From Macrostomum hystrix (taxonomy: Eukaryota; Animalia; Platyhelminthes): a stretch of DNA of 64,000 nucleotides. Shown piece after piece: positions 1 through 64,000 of the stretch; within the stretch, counting starts at the first letter, position 1, and the number at the start of each line of letters is the position of its first letter. The position numbers were made by a program, and so were the translations under genes. The stretch spans positions 2,356,001-2,420,000 of the forward strand of contig CATNEN010000041.1 in the NCBI GenBank assembly GCA_950097015.1. Direction: 5' to 3'. A model generated the notes under the pieces. That model searched no databases, had not been told where the DNA came from, and saw only the letters and a program-made list of their open reading frames with translations.

Positions 1-516
1 TCGTGAGCTGCATTTTGTGCACTAGCTACAGTGCATGAGTCGGTAAAATTTTTGTGAAGATAACGCCTAGCTATGAGTGTTCTCACTGGGTGTGGCAGTG
101 TACCGTCATCAGTATCATTATCAAATTCCTAAGGGTTTTCTCGTGAGACAACTGTACACTTCTTTCTAAAATAGTTATAGAAACTTCTGTGCATACTTTC
201 CTAATAGTCTGACTAAGTCTTTTGGGGCGTTCTATATATGTCCTTATGTGGTACGCACATAATTATATATGCATACGTATTGTAGTCGTGTATGACATAA
301 TTTACCAAAACTTTTTTCTCTTTTTATTACTATGGAGTGACTAAGTGTATTTGCGTTGGTCTTTGTACCTGGAAATGCGCAGAGGCTTCTCCGCGTTGGA
401 ATTCCAAATGCTTATAATAGATATGACAAAATGCTCTCGGGCTGCACTTAGACAGGAAATTCTGTTTTCCGGCCTTTGTCAGCTGTCACAGCATTAGCTG
501 ATCCCGCATTCCGCAG

Positions 517-2311
517 TGCTTGACTCCAAGTGCGACTACCCGGCCGCCTGCAACGCCATGGAGACGGTGCTGCTGCACGAGAGTCACTTGAAGAGCGGCT
601 TCTTCGACGAGCTGTTCGATGCGCTCAGATCGCGCGATGTGAGCTGCCTCCCACTGCAATTGTTGCAATACGGATGGATGCACGGACCAGTTCTTGGTTG
701 AATTGTTTAGTTAGTGCGGCACATCCGGCATGTGACCCGTGTCTGTCAGTGCTTTTTTTTAGAACAGGGACATCATGGATAGGCTGTGTTTATCACCCAT
801 GAATCATGCTGACGGGTGCTACCCCGCTGCCCTGACTTCACCGCAGGTCAAGGTCAACACGGGGCCCCGCCTGGCCAAGAAGATCCGCTTCGGGCCTTCG
901 CCAGCCGCCTCGCTGCGCACCGAGTACAGCAGCCTGGAGTGCTGCATAGAGGTTGTCTCCAGCGTGGCTGAGGCTGTTGATCACATCAACACCTATGGCA
1001 GCCACCACACTGACTCCATTGTGTCCGAGAATGGTGAGGCCGCTTTTTAGTGGCCATTGTCCCCGCTTCTTCAGGACATCTGTTCCTTCATATTCCCATA
1101 TTTTGTGCTCCGCATCCGCAGAGGCCAACGTGAGCAGTTTCCTGAGCAATGTGGACAGCGCCTGCGTGTTCCACAACTGCAGCACCCGCTTTTCCGATGG
1201 CTACCGGTTTGGTCTGGGTGAGCAGTCTTCCCATTGTCTGCCAGTTGATTGTCTCCTTCATTAGCGCTGTTGTGCCCTGGCGATATTAATTGTGACATTG
1301 CCAGTTTCTTGAGTGGCTGCCTACCAGTAACTTACTATAGTGTGTTATTTCTCTCTCCTTTAGCGGGTGCGAAGAAGGCCAGTTTGAGGTAACCAGTTGT
1401 GCATTTGAGCAATCAAGCTACAAATGCCATTCAGACACTCAGAGCTGGCAGATGAAGCTTCAGAACTCTCCGGGTAGGGATTGCTCAGCTGGCTCTCAGA
1501 GCTGGCAGATGAAGCCTCAGAACTCACCGGGTAGGGATGGCTCAGCTGGCTCTCAGAGCTGGCAGATGAAGCCTCAGAACTCTCCGGGTAGGGATTGCTC
1601 AGCTGGCTCTCAGAGCTGGCAGATGAAGCCTCAGAACTCTCCGGGTAGGGATTGCTCAGCTGGCTCTCAGAGCTGGCAGATGAAGCCTCAGAACTCTCCG
1701 GGTAGGGATGGCTCAGCTGGCTCTCAGAGCTGGCAGATGAAGCCTCAGAACTCTCCGGGTAGGGATTGCTCAGCTGGCTCTCAGAGCTGGCAGATGAAGC
1801 CTCAGAACTCTCCGGGTAGGGATGGCTCAGCTGGCTCTCAGAGCTGGCAGATGAAGCCTCAGAACTCTCCGGGTAGGGATTGCTCAGCTGGCTCTCAGAG
1901 CTGGCAGATGAAGCCTCAGAACTCTCCGGGTAGGGATTGCTCAGCTGGCTCTCAGAGCTGGCAGATGAAGCCTCAGAACTCTCCGGGTAGGGATTGCTCA
2001 GCTGGCTCTCAGAGCTGGCAGATGAAGCCTCAGAACTCTCCGGGTAGGGATTGCTCAGCTGGCTCTCAGAGCTGGCAGATGAAGCCTCAAGAACTCTCCG
2101 GGTAGGGATTGCTCAGCCGCATCGACTCCACCCCCTCACCCCAGGCGCTGAGGTCGGCATCAGCACTAGCCGCATCCACGCCCGCGGCCCAGTTGGCGTT
2201 GAGGGCCTGCTGACCACCAAGTGGCTGCTGCGCGGCAGCGGTGACACAGTCGGGGACTTCGCCGATGGCAAGAAGAAGTTCACCCACGAGAGCCTGCAGC
2301 TGGCCGCCTGA
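517..2311 (+). CDS. ALDH18A1: Delta-1-pyrroline-5-carboxylate synthase, last four exons (gamma-glutamyl phosphate reductase domain); exons 517-638, 847-1033, 1122-1217, 2145-2311
   Basis: Spliced translation gives [18 protein letters not shown]..., [16 protein letters not shown]...[41 protein letters not shown] and [30 protein letters not shown], all hallmark P5CS/ProA motifs. GT-AG junctions are phase compatible. The 5' part lies outside the recognisable region. Confidence 0.95.
1441..2116. repeat. 57-bp minisatellite (about 11-12 copies) in the last P5CS intron
   Basis: Unit gctggcagatgaagcctcagaactctccgggtagggattgctcagctggctctcaga repeated in tandem. Confidence 0.97.
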
Positions 2312-3268
2312 ATGTCATGACAGCTAGTTTTCCCGAATCTCAGCGGATTTTGCCAGTTTTTTGTTTTTGAATTGAGGCTAGCATTGAACTAGCATTTTTA
2401 TCTATTCTAGTCCCAATAGATTGCAGAATCTTTATCAAAGCTACTCCATTACTGACTTCCCAGGGTGCCAGGGTGGTTGTTCCTGCATTTCCTCCTATAC
2501 CTAGTGCGATGCGACATGTTCATTTTATACTTTTTGTCTCTGCGGTGTTGGTCTTTCTTAATATTGTTATTTTGGTGCCGGCATTTTCTACCGTAAGCCA
2601 CCCTCAGTCCTGCCAATTGATCTCATTGTCTTCCGGAGCATAGCATAGAAATACACTGCTTTCCCAGGCCCCACTAATCAAACTGACTCGCTTACAACTC
2701 TCTCAGTCAGTAGGGGCGAACAGCCGGGAAATCGTTGGTCTTCTGTTTCCCTTTTTTAATTTTTTTGATCATTTTGAAACGCACTCGTACTAAGAAAAAA
2801 AATATAGAAGCAGCTCAATTATCGCTTCACATGTGATCAAAAGCTTTGTTTGTGTGCACAATGAATCATGGAAGCACTTTGTGAGACTGAAGATATTCAA
2901 CAGTTACTGTCTTGCGTACACACTCGAGTTTTCCTTGCTATTTTTGGGCTAGTTGACAAACGTGCGGGGATGACCTATGTTCACTGTACATTTAGTTCCT
3001 TGTGGCAATGCCACGGAATGCCCATGGCTAGTTTTAAGGCTTGTACACTGCCAATGAGGTCAGAGCACAGGATTGTACGTGTTTAATTTGACACCTAAAT
3101 TCAAACGATGTGAAGGATTTGAACGCACCTGTTTTCTGTCCAATGGCACATGGTCGAACCAGTTTTAAAATACTCAAAATGCTTTCGCGCAAGTAAAAAC
3201 TTGTGAATCTGTTTCAGAGGCTCGTCCAGACGGCTTTTTCTCAACTGTCCGACCCAGTGCAGCTGAGC

Positions 3269-4503
3269 ATGTCTTTAGAGCTGTCCCAGCGTGTGTCTGC
3301 TGCGCGGCCCCCTCAAGGCGCGACTGCCGACCCACCTGCAGTGCAGCAGCTGCTCCCAGCCCCTGTTCAACGGCTTCCAGACTCCGCACGGATGTCGCCT
3401 GTGCCAGCCCTGCGTCACCGGCCTGCTGTCACCGGTGGAGAAGCGGCGATGTCCCGGAAACACGGAGGCCTGCAGAGACACCACGGAGGAGATCGAGGTG
3501 AGCCAGGCCTCCTGTCTTCCCGACATTGCGACGAGACGTGAGGTCGGCCGACTGAAGGTCCTGTGTCCGAACCTGCGTGCCGGCTGCTCTGCTGCACTCA
3601 GCTGGTCTGTCATGGACCAGCATCTGGACAGCTGCGACTTCCAGGCTTTGCCGTGCGAGCTCTGCGGCCAGCAGGTGACGAGGAGGGACATGCAGCGTCA
3701 CTCAACCAGAGAGTGCCTGCAGAGGAAAGTGAGCTGTGAGCTGTGCTCTCAGCAGGTGCCCTTTGGTGAGATGGAGAGCAGGCACAGGAATCTGGAGTCC
3801 GATGTGTGCTGTCCGATGTTCTCAGCTGCCTGCCCTCACTGCGGTGACCGGAGCACTCCGATGAGCAGGACAGCATACCAGGCTCACCTGTCTGACTGTC
3901 CGGAGAAACCAGTCGAGTGCAAGTACTCTCACCTGGGCTGCCAGACAAGAGCCCGAAGGTCCGAGATGGATAAGCACTACACGGAGTGCATGGACTCTCA
4001 CCTGGAGCTCGTGGACTCAAGGCTCCGACAGGCCGCGGAGCTGCCTCAGACAGCAGGTGAGCGGCACTTTATGCCTATTGATTTTTAACAGTTATTGCTT
4101 ATTTTTATTGCCCGTAATTACATAATGACATTGCACAACGGCTATCTAATTCTGGCTGTCCTGACGCGCCCGCATCGCTCCTTCATTTCCAGCAGTCGCA
4201 ATGCCGCAGTTTTCCACCAGTTCGGCGACTTCTGTCGAAAGCGGCGAGGTGGCCGACGTGAAGCGGCGAGTCGGCAGCGTGTACGACCAGGTCAAGAGGC
4301 TGCAGGTGAACGTGGCCAACTGGGCGCACAGCACAATGGAGCTCGAGCAGATGGCAGACCGGTTCGGCGGCGTGTCGCAGCTCCGGACTCTGCTGGCTCA
4401 GCTGGATGAGCGCACGAGAAATATTGAACAGCTGCAGCAGCAGCTGCAGCAACAGGTGCAGCAGCTGCAGCAGGATAGGACGCTTCCTAATTTGGAGGAT
4501 TAA
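3269..4503 (+). pseudogene. TRAF-like copy 1 (RING, TRAF zinc fingers, coiled coil, no MATH), frameshifted; exons 3269-4056 and 4193-4503
   Basis: ATG at 3269 (MSLELSQRV). A 2-bp deletion near 3328 (actgccg versus actgtgccg in the other copies) shifts the frame before the RING. The downstream frame encodes CSSC...HGCRLCQPC...RRCP and CELC/CPHC zinc fingers; phase-1 intron 4057-4192; exon 2 coiled coil ends TAA. The deletion could be a sequencing error. Confidence 0.8.
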
Positions 4504-5290
4504 TGTTAGATGATTGGATGATTGGACTGCCAAAGGTTTAACTTTCTGAAAGCTGGCTTAGCCATAGATATGTTGTACGGCTTTGCTCAGCACTTGTCTA
4601 TGTTTTATACAGATTAGCATCTTTCTGTTGCTCAACTTCCAAGCATTTCTGGCAAAATTTTTGTATCACTTGACTATTTGTGCTATTCAGTACTGCAAAT
4701 TGTAGGGTTGATTCTTACACTACCCACCATTCTATTATCCAATCTTGATTTCAGGCTTGAAGACCCCGCACCGCTGCATTTTCAAGGCCAAGTGGCTAGA
4801 TATTTGCAAAATTCAATATTTTTAACCAAATATTTTTTGCTACATATTTTTTGTTGTAAGTAGTTGACGTTTTCATCTCGTTGATTTCAATAAACATCTG
4901 CAGGCATTTTGGCACAGCAGTGTGCTCTGGTGTCTTTAGCTGGCCGATCGCAGAATATCGCAGAAATGCAACTGGAAGGTCTTAACAGCATTCTCTGTTT
5001 GGTTTCGTTGACTTGCGCAATGCAGTCTAAATTTAGACGGTCACTATTGTGAAACTGCTTCTGCACTGATTGCTAACTAGTGCTTGCCGCTGGTGCAATG
5101 CATTGTGTTTGGTATGTAAAAGTGTTTTTATTACTGTTAGCATCAGCAATATTACTGATGTTATTACAGTTCAAAGTACACTGTAGTCCATGCTTCATTG
5201 CTGTGATAGCAACCAGTGACAATATTTTCCCACTAGGGTTAGGATAGAATCTTGAGAGATCGCCGTGGACTGAGAGGCCGCCACACTCCG

Positions 5291-6790
5291 AATTCTAGAC
5301 AACCTGCTGCTGACATCCATTTCACTGCTGCTCCAAATTCTAGACAACCTGCTGCTGACATCCATTTCACTGCTGCTCCAAATTCTAGACAACCTGCTGC
5401 TGACATCCATTTCACTGCTGCTCCAAATTCTATACAACCTGCTGCTGACATCCATTTCACTGCTGCTCCAAATTCTAGACAACCTGCTGCTGACATCCAT
5501 TTCCCTGCTGCTCCAAATTCTAAAGAACCTGCTGCTGACATCCATTTCACTGCTGCTCCAAATTCTAGACAACCTGCTGCTGACATCCATTTCACTGCTG
5601 CTCCAAATTCTAGACAACCTGCTGCTGACATCCATTTCACTGCTGCTCCAAATTCTAGACAACCTGCTGCTGACATCCATTTCACTGCTGCTCCAAATTC
5701 TAAAGAACCTGCTGCTGACATCCATTTCACTGCTGCTCCAAATTCTAAAGAACCTGCTGCTGACATCCATTTCACTGGTGCTCCAAATTCTAGACAACCT
5801 GCTGCTGACATCCATTTCACTGCTGCTCCAAATTCTAAGAACCTGCTGCTGACATCCATTTCACTGCTGCTCCAAATTCTAAAGAACCTGCTGCTGACAT
5901 CCATTTCACTGCTGCTCCAAATTCTAGACAACCTGCTGCTGACATCCATTTCACTGCTGCTCCAAATTCTAGACAACCTGCTGCTGACATCCATTTCACT
6001 GGTGCTCCAAATTCTAGACAACCTGCTGCTGACATCCATTTCACTGCTGCTCCAAATTCTAAAGAACCTGCTGCTGACATCCATTTCACTGCTGCTCCAA
6101 ATTCTAAAGAACCTGCTGCTGACATCCATTTCACTGCTGCTCCAAATTCTAAAGAACCTGCTGCTGACATCCATTTCCCTGCTGCTCCAAATTCTAAAGA
6201 ACCTGCTGCTGACATCCATTTCACTGCTGCTCCAAATTCTAAAGAACCTGCTGCTGACATCCATTTCACTGCTGCTCCAAATTCTAGACAACCTGCTGCT
6301 GACATCCATTTCACTGCTGCTCCAAATTCTAAAGAACCTGCTGCTGACATCCATTTCACTGCTGCTCCAAATTCTAGACAACCTGCTGCTGACATCCATT
6401 TCACTGCTGCTCCAAATTCTAAAGAACCTGCTGCTGACATCCATTTCACTGCTGCTCCAAATTCTAGACAACCTGCTGCTGACATCCATTTCACTGCTGC
6501 TCCAAATTCTAGACAACCTGCTGCTGACATCCATTTCACTGCTGCTCCAAATTCTAAAGAACCTGCTGCTGACATCCATTTCACTGCTGCTCCAAATTCT
6601 AGACAACCTGCTGCTGACATCCATTTCACTGCTGCTCCAAATTCTAGACAACCTGCTGCTGACATCCATTTCACTGCTGCTCCAAATTCTAGACAACCTG
6701 CTGCTGACATCCATTTCACTGCTGCTCCAAATTCTAGACAACCTGCTGCTGACATCCATTTCACTGCTGCTCCAAATTCTAAACAACCTG
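5291..6790. repeat. 45-bp minisatellite (about 33 copies)
   Basis: Unit ccaaattctagacaacctgctgctgacatccatttcactgctgct with a taaaga variant. Confidence 0.97.
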
Positions 6791-6796
6791 TCCAAG

Positions 6797-8482
6797 TGTG
6801 TGTCCACAGCTGATCCTGCAGTGTGTCCACAGCTGATCCAGTGTGTGTCCACAGCTGATCCAGTGTGTGTCCACAGCTGATCCAGTGTGTGTCCACAGCT
6901 GATCCAGTGTGTGTCCACAGCTGATCTAGTGTGTGTCCACAGCTGATCCAGTGTGTGTCCACAGCTGATCCAGTGTGTGTCCACAGCTGATCCAGTGTGT
7001 GTCCACAGCTGATCTAGTGTGTGTCCACAGCTGATCCAGTGTGTGTCCACAGCTGATCTAGTGTGTGTCCACAGCTGATCCAGTGTGTGTCCACAGCTGA
7101 TCCAGTGTGTGTCCACAGCTGATCCAGTGTGTGTCCACAGCTGATCCAGTGTGTGTCCACAGCTGATCCAGTGTGTGTCCACAGCTGATCCAGTGTGTGT
7201 CCACAGCTGATCCAGTGTGTGTCCACAGCTGATCTAGTGTGTGTCCACAGCTGATCCAGTGTGTGTCCACAGCTGATCCAGTGTGTGTCCACAGCTGATC
7301 CAGTGTGTGTCCACAGCTGATCCAGTGTGTGTCCACAGCTGATCCAGTGTGTGTCCACAGCTGATCCAGTGTGTGTCCACAGCTGATCCAGTGTGTGTCC
7401 ACAGCTGATCCAGTGTGTGTCCACAGCTGATCTAGTGTGTGTCCACAGCTGATCCAGTGTGTGTCCACAGCTGATCTAGTGTGTGTCCACAGCTGATCCA
7501 GTGTGTGTCCACAGCTGATCCAGTGTGTGTCCACAGCTGATCCAGTGTGTGTCCACAGCTGATCCAGTGTGTGTCCACAGCTGATCTAGTGTGTGTCCAC
7601 AGCTGATCCAGTGTGTGTCCACAGCTGATCCAGTGTGTGTCCACAGCTGATCCAGTGTGTGTCCACAGCTGATCCAGTGTGTGTCCACAGCTGATCCAGT
7701 GTGTGTCCACAGCTGATCTAGTGTGTGTCCACAGCTGATCCAGTGTGTGTCCACAGCTGGTCTAGTGTGTGTCCACAGCTGATCCAGTGTGTGTCCACAG
7801 CTGATCCAGTGTGTGTCCACAGCTGATCCAGTGTGTGTCCACAGCTGATCCAGTGTGTGTCCACAGCTGATCCAGTGTGTGTCCACAGCTGATCTAGTGT
7901 GTGTCCACAGCTGATCCAGTGTGTGTCCACAGCTGATCCAGTGTGTGTCCACAGCTGATCCAGTGTGTGTCCACAGCTGATCTAGTGTGTGTCCACAGCT
8001 GATCCAGTGTGTGTCCACAGCTGATCCAGTGTGTGTCCACAGCTGATCTAGTGTGTGTCCACAGCTGATCCAGTGTGTGTCCACAGCTGATCTAGTGTGT
8101 GTCCACAGCTGATCCAGTGTGTGTCCACAGCTGATCCAGTGTGTGTCCACAGCTGATCCAGTGTGTGTCCACAGCTGATCCAGTGTGTGTCCACAGCTGA
8201 TCCAGTGTGTGTCCACAGCTGATCCAGTGTGTGTCCACAGCTGATCCAGTGTGTGTCCACAGCTGATCCAGTGTGTGTCCACAGCTGATCCAGTGTGTGT
8301 CCACAGCTGATCCAGTGTGTGTCCACAGCTGATCCAGTGTGTGTCCACAGCTGATCCAGTGTGTGTCCACAGCTGATCCAGTGTGTGTCCACAGCTGATC
8401 CAGTGTGTGTCCACAGCTGATCCTGTGTGTGTCCACAGCTGATCCAGTGTGTGTCCACAGCTGATCCAGTTTGTGTCCACAG
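6797..8482. repeat. 22-bp minisatellite (about 76 copies), directly abutting the 45-bp array
   Basis: Unit gtgtgtgtccacagctgatcca. Confidence 0.97.
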
Positions 8483-9134
8483 ATTCATTTAAGGATAAGA
8501 AGTACATGTGAGCAAGTTATTGTGTCGCTTATAACGAATAGGCAATTCGTTGCTCGCTGTTTGTGTTTATTTGTTGGCTGTTTGTGTTTATTTCTGCTTG
8601 GGACGAGTTAGACTAAGGCAGAGTCTAAAAAAGCAACAGTGTGAAAGAATGGCAGCAAAAATATTAGGCACGCTAAAAGCGCATGGGGAACCAGATACAT
8701 AAGTAAAATTTACGCCACTCTTTGCATAGTCAAACGTGTCTAGTAGGTGACAGTCGAATGACACAGGTGACACTCCTTTCCAACAGGTGACACTCGTCCA
8801 TCAAGTGGCACTAAACGAAGCGCGATTTGCGACTGGACCCAGTTAACAATAGTGCACCCGTTAGTTACACCGCATGCCTTATGGCAAGTTGTCACACGTA
8901 CAGCAGGATTTGCATGCAGAAACAATGATATTCTCCAGTCTCCAGTGTGACCAAACACAGCCTGCTCAATGACCAATAAATAAACGACTTTCACTTAAAG
9001 GTGCTGGTGGGGCCAAGTGGGTCGCACGCAGTCTGTGGCCCGTCGTCAGGACCTTGGCCGACCTCTGTACAATGAAAAAGCCATAGACAAGTTTCGTTTC
9101 TCGCACAATGAGCTGGTTCAGCAGCTTTTGTCCT

Positions 9135-9375
9135 TGTAACAAACAAAAAGTGGGGAACGAACCTCGCGCTGGCAGACCGAGACCGGTTTCTGGCTTGTTT
9201 GCCTTCGTCAGTCAGCCATAGCCACACGCCGTCCTCTCCCACCACTCTCAGTGTGCACAGAAGTCTCTTTTAAGCTTGCCATTTTATGGCGATATTTTTT
9301 AGTGTTATGTGAGAGTTTTGCAGCCAAGTCTTTGCTTTTCTACTGTTGTCAGTAGTCTGAATTGTATCTTTCACA
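9135..9375 (+). mobile_element. Solo-LTR-like element, about 240 bp, TG...CA ends, 5-bp target site duplication GTCCT
   Basis: Starts TGTAAC and ends TCACA; GTCCT at 9130-9134 and 9376-9380; a second diverged copy lies inverted at 11909-12128. Confidence 0.7.
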
Positions 9376-9898
9376 GTCCTGATCAAAGTGGAGTTTAGCA
9401 AGGCGGACCAGGGAATGCGAGACAACTCAGAGCTGGCTACATAGAAGATTGCAGAAGAGACAGATAGGGGGAGAGAGGAACAGGTAGAGAAACTGCGCAG
9501 TCAAATTTGCATCAAAAAGCTCACTTGAGCCCGCCTCTGCGCAGCAGGCCATGCGCGGAGAACTCAACATGCGGCACCCAAGTCAGTTAAACAGGTGGGA
9601 GGAATGAGCTCACAATAAGTTCTTCTTAGTGACATAAATTAATGGTGATACAGGGACTCCATGCTGTTGGATGAGAGTGGGAAGGCGATTGTAGTTTCCA
9701 GGGTGATGATAATCCGTGACGCTGCTCAGGGTACAGATAGGTTTCCCTGAGTGGGCGGTAACAGCCATTGGCCAGGGCTTGTCGACCAGCGCGCATAAAA
9801 TTTGCAACCCAGAGAAGGCCCAGTCAGCCGCTTCTCCGCTGACAAGCACCGCAGTGCCCAACTCACTGAGTGAGTCTGAATCAGCTCCATCGCTGGCC

Positions 9899-12800
9899 AT
9901 GACTCTACTGCCAGTTGTTGCTCTGCTGCTTGCTCGCACAGTCGGTGAGTGCCGCAGTTCTCAAGCTGTGCTCTATGGTCTAGCGCATTTCCATGAGAAC
10001 CTTCGCTTCTTGGAACCCGGGACCCTGTTGGGAAAGAAGTCCTTTTGGGAGTCCGAGCTTCACAAACTACAGCGCAATATTGAAAGTAATTCAGAGCACC
10101 GCAATGGAACCCGGCCACTCAGAAGTTAGATCTCGCAATATTCAAAAGAAAAGCAGTTCCGTTGTAAAAGGCACTCCATGAAAATTGTGCAGGCTCTATC
10201 ATCCCATTTGTGAATAATTCTAAAACAGGAAGCTTGCGCTTGAACGAAGCTTGTGAACCAGTGCTTAGAGCTTTGGGATTGAAGGGAGCTTGTGAACCAG
10301 TGCTTAGAGCTTTTGGATTGAAGGGAGCTTGTGAACCAGTGCTTAGAGCTTTGGGATTGAAGGGAGCTTGTGAACCAGTGCTTAGAGCTTTGGGATTGAA
10401 GGGAGCTTGTGAACCAGTGCTTAGAGCTTTGGGATTGAAGGGAGCTTGTGAACCAGTGCTTAGAGCTTTTGGATTGAAGGGAGCTTGTGAACCAGTGCTT
10501 AGAGCTTTGGGATTGAAGGGAGCTTGTGAACCAGTGCTTAGAGCTTTGGGATTGAAGGGAGCTTGTGAACCAGTGCTTAGAGCTTTGGGATTGAAGGGAG
10601 CTTGTGAACCAGTGCTTAGAGCTTTGGGATTGAAGGGAGCTTGTGAACCAGTGCTTAGAGCTTTTGGATTGAAGGGAGCTTGTGAACCAGTGCTTAGAGC
10701 TTTGGGATTGAAGGGAGCTTGTGAACCAGTGCTTAGAGCTTTGGGATTGCTCTGCCACTGCCAGTCACCCTCACAAGGTCAATATTTGATTTAGCTATGT
10801 TTTTAGCATCCAGAAAATTGTCTGAGCAACTCGCTCACTTCCACCTTTGCTCCGTCATGAATTACTTATTGAAAACTAAAGTCTCCATTTGGCATGCGCC
10901 TGGAATGAGAATGTCGCAGTAATAATCCTGAAAATGGAAATGTTCGAACTATACCTCAAAATCCGATTCAGTTCTCTCACTCACCGAAATCTGTTGTAGG
11001 AACGAACGCTTTGAGCAGCGGCTCAACCAGACGTTTCGAATTGGTGGTGAATGGCTCTGTGGGTTTTGACGCCTTCGTGAGCAGCAGCTTGTTCTTCGAG
11101 TCCAATGTCCAGCAAGACAGGCGGTGCCTGATGTCGTGCCACATGAGCGACTGCGCAGTCGCCGTTTTCAACAGGACCGACCGCGTCTGTCAGCTGGTCG
11201 TCATCAACTCTGTGGCGTGGGGCAGGCCCGGGCCGGAGGGCAGTCACGCAGCCAGGAACCTCACCGCGGCTGATGGAATGGCGATCTGGAAGTCAGACGA
11301 CTTCGAGCAGCAACTGCTGGCAAGGTCGCCCAGTCGATTTCTGGTCTTTTCGAGTGAGTTGAATATGATTTTGAAAGAATAGTCAAGCAGTGAACCTAAT
11401 CATTCTTGCAAGGTGACCGTGCGCACTGGAACATCATTTGGCGACAATCGATCCACAGCTTGCTCGAAGGTAATTCTGCTTATTGCACTGACCCAAGAGC
11501 ACATAGACTCTCACGCACACATGGATACGCATACCGGCACACTCTTGCACAGGTGACAGGTGTGACTCTTCATCGAGAAGCATTCAATCAACAAGAGTAC
11601 ACATCTTAGCCATGGGTGTTAGTCCTAATGTGTGTAATTTAGTTGTAAGTCTTGGTGCCCTGCCCTCACAAAGAGACCTAAATGACTGGGGACCTCGCTG
11701 CGGATTCGAGCTCAAGGACCTTGGTGCAAGAGTCGCACGCGCTCCGCCACTCACTCCGGATATCAAGTGATTGCAATTCAGAAAACATTCGAGTTCATGG
11801 ACAAAGAGTTCCAAGCCTCTGTGCTCTAAAGACGCGTTCAGACTGTCATCAATAGAGGCAAAAACCCACAATTAGACTTCCTTTTTAGGGCCATACATTT
11901 GAAAATTATGTGAGAGATACAATTGAGACTACTGACAACAGTAGAACAGCAAAGACTTGGCTGCAAAACTCTCACATAACACTAAAAAAGTATCGCCATA
12001 AAAATGCACACTGAGAGTGGTGGGAGAGGACTGCGTGTGGCTATGGCTGACTGATGAAGGCAAACAAGCCAGAAACCGGTCTCGGTCTGCCAGCGCGAGG
12101 TTCGTTCCCCACTTTTAAGTGTGTTACACATCACATAAATGTACACAAAGAACAAGTAATTTGACGGCTGTGTGTACGAACCTAATGCTAATTTGAAAGA
12201 AAAAAAATCTGTGTCTGAGACAAACGTACATTCGGTACATAGTTAGCGAATTTGATGGCTGAGCATCGAAATGCACTATGCCACTAAATGCATGCACAAT
12301 ATAACTACATGTATGTCAGTAAGTTTCCCTAATGCTACTGGTGTTAGCAAGTGCAGGCATTGATTAGGTGGGTTTGTTTGAGTATTTAGCTCGGCACTAG
12401 GTGGCACACTGCTGACTCTTTGGTGCCAGTACTTTGGCGCTTCCATTCCATTGTTAATGTAGCATTGCTTGGGCTTCTCGAATCAAGATTTCGATCCTGT
12501 GTGCCTTTGGAGAATAAATGTGCCCTGTTTCCCTCCCTTCAGGCAGCGGTTCGGGCAGGTTCGGAACTGTCCAGAACGTCACCATCAGCGTTCCCGGCTG
12601 CTACCGCATCGAGGCCTTCGGAGCTGCAGGCGGAAACACAAACAGCTTAATTGGCGGCAAGGGCGCTTCAGCTGCTGGCAGCTTCGAGCTCACCGCCGGC
12701 ACTCAACTCAGCATTGTTGTCGGCCAGGCGGGCGGAAGCCTGGGTTGCTACTACGGTGCTGGCGGTGGTGGCGGAAGCTTCGTGTACATCAGCAGCGTCA

Positions 12801-13495
12801 CTGGCGGTCCGCAGCTGCTGGTGGCAGCCGGAGGCGGAGGAGGCGCGGGGGCCTACTACAATGGTGAGCTTTTCTTCAACACAATCAGCGCATCACAGCA
12901 GAAAATCGATGCGCTCAAAACAGCTCACGAGTAGCTAAATTTTTCCAGATAAAAAACGATATCACATTGCTCTTTGTCCCTAGGCTTTCCTGGAGATGGC
13001 GGGACCAGCGGCACGAACTCGAATCCCAGTGGAAGTACGTACACCGGCAGTAGCGGGACCGGAGGACAGCCAGGACGCGTGCCAACAAGCCTGGCCTCTC
13101 TATCCGGGTATGTGTACGCCTGCGGTGGTCCCGGTGCTGGATGGAACGGCACGGGTGTTCAGTGCAATGCCTCGGTGTACGGCGGACCCGGACTGGGCCG
13201 CACCGGCAGCTGGCTCGGCGGAACTCACGTGCCTCCGTGCCCTACCGGCGATGGCGGTTTCGGTGGAGGCGGTTCTGGAGGCGGCGGAGGTGGCGGCTGC
13301 TGCGTTGGTGGTCAAATCGGACCGGGCGGTGGCGGTGGCGGCTACAGCGGCGGAGGCGCCGCCTCGGATGCCGGCCATGCAGGCGGCGGAGGCGGCTCGT
13401 TCTGCAGCGGCCTCGGCTGCGTCACAGCCAGCGGGGTCAACTTGGAGCAGCACGGCAGAGTGCGGCTTAACTGGACGGCAGCCGCGTGCGTGTGA
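9899..13495 (+). CDS. Predicted secreted protein: signal peptide, PAN/apple-like Cys domain, ALK/LTK-type glycine-rich domain; exons 9899-9944, 11000-11353, 12543-12863, 12984-13495
   Basis: MTLLPVVALLLART exon ends at G|gtgagt. Exon 2 has CLMSC...DC.VAVFN...VCQL (PAN-like). Exons 3-4 have VQNVTISVPGCYRIEAFGAAGG, FELTAGTQLSIVVGQAGG, GGGGSFV, LLVAAGGGGGAG and GGGGSF...GRVRL, typical of the ALK/LTK-like glycine-rich domain. All three introns are phase 1 and compatible. Confidence 0.8.
10248..10750. repeat. 39-bp minisatellite (about 13 copies) in intron 1 of the secreted-protein gene
   Basis: Unit gcttgtgaaccagtgcttagagctttgggattgaaggga. Confidence 0.96.
11470..11755 (-). mobile_element. tRNA-derived SINE, diverged copy
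   Basis: Shares cggattcgagctcaaggaccttggtgcaagag (box-B-like head on the minus strand) and body motifs with the copies at 38.2, 41.7 and 56.0 kb. Boundaries approximate. Confidence 0.55.
11909..12128 (-). mobile_element. Second copy of the solo-LTR-like element, inverted, no clear TSD
   Basis: Reverse complement of 9135-9375 with a small internal deletion; ends TGTGA... and ...GTTACA. Confidence 0.65.
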
Positions 13496-13510
13496 AGGAA
13501 TTTAGAATGC

Positions 13511-14357
13511 GAGATGAGTGGTGGGAGATGAGTGATGGGAGATGAGTGATGGGAGATGAGTGATTGGAGATGAGTGGTGGGAGATTATGATGGGAGATGA
13601 GTGGTGGGAGATAAGTGATGGGAGATGAGTGATGGGAGATGAGTGATAGGATTTGAGTGATGGGAGATAAGTGATGGGAGATGAGTGATGGGAGATAAGT
13701 GATGGGAGATGAGTGATGGGAGATAAGTGATGGGAGATGAGTGATGGGAGATAAGTGATGGGAGATGAGTGATGGGAGATGAGTGATTGGAGATGAGTGG
13801 TGGGAGATTATGATGGGAGATGAGTGGTGGGAGATTATGATGGGAGATGAGTGGTGGGCGATAAGTGATGGGAGATGAGTGGTGGGAGATTATGATGGGA
13901 GATGAGTGGTGGGAGATTATGATGGGAGATGAGTGGTGGGCGATAAGTGATGGGAGATGAGTGATGGGAGATGAGTGATAGGATTTGAGTGATGGGAGAT
14001 AAGTGATGGGAGATGAGTGATGGGAGATAAGTGATGGGAGATGAGTGATGGGAGATGAGTGATTGGAGATGAGTGGTGGGAGATTATGATGGGAGATGAG
14101 TGGTGGGAGATAAGTGATGGGAGATGAGTGGTGGAAGATGAGTGGTGGGAGATGAGTGATTGGAGATGAGTGGTAGGAGATTATGATGGGAGATGAGTGG
14201 TGGAAGATGAGTGGTGGGAGATGAGTGATGGGAGATGAGTTGTGGGAGATGAGTGGTGGGAGATGAGTGATGGGAGATGAGTTGTGGGAGATGAGTGGTG
14301 GGAGATGAGTGGTGGGAGATGAGTGATGGGAGATAAGTGATGGGAGATGAGTGGTGG
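13511..14357. repeat. About 14-bp purine-rich minisatellite
   Basis: Unit gggagatgagtgat and variants. Confidence 0.95.
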
Positions 14358-14740
14358 CTAAACTTTACATTCTCGTATTTGCCTTTTGAATATTTTCTTG
14401 TTATTATGTACAAGCACATACTTTTTCTCAGTTAGCCCATAAAGTTTTTTTTTAGCTGAAAATGCTAAATCATTTCTTCTCTGGCTAATCCTAACGCTGC
14501 TCTCCTCTACTATATTATGTTGCGCTCTAAAATTGCAGCAATTTTAAAACCACTTTGCAATCTGTAGAATGTTTTTTCCTCTTGTCTTTAGTGAGTCAGG
14601 GTGTCCACAGCTGAATTAGTGAGCTGCCTAAGTGAGTTTCTAATAAAATAATCTTTTAAACTTGCACATTGTTAAGCTGCCCCTTTAATTCTATGTAGAT
14701 ATTTTTTAATTAATATATATTGTGTGCCGGCCTTAAACTT

Positions 14741-15440
14741 GTGCTAAAAACCCACCGTTTGCGCTGATTGGCCAGCCACCACTCGCTGATGGAGGGTGTG
14801 CTAAAACCCCACCCTTTTGCGCTGATTGGCCAGCCAGCTCTTGCTGATGGAGGGTGCGCTAAAACCCCACCTTTTGCGCTGATTGGCCAGCCACCACTCG
14901 CTGATGAAGGTTGTGCTAAAACCCCACACTTTTGTGCTGATTGGCCAGCCACCACTCGCTGATGGAGGGTGTGCTAAAACCCCACACTTTTGCGCTGATT
15001 GGCCAGCCACCACTCGCTGATGAAGGTTGTGCTAAAACCCCACACTTTTGCGCTTATTGGCCAGCCACCACTCGCTGATGGAGGGTGTGCTAAAACCCCA
15101 CACTTTTGCGCTGATTGGCCAGCCACCACTCGCTGATGAAGGTTGTGCTAAAACCCCACACTTTTGTGCTGATTGGCCAGCCACCACTCGCTGATGAAGG
15201 TTGTGCTAAAACCCCACACTTTTGTGCTGATTGGCCAGCCACCACTCGCTGATGGAGGGTGTGCTAAAACCCCACACTTTTGCGCTGATTGGCCAGCCAC
15301 CACTCGCTGATGAAGGTTGTGCTAAAACCCCACACTTTTGCGCTGATTGGCCAGCCACCACTCGCTGATGAAGGTTGTGCTAAAACCCCACACTTTTGCG
15401 CTTATTGGCCAGCCACCACTCGCTGATGAAGGTTGTGCTT
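14741..15440. repeat. 58-bp minisatellite (about 12 copies)
   Basis: Unit gctaaaaccccacacttttgcgctgattggccagccaccactcgctgatgaaggttgt. Confidence 0.96.
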
Positions 15441-15643
15441 TACAGACAAGCGTTCAAACGTCCTTAATTAAGTACAGTTTTCCATAGCCGAGCGGTGCCT
15501 TTGAAAGTGTACTGTACATTTATTTTAATTCGAATCTCAAAGCGATAAATCAAAACAAAGATTTATCGACAAAGAAAATGACAGGTGACATGTCTCTAGA
15601 CATGCATGCTAAAATTGTTCCTCGCCGTCTTGATGCGTTGGTG

Positions 15644-16879
15644 TCAATTCCTACGCTGGGGACCACGTTGTGCCTGTTGCTCCAGCACTTGTACTTGCTG
15701 CTGCAGTGCTTGCACCTGCTGCTGCAGCAGCTCAGCGCATCTCGACCGCTCATCCAGCTGACTCAGCAGAGTTCGCAAACGATCGACACCACCAAATTTG
15801 TCAACCAGTTCATCAAGCTCAACGGTGCTCTGCGCCCAGTTGGCCACGTTCACCTGCAGCCGCTTGAATTTCTGCACCAGGTTGCCAACCCGACGGTTCG
15901 CTTCTGCGACCTCGGCATTGTCTGCAGATAGCGAAGACCGACCGACTGAAACTGCAACAGGTGAAGAGTTTCAGAGAGCTGATTGAAGCAAAGAACTGAT
16001 CAGCACACGCCTGCCAGCCTCTGCTGATTTGCTAATCAAGTCCAATATTGAAATAGTTGAGTACACAATGTCACAATGTCAACTGTCCTCACCGGGTGCC
16101 TGCGGCTCACTGGCCGACTGTATAAGCACTGAGTCCAACAGCTCCATGTGAGAGTCCGTGCATTGCTGATAATGATTATCCAGCTCAGATCTTCGGACTC
16201 TCACTTTACAGCCCAGGTGAGAGTACTTGCACTCAACTGGCTTCTCCGGACATTCAGACAGGTGAGCCAGGTACGAGTTTCTGTCGAGCCTTAGTCTCGG
16301 GCTTCGGCAGTGAGGGCAAGCAGCCGAGAACATCGGACAGCACACATCGGACTCCAGATTCCTGTGCCTGCTCTCCATCTCGCTGATGATCACCTGTTGA
16401 GTACACTTGCCGCATCGCTCCTTTCTCTGCAGGCACTCTCTGTTGGAGTGGCGCTGCATGTCCCTCCTCGTCACCTGCTGGCCGCAGAGCTCGCACGGCA
16501 AAGCCTGGAAGTCGCAGCTGTCCAGATGCTGGTCCATGAGAGACCAGCTGAGTGCGGCAGAGCAGCCGGCATGCAGGTTCGGACACAGGACCTTCAGTCG
16601 GCCGACCTCACGTCTCGTCGCAATGTCGGGAAGACAGGAGGCCTGGCTCACCTCGATCTCCTCCGTGGTGTCTCTGCAGGCCTCCGTGTTTCCGGGACAT
16701 CGCCGCTTCTCCACCGGTGACAGCAGGCCGGTGACGCAGGGCTGGCACAGGCGACATCCGTGCGGAGTCTGGAAGCCGTTGAACAGAGGCTGGGAGCAGC
16801 TGCTGCACTGCAGGTGGCTCGGCACAGTCGCGCCTTGAGGGGGCCGCGCACCTGACACTCGCTTGGGCAACTCAGACAT
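15644..16879 (-). CDS. TRAF-like copy 2, intact, MATH-less; exons 16879-16093 and 15951-15644
   Basis: MSELPKRV start, RING and zinc fingers, donor G|gtgagg, acceptor ttgcag|, exon 2 coiled coil (KRLQVNVANWAQST) ending TGA. Confidence 0.88.
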
Positions 16880-17498
16880 TGTGTCTGGTGGATAGCAGTA
16901 CAATTTGAATTTCATATTAAATTGTACTTTTTGTAGGCAAGCTTCTCAGTTTTAACATTCAAATTACAATATTTATATGTTTCTCTTTCTTTTTTACTTT
17001 CTCAATTCTCTAGATTTGCCAGCTATACGAAAATGACGGTAAAAACTTTACTATATTTTTTGCCGAAGGAGCCCCTGTAGGGAATCACATTTTATTTTTT
17101 GAGTGCCAATTTCGCAATGGTAGCTACAAGTGGTAGTCTCACCTGACGCGTTTCTGCGTTTGATGCGTTTGAGAGGTGGTTTCTTAATTGGATGCAAGTA
17201 GCGTTTGTTCTGAGATTTGGACTGTGACTTCATTTTGCTATAGTTATCATGCAAGAATGGAGGAAAGCTCTTACTTCTGTGTTGAATGCGTTAGCTGAGT
17301 CCGATTGCACAGCATCGACAGCAAGGCAATTTTTACTCTATTTTTACAGCTAGATAGATATCTGTTCATAAAACTGCCAACAGTAAAGTAGCGCGCAGTA
17401 AACTTTGAATTGTCAGTTAGTTTCCTGTTTGTGGACGCTGCTGAGAGTTTTTAACTTCTTACTTTTATTCCAATTTTCACATTTTTTGCCATCAGCGC

Positions 17499-17564
17499 TA
17501 TAAATAGCACAATCGAAAACAACCACAGGGCAGGAATTTTTCGTGGAATTTCCGTGGAATTTCC
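17499..17564. promoter_or_regulatory. TATA-like box plus three tandem kappaB-like (GGAATTTCC) sites
   Basis: tataaata at 17499; ggaattttt at 17533, ggaatttcc at 17545 and 17556. Lies upstream of TRAF copy 2 on the minus strand. Function is inferred. Confidence 0.45.
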
Positions 17565-18316
17565 ATCGCCACAAGAGTCTGCAGAGAGCAAGCGCACAGA
17601 GAGCGGAGCAGAGGAGTGGGTTTGTGGTAGCTTCAGAGTCTAGACGGCATAAATTTGGACAGAAGAAGTCACGAACAAGTATTTAAACAAGTTGAGCAGG
17701 TTCGATAATAATTTGAGCACTTTTGATAATGTGGCTGTACAATTTTAGTTAGCGTACTCGTGTTAAAACGGATTTGAAACTAACGACAGACCGCCAAGCG
17801 CAGTTGTCTATGGCCAAATTCCACAGGTATTGACTGATATCAGCGGGCAAAATATAGATATGCTGCTCGGCCTGAAACGACTCTAAACAGAGCTCTAAAC
17901 TGAGTGTCAATCAATCATTTCCATGGATTAATTAGAACTGAAGCATTAAAGGGGAACTGGAAATTAAATTACAATTGTAAGGAGTATTAAGAAGTAGGAA
18001 AAGTTAACATTATACCAATATTGATAGCCCGAGCAGCCTATCCATATTAGTGCTGTAGTTAGCGGGCATGAAAGGCGTATAGCGCTGTGCGTATCTATGG
18101 AATTCGACCATAGACAACAGCGGCGAAAGGGCTGCCGTTAGTTTCAACCTCGTTTCAACACGCGTAGGCTAACTACAATCATAGATTCTTTGAGAATATG
18201 AATCCAATATGGGTTCAACGCCTGCAAGGCGTGATCCGTGTAAACTGTACAATAACTTTCTCTAATAAGTCGGATGTGTCGCAATTCGATCATAAAAATA
18301 GTATCTTTCAGCTCAG

Positions 18317-19068
18317 TCAGGATTTCTGTAGGACAACCTCCAGCAAGAGGGAGTCCTGATGCACCAGCGGGAGTGCAACCAGATCCCGTCCGCTTGCTGA
18401 GCTCCACCCAAGCAATCTTAATGTCTATGGCAGCTCGAGCATTTACCGGGCACTGAACCCAGCGACCACTCTCCAGTTTCAGACCAAGCGTGAACGTCGC
18501 CGACCAGTGCCAGAAATTTACATCCAGCAGTTTCTGCAGGCTTCCGAAGGCATCAACTTCGCCGCCAGGCAGCTGGCAGTCGGGTTTGCGCCTTCCTCAG
18601 TCGTCATCGACGAATTGCGAAGCGCTAATTCGCGTCACTCGCTCTGCGGTTTGGTTTTTAATACGAAGAGTGACGGACACAGGCAGGCAGGTGCCAACCA
18701 AGCCATCGTGCATGTGCCACTCGGTCGGCAGGTAGGCCTCCACGATCATCAGGAAGTTGGAGCACCAGCCGAACGGCGAGCAGCTGCCTGTCCACTTCAG
18801 GTATGGCTTCTTTCTGTCTAACAAAGTTCTCTGCCTTCTTCTGCACGTCCTGTCGGTCCGAGGTGCCACCAACCGGGACGACAACTGCGCCCTTGGAAAC
18901 GACCTCAACGACGGTCATCTTGCCTGGGATCGTCTCAGCACAAAAGCCAGTCCAGTGCAGCCCTGGGTGTTCCTGCGTAAACTCCAGCGCTTTCAGCCTG
19001 GCATCTGCATCGCTGGAGATGGGGCCGATTTGAACAAGCCAGTTCGAGTGGACGAAATTTATGACCAT
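18317..19068 (-). pseudogene. Intronless MVL-lectin-like repeat gene, disabled paralog of 32332-33087
   Basis: Aligns over its length with the intact copy when one frameshift near 18810, a TGG-to-TGA nonsense near 18598 and a second frameshift near 18390 are allowed; ends LLEVVLQKS* versus LVEVVVCKS*. Confidence 0.8.
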
Positions 19069-20031
19069 TGTATGTCAGTTGCGCACTAGCGAGTGTTGTT
19101 TCAAATGTCTCAGATAGATACGCTCAAGATCATTAGCCCATCAGTCAATTTTCATGAATTTTCAGTCTTTCAATGTGCGAACAAGCGAACAAGCGGATTC
19201 CTGCCACTTTCTGAATAATATTGAGCTATATAATCAGCTCACTGATGTTCGTCTGCCTCTGAGAAGGCAATAGACAGGGAGTTTAACAGAGGACTTCTCA
19301 GCTTTGAGCTCCAGTCTCTTGCGTGAATCGTTTGAATCTTTGAAGGCTAGGCAGAGACATGGAAGTGCGTGAGTCTTTGACGGATTGTGAAAAGACTTGT
19401 GAAAACGTTAGCTTATTTCGCTCTGGCAAAATTTCTGGCCTGTTCATGTTCACAGAGCTAAGCTTTCTAATTTTAGCGGTGTCGTTTTTCAACAAAAGTA
19501 CATTATAGCTCCAAAAGACGCCTCTTCCACCACTGCCTCCAACGCTAGCGACTTTTGTGATTAATTTTAAGCAAGATCAAATAAAATAAATACAATATAA
19601 GAAATAAACAATAAAACAAATACAATAAACGAAAGTGTGTCAACACTGGGTCGGCTAATGATACAAATTATAATTTTTATTAGGCCGAGCGGATCTAACC
19701 TTTTTATTTCTTGGGCTCTAAGACACAGATTAATCAGAAGGCTGGGAGAGAAAGAGTTAAAAATTTCAGCGAGTGAAGTGGATTGGGGGGAGAGAAGATT
19801 AATTTAAAAAGAGAATCACACAGCCAATCGTATCAATATTAGGCTAATAGCGGCTTCTTTGTGCCGCACGCCCACAGGTCGGCCGTTGGTGCAGCGGTCG
19901 GGTCAGATTAAGTCGGCCCAGCCTAGGGAGAAGTTCGAGGAGCATCCTCGAGAACCCAGTAGGTGTGTCACCTTGAGAGCGAACGTATAGAAAATGGTCC
20001 TCGGTGTTTAATCTTCCTGAGTCCCGTCACG

Positions 20032-21189
20032 CTATGGCCTCTGCTGCAGCTGCTGGACCTGCTGTTGCAGCTGCTGGACCTGCCGCTGCAGCTGATCGAC
20101 TAGGCTCGAGCGCTCGTCCAACGTAGTGAGCAGAGCACACAGCTGGGAGATCCCACCGAACCGCTCAGCCATCTGTTGGAGCTCCATGGTGCCATTAGCC
20201 CAGTTCGCGACATTGATCTGCAGCCTCTTGAACTGGTCGTAAATGCTTTCCAAACGCCGGTTCGTATCTGCGAGCTCATGACTGTCATCATTCGCTGCTG
20301 GACCCGCAGATGAGTGTGCCACTGTTCGGTATTAATGCAAATGATGAGAGAATTAAAGTAAAATACTGACGAGAAAAGCTAAAGTCAACTGCCTACCTTC
20401 CGCCTGACTTGCTTGCCTAAGCACTGAGTTCATCAGCTCAAGATGAGAGTCCGTGCATTGCTGGTAATGCTTATCAAGCTCAGATCTTAGGCCTCTCGCT
20501 TTACAGCCCAGGTGAGAGTACTTGCACTCGACTGGCCTCCCTGGACAGTCAGACAGGTGAGCCAGGTATGCTGTCCTGCTCATCGGAGTGCTCCGGTCAC
20601 TGCAGTGAGGACAGACAGCTGAGAACATCGGACAGCACACATCGGACTCCAGATTCCTGTGCCTGCTCTCCATCTCGCTGATGATCACCTGTTGAGTACA
20701 CTTGCCGCATCGCTCCTTTCTCTGCAGGCACTCTCTGTTGGAGTGGCGCTGCATGTCCCTCCTCGTCACCTGCTGGCCGCAGAGCTCGCACGGCAAAGCC
20801 TGGAAGTCGCAGCTGTCCAGATGCTGGTCCATGAGAGACCAGCTGAGTGCGGCAGAGCAGCCGGCACGCAGGTTCGGACACAGGACCTTCAGTCGGCCGA
20901 CCTCGCGTCTCGTCGCAATGTCGGGAAGACAGGAGGCCTGGCTCACCTCGATCTCCTCCGTGGTGTCTCTGCAGGCCTCCGTGTTTCCGGGACATCGCCG
21001 CTTCTCCACCGGTGACAGCAGGCCGGTGACGCAGGGCTGGCACAGGCGACATCCGTGCGGAGTCTGGAAGCCGTTGAACAGGGGCTGGGAGCAGCTGCTG
21101 CACTGCAGGTGGGTCGGCACAGTCGCGCCTTGAGGGGGCCGCGCAGCAGACACTCGCTTGGGCAGCTCTGCCACTTTGCTTGTGCTTAC
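20032..21189 (-). CDS. TRAF-like copy 3, MATH-less, no ATG of its own; exons 21189-20397 and 20321-20032
   Basis: Frame open from acceptor ttttacag|GTA AGC ACA AGC AAA GTG GCA GAG CTG CCC; GTG stands where other copies have ATG; an in-frame TAA lies just upstream of the acceptor; 75-bp phase-1 intron; exon 2 ends TAG. Confidence 0.75.
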
Positions 21190-21920
21190 CTGTAAAATTT
21201 ATATGGTGCTTTCAAATAATCAGAGGTGCAGTTGAGCGAATGATGAACTGTGGCAAAGAAAATATGGTTCTTTGTTATAAACATGTTTTTTAAACTTTTT
21301 GTAAAATGCATGAATCAACGGTCAGTTTAAAATGCTTCCTTCCTTAAAGCCTTCAGTAAGTAGTAAAGTATTCAAATCAGAAATGTAACGGTTCTTTATT
21401 ATTTAAACTCATCAGAACCAAATTGCGTTTTGCGCCAAATGCAGGCAATGTTGAGCGACTTCGACTATTGATCGCACCAGTCCTCTAAAAAAATTGAGAC
21501 ATGGTGACTTAAGTCTGCCGCAGGTTAGGCTGATTCACATGTGCTATTTTGCTTGTAGGTGCGCAAGCAATGTGGTCTCAAATTCTGAGCTAGTCAAAGG
21601 CGGAAATTCGTAGCTTCACGTCCCGAACCAACCCGCTTTTGCGGACAGCAAAAGGCAGCGGACTAATATTTTCACAAGCAAATTTTCCAACGTTGTGCAT
21701 TCTGTAGGCGATCAGAAATAAATGTCATCCATTTTATTTATTTTCGGGAAGTATACTTTCTTGTCTTTACTAGAATTTGTATTTGAAATGGGAGTGCAAA
21801 TCAGTATTGGGTTACTTGAATGAACTAGCCCGTCTACATTCAGGCCTGAATTACGCTCACGTCAGCTTGTGGCGTTGGAGACCTTGAAACTATAGCAATT
21901 CAAAGTGACAAGAGCAGTGC

Positions 21921-24403
21921 TCAACCCACACTTGATTTCCACAGAGCAGCACCTTCAGCGCCATCCACGTCAACGTAGTTCCGTGAGACACTATCATTTC
22001 TAAGCGTTGCTGCAGCTGCTTCAGCTGCTGATGAAGCTGATAATACTACTGCTGATGGTGAGACTGCTGATGCTGATGCTGATGCTACTGGTGATGCTGA
22101 TGAGACTACTGCTGATGGTGAGACTGCTGATGCTGATGCTGATGGTGAGACTGCTGATGAGACTACTGCTGATGGTGAGACTGCTGATGAGACTAATGCT
22201 GATGGTGAGACTGCTGATGCTGATGCCGATGCTACTGGTGATGCTGATGAGACTACTGCTGATGGTGAGACTGCTGATGAGACTAATGCTGATGGTGAGA
22301 CTGCTGATGCTGATGCTGATGCTACTGGTGATGCTGATGAGACTGCTGCTGATGGTGAGACTGCTGATGAGACTAATGCTGATGGTGAGACTGCTGATGC
22401 TGATGCCGATGCTACTGGTGATGCTGATGAGACTGCTGCTGATGGTGAGACTGCTGATGCTGATGCTGATGCTACTGGTGATGCTGATGAGACTACTGCT
22501 GATGGTGAGACTGCTGATGCTGATGCTGATGCTACTGGTGATGCTGATGAGACTGCTGCTGATGGTGAGACTGCTGATGCTGATGCTGATGCTACTGGTG
22601 ATGCTGATGAGACTACTGCTGATGGTGAGACTGCTGATGCTGATGCTGATGCTACTGGTGATGCTGATGAGACTGCTGCTGATGGTGAGACTGCTGATGC
22701 TGATGCTGATGCTACTGGTGATGCTGATGAGACTGCTGCTGATGGTGAGACTGCTGATGCTGATGCTGATGCTACTGGTGATGCTGATGAGACTACTGCT
22801 GATGGTGAGACTGCTGATGCTGATGCTGATGCTACTGGTGATGCTGATGAGACTGCTGCTGATGGTGAGACTGCTGATGAGACTACTGCTGATGGTGAGA
22901 CTGCTGTTGCTGATGCCGATGCTGATGCTACTGGTGATGCTGATGAGACTGCTGCTGATGGTGAGACTGCTGATGCTGATGCTGATGCTACTGGTGATGC
23001 TGATGAGACTGCTGCTGATGGTGAGACTGCTGATGCTGATGCTGATGCTACTGGTGATGCTGATGAGACTGCTGCTGATGGTGAGACTGCTGATGCTGAT
23101 GCTGATGCTACTGGTGATGCTGATGAGACTGCTGCTGATGGTGAGACTGCTGATGAGACTACTGCTGATGGTGAGACTACTGCTGATGGTGAGACTGCTG
23201 TTGCTGATGCTGATGCTGATGCTACTGGTGATGCTGATGAGACTGCTGCTGATGGTGAGACTGCTGATGCTGATGCTGATGCTACTGGTGATGCTGATGA
23301 GACTACTGCTGATGGTGAGACTGCTGATGCTGATGCTGATGCTACTGGTGATGCTGATGAGACTGCTGCTGATGGTGAGACTGCTGCTGATGGTGAGACT
23401 ACTGCTGATGGTGAGACTGCTGCTGATGGTGAGACTGCTGCTGATGGTGAGACTACTGCTGATGGTGAGACTGCTGTTGCTGATGCCGATGCTGCTGGCG
23501 ATGCTGATGAGACTGCTGCTGATGGTGAGACTGCTGATGCTGATGCCGATGCTGCTGGCGATGCTGATGAGACTGCTGCTGATGGTGAGACTGCTGATGA
23601 GACTACTGCTGATGGTGAGACTGCTGATGAGACTACTGCTGATGGTGAGACTGCTGATGCTGATGCTGATGATGAAACTGCTGATAATACTACTGCTGAT
23701 GGTGAGACTGCTGATGCTGATGCTGATGCTACTGGTGATGCTGATGAGACTACTGCTGATGGTGAGACTGCTGATGCTGATGCTGATGCTACTGGTGATG
23801 CTGATGAGACTGCTGCTGATGGTGAGACTGCTGATGCTGATGCCGATGCTGCTGGCGATGCTGATGAGACTGCTGCTGATGATGAAACTGCTGATAATAC
23901 TACTGCTGATGGTGAGACTGCTGATGCTGATGCTGATGCTGCTGGTGATGCTGATGAGACTGCTGCTGATGGTGAGACTGCTGATGCTGATGCCGATGCT
24001 GCTGGCGATGCTGATGAGACTGCTGCTGATGATGAAACTGCTGATAATACTACTGCTGATGGTGAGACTGCTGATGCTGATGCTGATGCTGCTGGTGATG
24101 CTGATGAGACTGCTGCTGTTTTTGTTGCAGCTGAAGATGTTGCTTCTGCTTCTTCTGCAACTGATGGTGTGGTTTCTGAAGCTGCCGTTGGCGGCCTCTT
24201 GGAGATGAGCGATTTGCCAGTTTCTGCTTGTTTCATAGCTCTTGTCAAGCGCTTTTTAAGCTGCCGCGTGCCTCCTGCGATCGGCAGACCTCTGGCTTCT
24301 AGCTCACTCCTGAGCTGGTGCCTTCTGAGTCCGGTCGGACGAGGGCTCAGCATCTGTTTGCCGAGTGACAGTTGGCAGAAACTTAGCCAAGGAGCGACAG
24401 ACA
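21921..24403 (-). CDS. SAP-domain protein with long Ser/Ala/Val/Pro-rich repeat region
   Basis: LRRHQLRSELEARGLPIAGGTRQLKKRLTRAM fits the SAP pattern. Acceptor ctgcag| at 24404 and an internal ATG (MLSPRP). Frame stays open through about 2.1 kb of repeat. Confidence 0.6.
22020..24115. repeat. Degenerate repeat with units of 3n bp inside the SAP ORF
   Basis: Modules such as gctgatggtgagactgctgatgctgatgctgatgctactggtgatgctgatgagactgct. Confidence 0.95.
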
Positions 24404-24638
24404 CTGCAGAGATAATAAACAGCTGGACGAGAGACAGAAGAGGAAAAGTTAAATAATGGTTTTGGCCTCCTTAGTTACTAAATATTGCGGCATTTGTAAC
24501 AAAGCACCTTTCTAAGCTAGACATGCCAAAAATGTATTTATTTTTTGCTGTCTGAGAGCCTTTGGAGCGAAGGGTGAACTCTGGTAAGTGTAGTTTAAAA
24601 CATTCGCCACGCTCATTAGTAAAATTAAAGGAATGAAA

Positions 24639-24680
24639 GGAAATTCCACGGTTAATCCACGGCTTACCCTTGTATTTATA
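24639..24680 (-). promoter_or_regulatory. TATA-like box plus kappaB-like site upstream of the SAP ORF
   Basis: ggaaattcc at 24639 and tatttata at 24673, the same module as at 17.5 and 30.8 kb in reverse orientation. Confidence 0.4.
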
Positions 24681-25519
24681 TAGGGTGATGCTTAGCCGTT
24701 AATTATAAAAATGCACAAAACGCAAAAGCAAGACATGCAGGTAGCCTACTACGAGGAGTAGACATTGGCTACTCGTATATAATACATTTTTTTATTCCCT
24801 AGAAATGCAACCGCAGCAACTCATGGAACGCATTAGAAGATGTTTGGTAAATTTGTGTAGGGAGCGCTGAGCAGTTGACGAAAAAAGCAGCAACAGAGAA
24901 GGGGCTTAAGGGCGTGCAAGCGAGTTCCTGTGTACAGTATCTGTGTTGTGAGCTGCGTCTCACAATGACCTTGCTCCGACCCCTGCGTCTCTAAGCCGGC
25001 CACCTGCTCAATCCAGTTCTGCCCGGCCCCGGCTTAGGCCACCCTCCTTTATCGTTGTTTGTCGCTCGCCCATTGGCTGCCCTCTGCGCCGTCTTCGCTA
25101 GTCCAATCAGGCCTCTCGCAAAGGAGTTATTCATTGACCGTGCTCAAACCTTGTTCCTCTGCCCGACCTCTGCTGCTGCCAAAAGCTCATCATCATCATC
25201 CTTCTCCTCCAGAGTCTTCCCTCGAGTCTGCGAAGCGTCGGTACTCCTCCAGACCGTCATCCACCTCTCTCTGGCGCTGTCGAGTGGCTACCCGCTCGCA
25301 GTCAAAGCCTTCGCACATCCTTCTGTGATCTGTGATTCCGGGCTTAGCGAGTGTCTGTACGCTCCAAGCCCATCCCGTCTCTCCTCGGAGTGTCTGAACG
25401 CCTCGAGGGTCGCTGCTTCCCATCCCTCCTCCCCCGGCAAGCTTTGGGCGGTCCGTACCCGAACCCCGGCTACCGCGTCGGCGAACTGCCGACGGTACAG
25501 ATAAAGTACAACATATGTA

Positions 25520-25600
25520 CGTGGGTGCTCAGGAGTCAGCGAAATTGGCAGAATTGCCTCCTCGCTGGCTGCGGGTCCGGTGTCAACAAATGATGTGCCA
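25520..25600 (+). mobile_element. 3' fragment of the tRNA-derived SINE family
   Basis: gtgctcaggagtcagcgaaattggcagaattgcctcc is the reverse complement of the SINE tail at 38167-38205. Confidence 0.55.
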
Positions 25601-25870
25601 TTGCGTGCAGCCCTCCTGCAATCATTTTTATTAAGAAGCTTAAGACTTAGTTATAAAATGGCATGTGCAGATGAACTCTACAAATTTTAGTTTTTGGTGG
25701 AAGCGAAAATTGCGCGCGAATCTCGTGGCAATTTGAAAAAAGCATACATGTGAAAACCATGTTCAGGGTATCAAGGCGAATATCTTTCAATATAAGTATG
25801 GCTATGCAACTCGCGTGACTATTGTGTCCAACGCCACCAGAGCGTGTTGGAATCCTCTGCTGCCGAAGAG

Positions 25871-28428
25871 CTACCGAAGCTGCAACTGCAGGCAGAATGG
25901 GTGGCCTCTGGCGTCTCCCACCAGCAGTCGGAGGCCGGACCCCGCAGCTTCATCACCATCGTTAGGCAGCAGTCGCAGCTCCGTCACCTGGCAGTTGTGG
26001 CGATAGAAACCCACCTGGAGATTTACCAGGTGGCAAAATGATTCAAATAGCGAGTAGCTAAAAAAGAGAGAATATTTTAGATCAATAGCAAATATTTTTA
26101 TAGTCGGAGAGCTTGTAAATCATCTGAATCTTGTCTCGTAATAGCAAGAGAAACAGAAATCTCAAAAAATTTAGTAATTTCAAACGCAACAATGCAATTA
26201 ATGAGGACAGTTAAGAAACGTGCCTCAACAAGCTGACTGTCCAGAGCTCTTGCCTCCATGCGCCAGACGCTGACTTCACCACCAGCGGAGGCCGAGGCAA
26301 GAAACGGCAACGCGCCCGAGAGGTCATCGCTGAGCAGGCAGATGGCCGTCACAGGGTGGTTGTGAGCCTGAAGTCGTTGATTGTAGTGGGAGCAGATTGA
26401 GCTCATTATCTATTCCAACAACCATTAAAACAATCGTAATTAATTATGTTATTTTCTTATAACCTTCAAAGTTTTTAACAAGCCACACACTGCTTTGAAA
26501 ACCAAGACTGTCAGATTAGAAACCGACATTGCACTAAAAATGAAAAAATTACCAGGAATCCAATGACAACGGGACGGACTTGCAGGTCCGATTGGAATAT
26601 CCGGACGACTGAGAGTCGGCCAGGCCGCGGATTCGTGAAAACGAAGAAAGCGTCGCCGCGCGTTTCACCGGTTGCACAGGCTAGCATCAGAGTCGACGAG
26701 CTGGTGGGCACATCGAGCGGCTCAGAGGTCCGCAGCCCGATAACGGTTGCCGCACCCGGAAGAGCAGTTCGCAGTTGGGCTGAAGTCACTCCGGGGTTGT
26801 GAAGCTGCCGAATCAGCAGCTGGCCTTGCTCGGGAATCTGTAGGAATACAGGCGGGCCTGATTGTGGGTCCAAGGTGACCCGGATCGGCATCAGATCGCC
26901 ATCGACCGCCACCAGACACAGGCTACAGTCTTGGAATGCGACGAGGGCCTCGTCGGTTCCGGGCACGGCGCAGATGGCGGCCACTGGAGACACGCTTTGC
27001 AGCAAACACCCGGCTCCAGCGGAAAGCAAATCTAGCGGTTCGGTGTCGGGGCCACGAAGTGACCAGCACTGCAGGCTCTGACTGCCAAGTCTCATCAGAC
27101 CAAGACACTGCTGCCAGCAGACCAGCAAAGCGGATGTGCACAGACACGCCAGATGGGTCACTCCGCCCCACTGCGGCGCGGCTTTAAGTCTGTGCTGCAG
27201 GCTCATGGAATCGAGATGCCAAAGCAGTAAAAGTCCGTCTGCGCCACCTGTGATTACAATACTAATATCGCCAAGTCGGCAGAGACAAGCAATGTTTACT
27301 CGGCCATTGTGTCCCGGCCTGAGGCCCATCTCCACCTGCGGAAGATCAGCTGGTCTCTGCGACTGAACTAAGCAGCCAGCAGAGACTGAGTCGTCAGTGG
27401 ACTGAAAATTTTAATTCTCATTGCAACACTTGGCTCATACACGTATATTGGCACATTTTATTTATGCATTCACATCACTCACAAAACAGACTTCACCAAC
27501 TCCTCCCAGGGAGCGCCCTCTGCCGGGCAATGGCTGCGTCGCACTCCAGCCAGAATTGCTTGCATCAAACTGGGTTGGCTCAGCTGGCATGGGCAACTCA
27601 GCCAATCTGTGGTCGAATGAGCTGGCTGTTGCACTCACTGAGTCAGAGGACTGCCGTCCTCGAAAATTCTCTGTGAATCACAATTGCTCAATATAGTTCT
27701 TTCTTTTTATGCAGCTCAAAACATCCATCAGACAGTGCACTTTAAATGCAAAACCTACCTTGAATCAGCCTGCAATTCAGTCTCGCCGGACATTCGGACA
27801 GGTGAGCCAGGTACGAGTTTCTGTCGAGCCTTAGTCTCGGGCTTCGGCAGTGAGGGCAGGCAGCTGAGAACATCGGACAGCACACATCGGACTCCAGATT
27901 CCTGTGCCTGCTCTCCATCTCACCAAAGGGCACCTGCTGAGAGCACAGCTCACAGCTCACTTTCCTCTGCAGGCACTCTCTGGTTGAGTGGCGCTGCATG
28001 TCCCTCCTCGTCACCTGCTGGCCGCAGAGCTCGCAAGGCAAAGCCTGGAAGTCGCAGCTGTCCAGATGCTGGTCCATGAGAGACCAGCTGAGTGCGGCAG
28101 AGCAGCCGGCACGCAGGTTCGGACACAGGACCTTCAGTCGGCCGACCTCACGTCTCGTCGCAATGTCGGGAAGACAGGAGGCCTGGCTCACCTCGATCTC
28201 CTCCGTGGTGTCTCTGCAGGCCTCCGTGTTTCCGGGACATCGCCGCTTCTCCACCGGTGACAGCAGGCCGGTGACGCAGGGCTGGCACAGGCGACATCCG
28301 TGCGGAGTCTGGAAGCCGTTGAACAGGGGCTGGGAGCAGCTGCTGCACTGCAGGTGGGTCGGCACAGTCGCGTCTTGAGGGGGCCGCGCAGCAGACACAC
28401 GCTGGGACAGCTCTAAAGACATAGACAT
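25871..28428 (-). CDS. Chimeric gene model: TRAF-like copy 4 (RING plus zinc fingers) spliced to WD40 exons; exons 28422(28428)-27759, 27670-27483, 27401-26553, 26409-26224, 26014-25871; about 676 aa
   Basis: TRAF exon truncated after HLSECP runs into donor CAAG|gtaggt. Exon lengths 664, 188, 849, 186 and 144 keep one open frame. WD40 motifs GHNGRVNIACL..VITGGADGLLLLWHL, HNHPVTAICL..LASASAGGEVSVWRM and HNCQVTEL..LLVGDARG. Intron 4 needs a GC donor or a weak GT. The WD40 exons are well supported; the fusion transcript is inferred. Confidence 0.65.
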
Positions 28429-28950
28429 GCTCAGCTGCACTGGGTCGGACGGTTGAGAAAGCTGTCTGGATAGATGAGCCTCTGAAACATATTCACTAAT
28501 TTTTAGTTTGCGCGAAAGCATTTTGAGCAGTTTAAACTGGTTCGACCATGTGCCATTGGACAGAAAACAGGTGCGTTCAAATCCTTCACATCGTTTGAAT
28601 TTAGGTGTCAAATTAAACACGTACAATCCTGTGCTCTGACCTCGTTGGCAGTGTACAAGCCTTAAAACTAGCCATGGGCATTCCGTGACGATTACTTCAA
28701 GGCACTAAATGTACAGTGAACATAGGTCACCCCCGCCCGTTTGTCACTAGCCCAAAAATAGCAAGGAAAACTCGAGTGTGTACGCAAGACAGTAACTGTT
28801 GAATATCTTCAGTCTCACAAAGCGCTTCCATGATTCATTGTGCACACAAACAAAGCTTTTGATCACATGTGAAGCGATAATTGAGCTGTTTTTTTTATTT
28901 TTTTCTTAGTACGAGTACGTTTCAAAATGATCAAAAAAATAAAAAAAGGC
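27800..28950 (-). repeat. Inverted segmental duplication of about 2750-3850 (TRAF copy 1 plus about 500 bp of upstream flank)
   Basis: Non-coding flank is shared, e.g. tgatcattttgaaacgcactcgtactaagaaaaa and agctcaattatcgcttcacatgtgatcaaaagc in reverse complement. Confidence 0.9.
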
Positions 28951-29627
28951 ATTATTAAGGCATGTTCTGTTCTGAGGTACCTCCCTAATGTATTTTGGAT
29001 TAAAAAATACCTAGCCACAAATCAACCAACCACAAAACATTTTTTAGCCAAGGAGCCCAAAAAGGGAAGTGCAGTTTTCATAATAATCTGTGAAATCGCT
29101 TCTGCTACTACAAGTGGTAGTGGTGCTTTTGCAAAAACCTGTCCTACTGTGAAGTCTCATCTCGTACATTGTCTTGCTAGGGCACGAATTTCCTAATTGA
29201 ACGTCCGGGCAAGTGGTTTGACAATGAGACTGAATCTTTGGCTACTGGCTCTGTGATTTTAATTGACTAAATTGCGAGGGCCGAAGTCCCGAGCGGTTTG
29301 TTAAAAATACACTCCTTAAATCTATGCACGCCTGTACATCTCTTTTTCGCTTTATGATGATTGAAATGCATTCGATATTTAATGGACCTAACTTGACCAA
29401 ATTTAAACTTTGAACGTGCATTTTTGGAAGGGAAATTATCACTCTTTAATTTTGAATCTTTTAGCAGCAAGGGAATTTTATGAAGTGCTCATGCTGATGA
29501 AAATGCTTATGTAACTGCTGAAATTGAGAGATATACTCGTAGTTTGTCCGTTAAACTTCTTCTTTTTGAAATAAGAGAAAGTCATTGATATTTTTATTTA
29601 TACAGTCACAAAGGGTGTGTTGTAAGC

Positions 29628-29690
29628 CAGGGGTCGGCAAACTCCGGCCCGCGGGCCTGATGCGGCCCTCGAAGCTCCTAAATCCGGCCC
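29628..29690 (+). mobile_element. Possible hAT-family terminal inverted repeat fragment
   Basis: CAGGGGTCGGCAAACT followed by cggcccgcgggc resembles Charlie/SPIN-type hAT ends. No partner TIR or TSD found. Confidence 0.4.
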
Positions 29691-29769
29691 CTAATCCCTT
29701 ACAACGTCTATAGTATTCGTCACATCTCTCCTGTGTCCCATCTCTCCTCGGTCTCATCTCTCCCATGAC

Positions 29770-30740
29770 TCAAGCCCTGTGTCTTAACTCTCCCCCATCT
29801 CATCTCTCCTTGTTTTATATCTTCTCTGTCATCCCTCATCCCTCCCCTGTCCCCTCTATCCCGTGCCTCATCCCTCCCCTGTCCCCTCTATCCCGTGCCT
29901 CATCTCTCTCCTGTCCCCTCTATCCCGTGCCTCATCCCTCCCCTGTCCCCTCTATCTTGTGTCTCATCCCTCTCCTGTCTCTTCTATCCCGCGCCTCATC
30001 ACTCCCCTGTCTCCTCTATCCTGTGTCTCATCCCTCCCCTGTCCCCTCTATCCCGTGCCTCATCCCTCCCTGTCCCCTCTATCCCGTGCCTCATCCCTCC
30101 CCTGTCCCCTCAATCCCGTGCCTCATCCCTCCCCTGTCCCCTCTATCCCGTGCCTCATCTCTCTCCTGTCCCCTCTATCCCGTGCCTCATCCCTCCCCTG
30201 TCCCCTCTATCCTGTGTCTCATCCCTCTCCTGTCTCTTCTATCCCGCGCCTCATCACTCCCCTGTCTCCTCTATCCTGTGTCTCATCCCTCCCCTGTCCC
30301 CTCTATCCCGTGCCTCATCCCTCCCTGTCCCCTCTATCCCGTGCCTCATCCCTCCCCTGTCCCCTCAATCCCGTGCCTCATCCCTCCCCTGTCCCCTCTA
30401 TCCCGTGCCTCATCTCTCTCCTGTCTCATCTATCCTGTGTCTCATCCCTCCCCTGTCTCATATCTCCCCTGCCTCATATCCTATGTCTAATCTCTCCCCT
30501 GTCTCATCACTCCCCTGTCTCATCTCTCCTCTGTCTCATCTCTCCCCTGTCTCATCTCTCCCCTGTCTCATCCATCCTGTTGTCTCATCTCTCCTGTTTT
30601 ATCTATCCTGTTGTCCCATCTCTTCCGTGTCTTATCTCTCCCCTGTCTCATATCTTCCCCGCCTCAATCTCCCCTGTCTCAGCTCTCCCCTGTCTCATCT
30701 CTCCCGTGTCTCATCTCTCCCGTTTGTCCTATTCCTATTC
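29770..30740. repeat. Pyrimidine-rich degenerate minisatellite (about 32-bp units) with a higher-order duplication
   Basis: Unit cccgtgcctcatccctcccctgtcccctctat; one multi-unit block recurs about 240 bp later. Confidence 0.92.
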
Positions 30741-30839
30741 CTACGTTTGTCCTATTCCTATTCCTCGTATAATTAATTAATTAATTAATTAATAAATTAG
30801 TCCGCACGCTAACAAGCTTGCGGACCTCTGTCGTAGCAC

Positions 30840-30885
30840 TATAAATAGCTCTTGCAAAATGACACGGCATTTCCGTGGAATTTCC
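30840..30885. promoter_or_regulatory. TATA-like box plus two kappaB-like sites
   Basis: tataaata at 30840, ggcatttcc at 30866, ggaatttcc at 30877. Confidence 0.4.
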
Positions 30886-31778
30886 GTTGCAAAAATCCAG
30901 CCCGTGGTGAAGGGAGTGCACATTTAAAAGGATTTGCATATAGGGTGGGGTTAGACCGCTTGATACTGCCTTTAAGACACCCCACCTGGGTCGCCAAGCT
31001 CTGTTTGACAGACATTTGGGCCGCTTTTGCAGACTTAGATTAGGGTTTTTGCTGACTAGCTAATAAAAATACTTCTGCAAAGTATTCTACAAACTGTGGG
31101 CCAGTGCAGTAAATTTCAGTAAGTTTTAATGGATAGTTTGAAGCATTGAATTTGGTATACTCAACCCTGTTGCTACCTTTACGTAAACGCATTTCTTATG
31201 CTTTCCTACTCGTAATTTATTTTTGTAGGATCAAATGTAATTAATTATAATCTGGACGAAATAAATATACAGGCCTATGCGAAAAAAACATTCTTTATAC
31301 GTGTACTGGAGCAATCCAAAAAAGGCCGATAGCTAGTAGCCAATTATGCTGTGCTCAAAACGGTAGGCAAATCGCGCTAACCAACCACTTGAACCGGAGG
31401 GGGGAGCCTCCACACGTTTATTATATAACTCAGTGCAAATAGGCTAAAACGGAGGGGGTGGGTGGACGATGCCACTGCACAATGCGAACGAGGGTTAGAG
31501 AAACAAGGTGAGTGCGCACAGTGGAAGCGGGCGTACAGTAATTGTAAATAAGGTAGATTTAAAAAAGCATACAGCGAGTCAGCGACCAATCATACCACCT
31601 GCCTCCCGAACAATACGAGTAGTTACCTCTCTCCGTATTGACTAAGTGTTAATGAACACAAGCTGCAGCGTATTGTTTCAAGTGAAGGATTTTCTATTTA
31701 AGGGAAAGCGGTGTAGTGGTAGCGTGGGTGTGAAGGAAGGCTATTAAAAGTTAATGAAAGCCGAAGTAACATTGTAAC

Positions 31779-31831
31779 GGAATTGCCACGGAATTGCCGC
31801 GGAGTTTCCCCGGCATTTCCGCGTAATTTCC
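31779..31831. promoter_or_regulatory. Five kappaB-like sites at exact 11-bp spacing
   Basis: ggaattgcc, ggaattgcc, ggagtttcc, ggcatttcc and gtaatttcc starting at 31779, 31790, 31801, 31812 and 31823. Confidence 0.45.
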
Positions 31832-32331
31832 ACTGGTTTAGCGTCGATTTGCCCTTGCTCGCTCTGGAGCAGGGGCTTAGGCAAGTTTATTATTTTTTCT
31901 GTGGTGTTTTGTTCATATTGATGATTTAAGCATTCCTTTGGGTAATTGGTTGATTATCGAAGCCAAATTTCTCGAAGGTGGTGGAGTCGTCGTGTGAAGT
32001 TAGCAAGCGGCATACGTATTGTGCTTCTGGTGCAGCGAAAAACGGAGTGTTGATTGCACTTACGACAAAAAAGACTCGCATACATATTTTCACAATAGCG
32101 TAAACAATCTCATAATGTGTATCAGCCATGGCATTTGCTCTGTCGATTTATTATTCATCCATTGACTTACCATGACCTCGATCTGTGCATACTATTATTT
32201 ACATTAGTAATCCGCCATTGACAGGACGAATTGCTAAATATGAAGAGCATTTACTATTTATATTACCAGCAGCAAATCATTTAAAAAATCTTTCAATTGA
32301 TTAGTCGTTTTCCAACAAAGTTCGTGATCGG

Positions 32332-33087
32332 TCATGACTTGCAAACGACCACCTCCACCAGGCGCGATCCCGGCTCCACCAGGTGGTAAGCTGACAGGCC
32401 GTGGTCTCCGCACAACTTCCACTGGCTGTTCCTGGCGCTGTCGATGGCGATCTGGTGGTTCAACCGAAAACGCAGGCGCCGCCCGCTCTGAAATGCGAGC
32501 CAAACTGTGAGCCGGGCTGAAGGGCTCCAGAAGTTCAGATCCAGCTCCTTTTCCACGTGGCCTTGCTCATCGATTCGCTGGCCGGGGAGCTGGCCCGAGG
32601 GCTGGCGAGCTCCCCAGTCGTTGTCATCAGTTTCCCGGACTGCGACTGCAGTAACACAGTCAGACGAGAGGTTCGTCATTCGGAACCTTGTTTCGACAGG
32701 CAGGCAGGCGGCTTCAGAGCCCCCGTGCGCGAGCCACTCGGAGAGCAGCGAGGCCTGGACTTGGATTTGGAAGTCCCTGAGCCAGCCGGTGTGCGAGCAG
32801 TTCGCGACCCACTTCAGGTACGGGTACCTTCTCAGGAAGTCAACGATTTTGCTTTCCGCTTCTCTGTGGCTTGAAATCGGGCCGAGAGAGACCAGAAAGC
32901 ACCCCGCGGAGGCGACGCGGATTCGGGAAAACTTTTCGGACTCGGTAGCGTCCCAGCTGCCAGTCCAGAGCAGCCCTGGGTGCTGCTGCTCGAACTGCTG
33001 GGCCTTTAGCTGAGCGTCAACCGCGTCCCAGATTTTGCCGATGCGAACCGGCCAGCTTTGTTGTGAGTTCAAGAAGGTCAAGACCAT
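32332..33087 (-). CDS. Intronless 251-aa protein: two MVL (mannan-binding lectin)-like repeats plus an unassigned beta-rich C-terminal domain
   Basis: Long open frame with coding-like GC in AT-rich flanks and a diverged paralog at 18.3-19.1 kb. IGKIWDAVDAQ...WTGSW and LGPISSHREAE...LKWV resemble the MVL repeat pattern GPLWSNxEAQ...FTGQW...MSVVEV (recalled, not searched). Confidence 0.8.
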   Translation of the reverse strand: MVLTFLNSQQSWPVRIGKIWDAVDAQLKAQQFEQQHPGLLWTGSWDATESEKFSRIRVASAGCFLVSLGPISSHREAESKIVDFLRRYPYLKWVANCSHTGWLRDFQIQVQASLLSEWLAHGGSEAACLPVETRFRMTNLSSDCVTAVAVRETDDNDWGARQPSGQLPGQRIDEQGHVEKELDLNFWSPSARLTVWLAFQSGRRLRFRLNHQIAIDSARNSQWKLCGDHGLSAYHLVEPGSRLVEVVVCKS

Positions 33088-33649
33088 CAAGCAATTGCTA
33101 ATAAAGCCTGCCCAGTCTTCTACAGTTCTGAAAAATATTTATAGGCTCTCCCAGACTGACATTTGACTTGGCTGGAAAAAAGGACGGAATTTTCCATTAT
33201 ATTCACGTTTCATTGCTAAAAATATATTTCTCACATGCCCTCCAGTGTACAAGCGGCGGTGCATGCATGCAGGTGACATGCAGCTGGGTTGTTGAACTAC
33301 CTTGTAGATTGAAGTGCCAAAATTAATGCGAGCGTTGCGAGCGCAAATACGAGCTATACTCCAAAAAGTATATTTATAGAGCCTGAGCCACCAGTGCTCT
33401 GATAACGCGTTGCTAGATCGCACACGTGAATGTTGGTGTGATTCACTGCGAGGCCAGAATCAAGAGTATAAATATTTTTGTTGCTAGGACTAGTGCATCA
33501 AATTATACCCAACCACGCAATACGAAAATAGGATTCTTCGATAGGCTGCTAGGCTACCACAAGGAAATATAATAGGGCTGGTCAATGATATCATTCTCAA
33601 CGACTTGGTAAGGATTCTGATGAATTCTGATAAATCTGAAGGATTTGCT

Positions 33650-35215
33650 AAGGATTCTGATGATGGATTCTGATGAATTCCTAAGGATTTCCCTAGGATT
33701 ATGATGGATTCTGAGGGATTCCTAAGGATTTCCCTAGGATTATGATGGATTCTGATGAATTCCTAAGGATTTCCCTAGGATTATGATGGATTCTGATGAA
33801 TTCCTAAGGATTTCCCTAGGATTATGATGGATTCTGATGAATTCCTAAGGATTTCCCTAGGATTATGATGGATTCTGATGAATTCCTAAGGATTTCCCTA
33901 GGATTATGATGGATTCTGATGAATTCCTAAGGATTTCCCTAGGATTATGATGGATTCTGATGAATTCCTAAGGATTTCCCTAGGATTATGATGGATTCTG
34001 ATGAATTCCTAAGGATTTCCCTAGGATTATGATGGATTCTGAGAGATTCGTTAAGGTTCCGAAGTATTCTGAGTGCTTTAACAATGATTAGGATTGATTT
34101 TTAAGGATTTTACTTAGGATTATGATGGAAACTTAAGGAGTTGCTTAGGATTATGATGGAAACTTAAGGAGTTGCTTAGGATTATGATGGAAACTTAAGG
34201 AGTTGCTTAGGATTATGATGGAAACTTAAGGAGTTGCTTAGGATTATGGATTCTTAAGGATTTACATAGGATGATGGATTCTTAAGGATTTACATAGGAT
34301 GATGGATTCTTAAGGATTTACATAGGATGATGGATTCTTAAGGATTTACATAGGATGATGGATTCTTAAGGATTTACATAGGATGATGGATTCATAAGGA
34401 TTTACATAGGATGATGGATTCATAAGGATTTACATAGGATGATGGATTCTTAAGGATTTACATAGGATGATGGATTACTAAGGATTTACATAGGATGATG
34501 GATTCTTAAGGATTTACATAGGATGATGGATTCTTAAGGATTTACATAGGATGATGGATTCATAAGGATTTACATAGGATGATGGATTACTAAGGATTTA
34601 CATAGGATGATGGATTCTTAAGGATTTACATAGGATGATGGATTCTTAAGGATTTACATAGGATGATGGATTCATAAGGATTTACATAGGATGATGGATT
34701 CTTAAGGATTTACATAGGATGATGTATTCTTAAGGATTTACATAGGATGATGGATTCTTAAGGATTTACATAGGATGATGGATTCATAAGGATTTACATA
34801 GGATGATGGATTCTTAAGGATTTACATAGGATGATGGATTCATAAGGATTTACATAGTATGATGGATTACTAAGGATTTACATAGGATGATGGATTCTTA
34901 AGGATTTACATAGGATGATGGATTCTTAAGGATTTACATAGGATGATGGATTACTAAGGATTTACATAGGATGATGGATTCTTAAGGATTTACATAGGAT
35001 GATGGATTCTTAAGGATTTACATAGGATGATGGATTCATAAGGATTTACATAGGATGATGGATTCTTAAGGATTTACATAGGATGATGGATTCTTAAGGA
35101 TTTACATAGGATGATGGATTCTTAAGGATTTACATAGGATGATGGATTCTTAAGGATTTACATAGGATGATGGATTCTTAAGGATTTACATAGGATGATG
35201 GATTCATAAGGATTC
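33650..35215. repeat. Composite minisatellite of related 41-bp, 32-bp and 28-bp units
   Basis: cctaaggatttccctaggattatgatggattctgatgaatt, then cttaaggagttgcttaggattatgatggaaa-type units, then ggatgatggattcttaaggatttacata. Confidence 0.95.
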
Positions 35216-35637
35216 TATTGTATAGAATCGGTTAGGAAAGAATACGTTGCAAACATTCTTACCACTTCGCTAATAATTCTCAAGAGTTTTGCTCGTTCTC
35301 AACGTGCTTAGCAATGTGCTTGTCGTAGTTAGGAATTAAGTATTGAAAAACGGTTAGTTCTCGGGTATGTATATTTATATATGAAGCTACTTTAACGCCA
35401 TAAACAGAAAACAATTATCAGCACCAAAGGCGATAAAATTCCCATAAAACAGACCGCAGCGGATAATTGCTGTGACTCAATAGCTCATCGAATAGCTCTG
35501 GACCAGCGACTTAGTTTCCAGGTCAAAATACTAGAGCTCGATTTACGCAGAGGTGAAACGAGCAAGCAAAAAAGCACTAATGTTGCTGCAGCTGTTGCAC
35601 CTGTTGCTGCAGTTGTGCCAGCTGTTGCTGCAGCTGA

Positions 35638-36867
35638 TCAATGCACCTGCTGCTGCAGCTGTTGCAGCTGTTGCTGCAGTCGTGCCAGCTGTTGCTGCAG
35701 CTGATCAATGCACCTGGTGCGCTCATCCAGCTGAGCCAGCAGAGTCCGAAGCTGCGACACGCCGCCGAACCGGTCTGCCATCTGCTCGAGCTCATTGGTG
35801 CTGTGCGCCCAGTTGGCCACGTTCACCTGCAGCCTCTTGAACTGGTCGTACACGCTGCCGACTCGCCGCTTCACGTCGGCCAACTCTCGGCTTTCGACAG
35901 GAGTCGCCGAGCTGGCCGAAGACTGCGACACTGCGAACGCTAAAATGCAAAGGCAAGGAGAGGAGGCGAACGTCTGTCAGCGAAAATTCGTTCTTGCTTT
36001 GAGTCACATAACGGAGCTCTCAGCCTTGTGTCTGGAATTGTGATATCACTTGTGCTAAGGCAACAGCGAGAGCATTTCACCTGCTGTCTGAGGCAGCATC
36101 GCGGCCTGTCGGAGCCTTGAGTCCACGAGCTCCAGGTGAGAGTCCATGCATTCCCTGTAGTGCTTATCCATCTCGGACCTTCGGGCTCTTGTCTGGCAGC
36201 CCAGGTGAGAGTACTTGCACTCGACTGGCCTCTCTGGACAGTCAGACAGGTGAGCCAGGTATGCTGGCCTGTTCATCGGAGTGCTCCGGTCACCGCAGTG
36301 AGGACAGGCAGCTGAGAACATCGGACAGCACACATCGGACTCCAGATTCCTGTGCCTGCTCTCCATCTCACCAAAGGGCACCTGCTGAGAGCACAGCTCA
36401 CAGCTCACTTTCCTCTGCAGGCACTCTCTGTTGGAGTGGCGCTGCATGTCCCTCCTCGTCACCTGCTGGCCGCAGAGCTCGCACGGCAAAGCCTGGAAGT
36501 CGCAGCTGTCCAGATGCTGGTCCATGAGAGACCAGCTGAGTGCAGCAGAGCAGCCGACACGCAGGTTCGGACACAGGACCTTCAGTCGGCCGACCTCGCG
36601 TCTCGTCGCAATGTCGGGAAGACAGGAGGCCTGGCTCACCTCGATCTCCTCCGTGGTGTCTCTGCAGGCCTCCGTGTTTCCGGGACATCGCCGCTTCTCC
36701 ACCGGTGACAGCAGGCCGGTGACGCAGGGCTGGCACAGGCGACATCCGTGCGGAGTCTGGAAGCCGTTGAACAGGGGCTGGGAGCAGCTGCTGCACTGCA
36801 GGTGAGTCGGCACAGTCGCCTCTTGAGGGGACCGCGCATCAGACACTCGCTTGGGCAGTTCTGACAT
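35638..36867 (-). CDS. TRAF-like copy 5, MATH-less; exons 36867-36081 and 35939-35638
   Basis: Intact RING and zinc-finger exon, donor G|gtgaaa, acceptor ttttag|, coiled-coil exon ending QQVH* at an internal tandem duplication. Confidence 0.88.
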
Positions 36868-37444
36868 TGTTCCTTCTTTGGGCCTTAATGTTGTGCAGTC
36901 GTTTAGCATTTTTAGCTGAGTTTTTCTATTACTTTCTTTTTATAGCAAAGCATTTAGGCCTAATTAAGTCAGAGTTTGTACCTTCTTAGTTCGATCTTGT
37001 GAGCTAATAAAAAGAGCTATTTGCAAACTATTGACTAAAAGTTTGAGCGCCTTTTTGTCTAAATTGCTTTGCTTTATGGCGGAGTGAGCTAGTGTGTGTA
37101 ATTTACATGTAACTGGGCTTCTAATCTATATTACTTTGCAGCTAAATCCGTGTCCATTGTAGAATTATATAAACGATCCAGACCGTTCCTTTATTTAGTA
37201 ACTTAGTGACATCCTTGATTCTGCGATGCGTTCTGTGTTTTTTGCCCGAACTGGCTTTGGCCGGGTACTCGGTGTGTGCACATTGTGCATGGAGGATGTT
37301 AAGAAAGCCTTGCAGTGCGGAAATCATTTTTAAAAAAGCCCAGAAGAAGCTTCTGGGTAGTTTTGCATGACACTTGCCGAGATATTTTTATCTAGCTAAA
37401 ACACACGAAAAACGACAGAGAATGCCGATCGGTTCTGCTTTCGT

Positions 37445-37990
37445 GGGCCAGCAGAACAACCTCCGAGCTTTTCTTGGCCTGCAGGACAACCTCCGGGCTT
37501 TTCTTGGCCTGCAGGACAACCTCCGGGCTTTTCTTGGCCAGCAGAACAACCTCCGAGCTTTTCTTGGCCTGCAGGACAACCTCCGGGCTTTTCTTGGCCA
37601 GCAGAACAACCTCCGAGCTTTTCTTGGCCTGCAGGACAACCTCCGAGCTTTTCTTGGCCTGCAGGACAACCTCCGAGCTTTTCTTGGCCTGCAGGACAAC
37701 CTCCGAGCTTTTCTTGGCCTGCAGGACAACCTCCGAGCTTTTCTTGGCCTGCAGGACAACCTCCGAGCTTTTCTTGGCCTGCAGGACAACCTCCGAGCTT
37801 TTCTTGGCCTGCAGGACAACCTCCGAGCTTTTCTTGGCCTGCAGGACAACCTCCGAGCTTTTCTTGGCCTGCAGGACAACCTCCGAGCTTTTCTTGGCCT
37901 GCAGGACAACCTCCGAGCTTTTCTTGGCCTGCAGGACAACCTCCGAGCTTATCTTGGCCTGCAGGACAACCTCCGAGCTTTTCTTGGCCT
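37445..37990. repeat. 27-bp minisatellite (about 20 copies)
   Basis: Unit gcaggacaacctccgagcttttcttggcct-type. Confidence 0.96.
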
Positions 37991-38166
37991 GCCGATACTT
38001 TTTTACGCAAGATGTCTGGCATGTACACAAATCATAGCCGTGTACAATGAACCAATAAGCTGACAATAATAATAATTGCAGGAGTATCCGCTGTGATCCC
38101 GTCCAAACTCGGCAGGCCAAGAAAATTGGCACATCATTAGCTGACACTAGACCTGCACCCAGCAAG

Positions 38167-38452
38167 GAGGCAATTCTGCCCATTTCGCTGACTCCTGAGC
38201 ACACACGCACACAGATACCGTACGCAGGCACTCGCTCACACAGGTGTGTACATCTACCCTGACTTTCTCATCGTCAGGCAGTGTACACTGCCTCTGTGCC
38301 TTGCAGGTTGGCCCTTAAGGGCGCGGCTTGGCACGACAAGCCCCCACGCCTTCTCTCCGCGGCTGCGCCCCAAATGAATGTGGCCTCGGCGTGGAATCGA
38401 GCTCGGGGACCTTGGTGCGAGAGGCAAGCGCGTTAGACCGCTCAGCTACTCA
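38167..38452 (-). mobile_element. tRNA-derived SINE, best preserved copy
   Basis: Minus strand begins agtagctgagcggtctaacgcg (box-A-like) ... gagctcgattcc (box-B-like); non-tRNA body is shared with 56038-56290. Confidence 0.7.
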
Positions 38453-39009
38453 CCCTCTATAAATACTTGTGAAATGAACTGACCTTTCGAAATATCTTGT
38501 GACCGTTGCGCCAGTGCATGGCTTGGTTTCAGTCTGCAAACTATACAATCTTCAAGGTTGTCAATTTGGATTGGGTCGCTGGGTTACTCGGCTTGTTTCT
38601 GGTCCAACAATACATGTATATATATATATTAGATTTTGAACAATACACAGTGGTTTTGTATTGTCAATGTGTAATGGAAGTTTTTCTGAAAGTTTGATAA
38701 TATTCCACAAGCAAATTGGAGTAAGATAATAACAATTTACACCCGCTCGAACTTAAGCTAATTTTAAATTTTAAGTTACGTGTGACAAGTAAATTGTAGC
38801 TAAGGCATAAATATAGACCTGTTTACAGGTTCTTTCGACGAAATAAACAGACAACTTGTCTTTTTTTTAACTGACAGCTCTAAAGTAATTCAGCATTCAT
38901 TTGAAACGGTTCTCTTCGAGGCTTCAAACAGTAGAGCAACGAAGCATTCGTTCACTTGAAGTGAAAAATCCAACAAGCCAGGCTTCAAGCCAGCCTCAAG
39001 AAAGGCTCT

Positions 39010-39890
39010 CACGAAACCAACCACAAAACACAGCAGCGTAGGCTTTCAGCATCGCTCCTGACGAAACCAACCACAAAACACAGCAGCGAAGGCTTTCAGC
39101 ATCGCTCCTGACGAAACCAACCACAAAACACAGCAGCGAAGGCTTTCAGCATCGCTCCTGACGAAACCAACCACAAAACACAGCAGCGAAGGCTTTCAGC
39201 ATCGCTCCTGACGAAGCCAACCACAAAACACAGCAGCGTAGGCTTTCAGCATCGCTCCTGACGAAGCCAACCACAAAACACAGCAGCGTAGGCTTTCAGC
39301 ATCGCTCCTGACGAAGCCAACCACAAAACACAGCAGCGTAGGCTTTCAGCATCGCTCCTGACGAAGCCAACCACAAAACACAGCAGCGTAGGATTTCAGC
39401 ATCGCTCCTGACGAAGCCAACCACAAAACACAGCAGCGTAGGCTTTCAGCATCGCTCCTGACGAAACCAACCACAAAACACAGCAGCGAAGGCTTTCAGC
39501 ATCGCTCCTGACGAAGCCAACCACAAAACACAGCAGCGTAGGCTTTCAGCATCGCTCCTGACGAAACCAACCACAAAACACAGCAGTGTAGGCTTTCAGC
39601 ATCGCTCCTGACGAAGCCAACCACAAAACACAGCAGCGAAGGCTTTCAGCATCGCTCCTGACGAAATCAACCACAAAACACAGCAGTGTAGGCTTTCAGC
39701 ATCGCTCCTGACGAAGCCAACCACAAAACACAGCAGCGTAGGATTTCAGCATCGCTCCTGACGAAGCCAACCACAGAACAGACAGCGTAGGATTTCAGCA
39801 TCTCTCCTGACGAAACCAACCACAAAACACAGCAGCGAAGGCTTTCAGCATCGCTCCTGACGAAGCCAACCACAGAACAGACAGCCTAGG
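39010..39890. repeat. 50-bp minisatellite (about 17 copies)
   Basis: Unit acgaaaccaaccacaaaacacagcagcgtaggctttcagcatcgctcctg. Confidence 0.96.
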
Positions 39891-40368
39891 ATTTCGCTGC
39901 ATCCTACCCAGTGCGAATTCCACCGCTCCAGAACTTTTCGTATTTTGTAAATGTCGGCCGCAATTTTGCGAAATCAGTAAAATGCTGGCATAATGGGCTG
40001 TCGGATGAATAAATCTATCTTCTGTGCCTCGTAATAAATCTGCTGATTAATTACTTCTTTGAATGTTTAACTACGACTACATTTTGTAAATAATTATGAA
40101 AAATAAATGAAACGAAAGAACTGGATTTATACGGGTCCCATCATTCTTGTTTTTTTATTCAATACATATTTTTCCTGCTTGAGCTAACCAGGGGGGGGCA
40201 ATTAGGGACGCATTCCAGTAAGGACAGTAAGCTAAGCTTAATTTATTAATTAGGTACATTTACACGAAAATGTACTAGATGGAGCTGAGGAAGCAATGCC
40301 TGCAAAGCTACTCGATGTATGACTACGGACTTTTACGATGTTAGTTGTTCAATGTGCTTATTACTAGC

Positions 40369-41644
40369 GGCTCAGGACAACTCTAACTGCAGGTGGTTTA
40401 AGTAGACCCTGCGGCTCAGGACAACTCTAACTACAGGTGGTTTAAGTAGACCCTGCGGCTCAGGACAACTCTAACTGCAGGTGGTTTAAGTAGACCCTGC
40501 GGCTCAGGACAACTCTAACTGCAGGTGGTTTAAGTAGACCCTGCGGCTCAGGACAACTCTAACTACAGGTGGTTTAAGTAGACCCTGCGGCTCAGGACAA
40601 CTCTAACTACGGGTGGTTTAAGTAGACCCTGCGGCTCAGGACAACTCTAACTGCAGGTGGTTTAAGTAGACCCTGCGGCTCAGGACAACTGTAACTACAG
40701 GTGGTTTAAGTAGACCCTGCGGCTCAGGACAACTCTAACTACAGGTGGTTTAAGTAGACCCTGCGGCTCAGGACAACTCTAACTGCAGGTGGTTTAAGTA
40801 GACCCTGCGGCTCAGGAAAACTCTAACTGCAGGTGGTTTAAGTAGACCCTGCGGCTCAGGACAACTGTAACTACAGGTGGTTTAAGTAGACCCTGCGGCT
40901 CAGGACAACTCTAACTGCATGTGGTTTAAGTAGACCCTGCGGCTCAGGACAACTCTAACTGCAGGTGGTTTAAGTAGACCCTGCGGCTCAGGACAACTCT
41001 AACTGCAGGTGGTTTAAGTAGACCCTGCGGCTCAGGACAACTGTAACTACAGGTGGTTTAAGTAGACCCTGCGGCTCAGGACAACTCTAACTGCAGGTGG
41101 TTTAAGTAGACCCTGCGGCTCAGGACAACTCTAACTGCAGGTGGTTTAAGTAGACCCTGCGGCTCAGGACAACTCTAACTGCAGGTGGTTTAAGTAGACC
41201 CTGCGGCTCAGGACAACTCTAACTGCAGGTGGTTTAAGTAGACCCTGCGGCTCAGGACAACTCTAACTGCAGGTGGTTTAAGTAGACCCTGCGGCTCAGG
41301 ACAACTCTAACTACAGGTGGTTTAAGTAGACCCTGCGGCTCAGGACAACTCTAACTGCAGGTGGTTTAAGTAGACCCTGCGGCTCAGGACAACTCTAACT
41401 GCAGGTGGTTTAAGTAGACCCTGCGGCTCAGGACAACTCTAACTGCAGGTGGTTTAAGTAGACCCTGCGGCTCAGGACAACTCTAACTACAGGTGGTTTA
41501 AGTAGACCCTGCGGCTCAGGACAACTCTAACTGCAGGTGGTTTAAGTAGACCCTGCGGCTAAGGACAACTCTAACTGCAGGTGGTTTAAGTAGACCCTGC
41601 GGCTCAGGACAACTCTAACTGCAGGTGGTTTAAGTAGACCCTGC
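40369..41644. repeat. 44-bp minisatellite (about 29 copies)
   Basis: Unit gcggctcaggacaactctaactgcaggtggtttaagtagaccct. Confidence 0.97.
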
Positions 41645-41724
41645 TCACCGTTTTCTCATGTGACTAATTTCTCACTTTCGAACGATGATTTGTGGAAGCA
41701 CAAGTTTTAACGCAATTGTCTGAT

Positions 41725-41990
41725 CAATCGTACGCTATTCATATAGCAATTGACCATTGCTTTCAGGGCACACAGGGAACTTGCACCGAGGTCCCTGAGC
41801 TCGAATCCGCGGCGGGGCCTCACAAATTAGACTTAGCCGCAGAGAAAAGGGTTTCGGGCATCTTACGCAAACACGCCCATGAGGGGCAACCTCCATTTCA
41901 CAATGAGTGCACACGGCCTGAGGGCCTGAGGAGCTGCCCACAAAGGGCAGGCAGATGAACAGACCTGCTTGTGCTCAGGAGAACGGAGCA
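41725..41990 (+). mobile_element. tRNA-derived SINE, diverged copy
   Basis: gcaccgaggtccctgagctcgaatccgc head and gaggggcaacctcc body resemble the other copies. Boundaries approximate. Confidence 0.5.
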
Positions 41991-43204
41991 TACTAAATTC
42001 CCTCCTAGACTGTCATTACCCGTGCTTCGGTAGCCACAGGCCCTGCAAATTTAAATATTATCATTGTTATGTGCGGCGTCCCGTGCTTCTATGCAACACT
42101 ATCTCGATTGCCTTAACAAGCAAGTGGAATACAATAGAAAGGTTGTTTGCAGAGTGCAGTGCGCTATGACAGTGCATATGACACCTTTCTTGCGTAGAAG
42201 ACGCTCTTGACATTGATACTGTCGGACTTGCCGCCGTAAAAATTTGATTCCCTTGAAGCTCTTCTGATTCGCCGCCTCGAGCTCCCAGACGACGACTTTT
42301 CACGCCGATGTTTCGTCGTCCTTTTTTGCACCCTGGCTGAATTGCTCAAACATGTGCTGCCATCATCGGAAGTAATTTGAGTAGACCATGAGAACTCTGG
42401 GTTCTAGCTAGCTGCCACGAATGTAAGAGCCGGCGAAATGTACGATTGGCAATGAGAAATCAGACGAGTACAGTTATAGATTCAATGAGAACCCCAACAA
42501 TTCATCGCACATGAAAACCACACATCAATTTATCAAGCATATATTTATCCATGATGTGACTGGAAAATTCTCACTACATATGAGTAATATGCTTAAAGAC
42601 AAAGTTAGTACAAAGTAACCGTTAGCAGCACTGTGATGGACGCATTGTTTCTATGAATAGAAAGAGCAACCATTCTGGATAAACCATTTTATTCAGCAAA
42701 GCCTTAGCCAGTAAACATTAGACAATAGTTTTACAGTGTTCACACCAAGGACGAAATTCAGAGTCTCTTCCATGGCTATAAATCTGAGTGACTAAAACTG
42801 GTTGTTGGAGTTTGTGACAGCATTCAAATGATTTGGTCTGACCTATTTACACTTCAATGCACTCAGACATGCGCTCCGACCTTTTGACAACAATTTCTAC
42901 ATTTTAGTTTCGAGATTCAACAAGCTCCGAAAAAACTCCAACAAATACTTCAGGAGTTTCAGTCGGGACTTATTGTACACGATGCGATTGCCGCTGCTGC
43001 ACATTTTGCTGCAGCTGCTGCACCTTTTGCTGCAGCTGTTGAACCTTTTGCTGCAGCTGCTGCACCTTTTGCTGCAGCTGTTGAACCTTTTGCTGCAGCT
43101 GCTGCTCCTTTTGCTGCAGCAGCTGAATTTTTTGCTGCAGCTGTTGCACCTGTTGCTGTAGCTGATCGATGCACCTGGTGGGCTCGTTCAGCCCGCAATC
43201 GGGA

Positions 43205-44446
43205 CTATTGTACACGCTGCGATTGCAGCAGCTGCAGCTGTTGCACCTGTTGCTGCAGTTGTGCCAGCTGTTGCTGCAGCTGATCAATGCACCTGGTGCG
43301 CTCATCCAGCTGAGCCAGCAGAGTCCGAAGCTGCGACACGCCGCCGAACCGGTCTGCCATCTGCTCGAGCTCATTGGTGCTGTGCGCCCAGTTGGCCACG
43401 TTCACTTGCAGCCTCTTGAACTGGTCGTACACGCTGCCGACTCGCCGCTTCACGTCGGCCACCTCTCGGCTTTCGACAGGAGTCGCCGAGCTGGCCGAAG
43501 ACTGCGACACTGCGAACGCTAAAATGCAAAGGCAAGGAGAGGAGGCGAACGTCTGTCAGCGAAAATTCGTTCTTGCTTTGAGTCACATAACGGAGCTCTC
43601 AGCCTTGTGTCTGGAATTGTGATATCACTTGTGCTAAGGCAACAGCGAGAGCATTTCACCTGCTGTCTGAGGCAGCATCGCGGCCTGTCGGAGCCTTGAG
43701 TCCACGAGCTCCAGGTGAGAGTCCATGCATTCCCTGTAGTGCTTATCCATCTCGGACCTTCGGGCTCTTGTCTGGCAGCCCAGGTGAGAGTACTTGCACT
43801 CGACTGGCCTCTCTGGACAGTCAGACAGGTGAGCCAGGTATGCTGGCCTGTTCATCGGAGTGCTCCGGTCACCGCAGTGAGGACAGGCAGCTGAGAACAT
43901 CGGACAGCACACATCGGACTCCAGATTCCTGTGCCTGCTCTCCATCTCACCAAAGGGCACCTGCTGAGAGCACAGCTCACAGCTCACTTTCCTCTGCAGG
44001 CACTCTCTGTTGGAGTGGCGCTGCATGTCCCTCCTCGTCACCTGCTGGCCGCAGAGCTCGCACGGCAAAGCCTGGAAGTCGCAGCTGTCCAGATGCTGGT
44101 CCATGAGAGACCAGCTGAGTGCGGCAGAGCAGCCGGCACGCAGGTTCGGACACAGGACCTTCAGTCGGCCGACCTCGCGTCTCGTCGCAATGTCGGGAAG
44201 ACAGGAGGCCTGGCTCACCTCGATCTCCTCCGTGGTGTCTCTGCAGGCCTCCGTGTTTCCGGGACATCGCCGCTTCGCCACCGGTGACAGCAGGCCGGTG
44301 ACGCAGGGCTGGCACAGGCGACATCCGTGCGGAGTCTGGAAGCCGTTGAACAGGGGCTGGGAGCAGCTGCTGCACTGCAGGTGGGTCGGCACAGTCGCCT
44401 CTTGAGGGGACCGCGCATCAGACACTCGCTTGGGCAACTCAGACAT
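43205..44446 (-). CDS. TRAF-like copy 6, MATH-less, near-identical to copy 5 including the intron; exons 44446-43660 and 43518-43205
   Basis: Same splice sites and intron sequence as copy 5; ends QSQRVQ*. Confidence 0.88.
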
Positions 44447-45637
44447 TGTGCTTGAGTTTTACGGTTTTCGTAAATCGCAGGACTCATAAAGAAGCCTCAG
44501 CTGCTATGTGGCTTCCATATTGTAGCCCAAATATTTATTCCTCAATTTGTTGAAGTGCCTCATGAGGTCAGAGCCAATGTGCCTTTAACAAGGTAGTTTT
44601 CGCTTTCATTTTACTCTTTGCAGCGAGTATGTCCTATTCTTTGGAATAGAACGAGGAATTACTATTCCTCGTAGGAATATATAGAATTTAGAATTCTTTG
44701 GAATTAATTTGGAATATATAGTTAAAGTTTTATCTTCAAGATTTCATCTTGAAGGACGTTGACACTGTATTCTAAAATGTTAAATTGCTTTGAATTTCTG
44801 AGGCAAAATTGCAGTCCGTATCGCGCCTGTACAGTTGTTGTGCTCAGTGTACTTGTCTATATTTAGAAATTATACTACAGCGATCAGAACTGCCATTCGC
44901 GAGGCTTCGCGTGTCTAAAAATAGAAGCACAAGTTGTAATAGAAGAAACCCCATTTAACAGCGCGGATGCATCACCGCCCATTGTGCTAGCCACTGGCCA
45001 CCTTGGTTTGCGCTGTCCTGGAACAGCATCGATTAGGATGCGGACGAGCCAGCTGAAATTTTCAAGCCAAAGACATTGCACAGATCCGGGTTGATGACGT
45101 GGGAGTTCAGCCTGTCTTAGGTAAAGACAATGAGCCAGCCATAAAGGGAATCTCACGACGACGCTTGTGAGCCGCAGCGCCCGCAGAGTGTCAGTCACTC
45201 GGCTACCACATGTAGCAATAATTTCAATAATTATCGTCATATCTTACTCTCCACGTACTGTCCGAAAGTACTTTTTGCGAATGGATATTTCCGCTATTCA
45301 ACGGTGATTCCCGTTCGAGGTGGTGAATACTATATAATATAATATACTTGTGGAATATATATAATATACGTTTACTGTACACAGTACCTCTAACTGTTTC
45401 CCTGAAGTTTCCCATACTCTATTTACGGAATAGTAGAAATATTTGCGAGTGGTTGCTAGGCAATTCACACAAACAAAAACTCAGCTTGTTCACTAGCTGA
45501 AACAAGCTTAAAACGTTTACCATCTAATGGCATAGAATCAGATCATTTTGCGCGAGACTGCAAATTAGTTAAACTGTTTCAAAAGCTAATCTATCCAGAC
45601 GGCTCTTTCTCAACCGTTCGACCCTGCGCAGCCGAGC

Positions 45638-47632
45638 ATGTCTTTCGAGCTGAACAAGCGAGTGTCAGGTGCGCGGCCTCCTCAAGGCGCGACTGTGCCG
45701 ACCCACCTGCAGTGCAGCAGCTGCTCCCAGCCCCTGTTCAACGGCTTCCAGACTCCGCACGGATGTCGCCTGTGCCAGCCCTGCGTCACCGGCCTGCTGT
45801 CACCGGTGGCGAAGCGGCGATGTCCCGGAAACATGGAGGCCTGCAGAGACACCACGGAGGAGATCGAGGTGAGCCAGGCCTCCTGTCTTCCCGACATTGC
45901 GACGAGACGCGAGGTCGGCCGACTGAAGGTCCTGTGTCCGAACCTGCGTGCCGGCTGCTCTGCCGCACTCAGCTGGTCTCTCATGGACCAGCATCTGGAC
46001 AGCTGCGACTTCCAGGCTTTGCCGTGCGAGCTCTGCGGCCAGCAGGTGACGAGGAGGGACATGCAGCGCCACTCAACCAGAGAGTGCCTGCAGAGGAAAG
46101 TGAGCTGTGAGCTGTGCTCTCAGCAGGTGCCCTTTGGTGAGATGGAGAGCAGGCACAGGAATCTGGAGTCCGATGTGTGCTGTCCGATGTTCTCAGCTGC
46201 CTGCCCTCACTGCAGTGACCGGAGCACTCCGATGAGCAGGACAGCATACCTGGCTCACCTGTCTGACTGTCCGGAGAAGGTTCAGCAGCAAGTTCAGCAG
46301 CAAGTTCAGCAGCAGGTTCAGCAGCAGGTTCAGCAGCAGGTTCAGCAGCAGGTTCAGCAGCAGGTTCAGCAGCAGGTTCAGCAGCAGGTTCAGCAGCAGG
46401 TTCAGCAGCAGGTTCAGCAGCAGGTTCAGCAGCAGGTTCAGCAGCAGGTTCAGCAGCAGGTTCAGCAGCAGGTTCAGCAGCAGGTTCAGCAGCAGGTTCA
46501 GCAGCAGGTTCAGCAGCAGGTTCAGCAGCAGGTTCAGCAGCAGGTTCAGCAGCAGGTTCAGCAGCAGGTTCAGCAGCAGGTTCAGCAGCAGGTTCAGCAG
46601 CAGGTTCAGCAGCAGGTTCAGCAGCAGGTTCAGCAGCAGGTTCAGCAGCAGGTTCAGCAGCAGGTTCAGCAGCAGGTTCAGCAGCAGGTTATGTGTGCTC
46701 TATCTATCGCTCTAAAGGGGACACTTTCAAAGGAGACACTTTCAAAGGAGACACTTTCAAAGGAGACACTTTCAAAGGAGACACTTTCAAAGGAGACACT
46801 TTCAAAGGAGACACTTTCAAAGGAGACACTTTCAAAGGAGACACTTTCAAAGGAGACACTTTCAAAGGAGACACTTTCAAAGGAGACACTTTCAAAGGAG
46901 ACACTTTCAAAGGAGACACTTTCAAAGGAGACACTTTCAAAGGAGACACTTTCAAAGGAGACACTTTCAAAGGAGACACTTTCAAAGGAGACACTTTCAA
47001 AGGAGACACTTTCAAAGGAGACACTTTCAAAGGAGACACTTTCAAAGGAGACACTTTCAAAGGAGACACTTTCAAAGGAGACACTTTCAAAGGAGACACT
47101 TTCAAAGGAGACACTTTCAAAGGAGACACTTTCAAAGGAGACACTTTCAAAGGAGACACTTTCAAAGGAGACACTTTCAAAGGAGACACTTTCAAAGGAG
47201 ACACTTTCAAAGGAGACACTTTCAAAGGAGACACTTTCAAAGGAGACACTTTCAAAGGAGACACTTTCAAAGGAGACACTTTCAAAGGAGACACTTTCAA
47301 AGGAGACACTTTCAAAGGAGACACTTTCAAAGGAGACACTTTCAAAGGAGACACTTTCAAAGGAGACACTTTCAAAGGAGACACTTTCAAAGGAGACACT
47401 TTCAAAGGAGACACTTTCAAAGGAGACACTTTCAAAGGAGACACTTTCAAAGGAGACACTTTCAAAGGAGACACTTTCAAAGGAGACACTTTCAAAGGAG
47501 ACACTTTCAAAGGAGACACTTTCAAAGGAGACACTTTCAAAGGAGACACTTTCAAAGGAGACACTTTGCCCATTCTGGGGCTTCCGTTTCATCGAAGGCA
47601 TGCAAATAGAAACTTTGAAAGACATAAACTAG
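45638..47632 (+). CDS. TRAF-like copy 7: RING and zinc fingers to HLSDCPEK, then in-frame (QQVQ)n and (SKETL)n repeats; probably truncated or non-functional
   Basis: 664-aa open frame; TRAF homology stops at 46279. Confidence 0.6.
   Translation: MSFELNKRVSGARPPQGATVPTHLQCSSCSQPLFNGFQTPHGCRLCQPCVTGLLSPVAKRRCPGNMEACRDTTEEIEVSQASCLPDIATRREVGRLKVLCPNLRAGCSAALSWSLMDQHLDSCDFQALPCELCGQQVTRRDMQRHSTRECLQRKVSCELCSQQVPFGEMESRHRNLESDVCCPMFSAACPHCSDRSTPMSRTAYLAHLSDCPEKVQQQVQQQVQQQVQQQVQQQVQQQVQQQVQQQVQQQVQQQVQQQVQQQVQQQVQQQVQQQVQQQVQQQVQQQVQQQVQQQVQQQVQQQVQQQVQQQVQQQVQQQVQQQVQQQVQQQVQQQVQQQVQQQVQQQVQQQVMCALSIALKGTLSKETLSKETLSKETLSKETLSKETLSKETLSKETLSKETLSKETLSKETLSKETLSKETLSKETLSKETLSKETLSKETLSKETLSKETLSKETLSKETLSKETLSKETLSKETLSKETLSKETLSKETLSKETLSKETLSKETLSKETLSKETLSKETLSKETLSKETLSKETLSKETLSKETLSKETLSKETLSKETLSKETLSKETLSKETLSKETLSKETLSKETLSKETLSKETLSKETLSKETLSKETLSKETLSKETLSKETLSKETLSKETLCPFWGFRFIEGMQIETLKDIN
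46280..46690. repeat. 12-bp repeat (gttcagcagcag)n, about 34 copies
   Basis: Directly visible; encodes VQQQ in the TRAF frame. Confidence 0.97.
46717..47567. repeat. 15-bp perfect repeat (gagacactttcaaag)n, about 56 copies
   Basis: Directly visible and homogeneous. Confidence 0.97.
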
Positions 47633-49845
47633 TTCCTTTTTCTATGCGTTTCGCAACTTTGAAAGCTGTCTGACATAAGCACTATATATATCATATATCT
47701 ATGCAGTAATACGGTATAGGAAGTACCGTATTTATGAAAATATTTTCGGGACGCGTGTAATCAGTCTAAATTTGCAATCTAACAGCTTGACTGCTAGACG
47801 GAAAAATAAATTGTTTATAAAAACGCTTTGGAAATGAAGAGCATGTAATAAAACGTGTTAGTTTGTTTGGAAACTACAAAAAGTTAATTGCTAAACTGCA
47901 ACGAAAATAAACTGCAACGACGTTACACTAAAATAGATTATTACCCAACCGAGCACTGCCCAGATTAGCTCTACAAAGTGAACAGTAATGGAGATGGAGT
48001 GTTTTGGTCATGTGAACTTGGGTTTACACTGCCACCTGGAAACCCTAAGGTATATGTTTTAGCACGATCGTCACTTTGAGTTACCTGTTTTTGCTCTAGC
48101 TAAAACAGAAGGGTAGATCAGTTCTCGTTACTGATGAGTCACTTGAGATCTGTTTGGTGTAATCTATTTCTGCAATTTCTGTGGTTATTCCACCTTCAGT
48201 AAATATTGATTGAATCTATTGCTAAAGCGACGCGCAATACATACACTAAACATACACTAAATTTACTTTTGAGACCATATGAGCACTAAAAGTCGCGAAC
48301 TTGGATTGACAAAAGAGTACTTGTGATAGTAGAGCATTCTGTGCACTTTTATAGCTCCAACCATTGCATTGCATTAGATCGGCGAGTAGTACCCGGTTCT
48401 TTTCTGGGATCCATGCAACGTCCCAAACAATTTGATTCCGCTAGTGCGACTCTTGCACGGTCTGAAATGAAGCTGAAATTAGACTGCACGTCAACCGCTT
48501 ACGAATATCAACTAAAACAATTGATGCAGTACTAGCAAGACTCAAGTTCAATAGTTGCGCCCTAGACTCTCGAGTTACCTGATAACTCAAAGGTAGCGAA
48601 GCCGCGAACTGGCCACGATACCCTGCTGTGGCCGAATGGTGACATCTTTTCCTCAGAGCCGTAGCCACAGGCGCCTGATCACTGCAACTGGCTATATACC
48701 TGGTTAGGTCGATGGTTTCACCTGTCCCTCGAAGTACAGTCTGCAAAAAGCTGACTGAATGTTGAGGAAAGCTGAGTGGCGGACCTCGAGCCCGGGCTCT
48801 GGGTGGGTTGTTGAGCGCTCTACTCCATTCTGTCCGGCCGTAGGGGCCAGCCTTGGACACAATTCCGGTAGCGAGAACCCTGGGTCAACTAGCAGGACAG
48901 CGGGCAGGGATCATGCAGTACTGAATTTAAGCTTGGGCTTCTATTTAAATGCTAGGATCTTGTTTATTGTAGAGATATTTAGACCCTAGGGATAGAAATT
49001 GGGGTGGTCGGGCCTGACTGCCCAAACCCCCGACGCCATCGATGCACAAACGAAAAACACACAGCGCAGTACACACGCACTGAAACACTCAGCCAATCAG
49101 CGTAAAGAGATAAGTCAAATGATAAAAGCATCACATTGTCACAGTTGCCATAGAGATACCCTGCTGTGAGAAGGCGAGCAGACGTTCATGAGAGCAGAGG
49201 TGAAGCATCGCAACCCTTGCCGGTAGGCCAAGTTGTCTCAGAATTCACTGGAGTTGTCCCGCCAGTTTGAGCAGCGAAGCACAGCCATCAGGAAAAATAA
49301 CTTCACACAGTTCAAGTTTTTACGAGTATAATGAAGCCCTTTTTCGGTGAAATATAAAACTTGTACATCAAATACATCACATGCTCCATGCATCGGCATA
49401 TTTTCATAGAGCTCATTTATTTCTACGGCTCATAGAGTCACGTAGGACTCCGAAACAATGCCATTTCGCTCAGCCCAATGTCTGCTGTTCAGCTTTAATG
49501 TAAGGCCTACCTGTCAATTTGAACTTTTTGACACAAATATTACAAGGATCTTCATTAATAAAGACTAAATTATGTCACTAATTTGATAACAGTGTTGCTA
49601 GAAAATCGTGCTGTAACTCGCATCTTGGTATTAGTAAGAAAAATGTCTAGTCCTTAAATGGCCGTTTCGTCAGTTTTTACCATGTCATTTTATAAGGTAC
49701 CGTCAGTCTTATTATAGAAAAAACTTATTGGTATGGGCTATGGGGAACTACTATGTAGCTAGCTCTTATATGTTTACAGTGCTAAAGCACAAATTTAACC
49801 TAATACCGTACTACTAAATACAAAAAATAGAATCAAAGCGTTAGA

Positions 49846-51456
49846 ATGTCACTTCAAGAACTGCCTCAGCGAGTGTCGGGTGCACGGCCCCATCAAGACG
49901 CGACTGTGCCGACCCACCTGCAGTGCAGCAGCTGCTCCCAGCCCCTGTTCAACGGCTTCCAGACTCCGCACGGATGTCGTCTGTGCCAGCCCTGCGTCAC
50001 CGGCCTGCTGTCACCGGTGGAGAAGCGGCGATGTCCCGGAAACACGGAGGCCTGCAGAGACACCACGGAGGAGATCGAGGTGAGCCAGGCCTCCTGTCTT
50101 CCCGACATTGCGACGAGACGTGAGGTCGGCCGACTGAAGGTCCTGTGTCCGAACCTGCGTGCCGGCTGCTCTGCCGCACTCAGCTGGTCTCTCATGGACC
50201 AGCATCTGGACAGCTGCGACTTCCAGGCTTTGCCGTGCGAGCTCTGCGGCCAGCAGGTGACGAGGAGGGACATGCAGCGCCACTCCAACAGAGAGTGCCT
50301 GCAGAGGAAGGAGCGATGCGGCAAGTGTACTCAACAGGTGATCATCAGCGAGATGGAGAGCAGGCACAGGAATCTGGAGTCCGATGTGTGCTGTCCGATG
50401 TTCTCGGCTGCCTGTCCTCACTGCCGCAATTCGAAAAGGAAATTCGATAGACGCGCGTACCTGGCCCACCTTTCAGAGTGCCCAGAGAGGCCAGTCGAGT
50501 GCAAGTACTATCGCCTGGGCTGCCGAGTGACAGTCTCTCGATCCGAGCTCGAAAAACACTACCGGGAGGGCTCGGACTCGCACATTTGTCTGCTGGATAT
50601 GAAGCTCAGGATGATTGGGTCTTCGTCTTCGACACCTCAGCCTAAACTTTCAGTGCCCTCTTCAAGCAGTCCCACTGAGATTTCCGATCTCAAGCGCCGG
50701 GTAGACTACATCAACTCGGCCTTCAAGAAGATGCAGGTCAGTGTGGCCAACTGGGCGCACACGATGCTTGAATTCGAGCAGTTGGCCGACAACTTCGGCG
50801 GCATCTCCCGGATGCGCGAGTCACTGCAGAGCTGTAGCGAGCGAGTTAGCCAGCTAGAGAGTCGCACTGGTGCTTCGAGACATCGCGTCGATGCTTTGCA
50901 AGCGTCGAGACCCGTGATGCTGCCGCAGGACTCTCAGCTGCAGCAGCTAGCGGGAAAGCTCGAGACTCGCCTGCTCAATCTGGAGAACACCAGCTACGAC
51001 GGCACCTTCATCTGGAGAGTGAGAAACCTCACGGAGAGCCGTTCACAGAAGCCAATCGAGTCGATTCCGTTCTTCCTTCGCCGATTCGGCCCCGCCTTCC
51101 GAATTCAATTGTACCTGAGTGGCGCGGGTGCAGGATCCGGCACTCACCTGTCCGTATACCTTGTGAACGTCCCTTACCAGCTTGATGACCCATCTGACTG
51201 GCCGATTGTTGCCGAGGCCACCTTCCGGCTAATAAATCTGAAAGATCGGCGACAAGACATTGTAAAGACCATTTCTATCAACACAGTCGACGAGAAGCGA
51301 CAGGCAGCTGAAGACGACTTCTTGATGTGCTGCGGGGAGCCCCGACTGCTGCCGCTTTCCGAGTTCAATGAGCGGTTCACCAAGGAGGACTGCTGCTTTC
51401 TCAAGGTGGAGGTCAGGGCAGTTGGTAGTGGGCGCGACCGCAGGACGGATCGATGA
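49846..51456 (+). CDS. Full-length intronless TRAF-family protein (RING, TRAF zinc fingers, coiled coil, MATH/TRAF-C), 536 aa; copy 8
   Basis: C-terminus LENTSYDGTFIWRV...IESIPFF...FRIQLYLSGAGAGSGTHLSVYL...DWP...TFRLIN...CGEPRLLPL..FTKEDCCFLKVEV is a TRAF-type MATH domain. No one-to-one ortholog assigned. Confidence 0.93.
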   Translation: MSLQELPQRVSGARPHQDATVPTHLQCSSCSQPLFNGFQTPHGCRLCQPCVTGLLSPVEKRRCPGNTEACRDTTEEIEVSQASCLPDIATRREVGRLKVLCPNLRAGCSAALSWSLMDQHLDSCDFQALPCELCGQQVTRRDMQRHSNRECLQRKERCGKCTQQVIISEMESRHRNLESDVCCPMFSAACPHCRNSKRKFDRRAYLAHLSECPERPVECKYYRLGCRVTVSRSELEKHYREGSDSHICLLDMKLRMIGSSSSTPQPKLSVPSSSSPTEISDLKRRVDYINSAFKKMQVSVANWAHTMLEFEQLADNFGGISRMRESLQSCSERVSQLESRTGASRHRVDALQASRPVMLPQDSQLQQLAGKLETRLLNLENTSYDGTFIWRVRNLTESRSQKPIESIPFFLRRFGPAFRIQLYLSGAGAGSGTHLSVYLVNVPYQLDDPSDWPIVAEATFRLINLKDRRQDIVKTISINTVDEKRQAAEDDFLMCCGEPRLLPLSEFNERFTKEDCCFLKVEVRAVGSGRDRRTDR

Positions 51457-54152
51457 AACCTGCTCGATTTCTGCCACTTCGAAGAGGTCATGAATGTCGG
51501 CCATGCAAGGCCAGAGCTGCTGCCTGCTGCTGAAGGCAACAAATCCTCCATGGAGAGTGTGTCACGAGCGCAAAGAAGCAGCATGAGCCGAGGCTTGGGG
51601 TTTCTGCAGGGCTCAATCCCCTTGTCAAGCCAGCCAACCCTGAGGCAGTTTAGCTGAGAGCTACGCTGATCGCTGATTTGCAGGTCAAGGGCAAAATGAC
51701 ACGCGTCATTCCAATGCGGACGCTTTCTTGTGCGATTTCATTTTTTCAATATGTTTATAATTTTCTATACATTTGTCATTGCCTATTCCACTTGTAATAT
51801 TGTAATTTACTGTTCGTGCAGCGCATTGTGCCAGCCAATATGTGAATATAAACGTGATGAAGTCATGTATGTTGTAATCCATGGTGTAGAAAATATTACT
51901 TTCAGCATCCTGCTAGTGCACTTGTGGCTGGGTGGTCAAACCTGCGCTAGAACATAGGTTCCGATAATAATCGGTTGACAAAAGCAAAATGTACATAATT
52001 GCCATGTTCAAGTCAGCGCAAGGCATTTCCGCTCACACTGAGGAGCCAGTCAGCAGGTAGTCGCCATTGCCACAGGTCTGTACTCTACCACGGGTGTTTA
52101 GCTGCAGCCTGTGACTGTGTAAGGGACAGTATGGACTGTATGGACTGAATTTAATGTATGAATGGATAAACTAAAATTATGAAAAAATGACTTACAATGG
52201 ACTTTTTTCTATCTACTGCGTAAAAAGCTTTGGCTGCTGAAAAGACTGCAACAATAGCCCCAAAACCAAATTTCTATATATCGTGAACACGGTGATCCAT
52301 TCGGGATGATACGTCATATTGCCCTTGCCGTTGGGTCGATATTTATTTTTTAGTTGGAAGTGGCTGTTTGGAAGTGAACGTATGAATTAAATTTATGCAA
52401 TTGATACAGTAGTTTACCGCATGAATGCTCGCGCAAAAATGCTAACTATAACAAGAAATTGTCGATCGCAGAGAGTCCAAAGAGCTTCCGTTCGCATTGC
52501 ACAAATTGAGATGGTTTCGTACTCTAACGTTTGCTTAAAGTAGCCAATTTAACATTTTAACAATTGGCGGAAATGAATACAAAATTCCAACATGAGTTAA
52601 AACGGCCCTAATTAGATCCACATTCAATGAAAACGTCACAGTCTATACCCAATTATAATGTAATATATAAGTTTATTGGAAGTTTATTGCATTTCCTATG
52701 CATTATTATACAATATATTCAATTGCAACATCAATGGCAGTTGCAAACAGCAAAAAAAACAATTTTCGATAACAATTAAAAGCTGAAATGGCATTATCAA
52801 ACATTTAAAATTATGCCACATGGAATTCAATTTATCATTTTTCTAACATTTCAAAATGATCTATAGTATAAGCTTGGAAATCAGTTCAACTTAAAAGCTT
52901 GGCTTTGCAAAGTGTATTAAATAACATACGTATTTTAATGCCATTTTAAATTGGAGGGTAAACTACCGTAAAAATAGCATAAATTTTATTCATACGGTAC
53001 CGTACGAACAGGACTTCACTACCTTTTCAGTTTACAAATTGAAACTGCTGCCGTATATAAAATGATTTTTTCGTTCATTAGAATGTAACAAAAACAATAG
53101 CGAAAGAATATTGCAGTATGAAAAGATAGAATGGTAAATTTCATTTTACTTATTATGCATTTTTTGATTAATTTTATTTCTTGATTACAGATTAGTCACG
53201 AAAAAGTTAGTACGAATCTGTGATAACACGACTTAAAATTTATTTGTTTCGAAGAATGCTTTTTGCATTTTGCGTTAAAAGCGCTCAACTGGTCCGATGA
53301 AGTTTCCTGAATGTCGATTGCAAATAATAATGCAAATTGTGTTGCTGATTGGTTACGCTTTTTAACACTTTACTTTTAGTGGAACTTTATGTTGACGTTT
53401 ATTTATTTAGATTTGATTTTTGCTAGTTAAACTCTTGCCTTTGGCTTTTTATTTTGCATCGTTTTTTCTTGTTGCTCCAAACAATTTATGTTTAAGTTTT
53501 CAAATACCCACGCTTTTAGTCGTTCTTTATTAAAGGATTCGTAAATTAACACAGTAATTTATCTAATAAAAATACATTTTCAGAATATGAATATTTAAAA
53601 CAAAAAAGTTTTTAGCTTCTAAGCGACTTGTTTGTTTATTTTTTTATTATTTCGATTGGACTAGGACTAATTTTAGCAAATACTTTTGAATATTTTAGCT
53701 TTAGCCTTTAGGGTAGTGCCTACATTCATTAGTAGTGTACTAGCTTCCTAATTGTCAGGATTGTTAGGACAAAGTGGTAATGTTTGTCTTCTGAATGAAG
53801 TTCTGTGTGATAAAATTGATTTCAAGGTCATATTCACAGAGCCATAGAGAGATTTATCAAAATGTTCCATGTTAGTCCCTCTGTGGTATGTTGTTTATTC
53901 TGTTCTTTTGCAGTTGTTACATGGGCCCTAGGCATAATTTTATTGAATATGGCACTATAAAGACTTTTAATGACAACTCTTTTTAGACCATAGACCTTTT
54001 TTGTACCTAGACTACTATATTGTATTTAATTACATAGCTTTTATCACTAACTATATGATGGTTGTCATTGAAATTTATTAAAAACTGTTGCAGCTACTAC
54101 TTACTGGCCACACTGTGCAGCAGGCTGGAGTGCTGCTGCTGATGCTTAACTG

Positions 54153-57100
54153 ATGGTGATGGACCTCTGTAATCAGCAGGCTGAGAATAGGCCACAACTG
54201 CATAGGCCAATGACAATGAGTGATAGAAACCCATTCAGTGCACTGACTTCAGATAGCAAATTCTGCATCAATGAAGATGGCAGCAGTAGGCAGCATTGCA
54301 TGATAAGCACCTTTGATGAGCAGCTGGCTGCACTTGATGCCCTCATCCAGGCTCAGTGCCAGGCCCGACAAGGCATGAGGGTGCAAATTGAGCTGCTCCA
54401 GGACCACTATTTGAAGGTGCATTTTGAATTGATTTGATCCCTGCACCCTGATGAACTCAGAACCCTGCACCCTGATGAACTCACAACCCTGCACCCAGAT
54501 CAACTCAGAACCCTGCACCCTGATGAACTCAGAACCCTGCACCCTGATCAACTCACAACCCTGCACCCAGATCAACTCAGAACCCTGCACCCTGATCAAC
54601 TCAGAACCCTGCACCCTGATCAACTCACAACCCTGCACCCAGATCAACTCAGAACCCTGCACCCTGATCAACTCAGAACCCTGCACCCTGATCAACTCAG
54701 AACCCTGCACCCTGATCAACTCAGAACCCTGCACCCTGATCAACTCAAAACCCTGCACCCTGATCAACTCAGAACCCTGCACCCTGATCAACTCAGAACC
54801 CTGCACCCTGATCAACTCAGAACCCTGCACCCTGATCAACTCAGAACCCTGCACCCTGATCAACTCAGAACCCTGCACCCTGATCAACTCAGAACCCTGC
54901 ACCCTGATCAACTCAGAACCCTGCACCCTGATGAACTCACAACCCTGCATCCTGATCAACTCAGAACCCTGCACCCTGATGAACTCACAACCCTGCACCC
55001 TGATCAACTCAGAACCCTGCACCCTGATGAACTCACAACCCTGCACCCTGATCAACTCAGAACCCTGCACCCTGATCAACTCAAAACCCTGAGCTCCAAG
55101 CTGGCCTTTTGGCTCCGTTGTAGGTGTCAGCGGAGCTGCAGTCGGAGCGGCGGAGGCGGGAAGCGGCTGCGTCAGGCGGGGCAAGTGTCTGTGCGCAGGA
55201 GCTTGATGCGCTGCGCGATGAGGTGAGAAAAAAAAGAGTTTTACTTGTAGTTGGATATAGGAGTATAAATGGGATTAATACTACTAGCAGTAGCATTAAT
55301 TCCACCTGCCAAACAATGCTTATTTTAAATTTTATTCCCAAAATCGACAATCGTCTCAGCTGAGCCGCGAGTGGCACCGCAGCCGCTGCCAGGTTCAGGA
55401 GGCGGCCGCCGCCGCGGTGGCCCTGGCTGAGGCACGCGCCGAGGCCCAGCGGCAGCGGGTGCTGGCGGAATGCGCCGTTCGGCAGCTGGCCAGCCTCCGC
55501 AGTCGCTGCACGGAGCTGGAGGCGGCGCTGAGCCGCTTGGAGTCCAGCGTTGCGACGGCGCCGGCGAAGTCTGAGCGGGTAACACGCGGCTTGGCTGGCA
55601 AAATCCAACCGCTGAGCACTCAGCGAGAGCCCCCGGTGGAAACAAGTGATGGCGACGGCGTTTGCGTTTCGCCCGAATGCGCCGCCGCGCTTCGCCTTCA
55701 GAAGCGCAACGCCGAACGCCTGGCGCAGGAGGTCAGGCGGCTACAACTGCTGCTGGCCGCCAACGACGCAGCCGCGGCTTCCGCGCCGACCGCAACCGTC
55801 GCTAGTCCCGCGTCGACGGCGTCAGCAGCCGCCGCGTCGACTTCGAATTCAACTGCTCCAACCACCGGTGCCGCTAAGCGCATTGAAAAGCGACCGCTCT
55901 CTGTATCGGGCAGCCGACCGGCTCGACAGCAGCAGCAGCCTCACAAGCAGCTGGTATGCAATGCAAAAATATTAATTATTGCAGGCGGGCTGCGGGCAAT
56001 GGCACATAATTTGTGGACACTAGACCTGCAGCCAGCGCGAGGGCAATTCTTCCCATTCTGCTGACTCCTGAGCACACACGCACACAGATACCGTACGCAA
56101 GCATACGCTCACACAGGTGTGTACATCCGCCCTGACTTTCTCATCGTCAGGCGGTGTACACTCTCACTGTGCCTTGGAGGTTGGCCCTCAAGGGCGTAAA
56201 TTGGACAGACAAGCCCCAGAACTCTTTGGCCTGGCTGCGGAATCGAGCTCAGGCACCTTGGTGCGAGAGGCAATCGCGTTAACCGCTCTGTCATCACCCC
56301 CAGATATGCAAAGTCATCGGATGATGAGGCACTAGTATTACTCGTATTTATTGGCAGTAACCATTCGCTCTCGCTATTGACCAGGTTTCAACTCGTCTCT
56401 CTTTCCGTGTCTTGTTTAGGCCCAGAGGCCGGCATCGGTGAATGTCAAGAACGGCGCCAGCTCAACCGAGAAGAAGAAATCTGCTCAGCGACCGGAAATT
56501 AGTGAGTCTTGCATCCTGCTCTAGTCTCCTTGGTGACATTTCCTTTATCGCTATCCCGCCTCCCATTCGCAGAGGACGCTGGCAGCTCTGACTCAGCCGC
56601 GGTCGCCAGCCCGGAGGCCCTGCTGCACTGGGTGGCCGGCTTGCCTGACCGCTTCAACAAGCAGCTGCATGCGCTGGTGAGCCCGGAGGCGCCCTCCGAG
56701 CAGGTCGGCCCCGCCCTGCTGCTCGATTGCCCGGTGCCGCCGCCTGGCGTGGACCCCGAGATAGCCAGCCGCCAGGTTGTGGACTGGCTGGTGCGGCTGT
56801 GGAATGGCCGCCTGCTGCGCATTGTGGCCGCCAGCCTGACCCGCCGGCTGCCGCACAGCGCGGGCGGCACCGTGCTGTACTACTTTGTGCAGCAGCTGCT
56901 GGACACCGGCTGCCCCCTGCCTGCCAGGCAGCGGACCGACTTCCTGCGCCGCCTGGACGGCTTCCCTGGCAACGGCCGACTGCGGCAGGATGTGCACCAG
57001 GTGGGCGGCTGAGCTGCTGATTCACAGCTCCTCATCACCCATCTTCTAATTAACCTTCAGCCAGTCACCCATCAGCCAATCACCCATCAGCCAATCACCC

Positions 57101-57733
57101 ATCAGCCAATCACTAATAAGCCAGTCACCCATCAGCCAATCACTAATAAGCCAATCACCCATCAGCCAATCACTAATAAGCCAGTCACCCATCAGCCAAT
57201 CACTAATAAGCCAATCACCCATCAGCCAATCACCCATCAGCCAATCACCCATCAGCCAATCACCCATCAGCCAATCACCCATCAGCCAATCACCCATCAG
57301 CCAGTCACCCATCAGCCAATCACCCATCAGCCTGTCACCCATCAGCCAATCGCTAATAAGCCACTCAACCTTTCCGTCACAGGTAAAAATGCGCGTCCGC
57401 CCAATCGCAGTGACTCGGCCATCAAGCGCGACATCCGTCGCGTCTAAGCGGGGCTTGGGCAGCTCGGTGGACAGTCAGCTGAAGGAGCGTTCCTCCGAAG
57501 CTCCGCGAGCTCCAGCCAACGCACCAGCCGACGCACCAGCCGACGCACCAGCCGACGCACCAGCCGACGCCAATGCCGCTAGCAGCCCGCGCCGAACACC
57601 GGCCGCAGCAAGGATTCGAACCGCCGACACAGCCTTATCTTCCACAACCTCCTCTGGTTCAGGTGAATCTGGCAGAAGCCTGAAGCTGAAGGCCCGGCAG
57701 CCTAAGCAGCAGCAGCACGGCGGCACCTCCTGA
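54153..57733 (+). CDS. Uncharacterised six-exon coiled-coil protein; exons 54153-54416, 55124-55222, 55360-55953, 56420-56501, 56573-57000, 57383-57733
   Basis: All five introns are GT-AG with compatible phases (0,0,0,1,0); heptad-like segments N-terminally and a helical globular segment in exon 5. Family not recognised; start codon uncertain. Confidence 0.8.
54440..55092. repeat. 24-bp intronic minisatellite (about 27 copies)
   Basis: Unit ccctgcaccctgatcaactcagaa. Confidence 0.96.
56038..56290 (-). mobile_element. tRNA-derived SINE in an intron
   Basis: High similarity to 38167-38452 (ctgactcctgagcacacacgcacacagataccgtacgca ... ggaatcgagctc..accttggtgcgagaggcaa). Confidence 0.7.
57050..57362. 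repeat. 15-bp intronic minisatellite
   Basis: Unit ccaatcacccatcag. Confidence 0.95.
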
Positions 57734-59373
57734 GGGGCAGCTTGTACATACAGTTATTGAATCATTTTAGCCTAGCAGGCAACACTAGGCCCAATCATTG
57801 TACTCTAAGATAGTTGCTATCCAGCTGTGTCCTTAAAAAAGAACTGCTCAACTGACATTCCTGAACGAGTAAAGCTGTTTTGTTAGTATCATATTCAATT
57901 CTCAAAGTCCGCTCTCTCGTTTCTTTGAATCGATTTTTAGATAACTTATTTTTTCTGTTACTTTCTGCCAAGCGAGTTTTCTTTTTGCTTTGATCACTAA
58001 ATCGTTTCTTCATTCCCGACTGCAAGCAGAGTTATGTTATTTTTATTTATTTATTTCCTCCGTCGCTCAGCAGCCAGCAGTTCTTTCTGTTCATGGCTAG
58101 CTTGTGCACAGCCCTGAGCCATACTTTGCCAAGCGAAAATAAACTTATTGCCCAGCCTGGCCAGTGCAGCTGGGTTCTAAATTATCAAAGATTAATTCGC
58201 AGCAGAATTTCTTCTGGTCTCCTCCGTATTGCTACTGTCCGCTTGCTACACTTCAAGCTCTGCTGCTGCTGCTGCTGCCAGATACTGCTGTCTGATCAGC
58301 CAGGCAAAACTGCTGCTTGATGGCTATCGATTCGGCCGCCTTCTTCAACTTCCGTCAGCCAGCAGCTGGCGCCTCCCCCGCCATCACGCAAGTCAGAGGT
58401 ATCTGCGCTGGCTGGCGCAGATACTCCCGCGGCCTTCGGTGCTGCGGGCCAGGGGGGGGCGGGCACAGGGCCTAAGTGTGTATCTGCGTGGCTACATCTG
58501 GCGCAGGATGGCCCCGGCCTAGGAATAGCAGAGCGGGCTTGGGGTGGGCGCCGGGCCGTTGGGCTGACGCATCGCCCGCTTATCGAGCCGCTCCGATCTG
58601 CCAGCGGCTGCGTGAAACTGTGTGGCCCGCCCACCCCGGCTCCTATCTAAACACAGTTGCTCGGATTTATGCCTCGGAAACTGCACTGGGCAGCCAGCCT
58701 GTTGTGTGTCCTGTTGGATTCTGAAGCTTGGTCCTTCATTCCTAGCAGCTTTCTGCCAGGCCTTCAGTCCTCGACTAGCGAGCCGCTGGCATTCTTGGTG
58801 AGTTCGGGTCGGTTGAGCTGCGCTGCTCAAGCGGAATCGTAGCAAAGTGTGCCCGATGGAAACTTCATTTCTCATTTTTATTTTCACGATTCGCCAACCG
58901 CCGCTAGAGAGTTAAGAGATTTCTGCGCAGCTTAGGCAAACTCGGCCCTGAACAGCTGCTTAAGCAGTCTGACAGCCTGCATGCAGCATTAAAGTGTCTC
59001 CGAACTTTCAGTCATTCAGTCGCTTCAGGCCCTGAGCCTACTGCTAGTGGGGCAGGGTTCGGTTCCCACACGCCGGCTCGCAGCGAGCGCAAAGTGCGCG
59101 CGGCCGCCCCTCCCTCCAAAGTAGCGGGTGGCTGCTGGAGAATAATATTTTCGCACCAGCCCCGGCTCCATGTGCGCAGTCTGACAGCCGCTTAGTCTAT
59201 AGATATGGGAGCCATTGCACTGTGCATCTCGGCTGTCTCTGCCTGCCTTCATTTGCTGACGCGAATGCGGTCTGACTTGCCGAATTAAAGCCAGAGGCGG
59301 TAACTGGAGCGAACCTCTGTTTCAGGCACAGACTGGTGTGTAGCGGCCTGGAGCAGACGGATCAGCAGCAGCT

Positions 59374-62300
59374 ATGAACTGCCACCCGGCCATTCAGCAC
59401 TCTTCGTCGCCTCTCTGCCATCACGAGGCCTCTTCCGCCGAGGCGGCGGTGGCTGCCGCGGCGGCTGCAGCAGCCGCTGCCAGTAGCCTTTGGGAGCCGC
59501 CGCTGCCGGCCGGTGTCCTGACGGCTGCTGGCAGCGGCACCGGAAGCAGCGGCGGCAGTGGCGGCACCGGCGGCGGCACAGGCGGTGGCGGCTCGGGCGC
59601 GGGCCACTGCCTGTATCCCGGCGGGCCGGCGCTGATGGGGCCGCTGGCGATGACCCCGGGCCTGCTGGGCCAGTCGTATCCGCTGCAGCTTCTGCAGCCT
59701 CAGCAGGCGCAGCTGCAGGCAGCAGTGGCCCACTGGCAGCACCTGCCGCTGGGCGCCGGAGGAGGCGGAGCCGCCGCAGCCGCTGCTGCTGGGCTGTTCG
59801 GCGACTTGCTTGGCGAGCAACAGCAGGCGGCGGCGGCTGCTGCGGCGGCTGCTGCTGCTGCGGCGGCAGCTTCTTGCCAGCAGCTCTGCCTACTGCCTGG
59901 TTTCGATGTGAGTCACTGCGCTGCCTGCGAGTGTTTGCTCATTACAATATAACCTAAGCCTCCATGAATTTGGTACATCTGATTATCATCGAGTGCCATC
60001 TGGCCTACTGTTCAACTGAGTAGTATGCAATGCATAATATATACAAAATAATTTCTGCGAATTGGGAATTGTCAAAAAATACTTTCAATGTAGTCTGCGT
60101 GACAGTCTGATACCTAATTGTAAGTTAGGTGAGTGAGTGTATGGGTCAGTCAGGTGAGTGAGTGTATGGGTCAGTCAGGTGAGTGAGTGTATGGGTCAGT
60201 CAGGTGAGTGAGTGCATGGGTCAGTCAGCTGAGTGAGTGCATGGGTCAGTCAGGTGAGTGAGTGCATGGGTCAGTCTGGTGAGTGAGTGCATGGGTCAGT
60301 CTGGTGAGTGAGTGCATGGGTCAGTCTGGTGAGTGAGTGCATGGGTCAGTCAGGTGAGTGAGTGTATGGGTCAGTCAGGTGAGTGAGTGTATGGGTCAGT
60401 CAGGTGAGTGAGTGCATGGGTCAGTCTGGTGAGTGAGTGCATGGGTCAGTCAGGTGAGTGAGTGCATGGGTCAGTCTGGTGAGTGAGTGCATGGGTCAGT
60501 CTGGTGAGTGAGTGCATGGGTCAGTCAGGTGAGTGAGTGCATGGGTCAGTCAGGTGAGTGAGTGCATGGGTCAGTCAGGTGAGTGAGTGCATGGGTCAGT
60601 CAGGTGAGTGAGTGCATGGGTCAGTCAGGTGAGTGAGTGCATGGGTCAGTCAGGTGAGTGAGTGTATGGGTCAGTCAGGTGAGTGAGTGCATGGGTCAGT
60701 CAGGTGAGTGAGTGCATGGGTCAGTCAGGTGAGTGAGTGCATGGGTCAGTCAGGTGAGTGAGTGTATGGGTCAGTCTGGTGAGTGAGTGCATGGGTCAGT
60801 CAGGTGAGTGAGTGCATGGGTCAGTCTGGTGAGTGAGTGCATGGGTCAGTCTGGTGAGTGAGTGCATGGGTCAGTCAGGTGAGTGAGTGCATGGGTCAGT
60901 CAGGTGAGTGAGTGCATGGGTCAGTCAGGTGAGTGAGTGCATGGGTCAGTCAGGTGAGTGAGTGCATGGGTCAGTCAGGTGAGTGAGTGCATGGGTCAGT
61001 CAGGTGAGTGAGTGTATGGGTCAGTCAGGTGAGTGAGTGCATGGGTCAGTCAGGTGAGTGAGTGCATGGGTCAGTCAGGTGAGTGAGTGCATGGGTCAGT
61101 CAGGTGAGTGAGTGTATGGGTCAGTCTGGTGAGTGAGTGCATGGGTCAGTCAGGTGAGCGATTGTGACCCTCCCCGCCCGCAGCTGGTGAAGTGGTACAG
61201 CGAGAAGCCGCCCTTTGTGCTGGACGGCCGGGTCGCCTGCCTGTACAAAATGCGGGAGATCGATCGGAAGCTGCACAGCATGGTGCTGTCAGCGGACGCC
61301 GAGTTCAACACCATCCTGGCTGAGTACGCCGTGCTCAGGCGGGTGTTCGGCCCAGATTATCCAGTGCACGAGAATGTCTTCATCAAGCTGAACAGGAGCA
61401 AGGAGGGCGAGCTGGCCAGTGAGTCAGGCTGCAGTGGGCTTGCCTACACCCTGATGTCTGATCTCAACCTAAATCTCACTCTCTAGTCTCACTCTCTAGT
61501 CTCACTCTTTAATCCACCCCAAATCTCCATCCCAAATCTCAACCCCAAATCTCACCCGGCCTTATCTCACTCTCTAATCTCACCCCAAATATCACCCAGC
61601 CTACTATCTCACTCTCTAATCTCACTCTCTAATCTCACCCAGCCTTATCTCACTCTCTAAACTCACCCCAAATCTCACCCAGCCCTATCTCACCCCAAAT
61701 CTCACCCAGCCCTATCTCAACCCAAATCTCACCCAGCCCTATCTCACCCCAAATCTCACCCAGCCCTATCTCACTCCAAATCTCACCCAGCCCTATCTCA
61801 CCCCAAATCTCACCCAGCCCTATCTCACCCCAAATCTCACCCAGCCCTATCTCACTCCAAGTCTCACCCAGCCCTATCTCACTCCAAATCTCACCCAGCC
61901 CTATCTCACCCCAAATCTCACCCAGCCCTATCTCACTCCAAATCTCACCCAGCCCTATCTCACTCCAAATCTCACCCAGCCCTATCTCACCCCAAATCTC
62001 CCCCAGCCCTATCTCACTCCAAATCTCACCCAGCCATATCTCACTCCAAATCTCACCCAGCCCTATCTCACCCCAAATCTCACCCAGCCCTATCTCACCC
62101 CAAATCTCACCCAGCCATATCTCACTCCAAATCTCACCCAGCCATATCTCACTCCAAATCTCACCCAGCCATATCTCACCCCAAATCTCACCCAGCCCTA
62201 TCTCACTCCAAATCTCACCCAGCCCTATCTCACTCTGCAGTCTCTTTAGACTAGCGAAAATCTCACTTCAAATCTCATTTACCTTCCTACTATCTTATTT

Positions 62301-63147
62301 TCTCATAGTAGGCTCTCCAATCTCACCCTGTCATCTCAGTCTATCCGATTGTGCAATATCCTATTTCCCTGCTTGTCTAATCTCAACATCCCCAGCCATC
62401 TCACTGTCCGCCTTGCAGAGTTCATCCACATTTACTTCCGAGACCGCAGCGATGCGGAGGTGTACCTGGACAGGGCTACTCGCGTGGGGGCCCTGGCACC
62501 CTCCTGGTGCAACCCGAAGGCCTACTCCAAGCATAATGTGTACATCACCTCGCTGCCCTACTTCCTGCTGGCCAAGGACGCCCTTTGTCAGTACATTCGA
62601 ACGTTTGTGCTGCCCGGCTGCGGCTCACGTGACCCGATCCGGCGGGCCCGCGTGGACCCGGACAAGCGCTCCGCCCAGGTGGAGTTTCACCGCAGCGAAG
62701 ACGCCGAGAGTCTCATCGAGCACTTCCACCGCCACATGGACGCCAACGCCCGCCCAGCCTTCGAGAGCAAGGAGCAGAGGTGCGTCTTTGTTTGAGGCGG
62801 TTTGCTCTTTGCCTCATGTGTCTTTGTTTGAGGCGGTTTGCTCTTTGCCTCATGTGTCTTTGTTTAAGGCGGTTTGCTCTTTGCCTCATGTGTCTTTGTT
62901 TGAGGCGGTTTGCTCTTTGCCTCATGTGTCTTTGTTTGAGGCGGTTTGCTCTTTGCCTCATGTGTCTTTGTTTGAGGCGGTTTGCTCTTTGCCTCATGTG
63001 TCTTTGTTTGAGGCGGTTTGCTCTTTGCCTCATGTGTCTTTGTTTGAGGCGGTTTGCTCTTTGCCTCATGTGTTTTCGTTTTATTATCTCAGGCCGTTGT
63101 CTATCGCCGAACCTTCCAGATCCGAGGACTGCAGGAAGCAGGACTGA
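59374..63147 (+). CDS. Probable RRM-type RNA-binding protein with Ala/Gly/Gln-rich N-terminus; exons 59374-59907, 61184-61418, 62419-62779, 63093-63147
   Basis: Phase-compatible GT-AG introns (0,1,2). NVYITSLPY and SAQVEFHRSEDAESLI resemble RNP2 and RNP1 of an RRM; KFIHIYFRDRSDAE suggests a second degenerate RRM. Last exon less certain. Confidence 0.7.
60126..61158 (+). repeat. 25-bp intronic minisatellite (about 41 copies), nearly every unit containing a 5' splice-site consensus
   Basis: Unit caggtgagtgagtgcatgggtcagt (CAG|GTGAGT), with ctggtgagt variants. Confidence 0.96.
61480..62236. repeat. 27-bp intronic minisatellite
   Basis: Unit ctatctcaccccaaatctcacccagcc. Confidence 0.95.
62780..63072. 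repeat. 36-bp minisatellite filling almost the whole last intron
   Basis: Unit tgtctttgtttgaggcggtttgctctttgcctcatg; starts at the donor GT. Confidence 0.95.
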
Positions 63148-63639
63148 GGATGCCGCGGGTTCCGCTCAGGCTCTGCTGCTCTCGCCGCGCACAATGAAGT
63201 GATTTACCAAAACATTTTTTGTATCTCCCGCAAACTGCTTAACTACCTACTATGTAATGCCTGTCGACAAGATGAAGCCCCCTTTTTAGTGTTCGCCGCC
63301 GCTATCCATATATTTAACTGTCTCCGTGTGCCCGCCTGATGCCGGAGGCCCACTGCCTCCCACCTGTCCACTTGTATATGCGCGCTGCTTTCCATTGTGT
63401 CCCAATTGATCCCCTCATTCTGGGAATTCTCTCCGACACCCTGCTCACGATGGTGCAAGCGAATCTTTGCTCTTCTTTCGAGTGTGCCTTCCAAGCCTTT
63501 GGCCTGTCAGCCAATCCGAATTTGCTAGCCGCATCAGCCAAATAAAACATGCACTGGGCCTCGGCTTCTCGGCTGTCATGCCTGACTTGATACACTTCTT
63601 ATAAAAGCTTTCGCTGGTTTGGGGCAATGGTTTGTTTGG

Positions 63640-64000
63640 TTCCAACTGAGCCTGCCTGATGGATTCCAGCTATTCCAACTGAGCCTGCCTGATGGATTCC
63701 ACCCATTCCAACTGACCCTGCCTGATGGATTCCACCCATTCCAACTGACCCTGCCCGATGGATTCCACCTATTCCAACTGAGCCTGCCTGATGGATTCCA
63801 GCTATTCCAACTGACCCTGCCTGATGGATTCCAGCTATTCCGACTGACCCTGCCTGATGGATTCCACCCATTCCAACTGACCCTGCCTGGTGGATTCCAG
63901 CTATTCCAACTGACACTGCCTGATGGATTCCACCAATTCCAACTGACCCTGCATGATGGATTCCAGCTATTCCAACTGACCCTGCCTGATGGATTCCAGC
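63640..64000. repeat. 33-bp minisatellite running off the window end
   Basis: Unit gattccagctattccaactgaccctgcctgatg. Confidence 0.95.

Follow-up and report, generated by a model that had tools for sequence, protein, structure and literature searches.

Islands that escape gene conversion are known from the spectral-tuning sites of the primate red and green opsins, from the peptide-binding codons of MHC genes and from plant NLR clusters. In the mammalian Toll-like receptors TLR1 and TLR6, interlocus gene conversion between tandem innate-immunity paralogues is limited to particular domains (Kruithof et al. 2007, PMC2077338). Among flatworms, a planarian was found to have numerous TRAF and MATH genes in lineage-specific sets, and a possible part in immunity was proposed for them (Swapna et al. 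2018, PMC6109357).

Here we describe a 47-kb cluster of eight old TRAF-type paralogues, each combining a RING with TRAF zinc fingers, within a window of 64,000 nucleotides of Macrostomum flatworm DNA, the whole stretch analysed. Interlocus gene conversion very probably keeps the front of exon 1 alike across the cluster, and two patches are reshuffled among the copies. A six-frame motif search of the window returned exactly eight copies, five on the minus strand (c2–c6) and three on the plus strand (c1, c7 and c8). With the first base of the ESRHRN codon as the anchor of each copy, they lie at +3774 (c1), -16375 (c2), -20670 (c3), -27915 (c4), -36363 (c5), -43942 (c6), +46145 (c7) and +50356 (c8). 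Genome-wide, no further copy reaches 97% identity, and the next paralogues are 83% identical. Judged by their distances, the eight appear to predate the split from the C38 paralogues; cluster monophyly was not rejected by an AU test on the exon tail (p=0.50).

The domain searches were run exon by exon, without joining spliced gene models. By phmmer, exon 1 of c5 matches the TRAF6 RING-zinc-finger chains 5VO0 and 3HCS over residues 21–174, and the first exon resembles the TRAF6 module (PDB 3HCS, 5VO0) from the RING to finger 3 (E=2e-12 to 3e-10). All zinc ligands are invariant across the alignment of copies, and the genes show the N-terminal RING and succeeding TRAF-type zinc fingers of the TRAF family. 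Compared with a full TRAF, a MATH domain is present in c8 alone (Pfam zf-TRAF 4.5e-12, MATH_2 8e-20, TRAF-mep_MATH 5e-11), and no MATH match was found within the window for the other seven. On their C-terminal side c1, c2, c3, c5 and c6 have only a coiled-coil exon, and c4 and c7 have neither coiled coil nor MATH. Within the window, the cluster therefore amounts to one true TRAF (c8) and seven MATH-less TRAF-like genes or fragments. The close relatives found in the protein database are all M. lignano proteins, at 49–62% identity.

Along the alignment of first exons, a core of 396 bp (columns 101–496) is followed by a first variable patch, seg1 (44 bp, columns 497–540), a spacer (55 bp, columns 541–595) and a second variable patch, seg2 (55 bp, columns 596–650). 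Seg1 covers finger 3 at its hairpin and Cys knuckle, opposite finger 3 of TRAF6 in the alignment, and seg2 forms the loop that follows the finger-4 knuckle. In an AlphaFold model of c5 exon 1 (pLDDT 75), seg1 occupies the hairpin of finger 3 and the first part of a helix, and seg2 lies in a low-confidence loop. Seg1 reads KVSCELCSQQVPFGEM (KV type) in c1, c4, c5, c6 and c7, and KERCGKCTQQVIISEM (KE type) in c2, c3 and c8. Seg2 is of the DRSTPM type in c1, c3, c5, c6 and c7, RSPRLRLD in c2 and c4, and RNSKRKFD in c8, and the spacer peptide ESRHRNLESDVCCPMFSA is invariant in 8 of 8 copies. The six-frame search agrees with the way in which an earlier note on this DNA had assigned these variants and the invariant spacer to the copies. 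Its claim that the segments occur in all combinations went too far: five of the six exist, and KV with RNSKRKFD is missing. For the two main types of each patch all four pairings are present, each defined by approximately 17–19 linked sites.

The first coding exon of c1 (3269..4056, plus strand; RING and five TRAF fingers) contains the core at 3329–3724, seg1 at 3725–3768 (KV), the spacer at 3769–3823 and seg2 at 3824–3878 (DRSTPM). A 2-bp deletion shortly 3' of the ATG shifts the frame, and c1 is therefore probably a pseudogene. In c2 the exon (16093..16879, minus strand) holds the core at 16425–16820, seg1 at 16381–16424 (KE), the spacer at 16326–16380 and seg2 at 16271–16325 (RSPRLRLD), with a downstream intron at 15952–16092 and a 5'UTR intron at 16885–17274, both on the minus strand. 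In c3 (20397..21189, minus strand) the core is at 20720–21115, seg1 at 20676–20719 (KE), the spacer at 20621–20675 and seg2 at 20566–20620 (DRSTPM, c7/c1-like), followed by an intron at 20322–20396 (minus strand). In c3 a GTG occupies the usual ATG position, and in contigs an upstream exon is joined on in frame. Both c2 and c3 are transcribed, as shown by spliced contigs for c2 in runs X2 and X5 and by spliced joints for c3, which also has an exact contig in X2.

Copy c4 is a truncated exon (27759..28428, minus strand; RING and fingers 1–4), with the core at 27965–28360, seg1 at 27921–27964 (KV), the spacer at 27866–27920 and seg2 at 27811–27865 (RSPRLRLD, near-identical to that of c2). It resembles the other copies only up to finger 4, where homology stops, and its splice donor and acceptor lie at 27759/27758 and 27673/27672 (minus strand). 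The first coding exons of c5 (36081..36867) and c6 (43660..44446), both on the minus strand, are of the same type, with cores at 36413–36808 and 43992–44387, seg1 at 36369–36412 and 43948–43991 (KV), spacers at 36314–36368 and 43893–43947, and seg2 at 36259–36313 and 43838–43892 (DRSTPM); their 99% identity is confined to the stretch from the exon start through offset +711. The truncated exon of c7 (45638..46279, plus strand) has the core at 45700–46095, seg1 at 46096–46139 (KV), the spacer at 46140–46194 and seg2 at 46195–46249 (DRSTPM), and runs into microsatellite arrays past finger 4; like c1, it looks like a pseudogene. Finally, c8 is a single open frame of 536 aa (49846..51456, plus strand) with the core at 49911–50306, seg1 at 50307–50350 (KE), the spacer at 50351–50405 and seg2 at 50406–50460 (RNSKRKFD).

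The core is 98.7% identical among the copies (mean pairwise difference 1.26%), as against a divergence of 18.2% from L009 and L010, the outgroups and nearest paralogues elsewhere in the genome, and the spacer shows 0 differences among the eight. In the rest of the same exon, different lineages differ by 17–37%; c5 and c6 are identical there, and both are 4% from c1. For the exon tail the difference between lineages is 25–37%, which equals the depth of the outgroups. At synonymous sites the contrast is steeper, with dS of 0.01–0.06 in the core, 0.6–1.1 in the tail and 0.41–0.49 between core and outgroups, so that synonymous divergence falls 15- to 30-fold in the core of a single exon. Nucleotide-level constraint therefore cannot explain the identity of the core, and a tract alike at synonymous sites beside diverged homologous sequence is the signature of interlocus gene conversion and a mark of concerted evolution. 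GC3, in which a footprint of biased gene conversion was sought, shows no excess over the outgroups (0.81–0.84 in the core, 0.75–0.81 in the outgroups). The near-identity that the earlier note had seen over about 450 bp in all eight copies is upheld, with the length corrected to approximately 400 bp plus the 55-bp spacer. The greater divergence that it had reported for 5' ends, introns and coiled coils is also borne out, except that in c4 and c7 a homologous coiled coil is absent.

If the exon front had been newly copied into eight places, its similarity would simply reflect young age. Copies c1, c4 and c7 do share a common 5' flank at 92–96% identity, and the end points of c4 and c7 almost coincide; therefore partial duplication produced these two truncated copies. 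As a general explanation, however, recent duplication is contradicted by the data and very unlikely: in c1, c2, c3, c5, c6 and c8 the homogenised part runs gaplessly into homologous sequence with dS of 0.6–1.1, 5' flanks and introns are unalignable between subfamilies, and histories conflict along the exon.

The two patches have a different history from the core. The seg1 types are separated by 18–19 linked differences (41–43%) and the seg2 types by 31–45%, amounting to 36–45% divergence between types for the patches overall. The patches are old sequence, because their synonymous sites are near saturation (pS 0.83 against pN 0.29 in seg1; pS 0.5–0.72 against pN 0.23–0.37 in seg2). Each patch type is nevertheless common, near base-for-base, to copies whose flanks belong to different lineages. 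That the patches arose afresh after homogenisation, through a burst of positive selection or a compensated frameshift, might be suggested by their dN of 0.37–0.5, which exceeds that of the tail. Such an origin is contradicted by the synonymous-site data and has next to no chance of being correct, since identical blocks recur in copies of different lineages and each seg1 allele retains about half of the outgroup states. A compensated frameshift was also discarded directly, as gapped alignment of the blocks brought no gain in identity. A whole-genome search for an external donor, in which the c2 and c8 blocks and their surroundings served as queries of 171 bp, returned the eight copies and one paralogue at 77–78% only. 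Overwriting of finger 3 by finger 2 within the gene (CELCGQQV versus CELCSQQV) was considered as a source of KV in a by-eye comparison of the alignment. The KV allele is nearer to the neighbouring finger than KE is, but is mostly the same as finger 3 of the outgroup paralogues.

Histories conflict along the sequence, a second mark of concerted evolution. The PHI test gives p≤2e-4, and in AU tests the seg2 data reject the seg1 groupings {c2,c3,c8} (p=4e-5) and {c2,c3} (p=5e-9), while the 5'-end data reject {c2,c4} (p=0.004). Shared fragments are significant in eight copy pairs, a level that 0 of 5000 permutations reach, and Rmin is 11, a value inflated by homoplasy within the highly diverged blocks. 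As the earlier note had maintained, no single tree explains the copies, and its proposal of patchwise gene conversion is borne out by the pairings of linked sites, by the PHI, AU and fragment permutation results and by the drop in dS. Its view of the spacer as the crossover tract fares less well. Within the core, too, there are incompatible site pairs (columns 88–211, 311–365 and 365–476), and the argument is circular, since seg1 and seg2 can be separated only by an exchange that resolves between the two. Strand makes no difference to the homogenisation, and the 5' flanks of copies on opposite strands remain unrelated; the events are therefore internal and non-reciprocal rather than unequal crossovers.

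Consensus of repeats during assembly or polishing could in principle have homogenised the cores or mis-phased the patches, and the seg1–seg2 phase of each copy is indeed taken solely from the assembly, k=31 contigs breaking inside the invariant spacer. Contig depths from a DNA run nonetheless match the copy numbers. Single-copy sequence has a depth of 75–93, whereas the core reaches approximately 591, KE plus spacer approximately 274 and the RSP block approximately 146. These depths fit roughly seven core copies, three KE copies and two copies of RSPRLRLD, with a c2-private base at 1x. Copy-specific junctions recur as exact contigs in other runs and in another organism. An exact 518-nt contig (20628–21145, X2) ties KE to the 5' end of c3, an exact contig at 16205–16349 ties the RSP block to the downstream sequence of c2 itself, and a contig from organism C splices the RSP block to the downstream exon of c4, so that a second organism carries the copy-4 mosaic. 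That the mosaic is an assembly artefact is most improbable, also because an independent assembly of M. lignano has the same architecture.

In M. lignano, a cluster of seven copies has exons that are 97–99% identical and flanks that are diverged; its single discrete block, 45 bp long, lies at the same finger-4 loop. The paralogues group by species in the core tree, a third mark of concerted evolution: the seven M. lignano copies (support 100/100) and c1–c8 (100/99) form separate groups, with between-species identity of approximately 80%. A basic 'RK' seg2 type common to the two species (c8, c2/c4 and M. lignano mD) was entertained and dropped; by hand count, c8 and mD match at about 52% of bases and mD and the common M. 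lignano type at about 59%. Only RSTPM is clearly a seg2 type of both species.

Under the gene conversion that we favour, the copies would repeatedly and non-reciprocally exchange internal stretches of the first coding exon, in tracts of tens of bases to approximately 1.2 kb. Such exchange would maintain 98.7–100% identity over approximately 400 bp (RING and fingers 1–2) and over the 55 bp that link fingers 3 and 4, leaving the 3' part of the exon, introns, flanks and C-terminal modules deeply diverged or unrelated. Both patches persist as old, strongly diverged alleles, which would themselves have been copied between lineages, giving the five seg1/seg2 combinations. The earlier note had seen conversion as generating zinc-finger diversity, a role that sits poorly with the dN/dS below 1 and the age of the patches. 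They bear more resemblance to islands left untouched by a process that mainly homogenises, and sometimes carried along with it. We infer that they survive either through selection that removes convertants or through a 40% local mismatch that stops heteroduplex extension and repair. The front module may be uniform since all paralogues use the same E2 enzyme or dimer partner, an analogy drawn because of what is known of the TRAF6 RING and finger 1.

An adaptive mix-and-match, in which the finger loops set partner specificity, selection keeps the alleles and conversion is favoured for the new combinations it makes, is conceivable though unlikely. Of the six possible combinations five are present, a second organism has kept that of copy 4, and the finger-4 loop is a discrete variable block in M. 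lignano as well. In relatives outside the cluster seg1 is well conserved (mean pairwise identity 0.67–0.74), yet both cluster alleles have departed from that motif approximately 3 times faster at non-synonymous sites. Conversely, dN/dS above 1 was sought in seg1 and seg2 and was below 1 in both, in segments so short that power is low; two carriers, c1 and c7, look like pseudogenes; and passive blocking of conversion by mismatch-rich patches gives the same pattern. A fuller version, with the finger-3 hairpin and finger-4 loop as partner-specificity determinants, selection keeping their alleles, c1 and c7 as donor reservoirs and conversion reassorting them, seems to us more doubtful still. If true, it would provide flatworm innate immunity with a set of TRAF-type ubiquitin ligases or adaptors, mixed and matched in the germline on one unvarying RING/E2-binding chassis, and the M. 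lignano finger-4 block would reflect the same selective regime.

As a case of gene conversion the cluster is clean but ordinary, with no new mechanism. Its region-limited concerted evolution is unusually sharp, passing from near saturation to a few percent synonymous divergence in one exon, with two base-sharp old islands moved among copies and a uniform catalytic and dimerising front end alongside diversifying loops and C-terminal modules. It could be used to study conversion tract lengths and whether mismatch-dense patches block conversion or selection protects them, in a family that has grown large in free-living flatworms, where a role in immunity has been proposed for it. The expansion of TRAF/MATH genes in a free-living flatworm is shared with the planarian of Swapna et al. 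2018 (PMC6109357), a report of copy number without clusters, MATH-less derivatives, conversion or mosaic fingers. Our literature searches did not find this pattern in TRAF RING/zinc fingers or in flatworms, and as far as they went, both the gene family and the phylum are new for escaping islands. As in the opsins, MHC genes and NLR clusters, most of the paralogue is homogenised and short, functionally distinct mosaic segments stay diverged; selection on the islands is documented in those systems, whereas for the flatworm patches it is inferred. As in TLR1/TLR6, tandem immune-signalling paralogues keep one coding part near-identical within a species as the rest diverges, and this homogenisation recurs independently in different species. 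Unlike that two-copy system, the flatworm cluster comprises eight copies in both orientations, its converted tract contains two sharp, reassorted internal islands of old sequence, and its C-terminal modules vary between MATH, a coiled coil only and a possible beta-propeller.

The first coding exon, bearing the RING and the TRAF zinc fingers, is present eight times in the window, and a six-frame motif search recovered the eight copies (c1 to c8) together with every peptide variant exactly as first listed in the earlier note. Three copies (c1, c7 and c8) are encoded on the + strand and five (c2 to c6) on the - strand. Across the whole genome (220 Mb, 42 contigs), a DNA search found only these eight copies at 97-100% identity, followed by two paralogues on contig C38 (L009 and L010) at 83% and older paralogues at about 72%. 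Relatives in the protein database are limited to Macrostomum lignano proteins with 49-62% identity. Copy c8 forms one open frame of 536 aa encoding a RING, TRAF zinc fingers, a coiled coil and a MATH domain; c1, c2, c3, c5 and c6 each have a coiled-coil exon, and no MATH match was found for them within the window. The homology of c4 and c7 to the other copies ends completely past finger 4, and c1, c4 and c7 have a 5' flank in common. Copies c5 and c6 are 99% identical only between the exon start and offset +711, being unrelated beyond on either side. The copies fall into lineages alpha (c1, c5, c6), beta (c2, c3) and gamma (c8).

When the eight copies are aligned with L009 and L010 as outgroups, divergence changes abruptly along the exon. 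The mean difference among copies is 15% at the 5' end (columns 45-100) and 1.26% in the core (columns 101-496), which differs from the outgroups by 18.2%. Next comes a first patch, seg1 (columns 497-540), with two alleles, KV and KE, separated by 18-19 differences (41-43%); then a spacer without any difference among copies (columns 541-595); and a second patch, seg2 (columns 596-650), with three alleles, DRSTPM, RSPRLRLD and RNSKRKFD, 31-45% apart. In the tail (columns 677-850), c2 and c3 differ by 17.5%, c1/c5/c6 from c2/c3 by 23-26%, and c8 from the others by 36-37%; divergence among copies is here as deep as that from the outgroups (22-34%). The sequence preceding the exon, identified by spliced contigs as a 5'UTR intron in c2, cannot be aligned between subfamilies.

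The near-identity of the core is best explained by gene conversion. Within this one exon, dS among copies is 0.01-0.06 in the core and, between alpha, beta and gamma, 0.6-1.1 in the tail. Core dS to the outgroups is 0.41-0.49; synonymous sites of the core are thus free to change, and constraint cannot explain the identity. Recent duplication is likewise ruled out, because the homogenised part is joined directly, with no gap, to homologous sequence that is deeply diverged. The flanks are unhomogenised, and whether two copies share a strand or lie on opposite ones makes no difference to their similarity; the conversion events must therefore be internal and non-reciprocal.

The two patches, by comparison of their alleles, are old sequence. 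Alleles of seg1 differ from one another by a pS of 0.83 and those of seg2 by 0.5-0.72, dN/dS is below 1, and each seg1 allele retains about half of the outgroup states, as expected for two long-diverged lineages. A frameshift origin is excluded by the gapped alignment, and a search of the genome for an outside donor found none. Copies c2 and c3 have exactly the same KE block, from which c8 departs at one site, at the block edge; the RSPRLRLD block of c4, which has a c1-type flank, matches that of beta-lineage c2 save at 2 of 55 sites; and c3 combines a beta-type seg1 and tail with a c7/c1-type seg2. The patches were therefore spared by the general homogenisation, and they were transferred between lineages as blocks. 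Alignment to TRAF6 structures (3HCS, 5VO0) and an AlphaFold model (pLDDT 75) place seg1 at the finger 3 hairpin and Cys knuckle, and seg2 in the loop past the finger 4 knuckle. In the relatives that lie outside the cluster, seg2 ranks among the stretches with the lowest conservation (mean pairwise identity 0.35) and seg1 is fairly conserved (0.67-0.74). Both cluster alleles of seg1 depart from the conserved motif, which hints at a functional change in finger 3 and is not in itself proof of selection.

The claims that no single tree fits the copies and that conversion acted patchwise are both upheld. Incompatibility affects 971 of the 1830 pairs of informative sites, and with each of three window sizes the PHI test yields p<=2e-4. 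The seg1 groupings {c2,c3,c8} and {c2,c3} are rejected by the seg2 data (p=4e-5 and p=5e-9), and the seg2 grouping {c2,c4} by the 5'-end data (p=0.004). In a GENECONV-style permutation test, eight copy pairs have shared fragments reached by none of 5000 permutations, for example c2-c4 at columns 605-662, c3-c7 at 615-671 and c2-c3 at 352-539. The minimum number of recombination events (Rmin) is 11, partly reflecting homoplasy within diverged blocks. In the 1% diverged core, informative sites 211, 311, 365 and 476 are mutually incompatible in 4 of 6 pairs, so exchange occurs inside the core too. The earlier note had also cast the spacer as the crossover tract, for which no special role is demonstrable: breakpoints occur all along the exon, and the spacer hosts event ends because any event parting seg1 from seg2 must end between them. 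Five of the six patch combinations occur, rather than all of them as had been stated. The main effect of conversion in the cluster is to homogenise; a role in creating finger diversity is conceivable, though unlikely.

Public sequencing data support the assembly. We used k-mer contigs from twelve runs, across which phase over the 55-bp spacer is not readable, so the pairing of seg1 with seg2 rests on the assembly. In the best DNA run, contig depth is 75-93 for single-copy sequence, 591 for a 393-nt core contig, 274 for KE plus spacer, 146 for the RSPRLRLD block and about 70 for a c2-private base; these depths roughly fit the copy numbers of the assembly, a summed contig depth not being a copy number. 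Spliced joints with GT..AG borders on the gene strand occur in contigs from runs X2 and X5 and define one intron of c3 (20322-20396) and two of c2 (15952-16092 and, in the 5'UTR, 16885-17274), all on the - strand. Both runs are thus RNA-derived, which shows that c2 and c3 are transcribed. The KE block is linked to the c3-specific 5' end by an exact 518-nt contig, and the RSPRLRLD block to c2's own downstream sequence by an exact 145-nt contig. In run X9, labelled as another organism, a contig with the RSPRLRLD block (4 differences) continues over the c4 splice junction (- strand; donor 27759/27758, acceptor 27673/27672); a second organism thus has the copy-4 mosaic, in spliced form.

Individual copies have further peculiarities. 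In c4 (25871-28428, -), the donor CAAG/GTAGGT leads to an exon from 27672, and open frames downstream (26514-27335 and 26101-26406) give only WD40 or beta-propeller matches under Pfam cut-offs (best E=0.002), which would make a TRAF7-like fusion no more than plausible. The sole MATH-bearing copy, c8, may have a defective fifth finger (50530-50570, +), its final zinc ligand being Gly instead of Cys (YREGSDSH versus YRECMDSH elsewhere). Copy c3 has GTG at the position of the start ATG of the others (21160-21189, -), and X2 and X5 contigs join an upstream exon in open frame at 21189. In c1, a 2-bp deletion about 60 nt past the ATG shifts the frame (3269-3330, +). Directly past finger 4, c7 (46280-47570, +) enters a (CAGCAGGTT)n-like array, followed by a 15-bp array (46714-47567) with repeats 99.9% identical, both in one open frame (QQQV... 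and KETLS...). Long minisatellite arrays, with units of about 22-57 bp that are 90-98% identical, occupy much of the inter-copy space (5286-8482, 10231-10749, 14739-15439, 33611-35214, 37439-37992, 39005-39895, 40367-41644, 54436-55091 and 60120-61165). Between c2 and c3 lies a short high-copy repeat (17924-18291), with DNA-run contig depths of 2500-8000 versus about 85 for single-copy sequence and many contig ends.

A similar cluster exists in M. lignano, where this RING-finger exon occurs at least seven times, in tandem and inverted arrangement, at about 39.5-75.4 kb of contig NIVC01000672.1. The exon is homogenised throughout (97-99% identity, beginning just past the start codon and ending at the splice donor), and its flanks are diverged. 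At the finger-4 loop, the copy mD, encoding protein P0003, has a discrete block of about 45 bp that carries about 17 differences; on L018, a stretch of this contig, the copy with the variant block lies at 31352-32158 (- strand). The copy at L018:25582-26372 has a 1-bp deletion. In the core tree, copies cluster by species (support 100/100 and 100/99), and identity between the two species is about 80%. Both species clearly have the RSTPM-type loop; for the alternative seg2 types, sharing between the two is not demonstrable. For the C-terminal half of c8, the MATH-bearing M. lignano protein P0005 gives a full-length match (42%), and the c8 core is slightly nearer the MATH-less M. lignano group (58% versus 51-52%), which would fit, weakly, with a front end overwritten by neighbours.

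A literature search found no report on Macrostomum or on TRAF genes that describes conversion or mosaic fingers. A TRAF expansion has been described in a planarian (PMC6109357), and region-limited conversion between tandem innate-immunity paralogues, recurrent in several species, is known from TLR1/TLR6 (PMC2077338). Beside these, the M. hystrix cluster is well suited as a teaching example and could serve as a system for studying conversion tracts.

Follow-up and report, generated by a model that had tools for sequence, protein, structure and literature searches.

The 64,000 nucleotides of the Macrostomum hystrix genome analysed here (contig CATNEN010000041.1, forward-strand positions 2,356,001 to 2,420,000; hereafter, the window) contain a cluster of genes for TRAF immune adaptors, only one of which encodes the receptor-binding MATH domain. 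The locus thus raises the question of what the MATH-less copies are: debris of the full-length gene, leading exons of longer genes, or genes with a role of their own.

Eight TRAF copies and a single MATH domain

A tblastn search of the window with the protein of the full-length copy identified exactly eight TRAF N-terminal copies, located on both strands and spanning positions 3269-51456. The zf-TRAF domain (PF02176) was matched in all eight, with E values from 4.7e-7 to 2.6e-15 and above the 27-bit cut-off, whereas MATH (PF22486, E 8e-20, residues 387-523, full model length) was found only in copy 8, an intronless gene of 536 aa (49846-51456, + strand) containing a RING-like module, two zf-TRAF domains, a coiled coil and MATH. 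A search of the whole assembly with the MATH HMM returned one match on this contig, at window positions 51004-51414, corresponding to copy 8; no MATH domain was found for copies 1 to 7 by Pfam, tblastn or an HMM search covering the whole contig. These results confirm a preliminary description of eight copies in two orientations with MATH in copy 8 alone, and speak against onward splicing to an unseen MATH exon, which it had raised, because the contig-wide search found no MATH domain other than that of copy 8. The same description counted seven MATH-less copies; the lack of MATH holds for all of them, but only three of the seven (copies 2, 5 and 6) are intact, the other four carrying lesions (1 and 3) or being truncated (4 and 7). 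The full-length gene lies at the edge of the array.

Structure of the intact short genes

Copy 2 (16879-15644, - strand; exon 1, 16879-16093; exon 2, 15951-15644), copy 5 (36867-35638, - strand; exon 1, 36867-36081; exon 2, 35939-35638) and copy 6 (44446-43205, - strand; exon 1, 44446-43660; exon 2, 43518-43205) encode a RING-like module, TRAF zinc fingers and a coiled coil, followed by a stop codon after a Q-rich heptad stretch. They are, as previously proposed, clean two-exon genes, interrupted by a GT-AG phase-1 intron (141 nt in copies 2 and 5); their splice junctions and 3' ends are predicted from sequence signals and M. lignano gene models, and the two exons were analysed separately in searches. 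This phase-1 GT-AG intron is common to copies 1, 2, 3, 5 and 6, to the M. lignano copies and to L005 and L006, two intact short paralogs located, unlinked, on another contig. Conversely, copy 8 lacks it, and the full-length paralogs L004 and L007 can each be aligned in one frame. Copies 5 and 6 are 99% identical over 1222 bp, intron included, the tail of copy 6 departing from that of copy 5 through a 21-nt tandem repeat; exon 2 of copy 2 belongs to a sublineage common to L006 and to P0004 from M. lignano.

The N-terminus shows homology to the RING and zinc fingers of TRAF6 in solved structures (5VO0, E 2.4e-12; 3HCS), although Pfam RING models did not match it even at E 10. In phmmer alignments, residues 21-70 of copy 5 correspond to the TRAF6 RING (5VO0, 3HCS) and retain seven ligand positions. 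Compared with TRAF6, however, the short type shows H-x-C for C-x-H, CSSC for CPIC and CPGN for CPVD, with Asn at the last ligand Asp, and because of these differences E2 binding by the variant RING is doubtful. Exon 2 contains a block conserved with full-length TRAFs and L/V-x3-L-x2-L heptads, giving a coiled coil (TRAF-N) after the zinc fingers, for which Pfam gives generic coiled-coil matches only.

Damaged and truncated copies

Copy 1 (3269-4503, + strand; exon 1, 3269-4056; exon 2, 4193-4503) lacks 2 bp after CDS base 56, near 3324, which shifts the frame; apart from this, exon 2 and the splice sites are undamaged. This copy is probably a recent pseudogene, unless the deletion is an assembly error. 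In copy 3 (21174-20032, - strand; exon 1, 21174-20397; intron, 75 nt; exon 2, 20321-20032), GTG replaces the ATG at 21174 and there is no in-frame upstream ATG, yet dN/dS of its exon 2 is still 0.14-0.29.

The remaining two are cut within the N-terminal half. Copy 4 (28428-27759, - strand; tblastn match from 28422) retains only the RING-like module and a portion of the zinc fingers, inside which its homology ends at 27782, after 'ECP'; nine new codons and a strong AAG/GTAGGT donor follow (exon end 27759, phase 1), and there is no coiled-coil exon. The homology of copy 7 (45638-46279, + strand) ends after 'DCPEK' (46279), and its ORF continues to 47632 across two repeat arrays, one of a 12-mer (VQQQ, x34) and one of a 15-mer (x57), so that this N-terminal copy followed by repeats is probably a remnant.

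Gene conversion and the mosaic structure of copy 8

The two halves of these genes have different histories. Among all eight copies, dS is 0-0.1 over exon-1 codons 50-150 and rises to 0.3-1.1 after codon 150; likewise, the first ~150 codons, encoding the RING and the first zinc finger, are nearly uniform (dS about 0-0.1), compared with values of 1-2 in exon 2. In a tree of exon 1 the copies grouped by species, with copy 8 nested inside the cluster. Together, these patterns indicate that gene conversion homogenises the first ~150 codons of all eight copies, copy 8 included. Since the homogenised tract extends to copy 8, this gene is a mosaic, its 5' half converted to short-copy sequence: DNA identity to the short copies is 88-94% over codons ~1-246, and its coiled coil and MATH fall in the full-length clade.

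Age and selection of the short type

In the coiled-coil tree, a full-length clade (copy 8, L004, L007 and M. lignano P0002) was separated from a short clade with 100/100 support for each. The short clade comprised 13 rows from both M. hystrix and M. lignano, including a subclade of copy 2, L006 and P0004 (97/97). Stop position and intron of the short TRAFs are the same in the two species, and in M. lignano the corresponding ORFs, taken from transcripts derived from RNA-seq, end at the exon-2 stop; the GenBank gene models of this species were derived from RNA-seq (PMC5730564). At least eight short TRAFs and two copies of a neighbouring gene, designated X (see below), lie at the corresponding locus of M. 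lignano, which covers about 48 kb of NIVC01000672.1, a region where no match to the MATH region of copy 8, and no full-length partner, was found.

Exon-2 sequences had been described as diverged yet open, which agrees with a dS of about 0.9-2 and a dN/dS of 0.14-0.36 within the genome; between copies 1, 5 and 6 and four M. lignano copies, dN/dS was 0.13-0.25, all values being pairwise Nei-Gojobori estimates over ~90 codons with saturated dS. Thus, dN/dS on exon 2, proposed earlier as a check, spans 0.13-0.36 and is not near 1. The data support the view that the MATH-less copies are genuine genes under constraint rather than products of decay. Their earlier designation as derivatives of the full-length gene does not stand: because of their private intron, their own coiled-coil clade shared with M. 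lignano and their low exon-2 dN/dS, the short TRAFs are an old family predating the split between M. hystrix and M. lignano, and recent derivation from copy 8, itself a mosaic, is not supported.

The opposite view, that all seven are truncated, non-functional duplicates of copy 8 that resemble each other only through gene conversion, draws on the lesions or truncations of four of the seven and on the fact that conversion homogenises the 5' parts of intact and damaged copies alike. But the converted tract does not include exon 2, and there the copies are old (dS 1-2), open and constrained (dN/dS 0.14-0.36), with orthologues ending at the same stop in M. lignano; additionally, two unlinked short paralogs are intact on another contig. 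We consider decay very improbable as an account of the array, and for copies 2, 5 and 6 it is already contradicted.

We therefore favour, as the likely explanation, that the locus is an array, with tandem and inverted copies, of a Macrostomum-specific, MATH-less subfamily of short TRAFs, which is old, under purifying selection and homogenised in its 5' parts by conversion, and whose proteins are proposed to be oligomeric scaffolds or adaptors. Short TRAFs, made up of two exons, combine a variant RING with zinc fingers of the TRAF type and a coiled-coil exon of ~100 residues, which has three Q-rich heptads at its end before the stop. The type would have originated once, before the split of the two species, several sublineages having been kept by purifying selection, with copies 1 and 3 presumably disabled recently and copies 4 and 7 truncated at their 3' side. 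Frequent conversion among paralogs homogenises the first ~150 codons and shuffles the next ~100 in blocks, so that in copy 8 a short-type 5' half is joined to an old full-length coiled coil and MATH.

Possible functions of the short TRAFs

From their domain content, short TRAFs may act as oligomeric E3 ligases or adaptors without receptor docking: they would oligomerise via the coiled coil and serve as ubiquitin-ligase-like scaffolds or adaptors unable to dock on receptor tails through MATH. A more specific role, as tuners or dominant negatives that enter mixed coiled-coil oligomers with full-length copy 8 or the canonical L004 type and alter docking or signalling, is conceivable but rather less likely than not to be the right one. 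Short and full-length forms have the start of exon 2 in common (~60 residues, VNVANWAH..FGG..), with 63% identity over 60 aa between copy 5 and L004, and TRAF1:TRAF2 heterotrimers offer a general precedent. However, the coiled coil of copy 8 is only 49% identical to that of copy 5 and lies on a long branch, the Q-rich heptad tail occurs only in the short clade, and the M. lignano cluster region examined did not yield a full-length partner. Complex prediction with two copy 8 coiled coils and one copy 5 exon 2 (score 0.22, mark 0.34) argued neither for nor against pairing. As it concerns function, the tuner role is compatible with an old, constrained short-TRAF subfamily.

A lectin and aegerolysin-like neighbour

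Short TRAFs are interleaved with gene X in M. hystrix and M. lignano alike, TRAF and X being adjacent and on the same strand. The intact X5 (32332-33087, - strand), a single exon of 251 aa downstream of copy 5, combines a pair of MVL-like lectin repeats (residues 8-114) with an aegerolysin-like beta-sandwich (128-251); it shares 41-51% identity with two M. lignano genes whose position with respect to short TRAFs matches its own. A second copy, X3 (18423-19068, - strand), downstream of copy 3, has a frameshift near 18815, has lost its C-terminus and is a probable pseudogene.

Direct searches with the X protein (Pfam, phmmer against PDB and a word-based protein search) gave no match. A profile of three X sequences, however, matched the Microcystis viridis lectin MVL (PDB 1ZHQ; E 0.0068) across both repeats, and relatives of X from profile searches reached PF12151 at 8.9e-16, X itself being below Pfam thresholds. 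The structural model (pLDDT 86.8), which replaced an earlier three-sequence model of low quality in its C-terminal half (pLDDT 58.7), matched the MVL fold in its N-terminal part with a Z of 8.0 (residues 8-114 against 1-113 of the target). For the C-terminal half, Foldseek matched OlyA (1.3e-4) and VIA Z scores were 9.3 for Cry34Ab1, 8.3 for OlyA and 7.5 for RahU, although a Z of ~8 can reflect a common sandwich arrangement; a Pfam aegerolysin match was absent at the sequence level. X thus resembles MVL and the aegerolysins (OlyA/PlyA, Cry34Ab1, RahU) by profile and fold, its sugar and lipid binding being putative, and these searches revealed no described family with a two-domain MVL and aegerolysin fusion in animals.

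The conserved interleaving with X suggests a defence-related locus. A bolder version, to which we give little credence, is that short TRAF and X form a conserved two-gene defence cassette, in which a protein that binds glycans or lipids is functionally coupled with a TRAF-like ubiquitin scaffold independent of receptors, through co-transcription and trans-splicing or through occasional KRLQ/GT fusion isoforms, with the RING/zinc-finger face kept uniform by concerted evolution while the coiled-coil exons diversify.

Do short TRAFs continue into downstream genes?

Two UniProt models of M. lignano (P0001 and P0005) leave the shared sequence at 'KKLQ', a CAG/GT site, and continue differently, so short TRAFs may have alternative 3' ends. 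Copy 5 has a possible internal CAG/GT donor after base 35827 (KRLQ/VN). WD40/beta-propeller-like ORFs, single copy in the genome, lie downstream of copy 4 (25871-27385, - strand), with phase-compatible acceptors at 27385, 27367 and 27349, and copy 4 may be spliced onto them.

On a domain-swap reading, some of the MATH-less copies would be the 5' parts of longer genes, copy 4 running into beta-propeller exons as in TRAF7 and copy 5 or 3 into X via KRLQ/GT. The strong phase-1 donor of copy 4, whose in-frame acceptors lead to the WD40-like ORF, fits such a domain swap, as do the adjacency of TRAF and X on one strand in both species and P0001 itself, which joins '..FKKLQ' to the X protein via an AG 3 nt before the X ATG. 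P0001 is, however, visibly chimeric, with a duplicated TRAF N-part; the KRLQ site of copy 3 lacks the GT; the acceptors nearest to X5 are out of frame with the phase-0 donor; all four intact X genes begin with their own ATG (MV..); and the transcript-based GenBank models of M. lignano terminate at the exon-2 stop. We regard such a domain swap as unlikely. Splicing of copies 3 and 5 to X, on the pattern of P0001, was dropped as the main reading given the conserved ATG of X and the misfit of X5 phases.

Comparison with known TRAF systems

TRAFs are defined by MATH, their link to receptors, and here a whole subfamily appears to have lacked it since before the split of two species while under purifying selection; its age and constraint imply an independent role for the RING/zinc-finger/coiled-coil half. 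The locus is also a clean natural case of module-specific concerted evolution, in which the 5' exon part is uniform across eight paralogs, full-length included, and the 3' exon retains orthology between species. The lectin and aegerolysin-like neighbour provides a concrete hypothesis of a flatworm defence locus, and since M. lignano is open to transgenesis and RNAi, function is directly testable. A literature search on natural MATH-less TRAF subfamilies found nothing relevant.

Solved fragments of TRAF6, TRAF5, TRAF4 and TRAF2 can be aligned with the RING-like module and zinc fingers, and the whole architecture of canonical TRAFs (TRAF2/3/5/6 type), with RING, zinc fingers, coiled coil and MATH/TRAF-C, is present in copy 8. 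The short type differs in ending after the coiled coil, without MATH, and in its private intron and Q-rich heptad tail; with respect to TRAF6, RING ligands 3 and 4 are swapped and the hydrophobic residue of the C-P-I-C position is missing. TRAF7, with RING, zinc fingers, coiled coil and WD40 repeats replacing MATH, is a natural MATH-less member of the family. Copy 4 recalls it in preceding WD40-like ORFs with compatible splice phases, but has no coiled-coil exon, and copies 2, 5 and 6 lack any C-terminal domain; the candidate link between copy 4 and the beta-propeller, if real, would have been assembled independently of TRAF7. A paradigm of a member short of one module that modulates others via the coiled coil comes from TRAF1:TRAF2 heterotrimers and from truncated TRAF isoforms that serve as dominant negatives, although TRAF1 lacks the RING and keeps MATH, the opposite of short TRAFs. 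A lineage-specific TRAF expansion has been described in free-living flatworms, from planarian TRAF/MATH genes (Swapna et al. 2018, PMC6109357). Its members were counted through their MATH domains, whereas the short TRAFs are defined by the absence of this domain and are clustered with a lectin and aegerolysin-like gene.

TRAF copies and gene models

With the copy 8 protein as query, tblastn located eight N-terminal TRAF copies on both strands of the window, between positions 3269 and 51456, and all eight scored for zf-TRAF (PF02176) in Pfam. Only copy 8 also scored for the MATH domain (PF22486, E = 8e-20, full model covered). A search of the whole assembly with the PF22486 HMM yielded 31 matches, a single one of them on this contig (window 51004–51414), and found no hidden MATH exon near copies 1–7. 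Tblastn, Pfam and the assembly-wide HMM thus agree with the preliminary description of eight copies in both orientations with MATH in copy 8 only, and speak against onward splicing to an unseen MATH exon, which it had left as a possibility. Copy 8 is most similar to TRAF-type proteins from Macrostomum lignano (38–54% identity).

Copy 8 (49846–51456, + strand) is intronless and full length, with a single 536-aa ORF. In copies 1, 2, 3, 5 and 6 the ORF is broken at one common codon by a phase 1 GT-AG intron of 75–141 nt, followed by a second exon of around 100 codons. Exon 2 contains a conserved block (..ADVKRRVG..LQVNVANWAH..FGGVSQLR..DER..) and then Gln-rich L/V-x3-L-x2-L heptads, with the stop codon at most a few codons past the final heptad. 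Exons 1 and 2 were treated one at a time in all searches. As proposed earlier, copies 2 (exon 1 16879–16093, exon 2 15951–15644), 5 (36867–36081, 35939–35638) and 6 (44446–43660, 43518–43205), all on the − strand, are intact; copy 6 is 99% identical to copy 5 over 1222 bp, intron included. These are, however, the only intact genes among the seven copies that had been counted as MATH-less genes: MATH is indeed absent from all seven, but the other four are damaged or truncated. Copy 1 (exon 1 3269–4056, exon 2 4193–4503, +) keeps its ATG, and the loss of 2 bp past base 56 of the CDS shifts its frame. Copy 3 (exon 1 21174–20397, exon 2 20321–20032, −) has GTG GCA at the position of the ATG TCT seen in the other copies, with no in-frame ATG upstream of the GTG. 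Exon 2 is missing from copies 4 (exon 1 28422–27759, −) and 7 (exon 1 45638–46279, +). Homology stops at 27782 after 'ECP' in copy 4, where nine new codons precede a donor (AAG/GTAGGT), and at 46279 after 'DCPEK' in copy 7, whose ORF continues into tandem arrays of a 12-mer (34 copies) and of a 15-mer (57 copies).

Age and constraint of the short TRAFs

Two more short TRAFs, L005 (C38:3.889 Mb) and L006 (C38:34.289 Mb), occur on another contig of the genome, both with the phase-1 intron of the cluster short copies and a stop after Q-rich heptads. The full-length paralogs L004 and L007 align in one frame with copy 8, itself one ORF. L004 (C38:4715916–4717562) is a canonical, intronless full-length TRAF with 78% identity to the M. 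lignano protein P0002, and in the nearby L007 (C38:4778455–4779864) the zinc-finger region is shorter and the MATH domain has diverged. M. lignano has a corresponding cluster that spans roughly 48 kb on NIVC01000672.1 (loci L010 and L012). Its short TRAFs, no fewer than eight, are arranged by orientation in two blocks; the phase-1 GT-AG intron is present in the two copies checked, and four have an equal stop position. No match to the copy 8 MATH region was found in this cluster.

A maximum likelihood tree of a 78-residue coiled-coil block separated full-length and short TRAFs into two clades, each with 100/100 support. The former comprises copy 8, L004, L007 and P0002, and the latter 13 sequences from both species, including a subclade of copy 2, L006 and M. 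lignano P0004 (97/97). As these groupings span both species, the architecture without MATH is older than the split of M. hystrix and M. lignano, and so are two or more of its sublineages.

Pairwise Nei-Gojobori estimates, from short and partly saturated alignments, gave exon-2 dN/dS values of 0.14–0.36 among diverged short copies (dS ~0.9–2) and of 0.13–0.25 for copies 1, 5 and 6 against four M. lignano copies. These values are not near 1, and bear out the earlier view that exon 2 has diverged while staying open. They are also low in copies 3 and 1 despite their lesions, which argues that these lesions are recent. Exon 2 of copies 5 and 6 is 76–79% identical to M. lignano P0006, equal to the canonical orthologue pair L004/P0002 (78%). 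P0004 and P0006 come from the GenBank annotation of M. lignano, which is based on RNA-seq transcript assemblies (PMC5730564), indicating, indirectly, that M. lignano mRNAs ending at the exon-2 stop were assembled. The short TRAFs are real, conserved MATH-less genes; they make up an ancient subfamily and did not arise from copy 8.

Probable gene conversion and the origin of copy 8

Over exon-1 codons 50–150, dS was 0–0.1 in every pair of the eight copies, copy 8 included, as compared with 0.2–0.9 between cluster copies and the unlinked L005 and L006. Past codon 150, dS is 0.3–1.1 in a block-wise mosaic, reaching 1–2 in exon 2; codons 150–200 exist in one version common to copies 2, 3 and 8 and another common to copies 1, 5, 6 and 7. 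In most copies homology begins no more than a few bases from the ATG and the upstream DNA is unrelated, except for ~520 bp in common between copies 1 and 4 and ~70 bp between copies 1 and 7. The simplest reading of these patterns is repeated conversion between paralogs in both orientations, limited to the RING and zinc-finger module.

In a quick exon-1 tree, copies sorted by species and copy 8 fell inside the cluster, beside copies 2 and 4 (SH-aLRT 98–99), in conflict with its position in the coiled-coil tree. Copy 8 is 83% identical to copy 5 in the N-terminal part and 49% in the coiled coil; with the canonical TRAF, its identity is only 44–49% in both halves. On the conversion reading, copy 8 is a mosaic, an old full-length gene in which short-copy sequence has replaced the 5' half. 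The preliminary description had the short copies as derivatives of copy 8; with a converted 5' half this no longer follows, and they instead form a separate old clade. If anything, the 5' half of copy 8 would derive from the short copies, rather than the reverse.

Long antisense and alternative-frame ORFs of 124–168 aa overlie the homogenised part of exon 1 in every copy (for instance, 16407–16838 and 20702–21133, +; 49893–50324, −), and probably result incidentally from composition and conversion. Young intergenic minisatellite arrays are unusually dense, with 32 Tandem Repeats Finder rows scoring >200 in the window, many at 95–99% identity (among them 5286–8482, 39011–41644, 46278–47567 and 60123–61158). 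Arrays aside, the DNA between TRAF copies is unrelated.

A lectin-like and aegerolysin-like gene among the short TRAFs

Gene X has only two copies in the genome, each downstream of a short TRAF and on its strand: X5 (32332–33087, −), an intact single-exon ORF of 251 aa after copy 5, and X3 (18423–19068, −), truncated and with a frameshift near 18815, after copy 3. Two intact copies of M. lignano (41–51% identity; L010:7326–8078 and L010:13093–13857) likewise lie between short TRAFs. The X sequence had no Pfam match and no direct PDB sequence match. A profile of three X sequences matched 47 proteins in a library of 1.8 billion, several of them bearing PF12151 MVL (best E = 8.9e-16), and matched MVL itself (1ZHQ, E = 0.0068) over both repeats. 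In an AlphaFold model from a 17-sequence alignment (pLDDT 86.8), residues 8–114 resemble MVL (VIA Z 8.0) and residues 128–251 resemble aegerolysins (VIA Z 9.3 for Cry34Ab1, 8.3 for OlyA and 7.5 for RahU; Foldseek 1.3e-4 for OlyA) and, more weakly, actinoporins. X is thus predicted to join two MVL-like lectin repeats to an aegerolysin-like beta-sandwich, as a lectin-like plus lipid-binding-like protein. Its metagenomic relatives P0010–P0012 are longer, at 440–492 aa, and carry an additional tail that is helical or hydrophobic. Tandem arrays of a 41-mer and a 28-mer, with units holding GGATTTCC-like strings, lie between copy 5 and X5 (33611–35214, −).

A lesser alternative is that short TRAFs splice onto X, as in the M. 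lignano UniProt model P0001, which links '..FKKLQ' to X. However, P0001 is visibly chimeric, each intact X gene has a start codon of its own (ATG; MV..), and acceptors near X5 are out of phase with the KRLQ/GT site. P0001 and P0005 both depart from the shared TRAF sequence right after 'FKKLQ', at a CAG/GT site within exon 2, and differ from each other beyond it; this is due to alternative splicing or else to an artefact of gene prediction.

Copy 4 and other ORFs of the window

WD40-like ORFs (25871–27385, −) lie directly downstream of the truncated copy 4, whose strong phase 1 donor at 27759 has in-frame acceptors at 27385, 27367 and 27349. These open into a 274-aa ORF, single copy in the genome, which resembles a piece of a WD40 propeller (weak matches to beta-propeller models of Pfam; Atlas features 0.96 to WD40 clusters). 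From these sequence features, copy 4 and the WD40-like ORFs could possibly form a TRAF7-like fusion.

Between copies 1 and 2, ORFs at 11011–13495 (+) match the ALK/LTK glycine-rich domain (PF12810, 6.7e-8) and, weakly, a PAN domain (E = 0.011), and look like a separate secreted-type gene. An 827-aa ORF (21921–24404, −) has a weak SAP-domain match near its N-terminus (E = 0.0015) and beyond it consists, over ~2 kb, of Ser/Ala/Val-rich tandem repeats of 60–180 nt.

Proposed function and comparison with TRAF6

The short proteins would oligomerise via exon 2 and could act as ubiquitin-ligase-like scaffolds or adaptors, with no MATH docking on receptor tails. Their pairing with X is conserved, which suggests that the locus serves in defence. 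E2 recruitment, ascribed earlier to the RING, is here an assumption and not a finding, because the cluster TRAFs appear to have a variant RING and no Pfam RING model scored on their N-terminus, even at E 10. The N-terminal 170 residues match solved RING-zinc-finger fragments of TRAF6 (5VO0, E = 2.4e-12; 3HCS, 2.6e-10). Unlike the TRAF6 RING, that of the cluster has H-x-C in place of C-x-H at ligands 3 and 4, and reads C-S-S-C and CPGN where TRAF6 reads C-P-I-C and CPVD, respectively.

Follow-up and report, generated by a model that had tools for sequence, protein, structure and literature searches.

The question raised by this locus is how two minus-strand reading frames with repeats resembling the MVL lectin come to lie within a cluster of animal TRAF genes, and what their products might do there. 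The window (the whole 64,000-nucleotide stretch of DNA analysed here) holds one copy near 19 kb and another near 33 kb. Our preferred answer, which we hold with somewhat better than even confidence, is that the 33-kb copy is a transcribed animal gene for a leaderless binding protein, composed of MVL repeats and a beta-sandwich, from an old family that is patchily distributed among eukaryotes.

The 33-kb copy (32332..33087, minus strand) is an intact ORF of 251 codons, with its stop codon at 32332-32334 and an in-frame TAA (33139-33141, minus strand) closing the frame on its upstream side. A preliminary description of this DNA had reported two intronless minus-strand paralogs; both are present at the positions given there and are clearly related (tblastn E 6.8e-40, 40% protein identity), but only the 33-kb ORF is intact; in the 19-kb copy the frame shifts twice and is also interrupted by an in-frame TGA. 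Transcript-like contigs (32045..33060, minus strand) cover most of the 33-kb ORF and about 290 nt of 3' UTR, as a 1016-nt contig at a depth of 54.5 in run X5 and a 994-nt contig at a depth of 38.5 in run X6, each with zero differences. Both are collinear with the gene and have no joints, in agreement with the absence of introns first described; their 5' end lies 27 nt short of the ATG, and in both runs coverage is absent at 33143-34200. That these contigs of runs X5 and X6 represent RNA is judged from their pattern of coverage. A TATAAATAT box (33135..33143, minus strand), a putative promoter element, precedes the ATG by about 50 nt, and next to it is a TTTTTCAG acceptor-like site (33128-33135, minus strand); both were identified by direct inspection of the sequence. 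As the preliminary description had proposed, the protein has no signal peptide, and no transmembrane segment was found (maximum 19-residue hydropathy 1.2); it was not found among the public protein sets searched. We conclude that a genuine animal gene, unannotated and independent of its neighbours, is transcribed from the 33-kb locus.

The animal TRAF cluster described as its surroundings was likewise recovered, as eight TRAF-like paralogs with zf-TRAF Pfam matches, one of which has a MATH domain. The TRAF-like gene upstream of the 33-kb copy (35638..36909, minus strand) encodes a RING, a zf-TRAF region (Pfam E 2.9e-14) and a coiled coil, and no MATH domain was found in it. It is spanned from 36870 to 35719 by tblastn with the 50-kb TRAF as query, and bears out the earlier remark on intron-bearing neighbours with at least one short intron, the ORF stopping at 36055 and homology resuming from 35931. 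A further TRAF-like gene (20095..21174, minus strand), which lies on the upstream side of the broken copy, shares 93% DNA identity with the exon of the 36-kb TRAF. Between the 36-kb TRAF and the MVL-like gene, tandem arrays at 33611..35214 (41 bp x 10.5 and 28 bp x 39.6, Tandem Repeats Finder) contain GGATTTCC-type motifs; the strict kappaB consensus is not enriched within the window. Integration into the host genome is indicated by TRAF genes flanking the MVL-like gene on the same sequence and by the transcript-like contigs that cover it, and the host is an animal, probably a flatworm.

The N-terminal part of the 33-kb protein consists of two repeats, which score 47.1 bits (repeat 1, residues 12-61; 32905..33054, minus strand) and 21.1 bits (the degenerate repeat 2, residues 64-113; 32749..32898, minus strand) on a eukaryote-type repeat HMM. 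The Pfam MVL profile (PF12151), proposed earlier as a check, matched neither window copy even at E<=1, and the claim of MVL-type repeats therefore fails as a direct profile match; as a statement of homology it stands, but only when intermediate sequences and a profile built from the family are brought in. An exhaustive phmmer search with the window protein returned 17 relatives, of which many exceed the MVL threshold; P0004-P0010 pass PF12151 with 28-235 bits against a cut-off of 25, and the window protein alone reaches MVL-positive proteins at E 6e-13 to 1e-10 (phmmer). The profile of alignment A2, which has the window protein as its first row, matches MVL itself (1zhq_A) at E 1.9e-12, with profile positions 4-104 on chain residues 5-111 and both repeats included, and a profile including the window N-terminus retrieved 30 proteins, nearly all with PF12151. 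In the alignment-based AF2 model (mean pLDDT 73.7; 80-93 in the repeats) each repeat is a strand-helix-strand-strand unit, and the suggested structural check of this half succeeded: VIA-align places 105 of 113 residues on 1zhq_A (Z 7.5) and Foldseek matches MVL Q9RHG4 at 22% identity, both matches spanning residues 9-115 of the model. The N-terminal repeats are homologous to MVL.

Whether they still bind sugar is less certain. Repeat 1 keeps both family tryptophans (GKIWDA, WTGSWDAT), with GP changed to GK, WNQ to WDA and MSV to FSR; in repeat 2 the Trp of GPIW is replaced by Ser and WTGxW by WVANC (alignments A1, A2). One or both of these Trp positions are lost to Ser or Cys in three of the four window repeats, namely repeat 2 of the 33-kb copy and both repeats of the 19-kb copy. 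Williams and colleagues are said to have found, in 2005, that the GP[IL]W[NS] and WTGxWxTT motifs line the sugar cleft of MVL. MVL itself binds the oligomannoside core (Man3GlcNAc2). In the window protein, which has no direct Pfam MVL match and many substitutions at conserved motif positions, the ability to bind sugar may have changed or disappeared, and the glycan sensor or effector role put forward in the preliminary description is one that we would word conditionally.

That description had also noted that the second repeat is degenerate and that the C-terminal domain, roughly 125 residues long, is beta-rich. Both features are present. Its guess was that this domain might be aegerolysin- or actinoporin-like. 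At the level of fold the guess holds, most of the best structural matches being actinoporins, aegerolysins and their fold relatives. Residues 127-251 (32335..32709, minus strand) are predicted to form a beta-sandwich of about eight strands, in a model built on about six informative sequences and with loop pLDDT of 44-60. Foldseek ranks actinoporins first among both PDB entries and Swiss-Prot models (probability 1.0; FraC in the PDB at E 1.6e-4), and VIA-align, by whose own note a Z of 8 is in the middling range, aligns 105-117 residues with FraC residues 26-179 (Z 8.0-8.8, rmsd 3.4-4.0), 109 of the 118 residues of Cry34Ab1 (Z 7.6), and OlyA/PlyA (Z 6.7-7.1). The same names recur in four structural searches, of which one did not depend on Foldseek: actinoporins, Cry34Ab1, OlyA/PlyA, Nakanori, bryoporin, TDH and the Sclerotium lectin. 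Sequence profiles lend no such support, as Pfam actinoporin and aegerolysin profiles matched neither window protein at E<=1, and for relatives P0001-P0003 no Pfam match apart from MVL was found at E<=0.1. The conserved motifs DWG, N[FY]W and QW are no more than candidates for an actinoporin-type aromatic phosphocholine-binding cluster.

The sandwich might instead be a generic protein-contact module of the adaptor-binding or C2-like kind, in which case the protein would serve as an adaptor for TRAF or E3 ligases and would not bind membranes. This is unlikely, though several observations favour it: the Vps13 adaptor-binding sandwich matches the model as well as FraC does (Z 7.9-8.6), C2 and MSP domains reach Z 5-6, the gene sits amid the TRAF paralogs, and P0009, from another eukaryote, fuses three MVL repeats to a Sina-type RING (Sina_RING 40.5 bits). 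The Foldseek ranking, which uses 3Di+AA, argues for actinoporins, however, and the aegerolysin and actinoporin matches extend over 109-117 residues, nearly the whole domain, whereas those to Vps13 cover 85-92.

The 19-kb copy (18317..19068, minus strand) contains the repeat-1 peptide quoted in the preliminary description, but has decayed into a pseudogene. Three-frame translation and tblastn locate its frameshifts at about 18815-18817 and about 18394-18398, and an in-frame TGA at 18597-18599 occupies the conserved Trp position of the DWG motif (all minus strand); it was aligned to the 33-kb copy with an X placed at each break. Runs X5-X8 do not contain this stretch. Both window copies end at the same aligned position. 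Elsewhere in the family the protein continues for about 240 further residues, a tail that is hydrophobic in three of the four members with it and of which there is no trace within the window. Because the two copies are only 40% identical, the family is old in this genome.

These features invite a bleaker reading, that the family is decaying here, with the 33-kb copy transcribed but no longer binding sugar or maintaining any function, and the 19-kb copy further along the same path. The three disabling lesions, the tryptophan losses, the missing tail and the long repeat branches in the tree described below are all compatible with it. We nonetheless consider it decidedly improbable, since the 251-codon frame is fully open despite 60% divergence from its paralog, the family-invariant sandwich positions (DWG, RQP, LD.N[FY]W, AID and QW) are retained, and contig depth is 38-54 in two runs and zero in the flank.

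Turning to origin, the preliminary description had called the repeats cyanobacterial-type and horizontally acquired. The full architecture of MVL repeats and sandwich was found in only four 90%-identity clusters (P0001/P0020, P0002, P0003 and P0026), three from an exhaustive search of 1.84 billion representatives and one from a word-index search. P0001, which the 33-kb protein matches at E 1e-28 (phmmer), derives from a Sphagnum microbiome metagenome (PMC9584203). All are single ORFs on sparse, eukaryote-like contigs, two of which bear animal markers. A DEG/ENaC exon is present on one contig, and on one a fragment was read by eye as a LINE reverse transcriptase. A recent acquisition of a cyanobacterial MVL gene by an animal lineage, followed by domestication, would fit an intronless gene among intron-bearing neighbours, this very patchy distribution, and a family known as mainly bacterial and, in one paper, as found only in bacteria (PMC10655256). 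Neither term survives the comparison of the repeats, however. Those of the 33-kb copy score only 21.7 and 3.7 bits on the bacterial Cys-type profile, repeat 1 faring about 25 bits better on the eukaryote-type profile, and a tree of the repeats (short, with 49 columns and long branches) groups the window repeats with eukaryote-type rows, apart from bacterial and cyanobacterial rows, in a split with 99% SH-aLRT. The proposed survey of taxonomic distribution and phylogeny did find MVL relatives, but profiles and tree did not return bacterial nearest relatives with the animal sequence nested among them. The repeats look like a eukaryote-type MVL subfamily, judged by sequence, which lacks signal peptides and the Cys pair. 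Since their type is that of eukaryotes and not of cyanobacteria, a recent transfer from bacteria finds no support; the derived fusion shared with the nearest relatives and the divergence of the two window copies also argue against it, and we regard it as very unlikely. An ancient transfer into eukaryotes is possible. That the ORFs are foreign to the animal genome, through contamination or misassembly, is scarcely credible, since nothing favours it beyond the family's non-animal reputation, whereas TRAF genes stand on either side of both copies within a single unbroken sequence, the decayed copy implies long residence, gene GC (0.60 and 0.56, against 0.50 for the window) shows no abrupt break, and transcript contigs from runs under two further organism labels match at 98-99%.

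Under the preferred reading, of a transcribed gene for a leaderless protein of an old eukaryotic family, the 33-kb product would comprise two modules, a tandem pair of MVL-family lectin repeats followed by the sandwich, and its most likely mode of working would be bivalent binding. Repeat 1, which alone keeps both family tryptophans, may bind carbohydrate with altered specificity, while the sandwich might attach to a surface of membrane lipids or glycans; characterised members of the actinoporin, aegerolysin and fungal-lectin fold class bind membrane lipids or glycans. We infer ligand binding, a probably cytoplasmic location and any immune role suggested by the TRAF genes, and the protein would then be akin to leaderless defence lectins and aegerolysin-type proteins. 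The family would be an old one, with scattered representatives among animals and small eukaryotes, the lineage in the window having presumably lost the tail before its two copies diverged and the 19-kb copy having decayed later. At the outer edge of what we would entertain, an MVL head on an actinoporin-like sandwich could represent an undescribed class of invertebrate cytosolic sensor, which links exposed glycans or damaged membranes to RING/TRAF-type ubiquitin ligases; the repeated pairing of the gene with TRAF genes in the cluster, and the RING fusion of P0009, hint in this direction.

Comparison with known systems places both modules. MVL of Microcystis viridis (PF12151; PDB 1zhq/1zhs) and the window protein each have two tandem repeats of about 50 residues, with the common pattern G-P-x-W ... 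A ... W-T-G-x-W-x-T-T ... M-S-V, the same predicted strand-helix-strand-strand unit, and no signal peptide. MVL, however, is a stand-alone homodimeric lectin of 113 residues, whereas the window repeats form the head of a 251-residue protein, are part of a separate subfamily marked by an H-P-x-L-x-W motif, fall below the direct Pfam threshold and, in three of four cases, no longer keep conserved Trp, Asn and Thr positions. With actinoporins (FraC, equinatoxin II, sticholysin II; PF06369) the protein shares the predicted sandwich core, but where they have a long amphipathic N-terminal helix it has the lectin repeats, followed by some 15 residues of linker modelled with low confidence (pLDDT about 44; helix at 117-121 only). 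The pore-forming helix (about 25-30 residues) is missing, FraC alignments starting at residues 26-29, so that actinoporin-style pore formation by this protein alone is not expected; a sequence-profile match and the RGD tripeptide are absent as well. OlyA/PlyA, Cry34Ab1, RahU, Nakanori and the Sclerotium rolfsii lectin belong to the same fold class (Z 6.1-7.6, 104-113 residues), and aegerolysins (PF06355) and related binders are small leaderless sandwiches that bind lipids or glycans and form no pores by themselves; the window protein differs from them in lacking sequence similarity and in fusing its sandwich to a lectin head. In the literature we found no protein described as joining an MVL head to an actinoporin-like sandwich. 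The modular logic is nevertheless that of CEL-III, LSL and natterin/Dln1-type proteins, in which a sugar-binding head is joined to a membrane-interacting beta module; in those proteins the head is of the ricin-B or jacalin type and the pore module is aerolysin-type or of another kind, whereas here the head is of the MVL family.

The 33-kb copy, one of two genes in the window with repeats resembling the Microcystis viridis mannan-binding lectin (MVL), is an unbroken minus-strand reading frame at 32332-33090, in which the ATG at 33087 opens 251 codons. Its protein matches the 19-kb copy (18317-19068, minus strand) in two frames by tblastn, with a joint E-value of 6.8e-40, and three-frame reading of the latter revealed three breaks. 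These comprise a one-base frame shift at approximately 18815-18817, which is not an intron because homology is contiguous on either side; an in-frame TGA at 18597-18599, replacing the DWG-motif tryptophan that is present in every relative; and a second frame shift at approximately 18394-18398. In comparisons, the pieces of this copy were kept separate, or linked only by X. Protein identity between the copies is 40%, with a shared end point in the alignment, and the DNA of the MVL-like copies can be aligned only over short stretches, at 68-79% identity; both copies are old. The two diverged paralogs of the preliminary description are thus both present, but the 19-kb copy, with two frame shifts and a TGA, is a pseudogene.

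Public sequencing runs inform the status of the intact copy. Contigs from two coded runs, X5 and X6 (depth 54 and 38 respectively), match 32045-33060 without any difference but do not reach the ATG, which lies 27 nt beyond their end. Examined over the stretch that stops before the tandem repeat at 34246-34393, they display no joints, and the next upstream kilobase is without coverage. Judged from its pattern alone, and although the library type is unrecorded, this coverage is as expected of a transcript. A TATAAATAT box lies approximately 50 nt 5' of the ATG, and an in-frame stop within this box closes the frame. Parts of the 33-kb reading frame recur at approximately 98-99% identity in runs of two further coded organism labels, variants in runs X1 and X3 are few and lie near contig ends, and X5-X8 are not among the runs that carry the 19-kb stretch.

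Homology between the window repeats and MVL is established by transitive and profile evidence. The MVL Pfam profile, PF12151, had no direct match to either copy, even at E<=1; the 252-aa protein of the 33-kb copy found no match among Pfam, PDB sequences or a word-index homolog search, and an ESM Atlas feature search with it was uninformative (scores <=0.78). Across 1.84 billion representatives, phmmer run exhaustively returned 17 relatives, with E-values from 1e-28 to 5e-4. The 33-kb protein itself was absent from the results of both homolog searches, in which the best match was 34% identical. Among the numbered relatives, P0004-P0010 score above the PF12151 cut-off, reaching 235 bits, and a profile of the family alignment, with the window protein as its first row, matches the MVL structures 1zhq/1zhs at E 1.9e-12, over both repeats. 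A profile built from the family's N-terminal halves recovered 30 proteins, nearly all of which are recorded with PF12151 and which include a Roseibium protein named mannan-binding lectin. As AlphaFold reached a pLDDT of only 40 from the single sequence, a model based on the family alignment was used instead, with pLDDT of 80-93 across the repeats; these match MVL in both Foldseek and VIA-align, and an Atlas fold search yielded, besides a single MVL cluster, only bacterial clusters that are small and unnamed. The initial recognition of MVL repeats is therefore upheld.

For the C-terminal domain (residues 127-251), AlphaFold with an alignment predicts a sandwich of approximately eight strands, at a confidence that varies along the domain and with only some six sequences informing this region. 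In a Foldseek search of the PDB, the actinoporins FraC, equinatoxin and sticholysin ranked at the top (E 1.6e-4 and up, probability 1.0), followed by Cry34Ab1, ostreolysin/pleurotolysin A and TDH, and actinoporins made up 23 of the top 25 matches among Swiss-Prot models. VIA-align of the PDB matches gave Z 8.0-8.8 for FraC (105-117 residues), 7.6 for Cry34Ab1 (109/118 residues) and 7.0 for OlyA/PlyA, and a wide VIA-align search conducted independently of Foldseek placed FraC top at Z 8.0, with Nakanori, bryoporin, RahU and a Sclerotium lectin among other matches; a Z of approximately 8 is frequent even where a model has no genuine counterpart. An adaptor-binding sandwich of Vps13 scored equally to the actinoporin matches, and no Pfam sequence profile connects residues 127-251 with the actinoporin or aegerolysin families. 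The best match among AlphaFold DB clusters, to residues 133-252, is residues 5-122 of D6WYB1, an uncharacterised protein of 340 aa (E 1.5e-6, 22% identity, rmsd 3.9 over 130 columns). Apart from this AlphaFold DB match, the best matches agreed across the four structure searches, and the earlier guess of an aegerolysin/actinoporin-like domain accordingly holds at the level of predicted fold.

The combination of repeats and sandwich is common to only four clusters at 90% identity, namely P0001/P0020, P0002, P0003 and P0026; a profile search for further full-length members returned P0003 and P0026 only. Metagenome scans found no relative with an alignment query and, with P0001 alone, 14 loci, all of which match the MVL part only and none of which is full-length. 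All four clusters carry an extra tail of approximately 190-240 residues, with strongly hydrophobic segments in three of them; in the window, six-frame tblastn and HMM searches for this tail yielded nothing better than E 3, and an Atlas search with it gave no match. Each full-architecture gene is one unbroken reading frame on a gene-poor, AT-richer contig. One such contig bears a DEG/ENaC exon, and that carrying P0001, derived from a Sphagnum microbiome metagenome (PMC9584203), ends in a fragment (6292-6609, minus strand) judged by eye to be the C-terminal end of a LINE-type reverse transcriptase of animal kind. On the sequences available, the nearest relatives of the window protein are eukaryote-like, and share with it a derived fusion. 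Separately, an 82-aa 'hypothetical protein, partial [Klebsiella pneumoniae]' (P0053), from a 249-bp contig, is near-identical to repeat 2 of the eukaryote-type protein P0026, and probably represents contamination in an assembly labelled Klebsiella pneumoniae.

The repeats themselves bear on the proposal that these genes are of cyanobacterial type and were horizontally acquired. In bacterial relatives, a signal peptide is combined with a conserved cysteine pair, and cyanobacterial MVL-like proteins form a small group apart. A third type of relative, which has neither leader nor cysteine pair and bears an H-P-x-L-x-W motif, looks eukaryotic; its members include an Ectocarpus protein, a protein whose 1.09-Mb contig holds small, sparse reading frames, and P0009/P0025, from ENA contigs of approximately 1.6 kb, in which three MVL repeats precede a C-terminal Sina-type RING (PF21362, 40.5 bits). 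The latter pair is, incidentally, a lectin-E3 ligase fusion of eukaryotic source. The 33-kb repeats reach 47.1 and 21.1 bits with the eukaryote-type profile versus 21.7 and 3.7 with the bacterial profile. A repeat tree of only 49 alignment columns, with long branches for the window, places the window, the full-architecture proteins and the third type together at a split supported by 99% SH-aLRT. One or both family tryptophans are gone from three of the four window repeats, and both are kept only in repeat 1 of the intact copy. Because the repeats are eukaryote-type, the relatives with the same derived fusion are eukaryote-like, and the copies are old, the suggested origin is not supported. The family looks old and patchy among eukaryotes, rather than a recent cyanobacterial import; an ancient transfer into eukaryotes is possible.

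Both copies lie among eight TRAF-like paralogs with zf-TRAF Pfam matches, which extend across 48 kb (3318-51456) at approximately 3.3, 16, 21, 28, 36, 44, 46 and 50 kb. Their RING/zinc-finger exons share 64-88% protein identity. The 21-kb and 36-kb TRAF exons have 93% identity in DNA, and the 36-kb gene contains a short intron. A MATH domain is detectable only in the copy at 49846-51456, whose protein is similar to animal TRAF clusters only. Tandem arrays separate the 36-kb TRAF from the 33-kb copy (33611-35214, including a tandem repeat at 34246-34393), and these, like an array downstream of the copy (31778-31833), have units with GGATTTCC or GGAATTTCC; matches to the strict kappaB consensus GGGRNWYYCC show no enrichment across the window, numbering 3 against 4.4 expected. 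Elsewhere in the cluster, an 827-aa open frame between two TRAF genes (21921-24404, minus strand) consists almost entirely of Ser/Ala/Val/Pro repeats in tandem units of 60/90/150/180 bp, and a 32-bp array at 29834-30577 (23 copies, 87% matches) leaves three plus-strand frames open, all Pro/Ser/Leu-rich.

The MVL family is regarded as bacterial in the searchable literature (PMC10655256), in which we found no paper on animal MVL repeats or on a fusion of MVL with a sandwich. The 33-kb copy appears to be an expressed animal gene of a eukaryote-type MVL branch, seemingly missing from public protein sets. Its domain combination of tandem MVL head and actinoporin/aegerolysin-like sandwich is one for which we found no earlier description; other lineages carry an additional tail, which is hydrophobic in most of them. 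As far as appears, a story of recent cyanobacterial import gives way to one of an old, patchy eukaryotic family, and a regenerative flatworm model gains a candidate leaderless protein, inexpensive to test, for binding to glycans and membranes. We judge a leaderless binding protein to be the likeliest function, in which docking onto a lipid or glycan surface would fall to the sandwich, with carbohydrate binding contributed by repeat 1. An immune role is suggested solely by the TRAF neighbourhood and one MVL-RING fusion elsewhere. FraC is alignable only from residue 26-29 on, such that its pore-forming helix is without a counterpart in the 33-kb protein, and pore formation by this protein alone is not expected. 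Its proposed mode would instead resemble that of aegerolysins and cytoplasmic defence lectins.

Follow-up and report, generated by a model that had tools for sequence, protein, structure and literature searches.

A truncated TRAF copy beside a WD40-like propeller gene in Macrostomum hystrix: two closely packed genes or a TRAF7-like fusion

TRAF7 is composed of a RING, a TRAF zinc finger, a coiled coil and seven WD40 repeats, and the coiled coil of TRAF proteins is needed for trimerisation. Chimeric genes such as jingwei and TRIM5-CypA were born by partial duplication. Among flatworms, a large TRAF expansion has been reported in planarians (PMC6109357). In Macrostomum lignano 30% of the genes are trans-spliced with a 35-nt spliced leader ending in ...TTATTGCATG, and 15% of the genes are held in operons, which are recognised as same-strand neighbours less than 1 kb apart and have a modal spacer of about 100 bp. 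Cis-splice donors in that species are GT[G/A]AG and trans-splice acceptors are [T/C]TNCAG, and, by a rule quoted in the same work, an upstream cis donor normally captures an acceptor for cis-splicing (PMC8629364).

TRAF-type genes are also clustered in the M. hystrix window (the whole 64-kb stretch of DNA that was analysed). Eight TRAF 5' modules were detected there by tblastn with exon 1 of the minus-strand copy considered here, copy 4 (Table 1). Copy 4 (28428-27760) is 90-94% identical in nucleotides to its seven paralogues (blastn). The near-identity to neighbouring copies that a preliminary description of the locus had reported is thus real, but those neighbours are not of the MATH type that it had named: a MATH domain is detectable in one of the eight copies, copy 8 (49846-51453), and the remaining neighbours of copy 4 are RING-finger-coiled-coil genes. 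Exon 1 is the RING/zinc-finger exon it had been taken for. It matches the Pfam family zf-TRAF (PF02176) with 31.3 bits against a cut-off of 27, and its residues 22-173 match the TRAF6 RING-zinc-finger structures 5vo0 and 3hcs (phmmer, E 1e-12). Its nearest named relatives are M. lignano TRAF-type proteins with 57% identity.

Paralogue homology of copy 4 is lost at 27781 (±2), directly 3' of the residues HLSECP where the preliminary description had placed its end; the blastn alignments of all seven paralogues terminate at 27780-27783. The last finger (C-x2-C...H-x3-C) is complete at HLSEC, and the breakpoint follows its final metal ligand immediately, so that whole fingers are kept. The paralogues remain alike for about 94 nt beyond this point and then enter their coiled-coil region. 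The TRAF-N coiled coil is absent from copy 4, in which paralogue homology stops 5' of that part, and a Pfam search of all exons of the locus gave no match to a MATH/TRAF-C domain. By its sequence the copy 4 module is a member of the TRAF family in its RING and fingers, minus coiled coil and MATH.

Table 1. Coordinates of the TRAF modules and of the features of the copy 4 locus (positions in the window).
Feature	Position	Strand	Evidence
TRAF 5' module starts	3291(+), 16873(-), 21180(-), 28428(-, copy 4), 36861(-), 44440(-), 45635(+), 49846(+)		tblastn
Upstream flank common to copies 4 and 1, ending in TTTCAG acceptor (AG 28483-28482)	28482..28949	-	blastn
Exon 1: TRAF RING and TRAF-type zinc fingers	27759..28428	-	Pfam, tblastn, blastn, structure match
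Intron 1, 88 nt, GT-AG, verified	27671..27758	-	run X1 contig
Exon 2, 188 nt, S/G/P-rich tail or linker	27483..27670	-	sequence; open solely in the frame set by exon 1
Intron 2 or intergenic spacer, 81 nt	27402..27482	-	sequence GTGAGT...TTTCAG
Exon 3, first WD40-like coding exon	26553..27401	-	sequence and RNA contigs X3, X6
Intron 3, 185 nt, GT-AG, verified	26368..26552	-	run X3 contig joining 26553/26367
Exon 4, second WD40-like exon, 144 nt, with best Pfam WD40 repeat	26224..26367	-	RNA contig, M. lignano alignment
Intron 4, 209 nt, GC-AG, verified	26015..26223	-	run X6 contig joining 26224/26014
Last exon, coding to TAG 25873-25871, then at least 296 nt of 3' UTR	25575..26014	-	X3 contig 25575-25940

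The breakpoint at 27781 is a real junction in the DNA and not an assembly artefact, because a 2234-nt contig of DNA run X7 (organism C; 25593-27826) crosses it without a mismatch, with 46 nt on the TRAF side. This contig gives genomic support to the junction near 27785, for which long reads had been called for. Run X7 may be the same sample as the source of the assembly; an RNA contig that comes from a separate study and bears another organism label (organism A) likewise crosses the junction. Two differences in copy 4 are listed between organisms A and C, and both are synonymous. On the other side, the flank of copy 4 as far as 28949 is matched by copy 1 alone (2750-3909, 93.8% over 1179 nt, blastn), as the preliminary description had noted. 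These data support the view that a promoter-bearing partial TRAF copy of about 1.17 kb (28949-27781) adjoins foreign sequence. The flank contains an acceptor that, by analogy, is likely the spliced-leader acceptor of copy 4. In one contig of run X1, ...ATTGCATG, which corresponds to the final 8 nt of the M. lignano spliced leader, is attached to a copy-1-like TRAF transcript at its homologous TTTCAG acceptor; the spliced leader is therefore used in this TRAF family. The same contig (28053-28460) was considered as a transcript of copy 4 and rejected as copy-1-like.

Beyond the breakpoint, the final 22 nt of exon 1 are unrelated to the paralogues or at best about 56% alike, the latter value coming from our own alignment to the next finger, which includes one gap. 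They may be a weak, diverged remnant of that finger, a reading consistent with an older event and subsequent overwriting of its 5' part, and one that is given little weight here. The strong donor CAAG/GTAGGT described earlier is present at 27759/27758; it is reached after 7 codons and 1 base, not after the 10 codons counted before.

The age of the junction cannot be read from the similarity of the modules. In a 570-nt codon alignment of the eight copies the first 380 nt or so are almost identical, synonymous sites included, and the differences are concentrated in two cassettes that are combined differently between copies, giving a mosaic. Gene conversion is the likely cause of this homogeneity, judging from the alignment. 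With homogenised 5' modules in all eight copies, near-identity is no evidence for the recent fusion that had been claimed. Both the 27781 junction and the splice of intron 1 are also found in organism A, which is about 1-2% diverged. Copy 7 (45635+) is a second module cut within about 10 nt of the copy 4 point, after which it runs into tandem repeats. A gene-converted TRAF 5' module has thus been repeatedly cut at the same point and placed before different 3' ends (copies 4 and 7).

Hand-spliced exons of 664, 188, 849, 186 and 144 nt give one open frame of 676 aa, or 678 aa when counted from the first ATG at 28428. This frame is open as the preliminary description stated, but one of its exon boundaries is not. 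RNA contigs verify three of the four introns, namely 1, 3 (with its acceptor corrected) and 4. Intron 1 is removed in a 244-nt contig of run X1 (RNA of organism A, 1-2% diverged from the window), which joins 27890-27759 to 27670-27559 and thereby supplies the transcript sought across 27759/27670; it has 132 nt on the TRAF side, including the 22 nt specific to copy 4, and 112 nt in exon 2. Runs X3 and X6 were taken as RNA on the grounds of their spliced contigs and the lack of depth in introns or intergenic DNA. A contig of run X3 places the exon 4 acceptor at 26368/26367, 42 nt 3' of the hand-spliced position 26409, which removes 14 residues; with the corrected exon the fused frame would be 664 aa. 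The M. lignano alignment favours the shorter exon (VLTDFM/CHTRPIR versus VVIGFL/AHNHPVT). For intron 4, the +1 register alone yields a known pair of splice sites. Introns in the window are short and of the GT-AG type. An Rfam search of 25000-29000 gave no match, and the large neighbouring ORFs gave low-complexity noise alone in Pfam.

Exon 2 is open for 62 codons in the fusion frame alone; it has no match to a Pfam family and no further copy within the window. The exons that follow belong to a different kind of protein. Exon 3 encodes one clear WD repeat (residues ~29-66) that matches many multi-WD40 proteins, with a best E value of 1.7e-26, and exon 4 has a sub-threshold Pfam WD40 match. The WD40 repeats of the preliminary description are borne out to this extent, but the Pfam WD40 score of 18 bits falls short of the cut-off (27), and no more than one or two repeats can be recognised by sequence. 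Three M. lignano proteins of 278-311 aa, A0A1I8G632 and A0A1I8G7W2 among them, align with 40% identity to the part of the gene product that begins at residue 70 of exon 3 and continues to its C-terminus. They are the only specific relatives of the gene; the aligned part contains no TRAF sequence, and all three are 5'-incomplete models that lack a start. A word-indexed protein search with exon 3 recovered neither transcript-derived proteins nor orthologues, as no protein of 156-495 aa matched at E ≤ 0.001, and one with the M. lignano fragment returned the fragment itself and one paralogue alone, both 5'-incomplete.

An AlphaFold model of exon 3 was useless (pLDDT 31.6), and that of the homologous M. 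lignano protein was of middling quality (pLDDT 55.7, pTM 0.54), but the best 50 Foldseek matches of the latter in the PDB are apparently beta-propellers, mostly WD40, judged by their entry titles. Their E values are 1e-6 to 4e-5 and their TM scores are low, 0.2-0.43. Comparison of the language-model features of exon 3 with the atlas yielded propellers alone, scoring up to 0.96. No PDB entry was matched when the WD40-like alignment was searched as a profile. The downstream gene is accepted here as a very divergent, fast-evolving WD40-like propeller restricted to Macrostomum. It is absent from the M. lignano TRAF locus that was analysed (32.7 kb, with five TRAF copies). The tail '...SGGADLML' of an M. 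lignano TRAF protein was considered as the start of the first WD repeat and rejected as a chance match, two stop codons following it in the genome; the close UniProt accession numbers of that TRAF protein and of the WD40-like fragment are only a hint of linkage.

The transcripts of the two halves of the locus were not found together. The joint 27483/27401, the other transcript check proposed for the fusion, is missing from the contigs of all three RNA runs (X1, X3 and X6). In run X1 exons 1-2 are covered to a depth of 5.6 and all 1137 nt of exons 3-5 have zero depth. Runs X3 and X6 are the reverse, with a depth of 2-5 on exons 3-5, while exon 2 and the end of exon 1 that is specific to copy 4 have zero depth; TRAF contigs of these runs that reach the breakpoint continue into paralogue sequence, with loose ends at 27786. 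Contigs show presence rather than absence, and these depths are low (2-6). A contig of run X3 (27117-27440) is colinear with the genome and continues unspliced for 39 nt beyond the 27401 acceptor. The lack of co-detection within the same runs argues for separate promoters or very different mRNA stabilities.

The sequence between exons 2 and 3 can be read in two ways. If the splice at 27483 is not made, the TRAF frame ends six codons past exon 2 at TAA 27464-27462, giving a product of 292 aa. This stop codon overlaps an AATAAA (27462-27457) that is followed by a GU-rich stretch, and the X3 contig starts, at its 5' end, 17 nt beyond the AATAAA. The frame of exon 3 has a stop 12 nt 5' of the 27401 acceptor and an ATG of its own at 27329, seven codons 5' of the first GH...WH repeat, from which a 354-aa product, a size that would be natural for a propeller, is encoded. 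The same 81-nt interval also begins with a consensus donor (GTGAGT), ends in a good acceptor (TTTCAG) and can be removed without loss of the frame; we roughly estimate the probability of such a coincidence at a few per cent.

Because the contigs of the three runs are mutually exclusive, one contig reads through the acceptor, a stop codon and poly(A) signal follow exon 2, and the propeller has its own ATG, we somewhat favour two tightly packed minus-strand transcription units over an obligate fusion. Gene A would be a truncated member of the tandem TRAF family, its 5' module kept like those of the other members by gene conversion, with a RING and three complete TRAF-type fingers but neither coiled coil nor MATH. 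It would be spliced across intron 1 to the 188-nt exon for a disordered tail and would end after 292 codons at the TAA overlapping the AATAAA, the putative polyadenylation site. Its product may be a ligase unable to trimerise, a decoy, or a mere transcribed relic. Gene B would begin about 20-60 nt 3' of the end of gene A, with its transcript starting at or upstream of 27440, and its predicted start codon at 27329 would open a 354-aa, Macrostomum-restricted WD40-like beta-propeller encoded in three exons with two verified introns. It could be the downstream cistron of an operon resolved by the spliced leader, or be driven by a separate, compact promoter. From the stop at 27462 to the acceptor at 27401 the distance is 60 nt, on the same strand, which is within the spacing used to define operons in M. 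lignano. No leader-bearing end at 27401 is present among the loose ends listed, and one contig passes this acceptor unspliced. Several points weigh against two genes: the consensus donor, the good acceptor and the frame-keeping length of the 81-nt interval, the 62 open codons of exon 2 in the fusion frame alone, the rule that an upstream cis donor normally wins the acceptor (PMC8629364), the inability of contigs of depth 2-6 to prove absence, and the M. lignano homologues, whose N-termini are missing from their 5'-incomplete models.

A TRAF-WD40 fusion protein, unproven, is less likely than two neighbouring genes on the present RNA evidence. As a true chimeric gene, which we regard as possible but the less probable reading, the locus would give one mRNA, translated into 664 aa that comprise a RING, three TRAF fingers, a flexible 62-aa linker and a WD40-like propeller. 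In such a protein the E3 ligase module would have gained a new domain for substrate binding, and its production could be constitutive or alternate with that of the short form. The ends of the 81-nt interval (GTGAGT/TTTCAG) fit the cis-splice motifs of M. lignano (PMC8629364), a single frame is open through all five exons, and the two differences listed for copy 4 between organisms A and C leave the protein unchanged. Intron 1 is truly used, so that the TRAF promoter drives transcription into exon 2, and insertion of the TRAF piece into the first exon of an existing gene would explain why a functional donor and an intron were already in place past the breakpoint. The earlier proposal that a TRAF 5' end captured the 3' exons of a WD40 gene is partly supported: an RNA contig shows the TRAF exon joined to exon 2 by removal of the intron next to the junction, but no contig leads from exon 2 to exon 3. 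The second joint was found in none of the three RNA runs, the run with exons 1-2 is empty on exons 3-5 and the other two runs are the reverse, and one contig is unspliced through the 27401 acceptor. The open frame alone is weak evidence because the hand-spliced junction at 26409 was also in frame and yet wrong.

Whether the chimera or the short form is made could hinge on which of two competing signals prevails, the 27483 donor or the AATAAA, 20 nt further downstream. We tentatively suggest, and think it rather doubtful, that the 81-nt interval is a switch: when the GTGAGT donor outcompetes the AATAAA, for instance under an induced TRAF promoter, the 664-aa ligase would be produced, and otherwise the short TRAF protein and a free propeller. 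If this were true, a counterpart of TRAF7 would have been independently assembled from a gene-converted TRAF module and a Macrostomum-specific propeller.

It is improbable that copy 4 is a dead relic, kept open by gene conversion from its neighbours and transcribed and spliced without yielding a useful protein, while the WD40-like gene is unaffected. Its transcription would persist through the retained promoter and the adjacent old splice sites. The mosaic identity of the modules, with long tracts near-identical at synonymous sites, shows that conversion is ongoing, the truncation deletes the coiled coil, and the second copy cut at nearly the same point (45635+) runs into repeats, all of which speaks for a relic. 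However, organism A has this junction and this splice too, with both listed differences synonymous, the breakpoint lies precisely behind the final metal ligand of a finger so that the fingers stay whole, and exon 2 is open in the right frame. An assembly artefact joining a TRAF copy to an unrelated locus at 27781 is very improbable: assemblers can produce chimeras in a cluster of near-identical paralogues such as this one, but the mismatch-free X7 DNA contig spans the junction and so does the RNA contig from a separate study under another organism label.

The two-gene reading, which we somewhat prefer, has a close parallel in the spliced-leader operons of M. lignano (PMC8629364). As in these, the genes are on the same strand, a TTNCAG acceptor follows the stop/AATAAA at a distance of about 60 nt, and the leader is used in the TRAF family; unlike in these, no leader was found on the WD40-like transcript among the loose ends listed, and the two genes were not co-detected within runs. 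The locus calls for caution in the annotation of compact, trans-spliced genomes, where manual splicing can join the 3' end of a gene in frame to the acceptor of its downstream neighbour.

The TRAF7-like architecture of the preliminary description fails on the coiled coil, in place of which exon 2 would provide a 62-aa P/G/S-rich linker that matches no family. Other differences from TRAF7 are that the propeller is barely recognisable as WD40 and has specific relatives in Macrostomum only, that the RING-finger part is nearest to TRAF6 among solved structures, and that RING, fingers and WD40 are found together on a candidate single polypeptide only. If the 27483/27401 splice is used, the order of RING, TRAF fingers and WD40-like propeller would be that of TRAF7, with the propeller in place of MATH. 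A real fusion would then mean that the TRAF7 layout arose a second time, by clear convergence of domain architecture, and would be a young E3 ligase with a new substrate-binding domain within an expanding immune-type gene cluster.

The eight tandem TRAF-type genes of the window, and the five within about 33 kb of M. lignano, resemble the TRAF expansion of planarians, but seven of the eight window copies are without MATH, and the 5' RING-finger module is homogenised where the 3' ends differ. The chimeric transcript of copy 4, unlike those of jingwei and TRIM5-CypA, is verified as far as a 62-codon exon and not into the neighbouring domain-bearing gene. As in those genes, a promoter-bearing 5' fragment stands before foreign exons and is spliced to at least one of them.

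The homology of TRAF copy 7 to its paralogues ends after the residues DCPEK, about 10 nt or less from the position of the breakpoint in copy 4, a truncated TRAF gene. From copy 7 an unbroken reading frame enters a 12-nt tandem array of 34 copies (46278-46690, plus strand), which is followed in the same open frame by a 15-nt array of 57 copies (46714-47567, plus strand). Copy 7 is thus a second instance, after copy 4, of the TRAF 5' module breaking off at this point and continuing into foreign 3' sequence.

Features of the TRAF cluster and its surroundings (window positions)
Feature	Position	Strand	Basis or description
TRAF copy 7 and repeat arrays	45635-47629	+	homology break plus tandem arrays in one open frame
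TTTCAG leader acceptor, copy 1 5' UTR	about 3236		X1 RNA contig of copy-1-like transcript
Corresponding acceptor, copy 4	28483-28482	-	sequence
Short, very high-copy element	25462-25615; also 38127-38211 and 55968-56084

The TRAF copies (3291-50600) are 84-94% alike over the 5' ~730 nt, and about 99% alike over the first 380 nt. Between their 3' halves protein identity is only 32-56%, a disparity that points to concerted evolution restricted to the RING-finger module.

At least one transcript of the cluster carries spliced-leader sequence. A contig from RNA run X1 bears ...ATTGCATG, with which the M. lignano spliced leader terminates at its 3' end (PMC8629364), joined at a TTTCAG acceptor about 55 nt 5' of a copy-1-like TRAF start codon. 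The contig is direct evidence for leader trans-splicing within the TRAF cluster.

The WD40-like gene downstream of copy 4 has a GC-AG intron (26015-26223, minus strand) that was verified by an RNA contig. Compared with the window, a contig from RNA run X3 has three amino-acid-changing differences within the WD40-like exons, along with a 15-nt deletion and a single additional G in the 3' UTR (sites 25738 and 25784). The gene is polymorphic or fast-evolving. Immediately beyond its 3' UTR sits one occurrence (25462-25615) of a short element whose summed contig depth in DNA run X7 is about 393,000, versus 88 for the flanks. RNA runs X3 and X6 likewise cover the element at high depth; an Rfam search of 25000-29000 returned no match to it.

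M. lignano has five tandem TRAF copies within 32.7 kb (NIVC01000672.1, 44605-77298). The deposited gene models at this locus are 9-12 kb long each, and they appear to fuse exons from adjacent copies.

All eight TRAF copies in the window have H-G-C at RING metal-ligand positions three and four (QTPHGCRLC; e.g. 28340-28290, minus strand). The TRAF6 RING has C-G-H at these positions, so the two ligands appear to be swapped in every copy relative to TRAF6.
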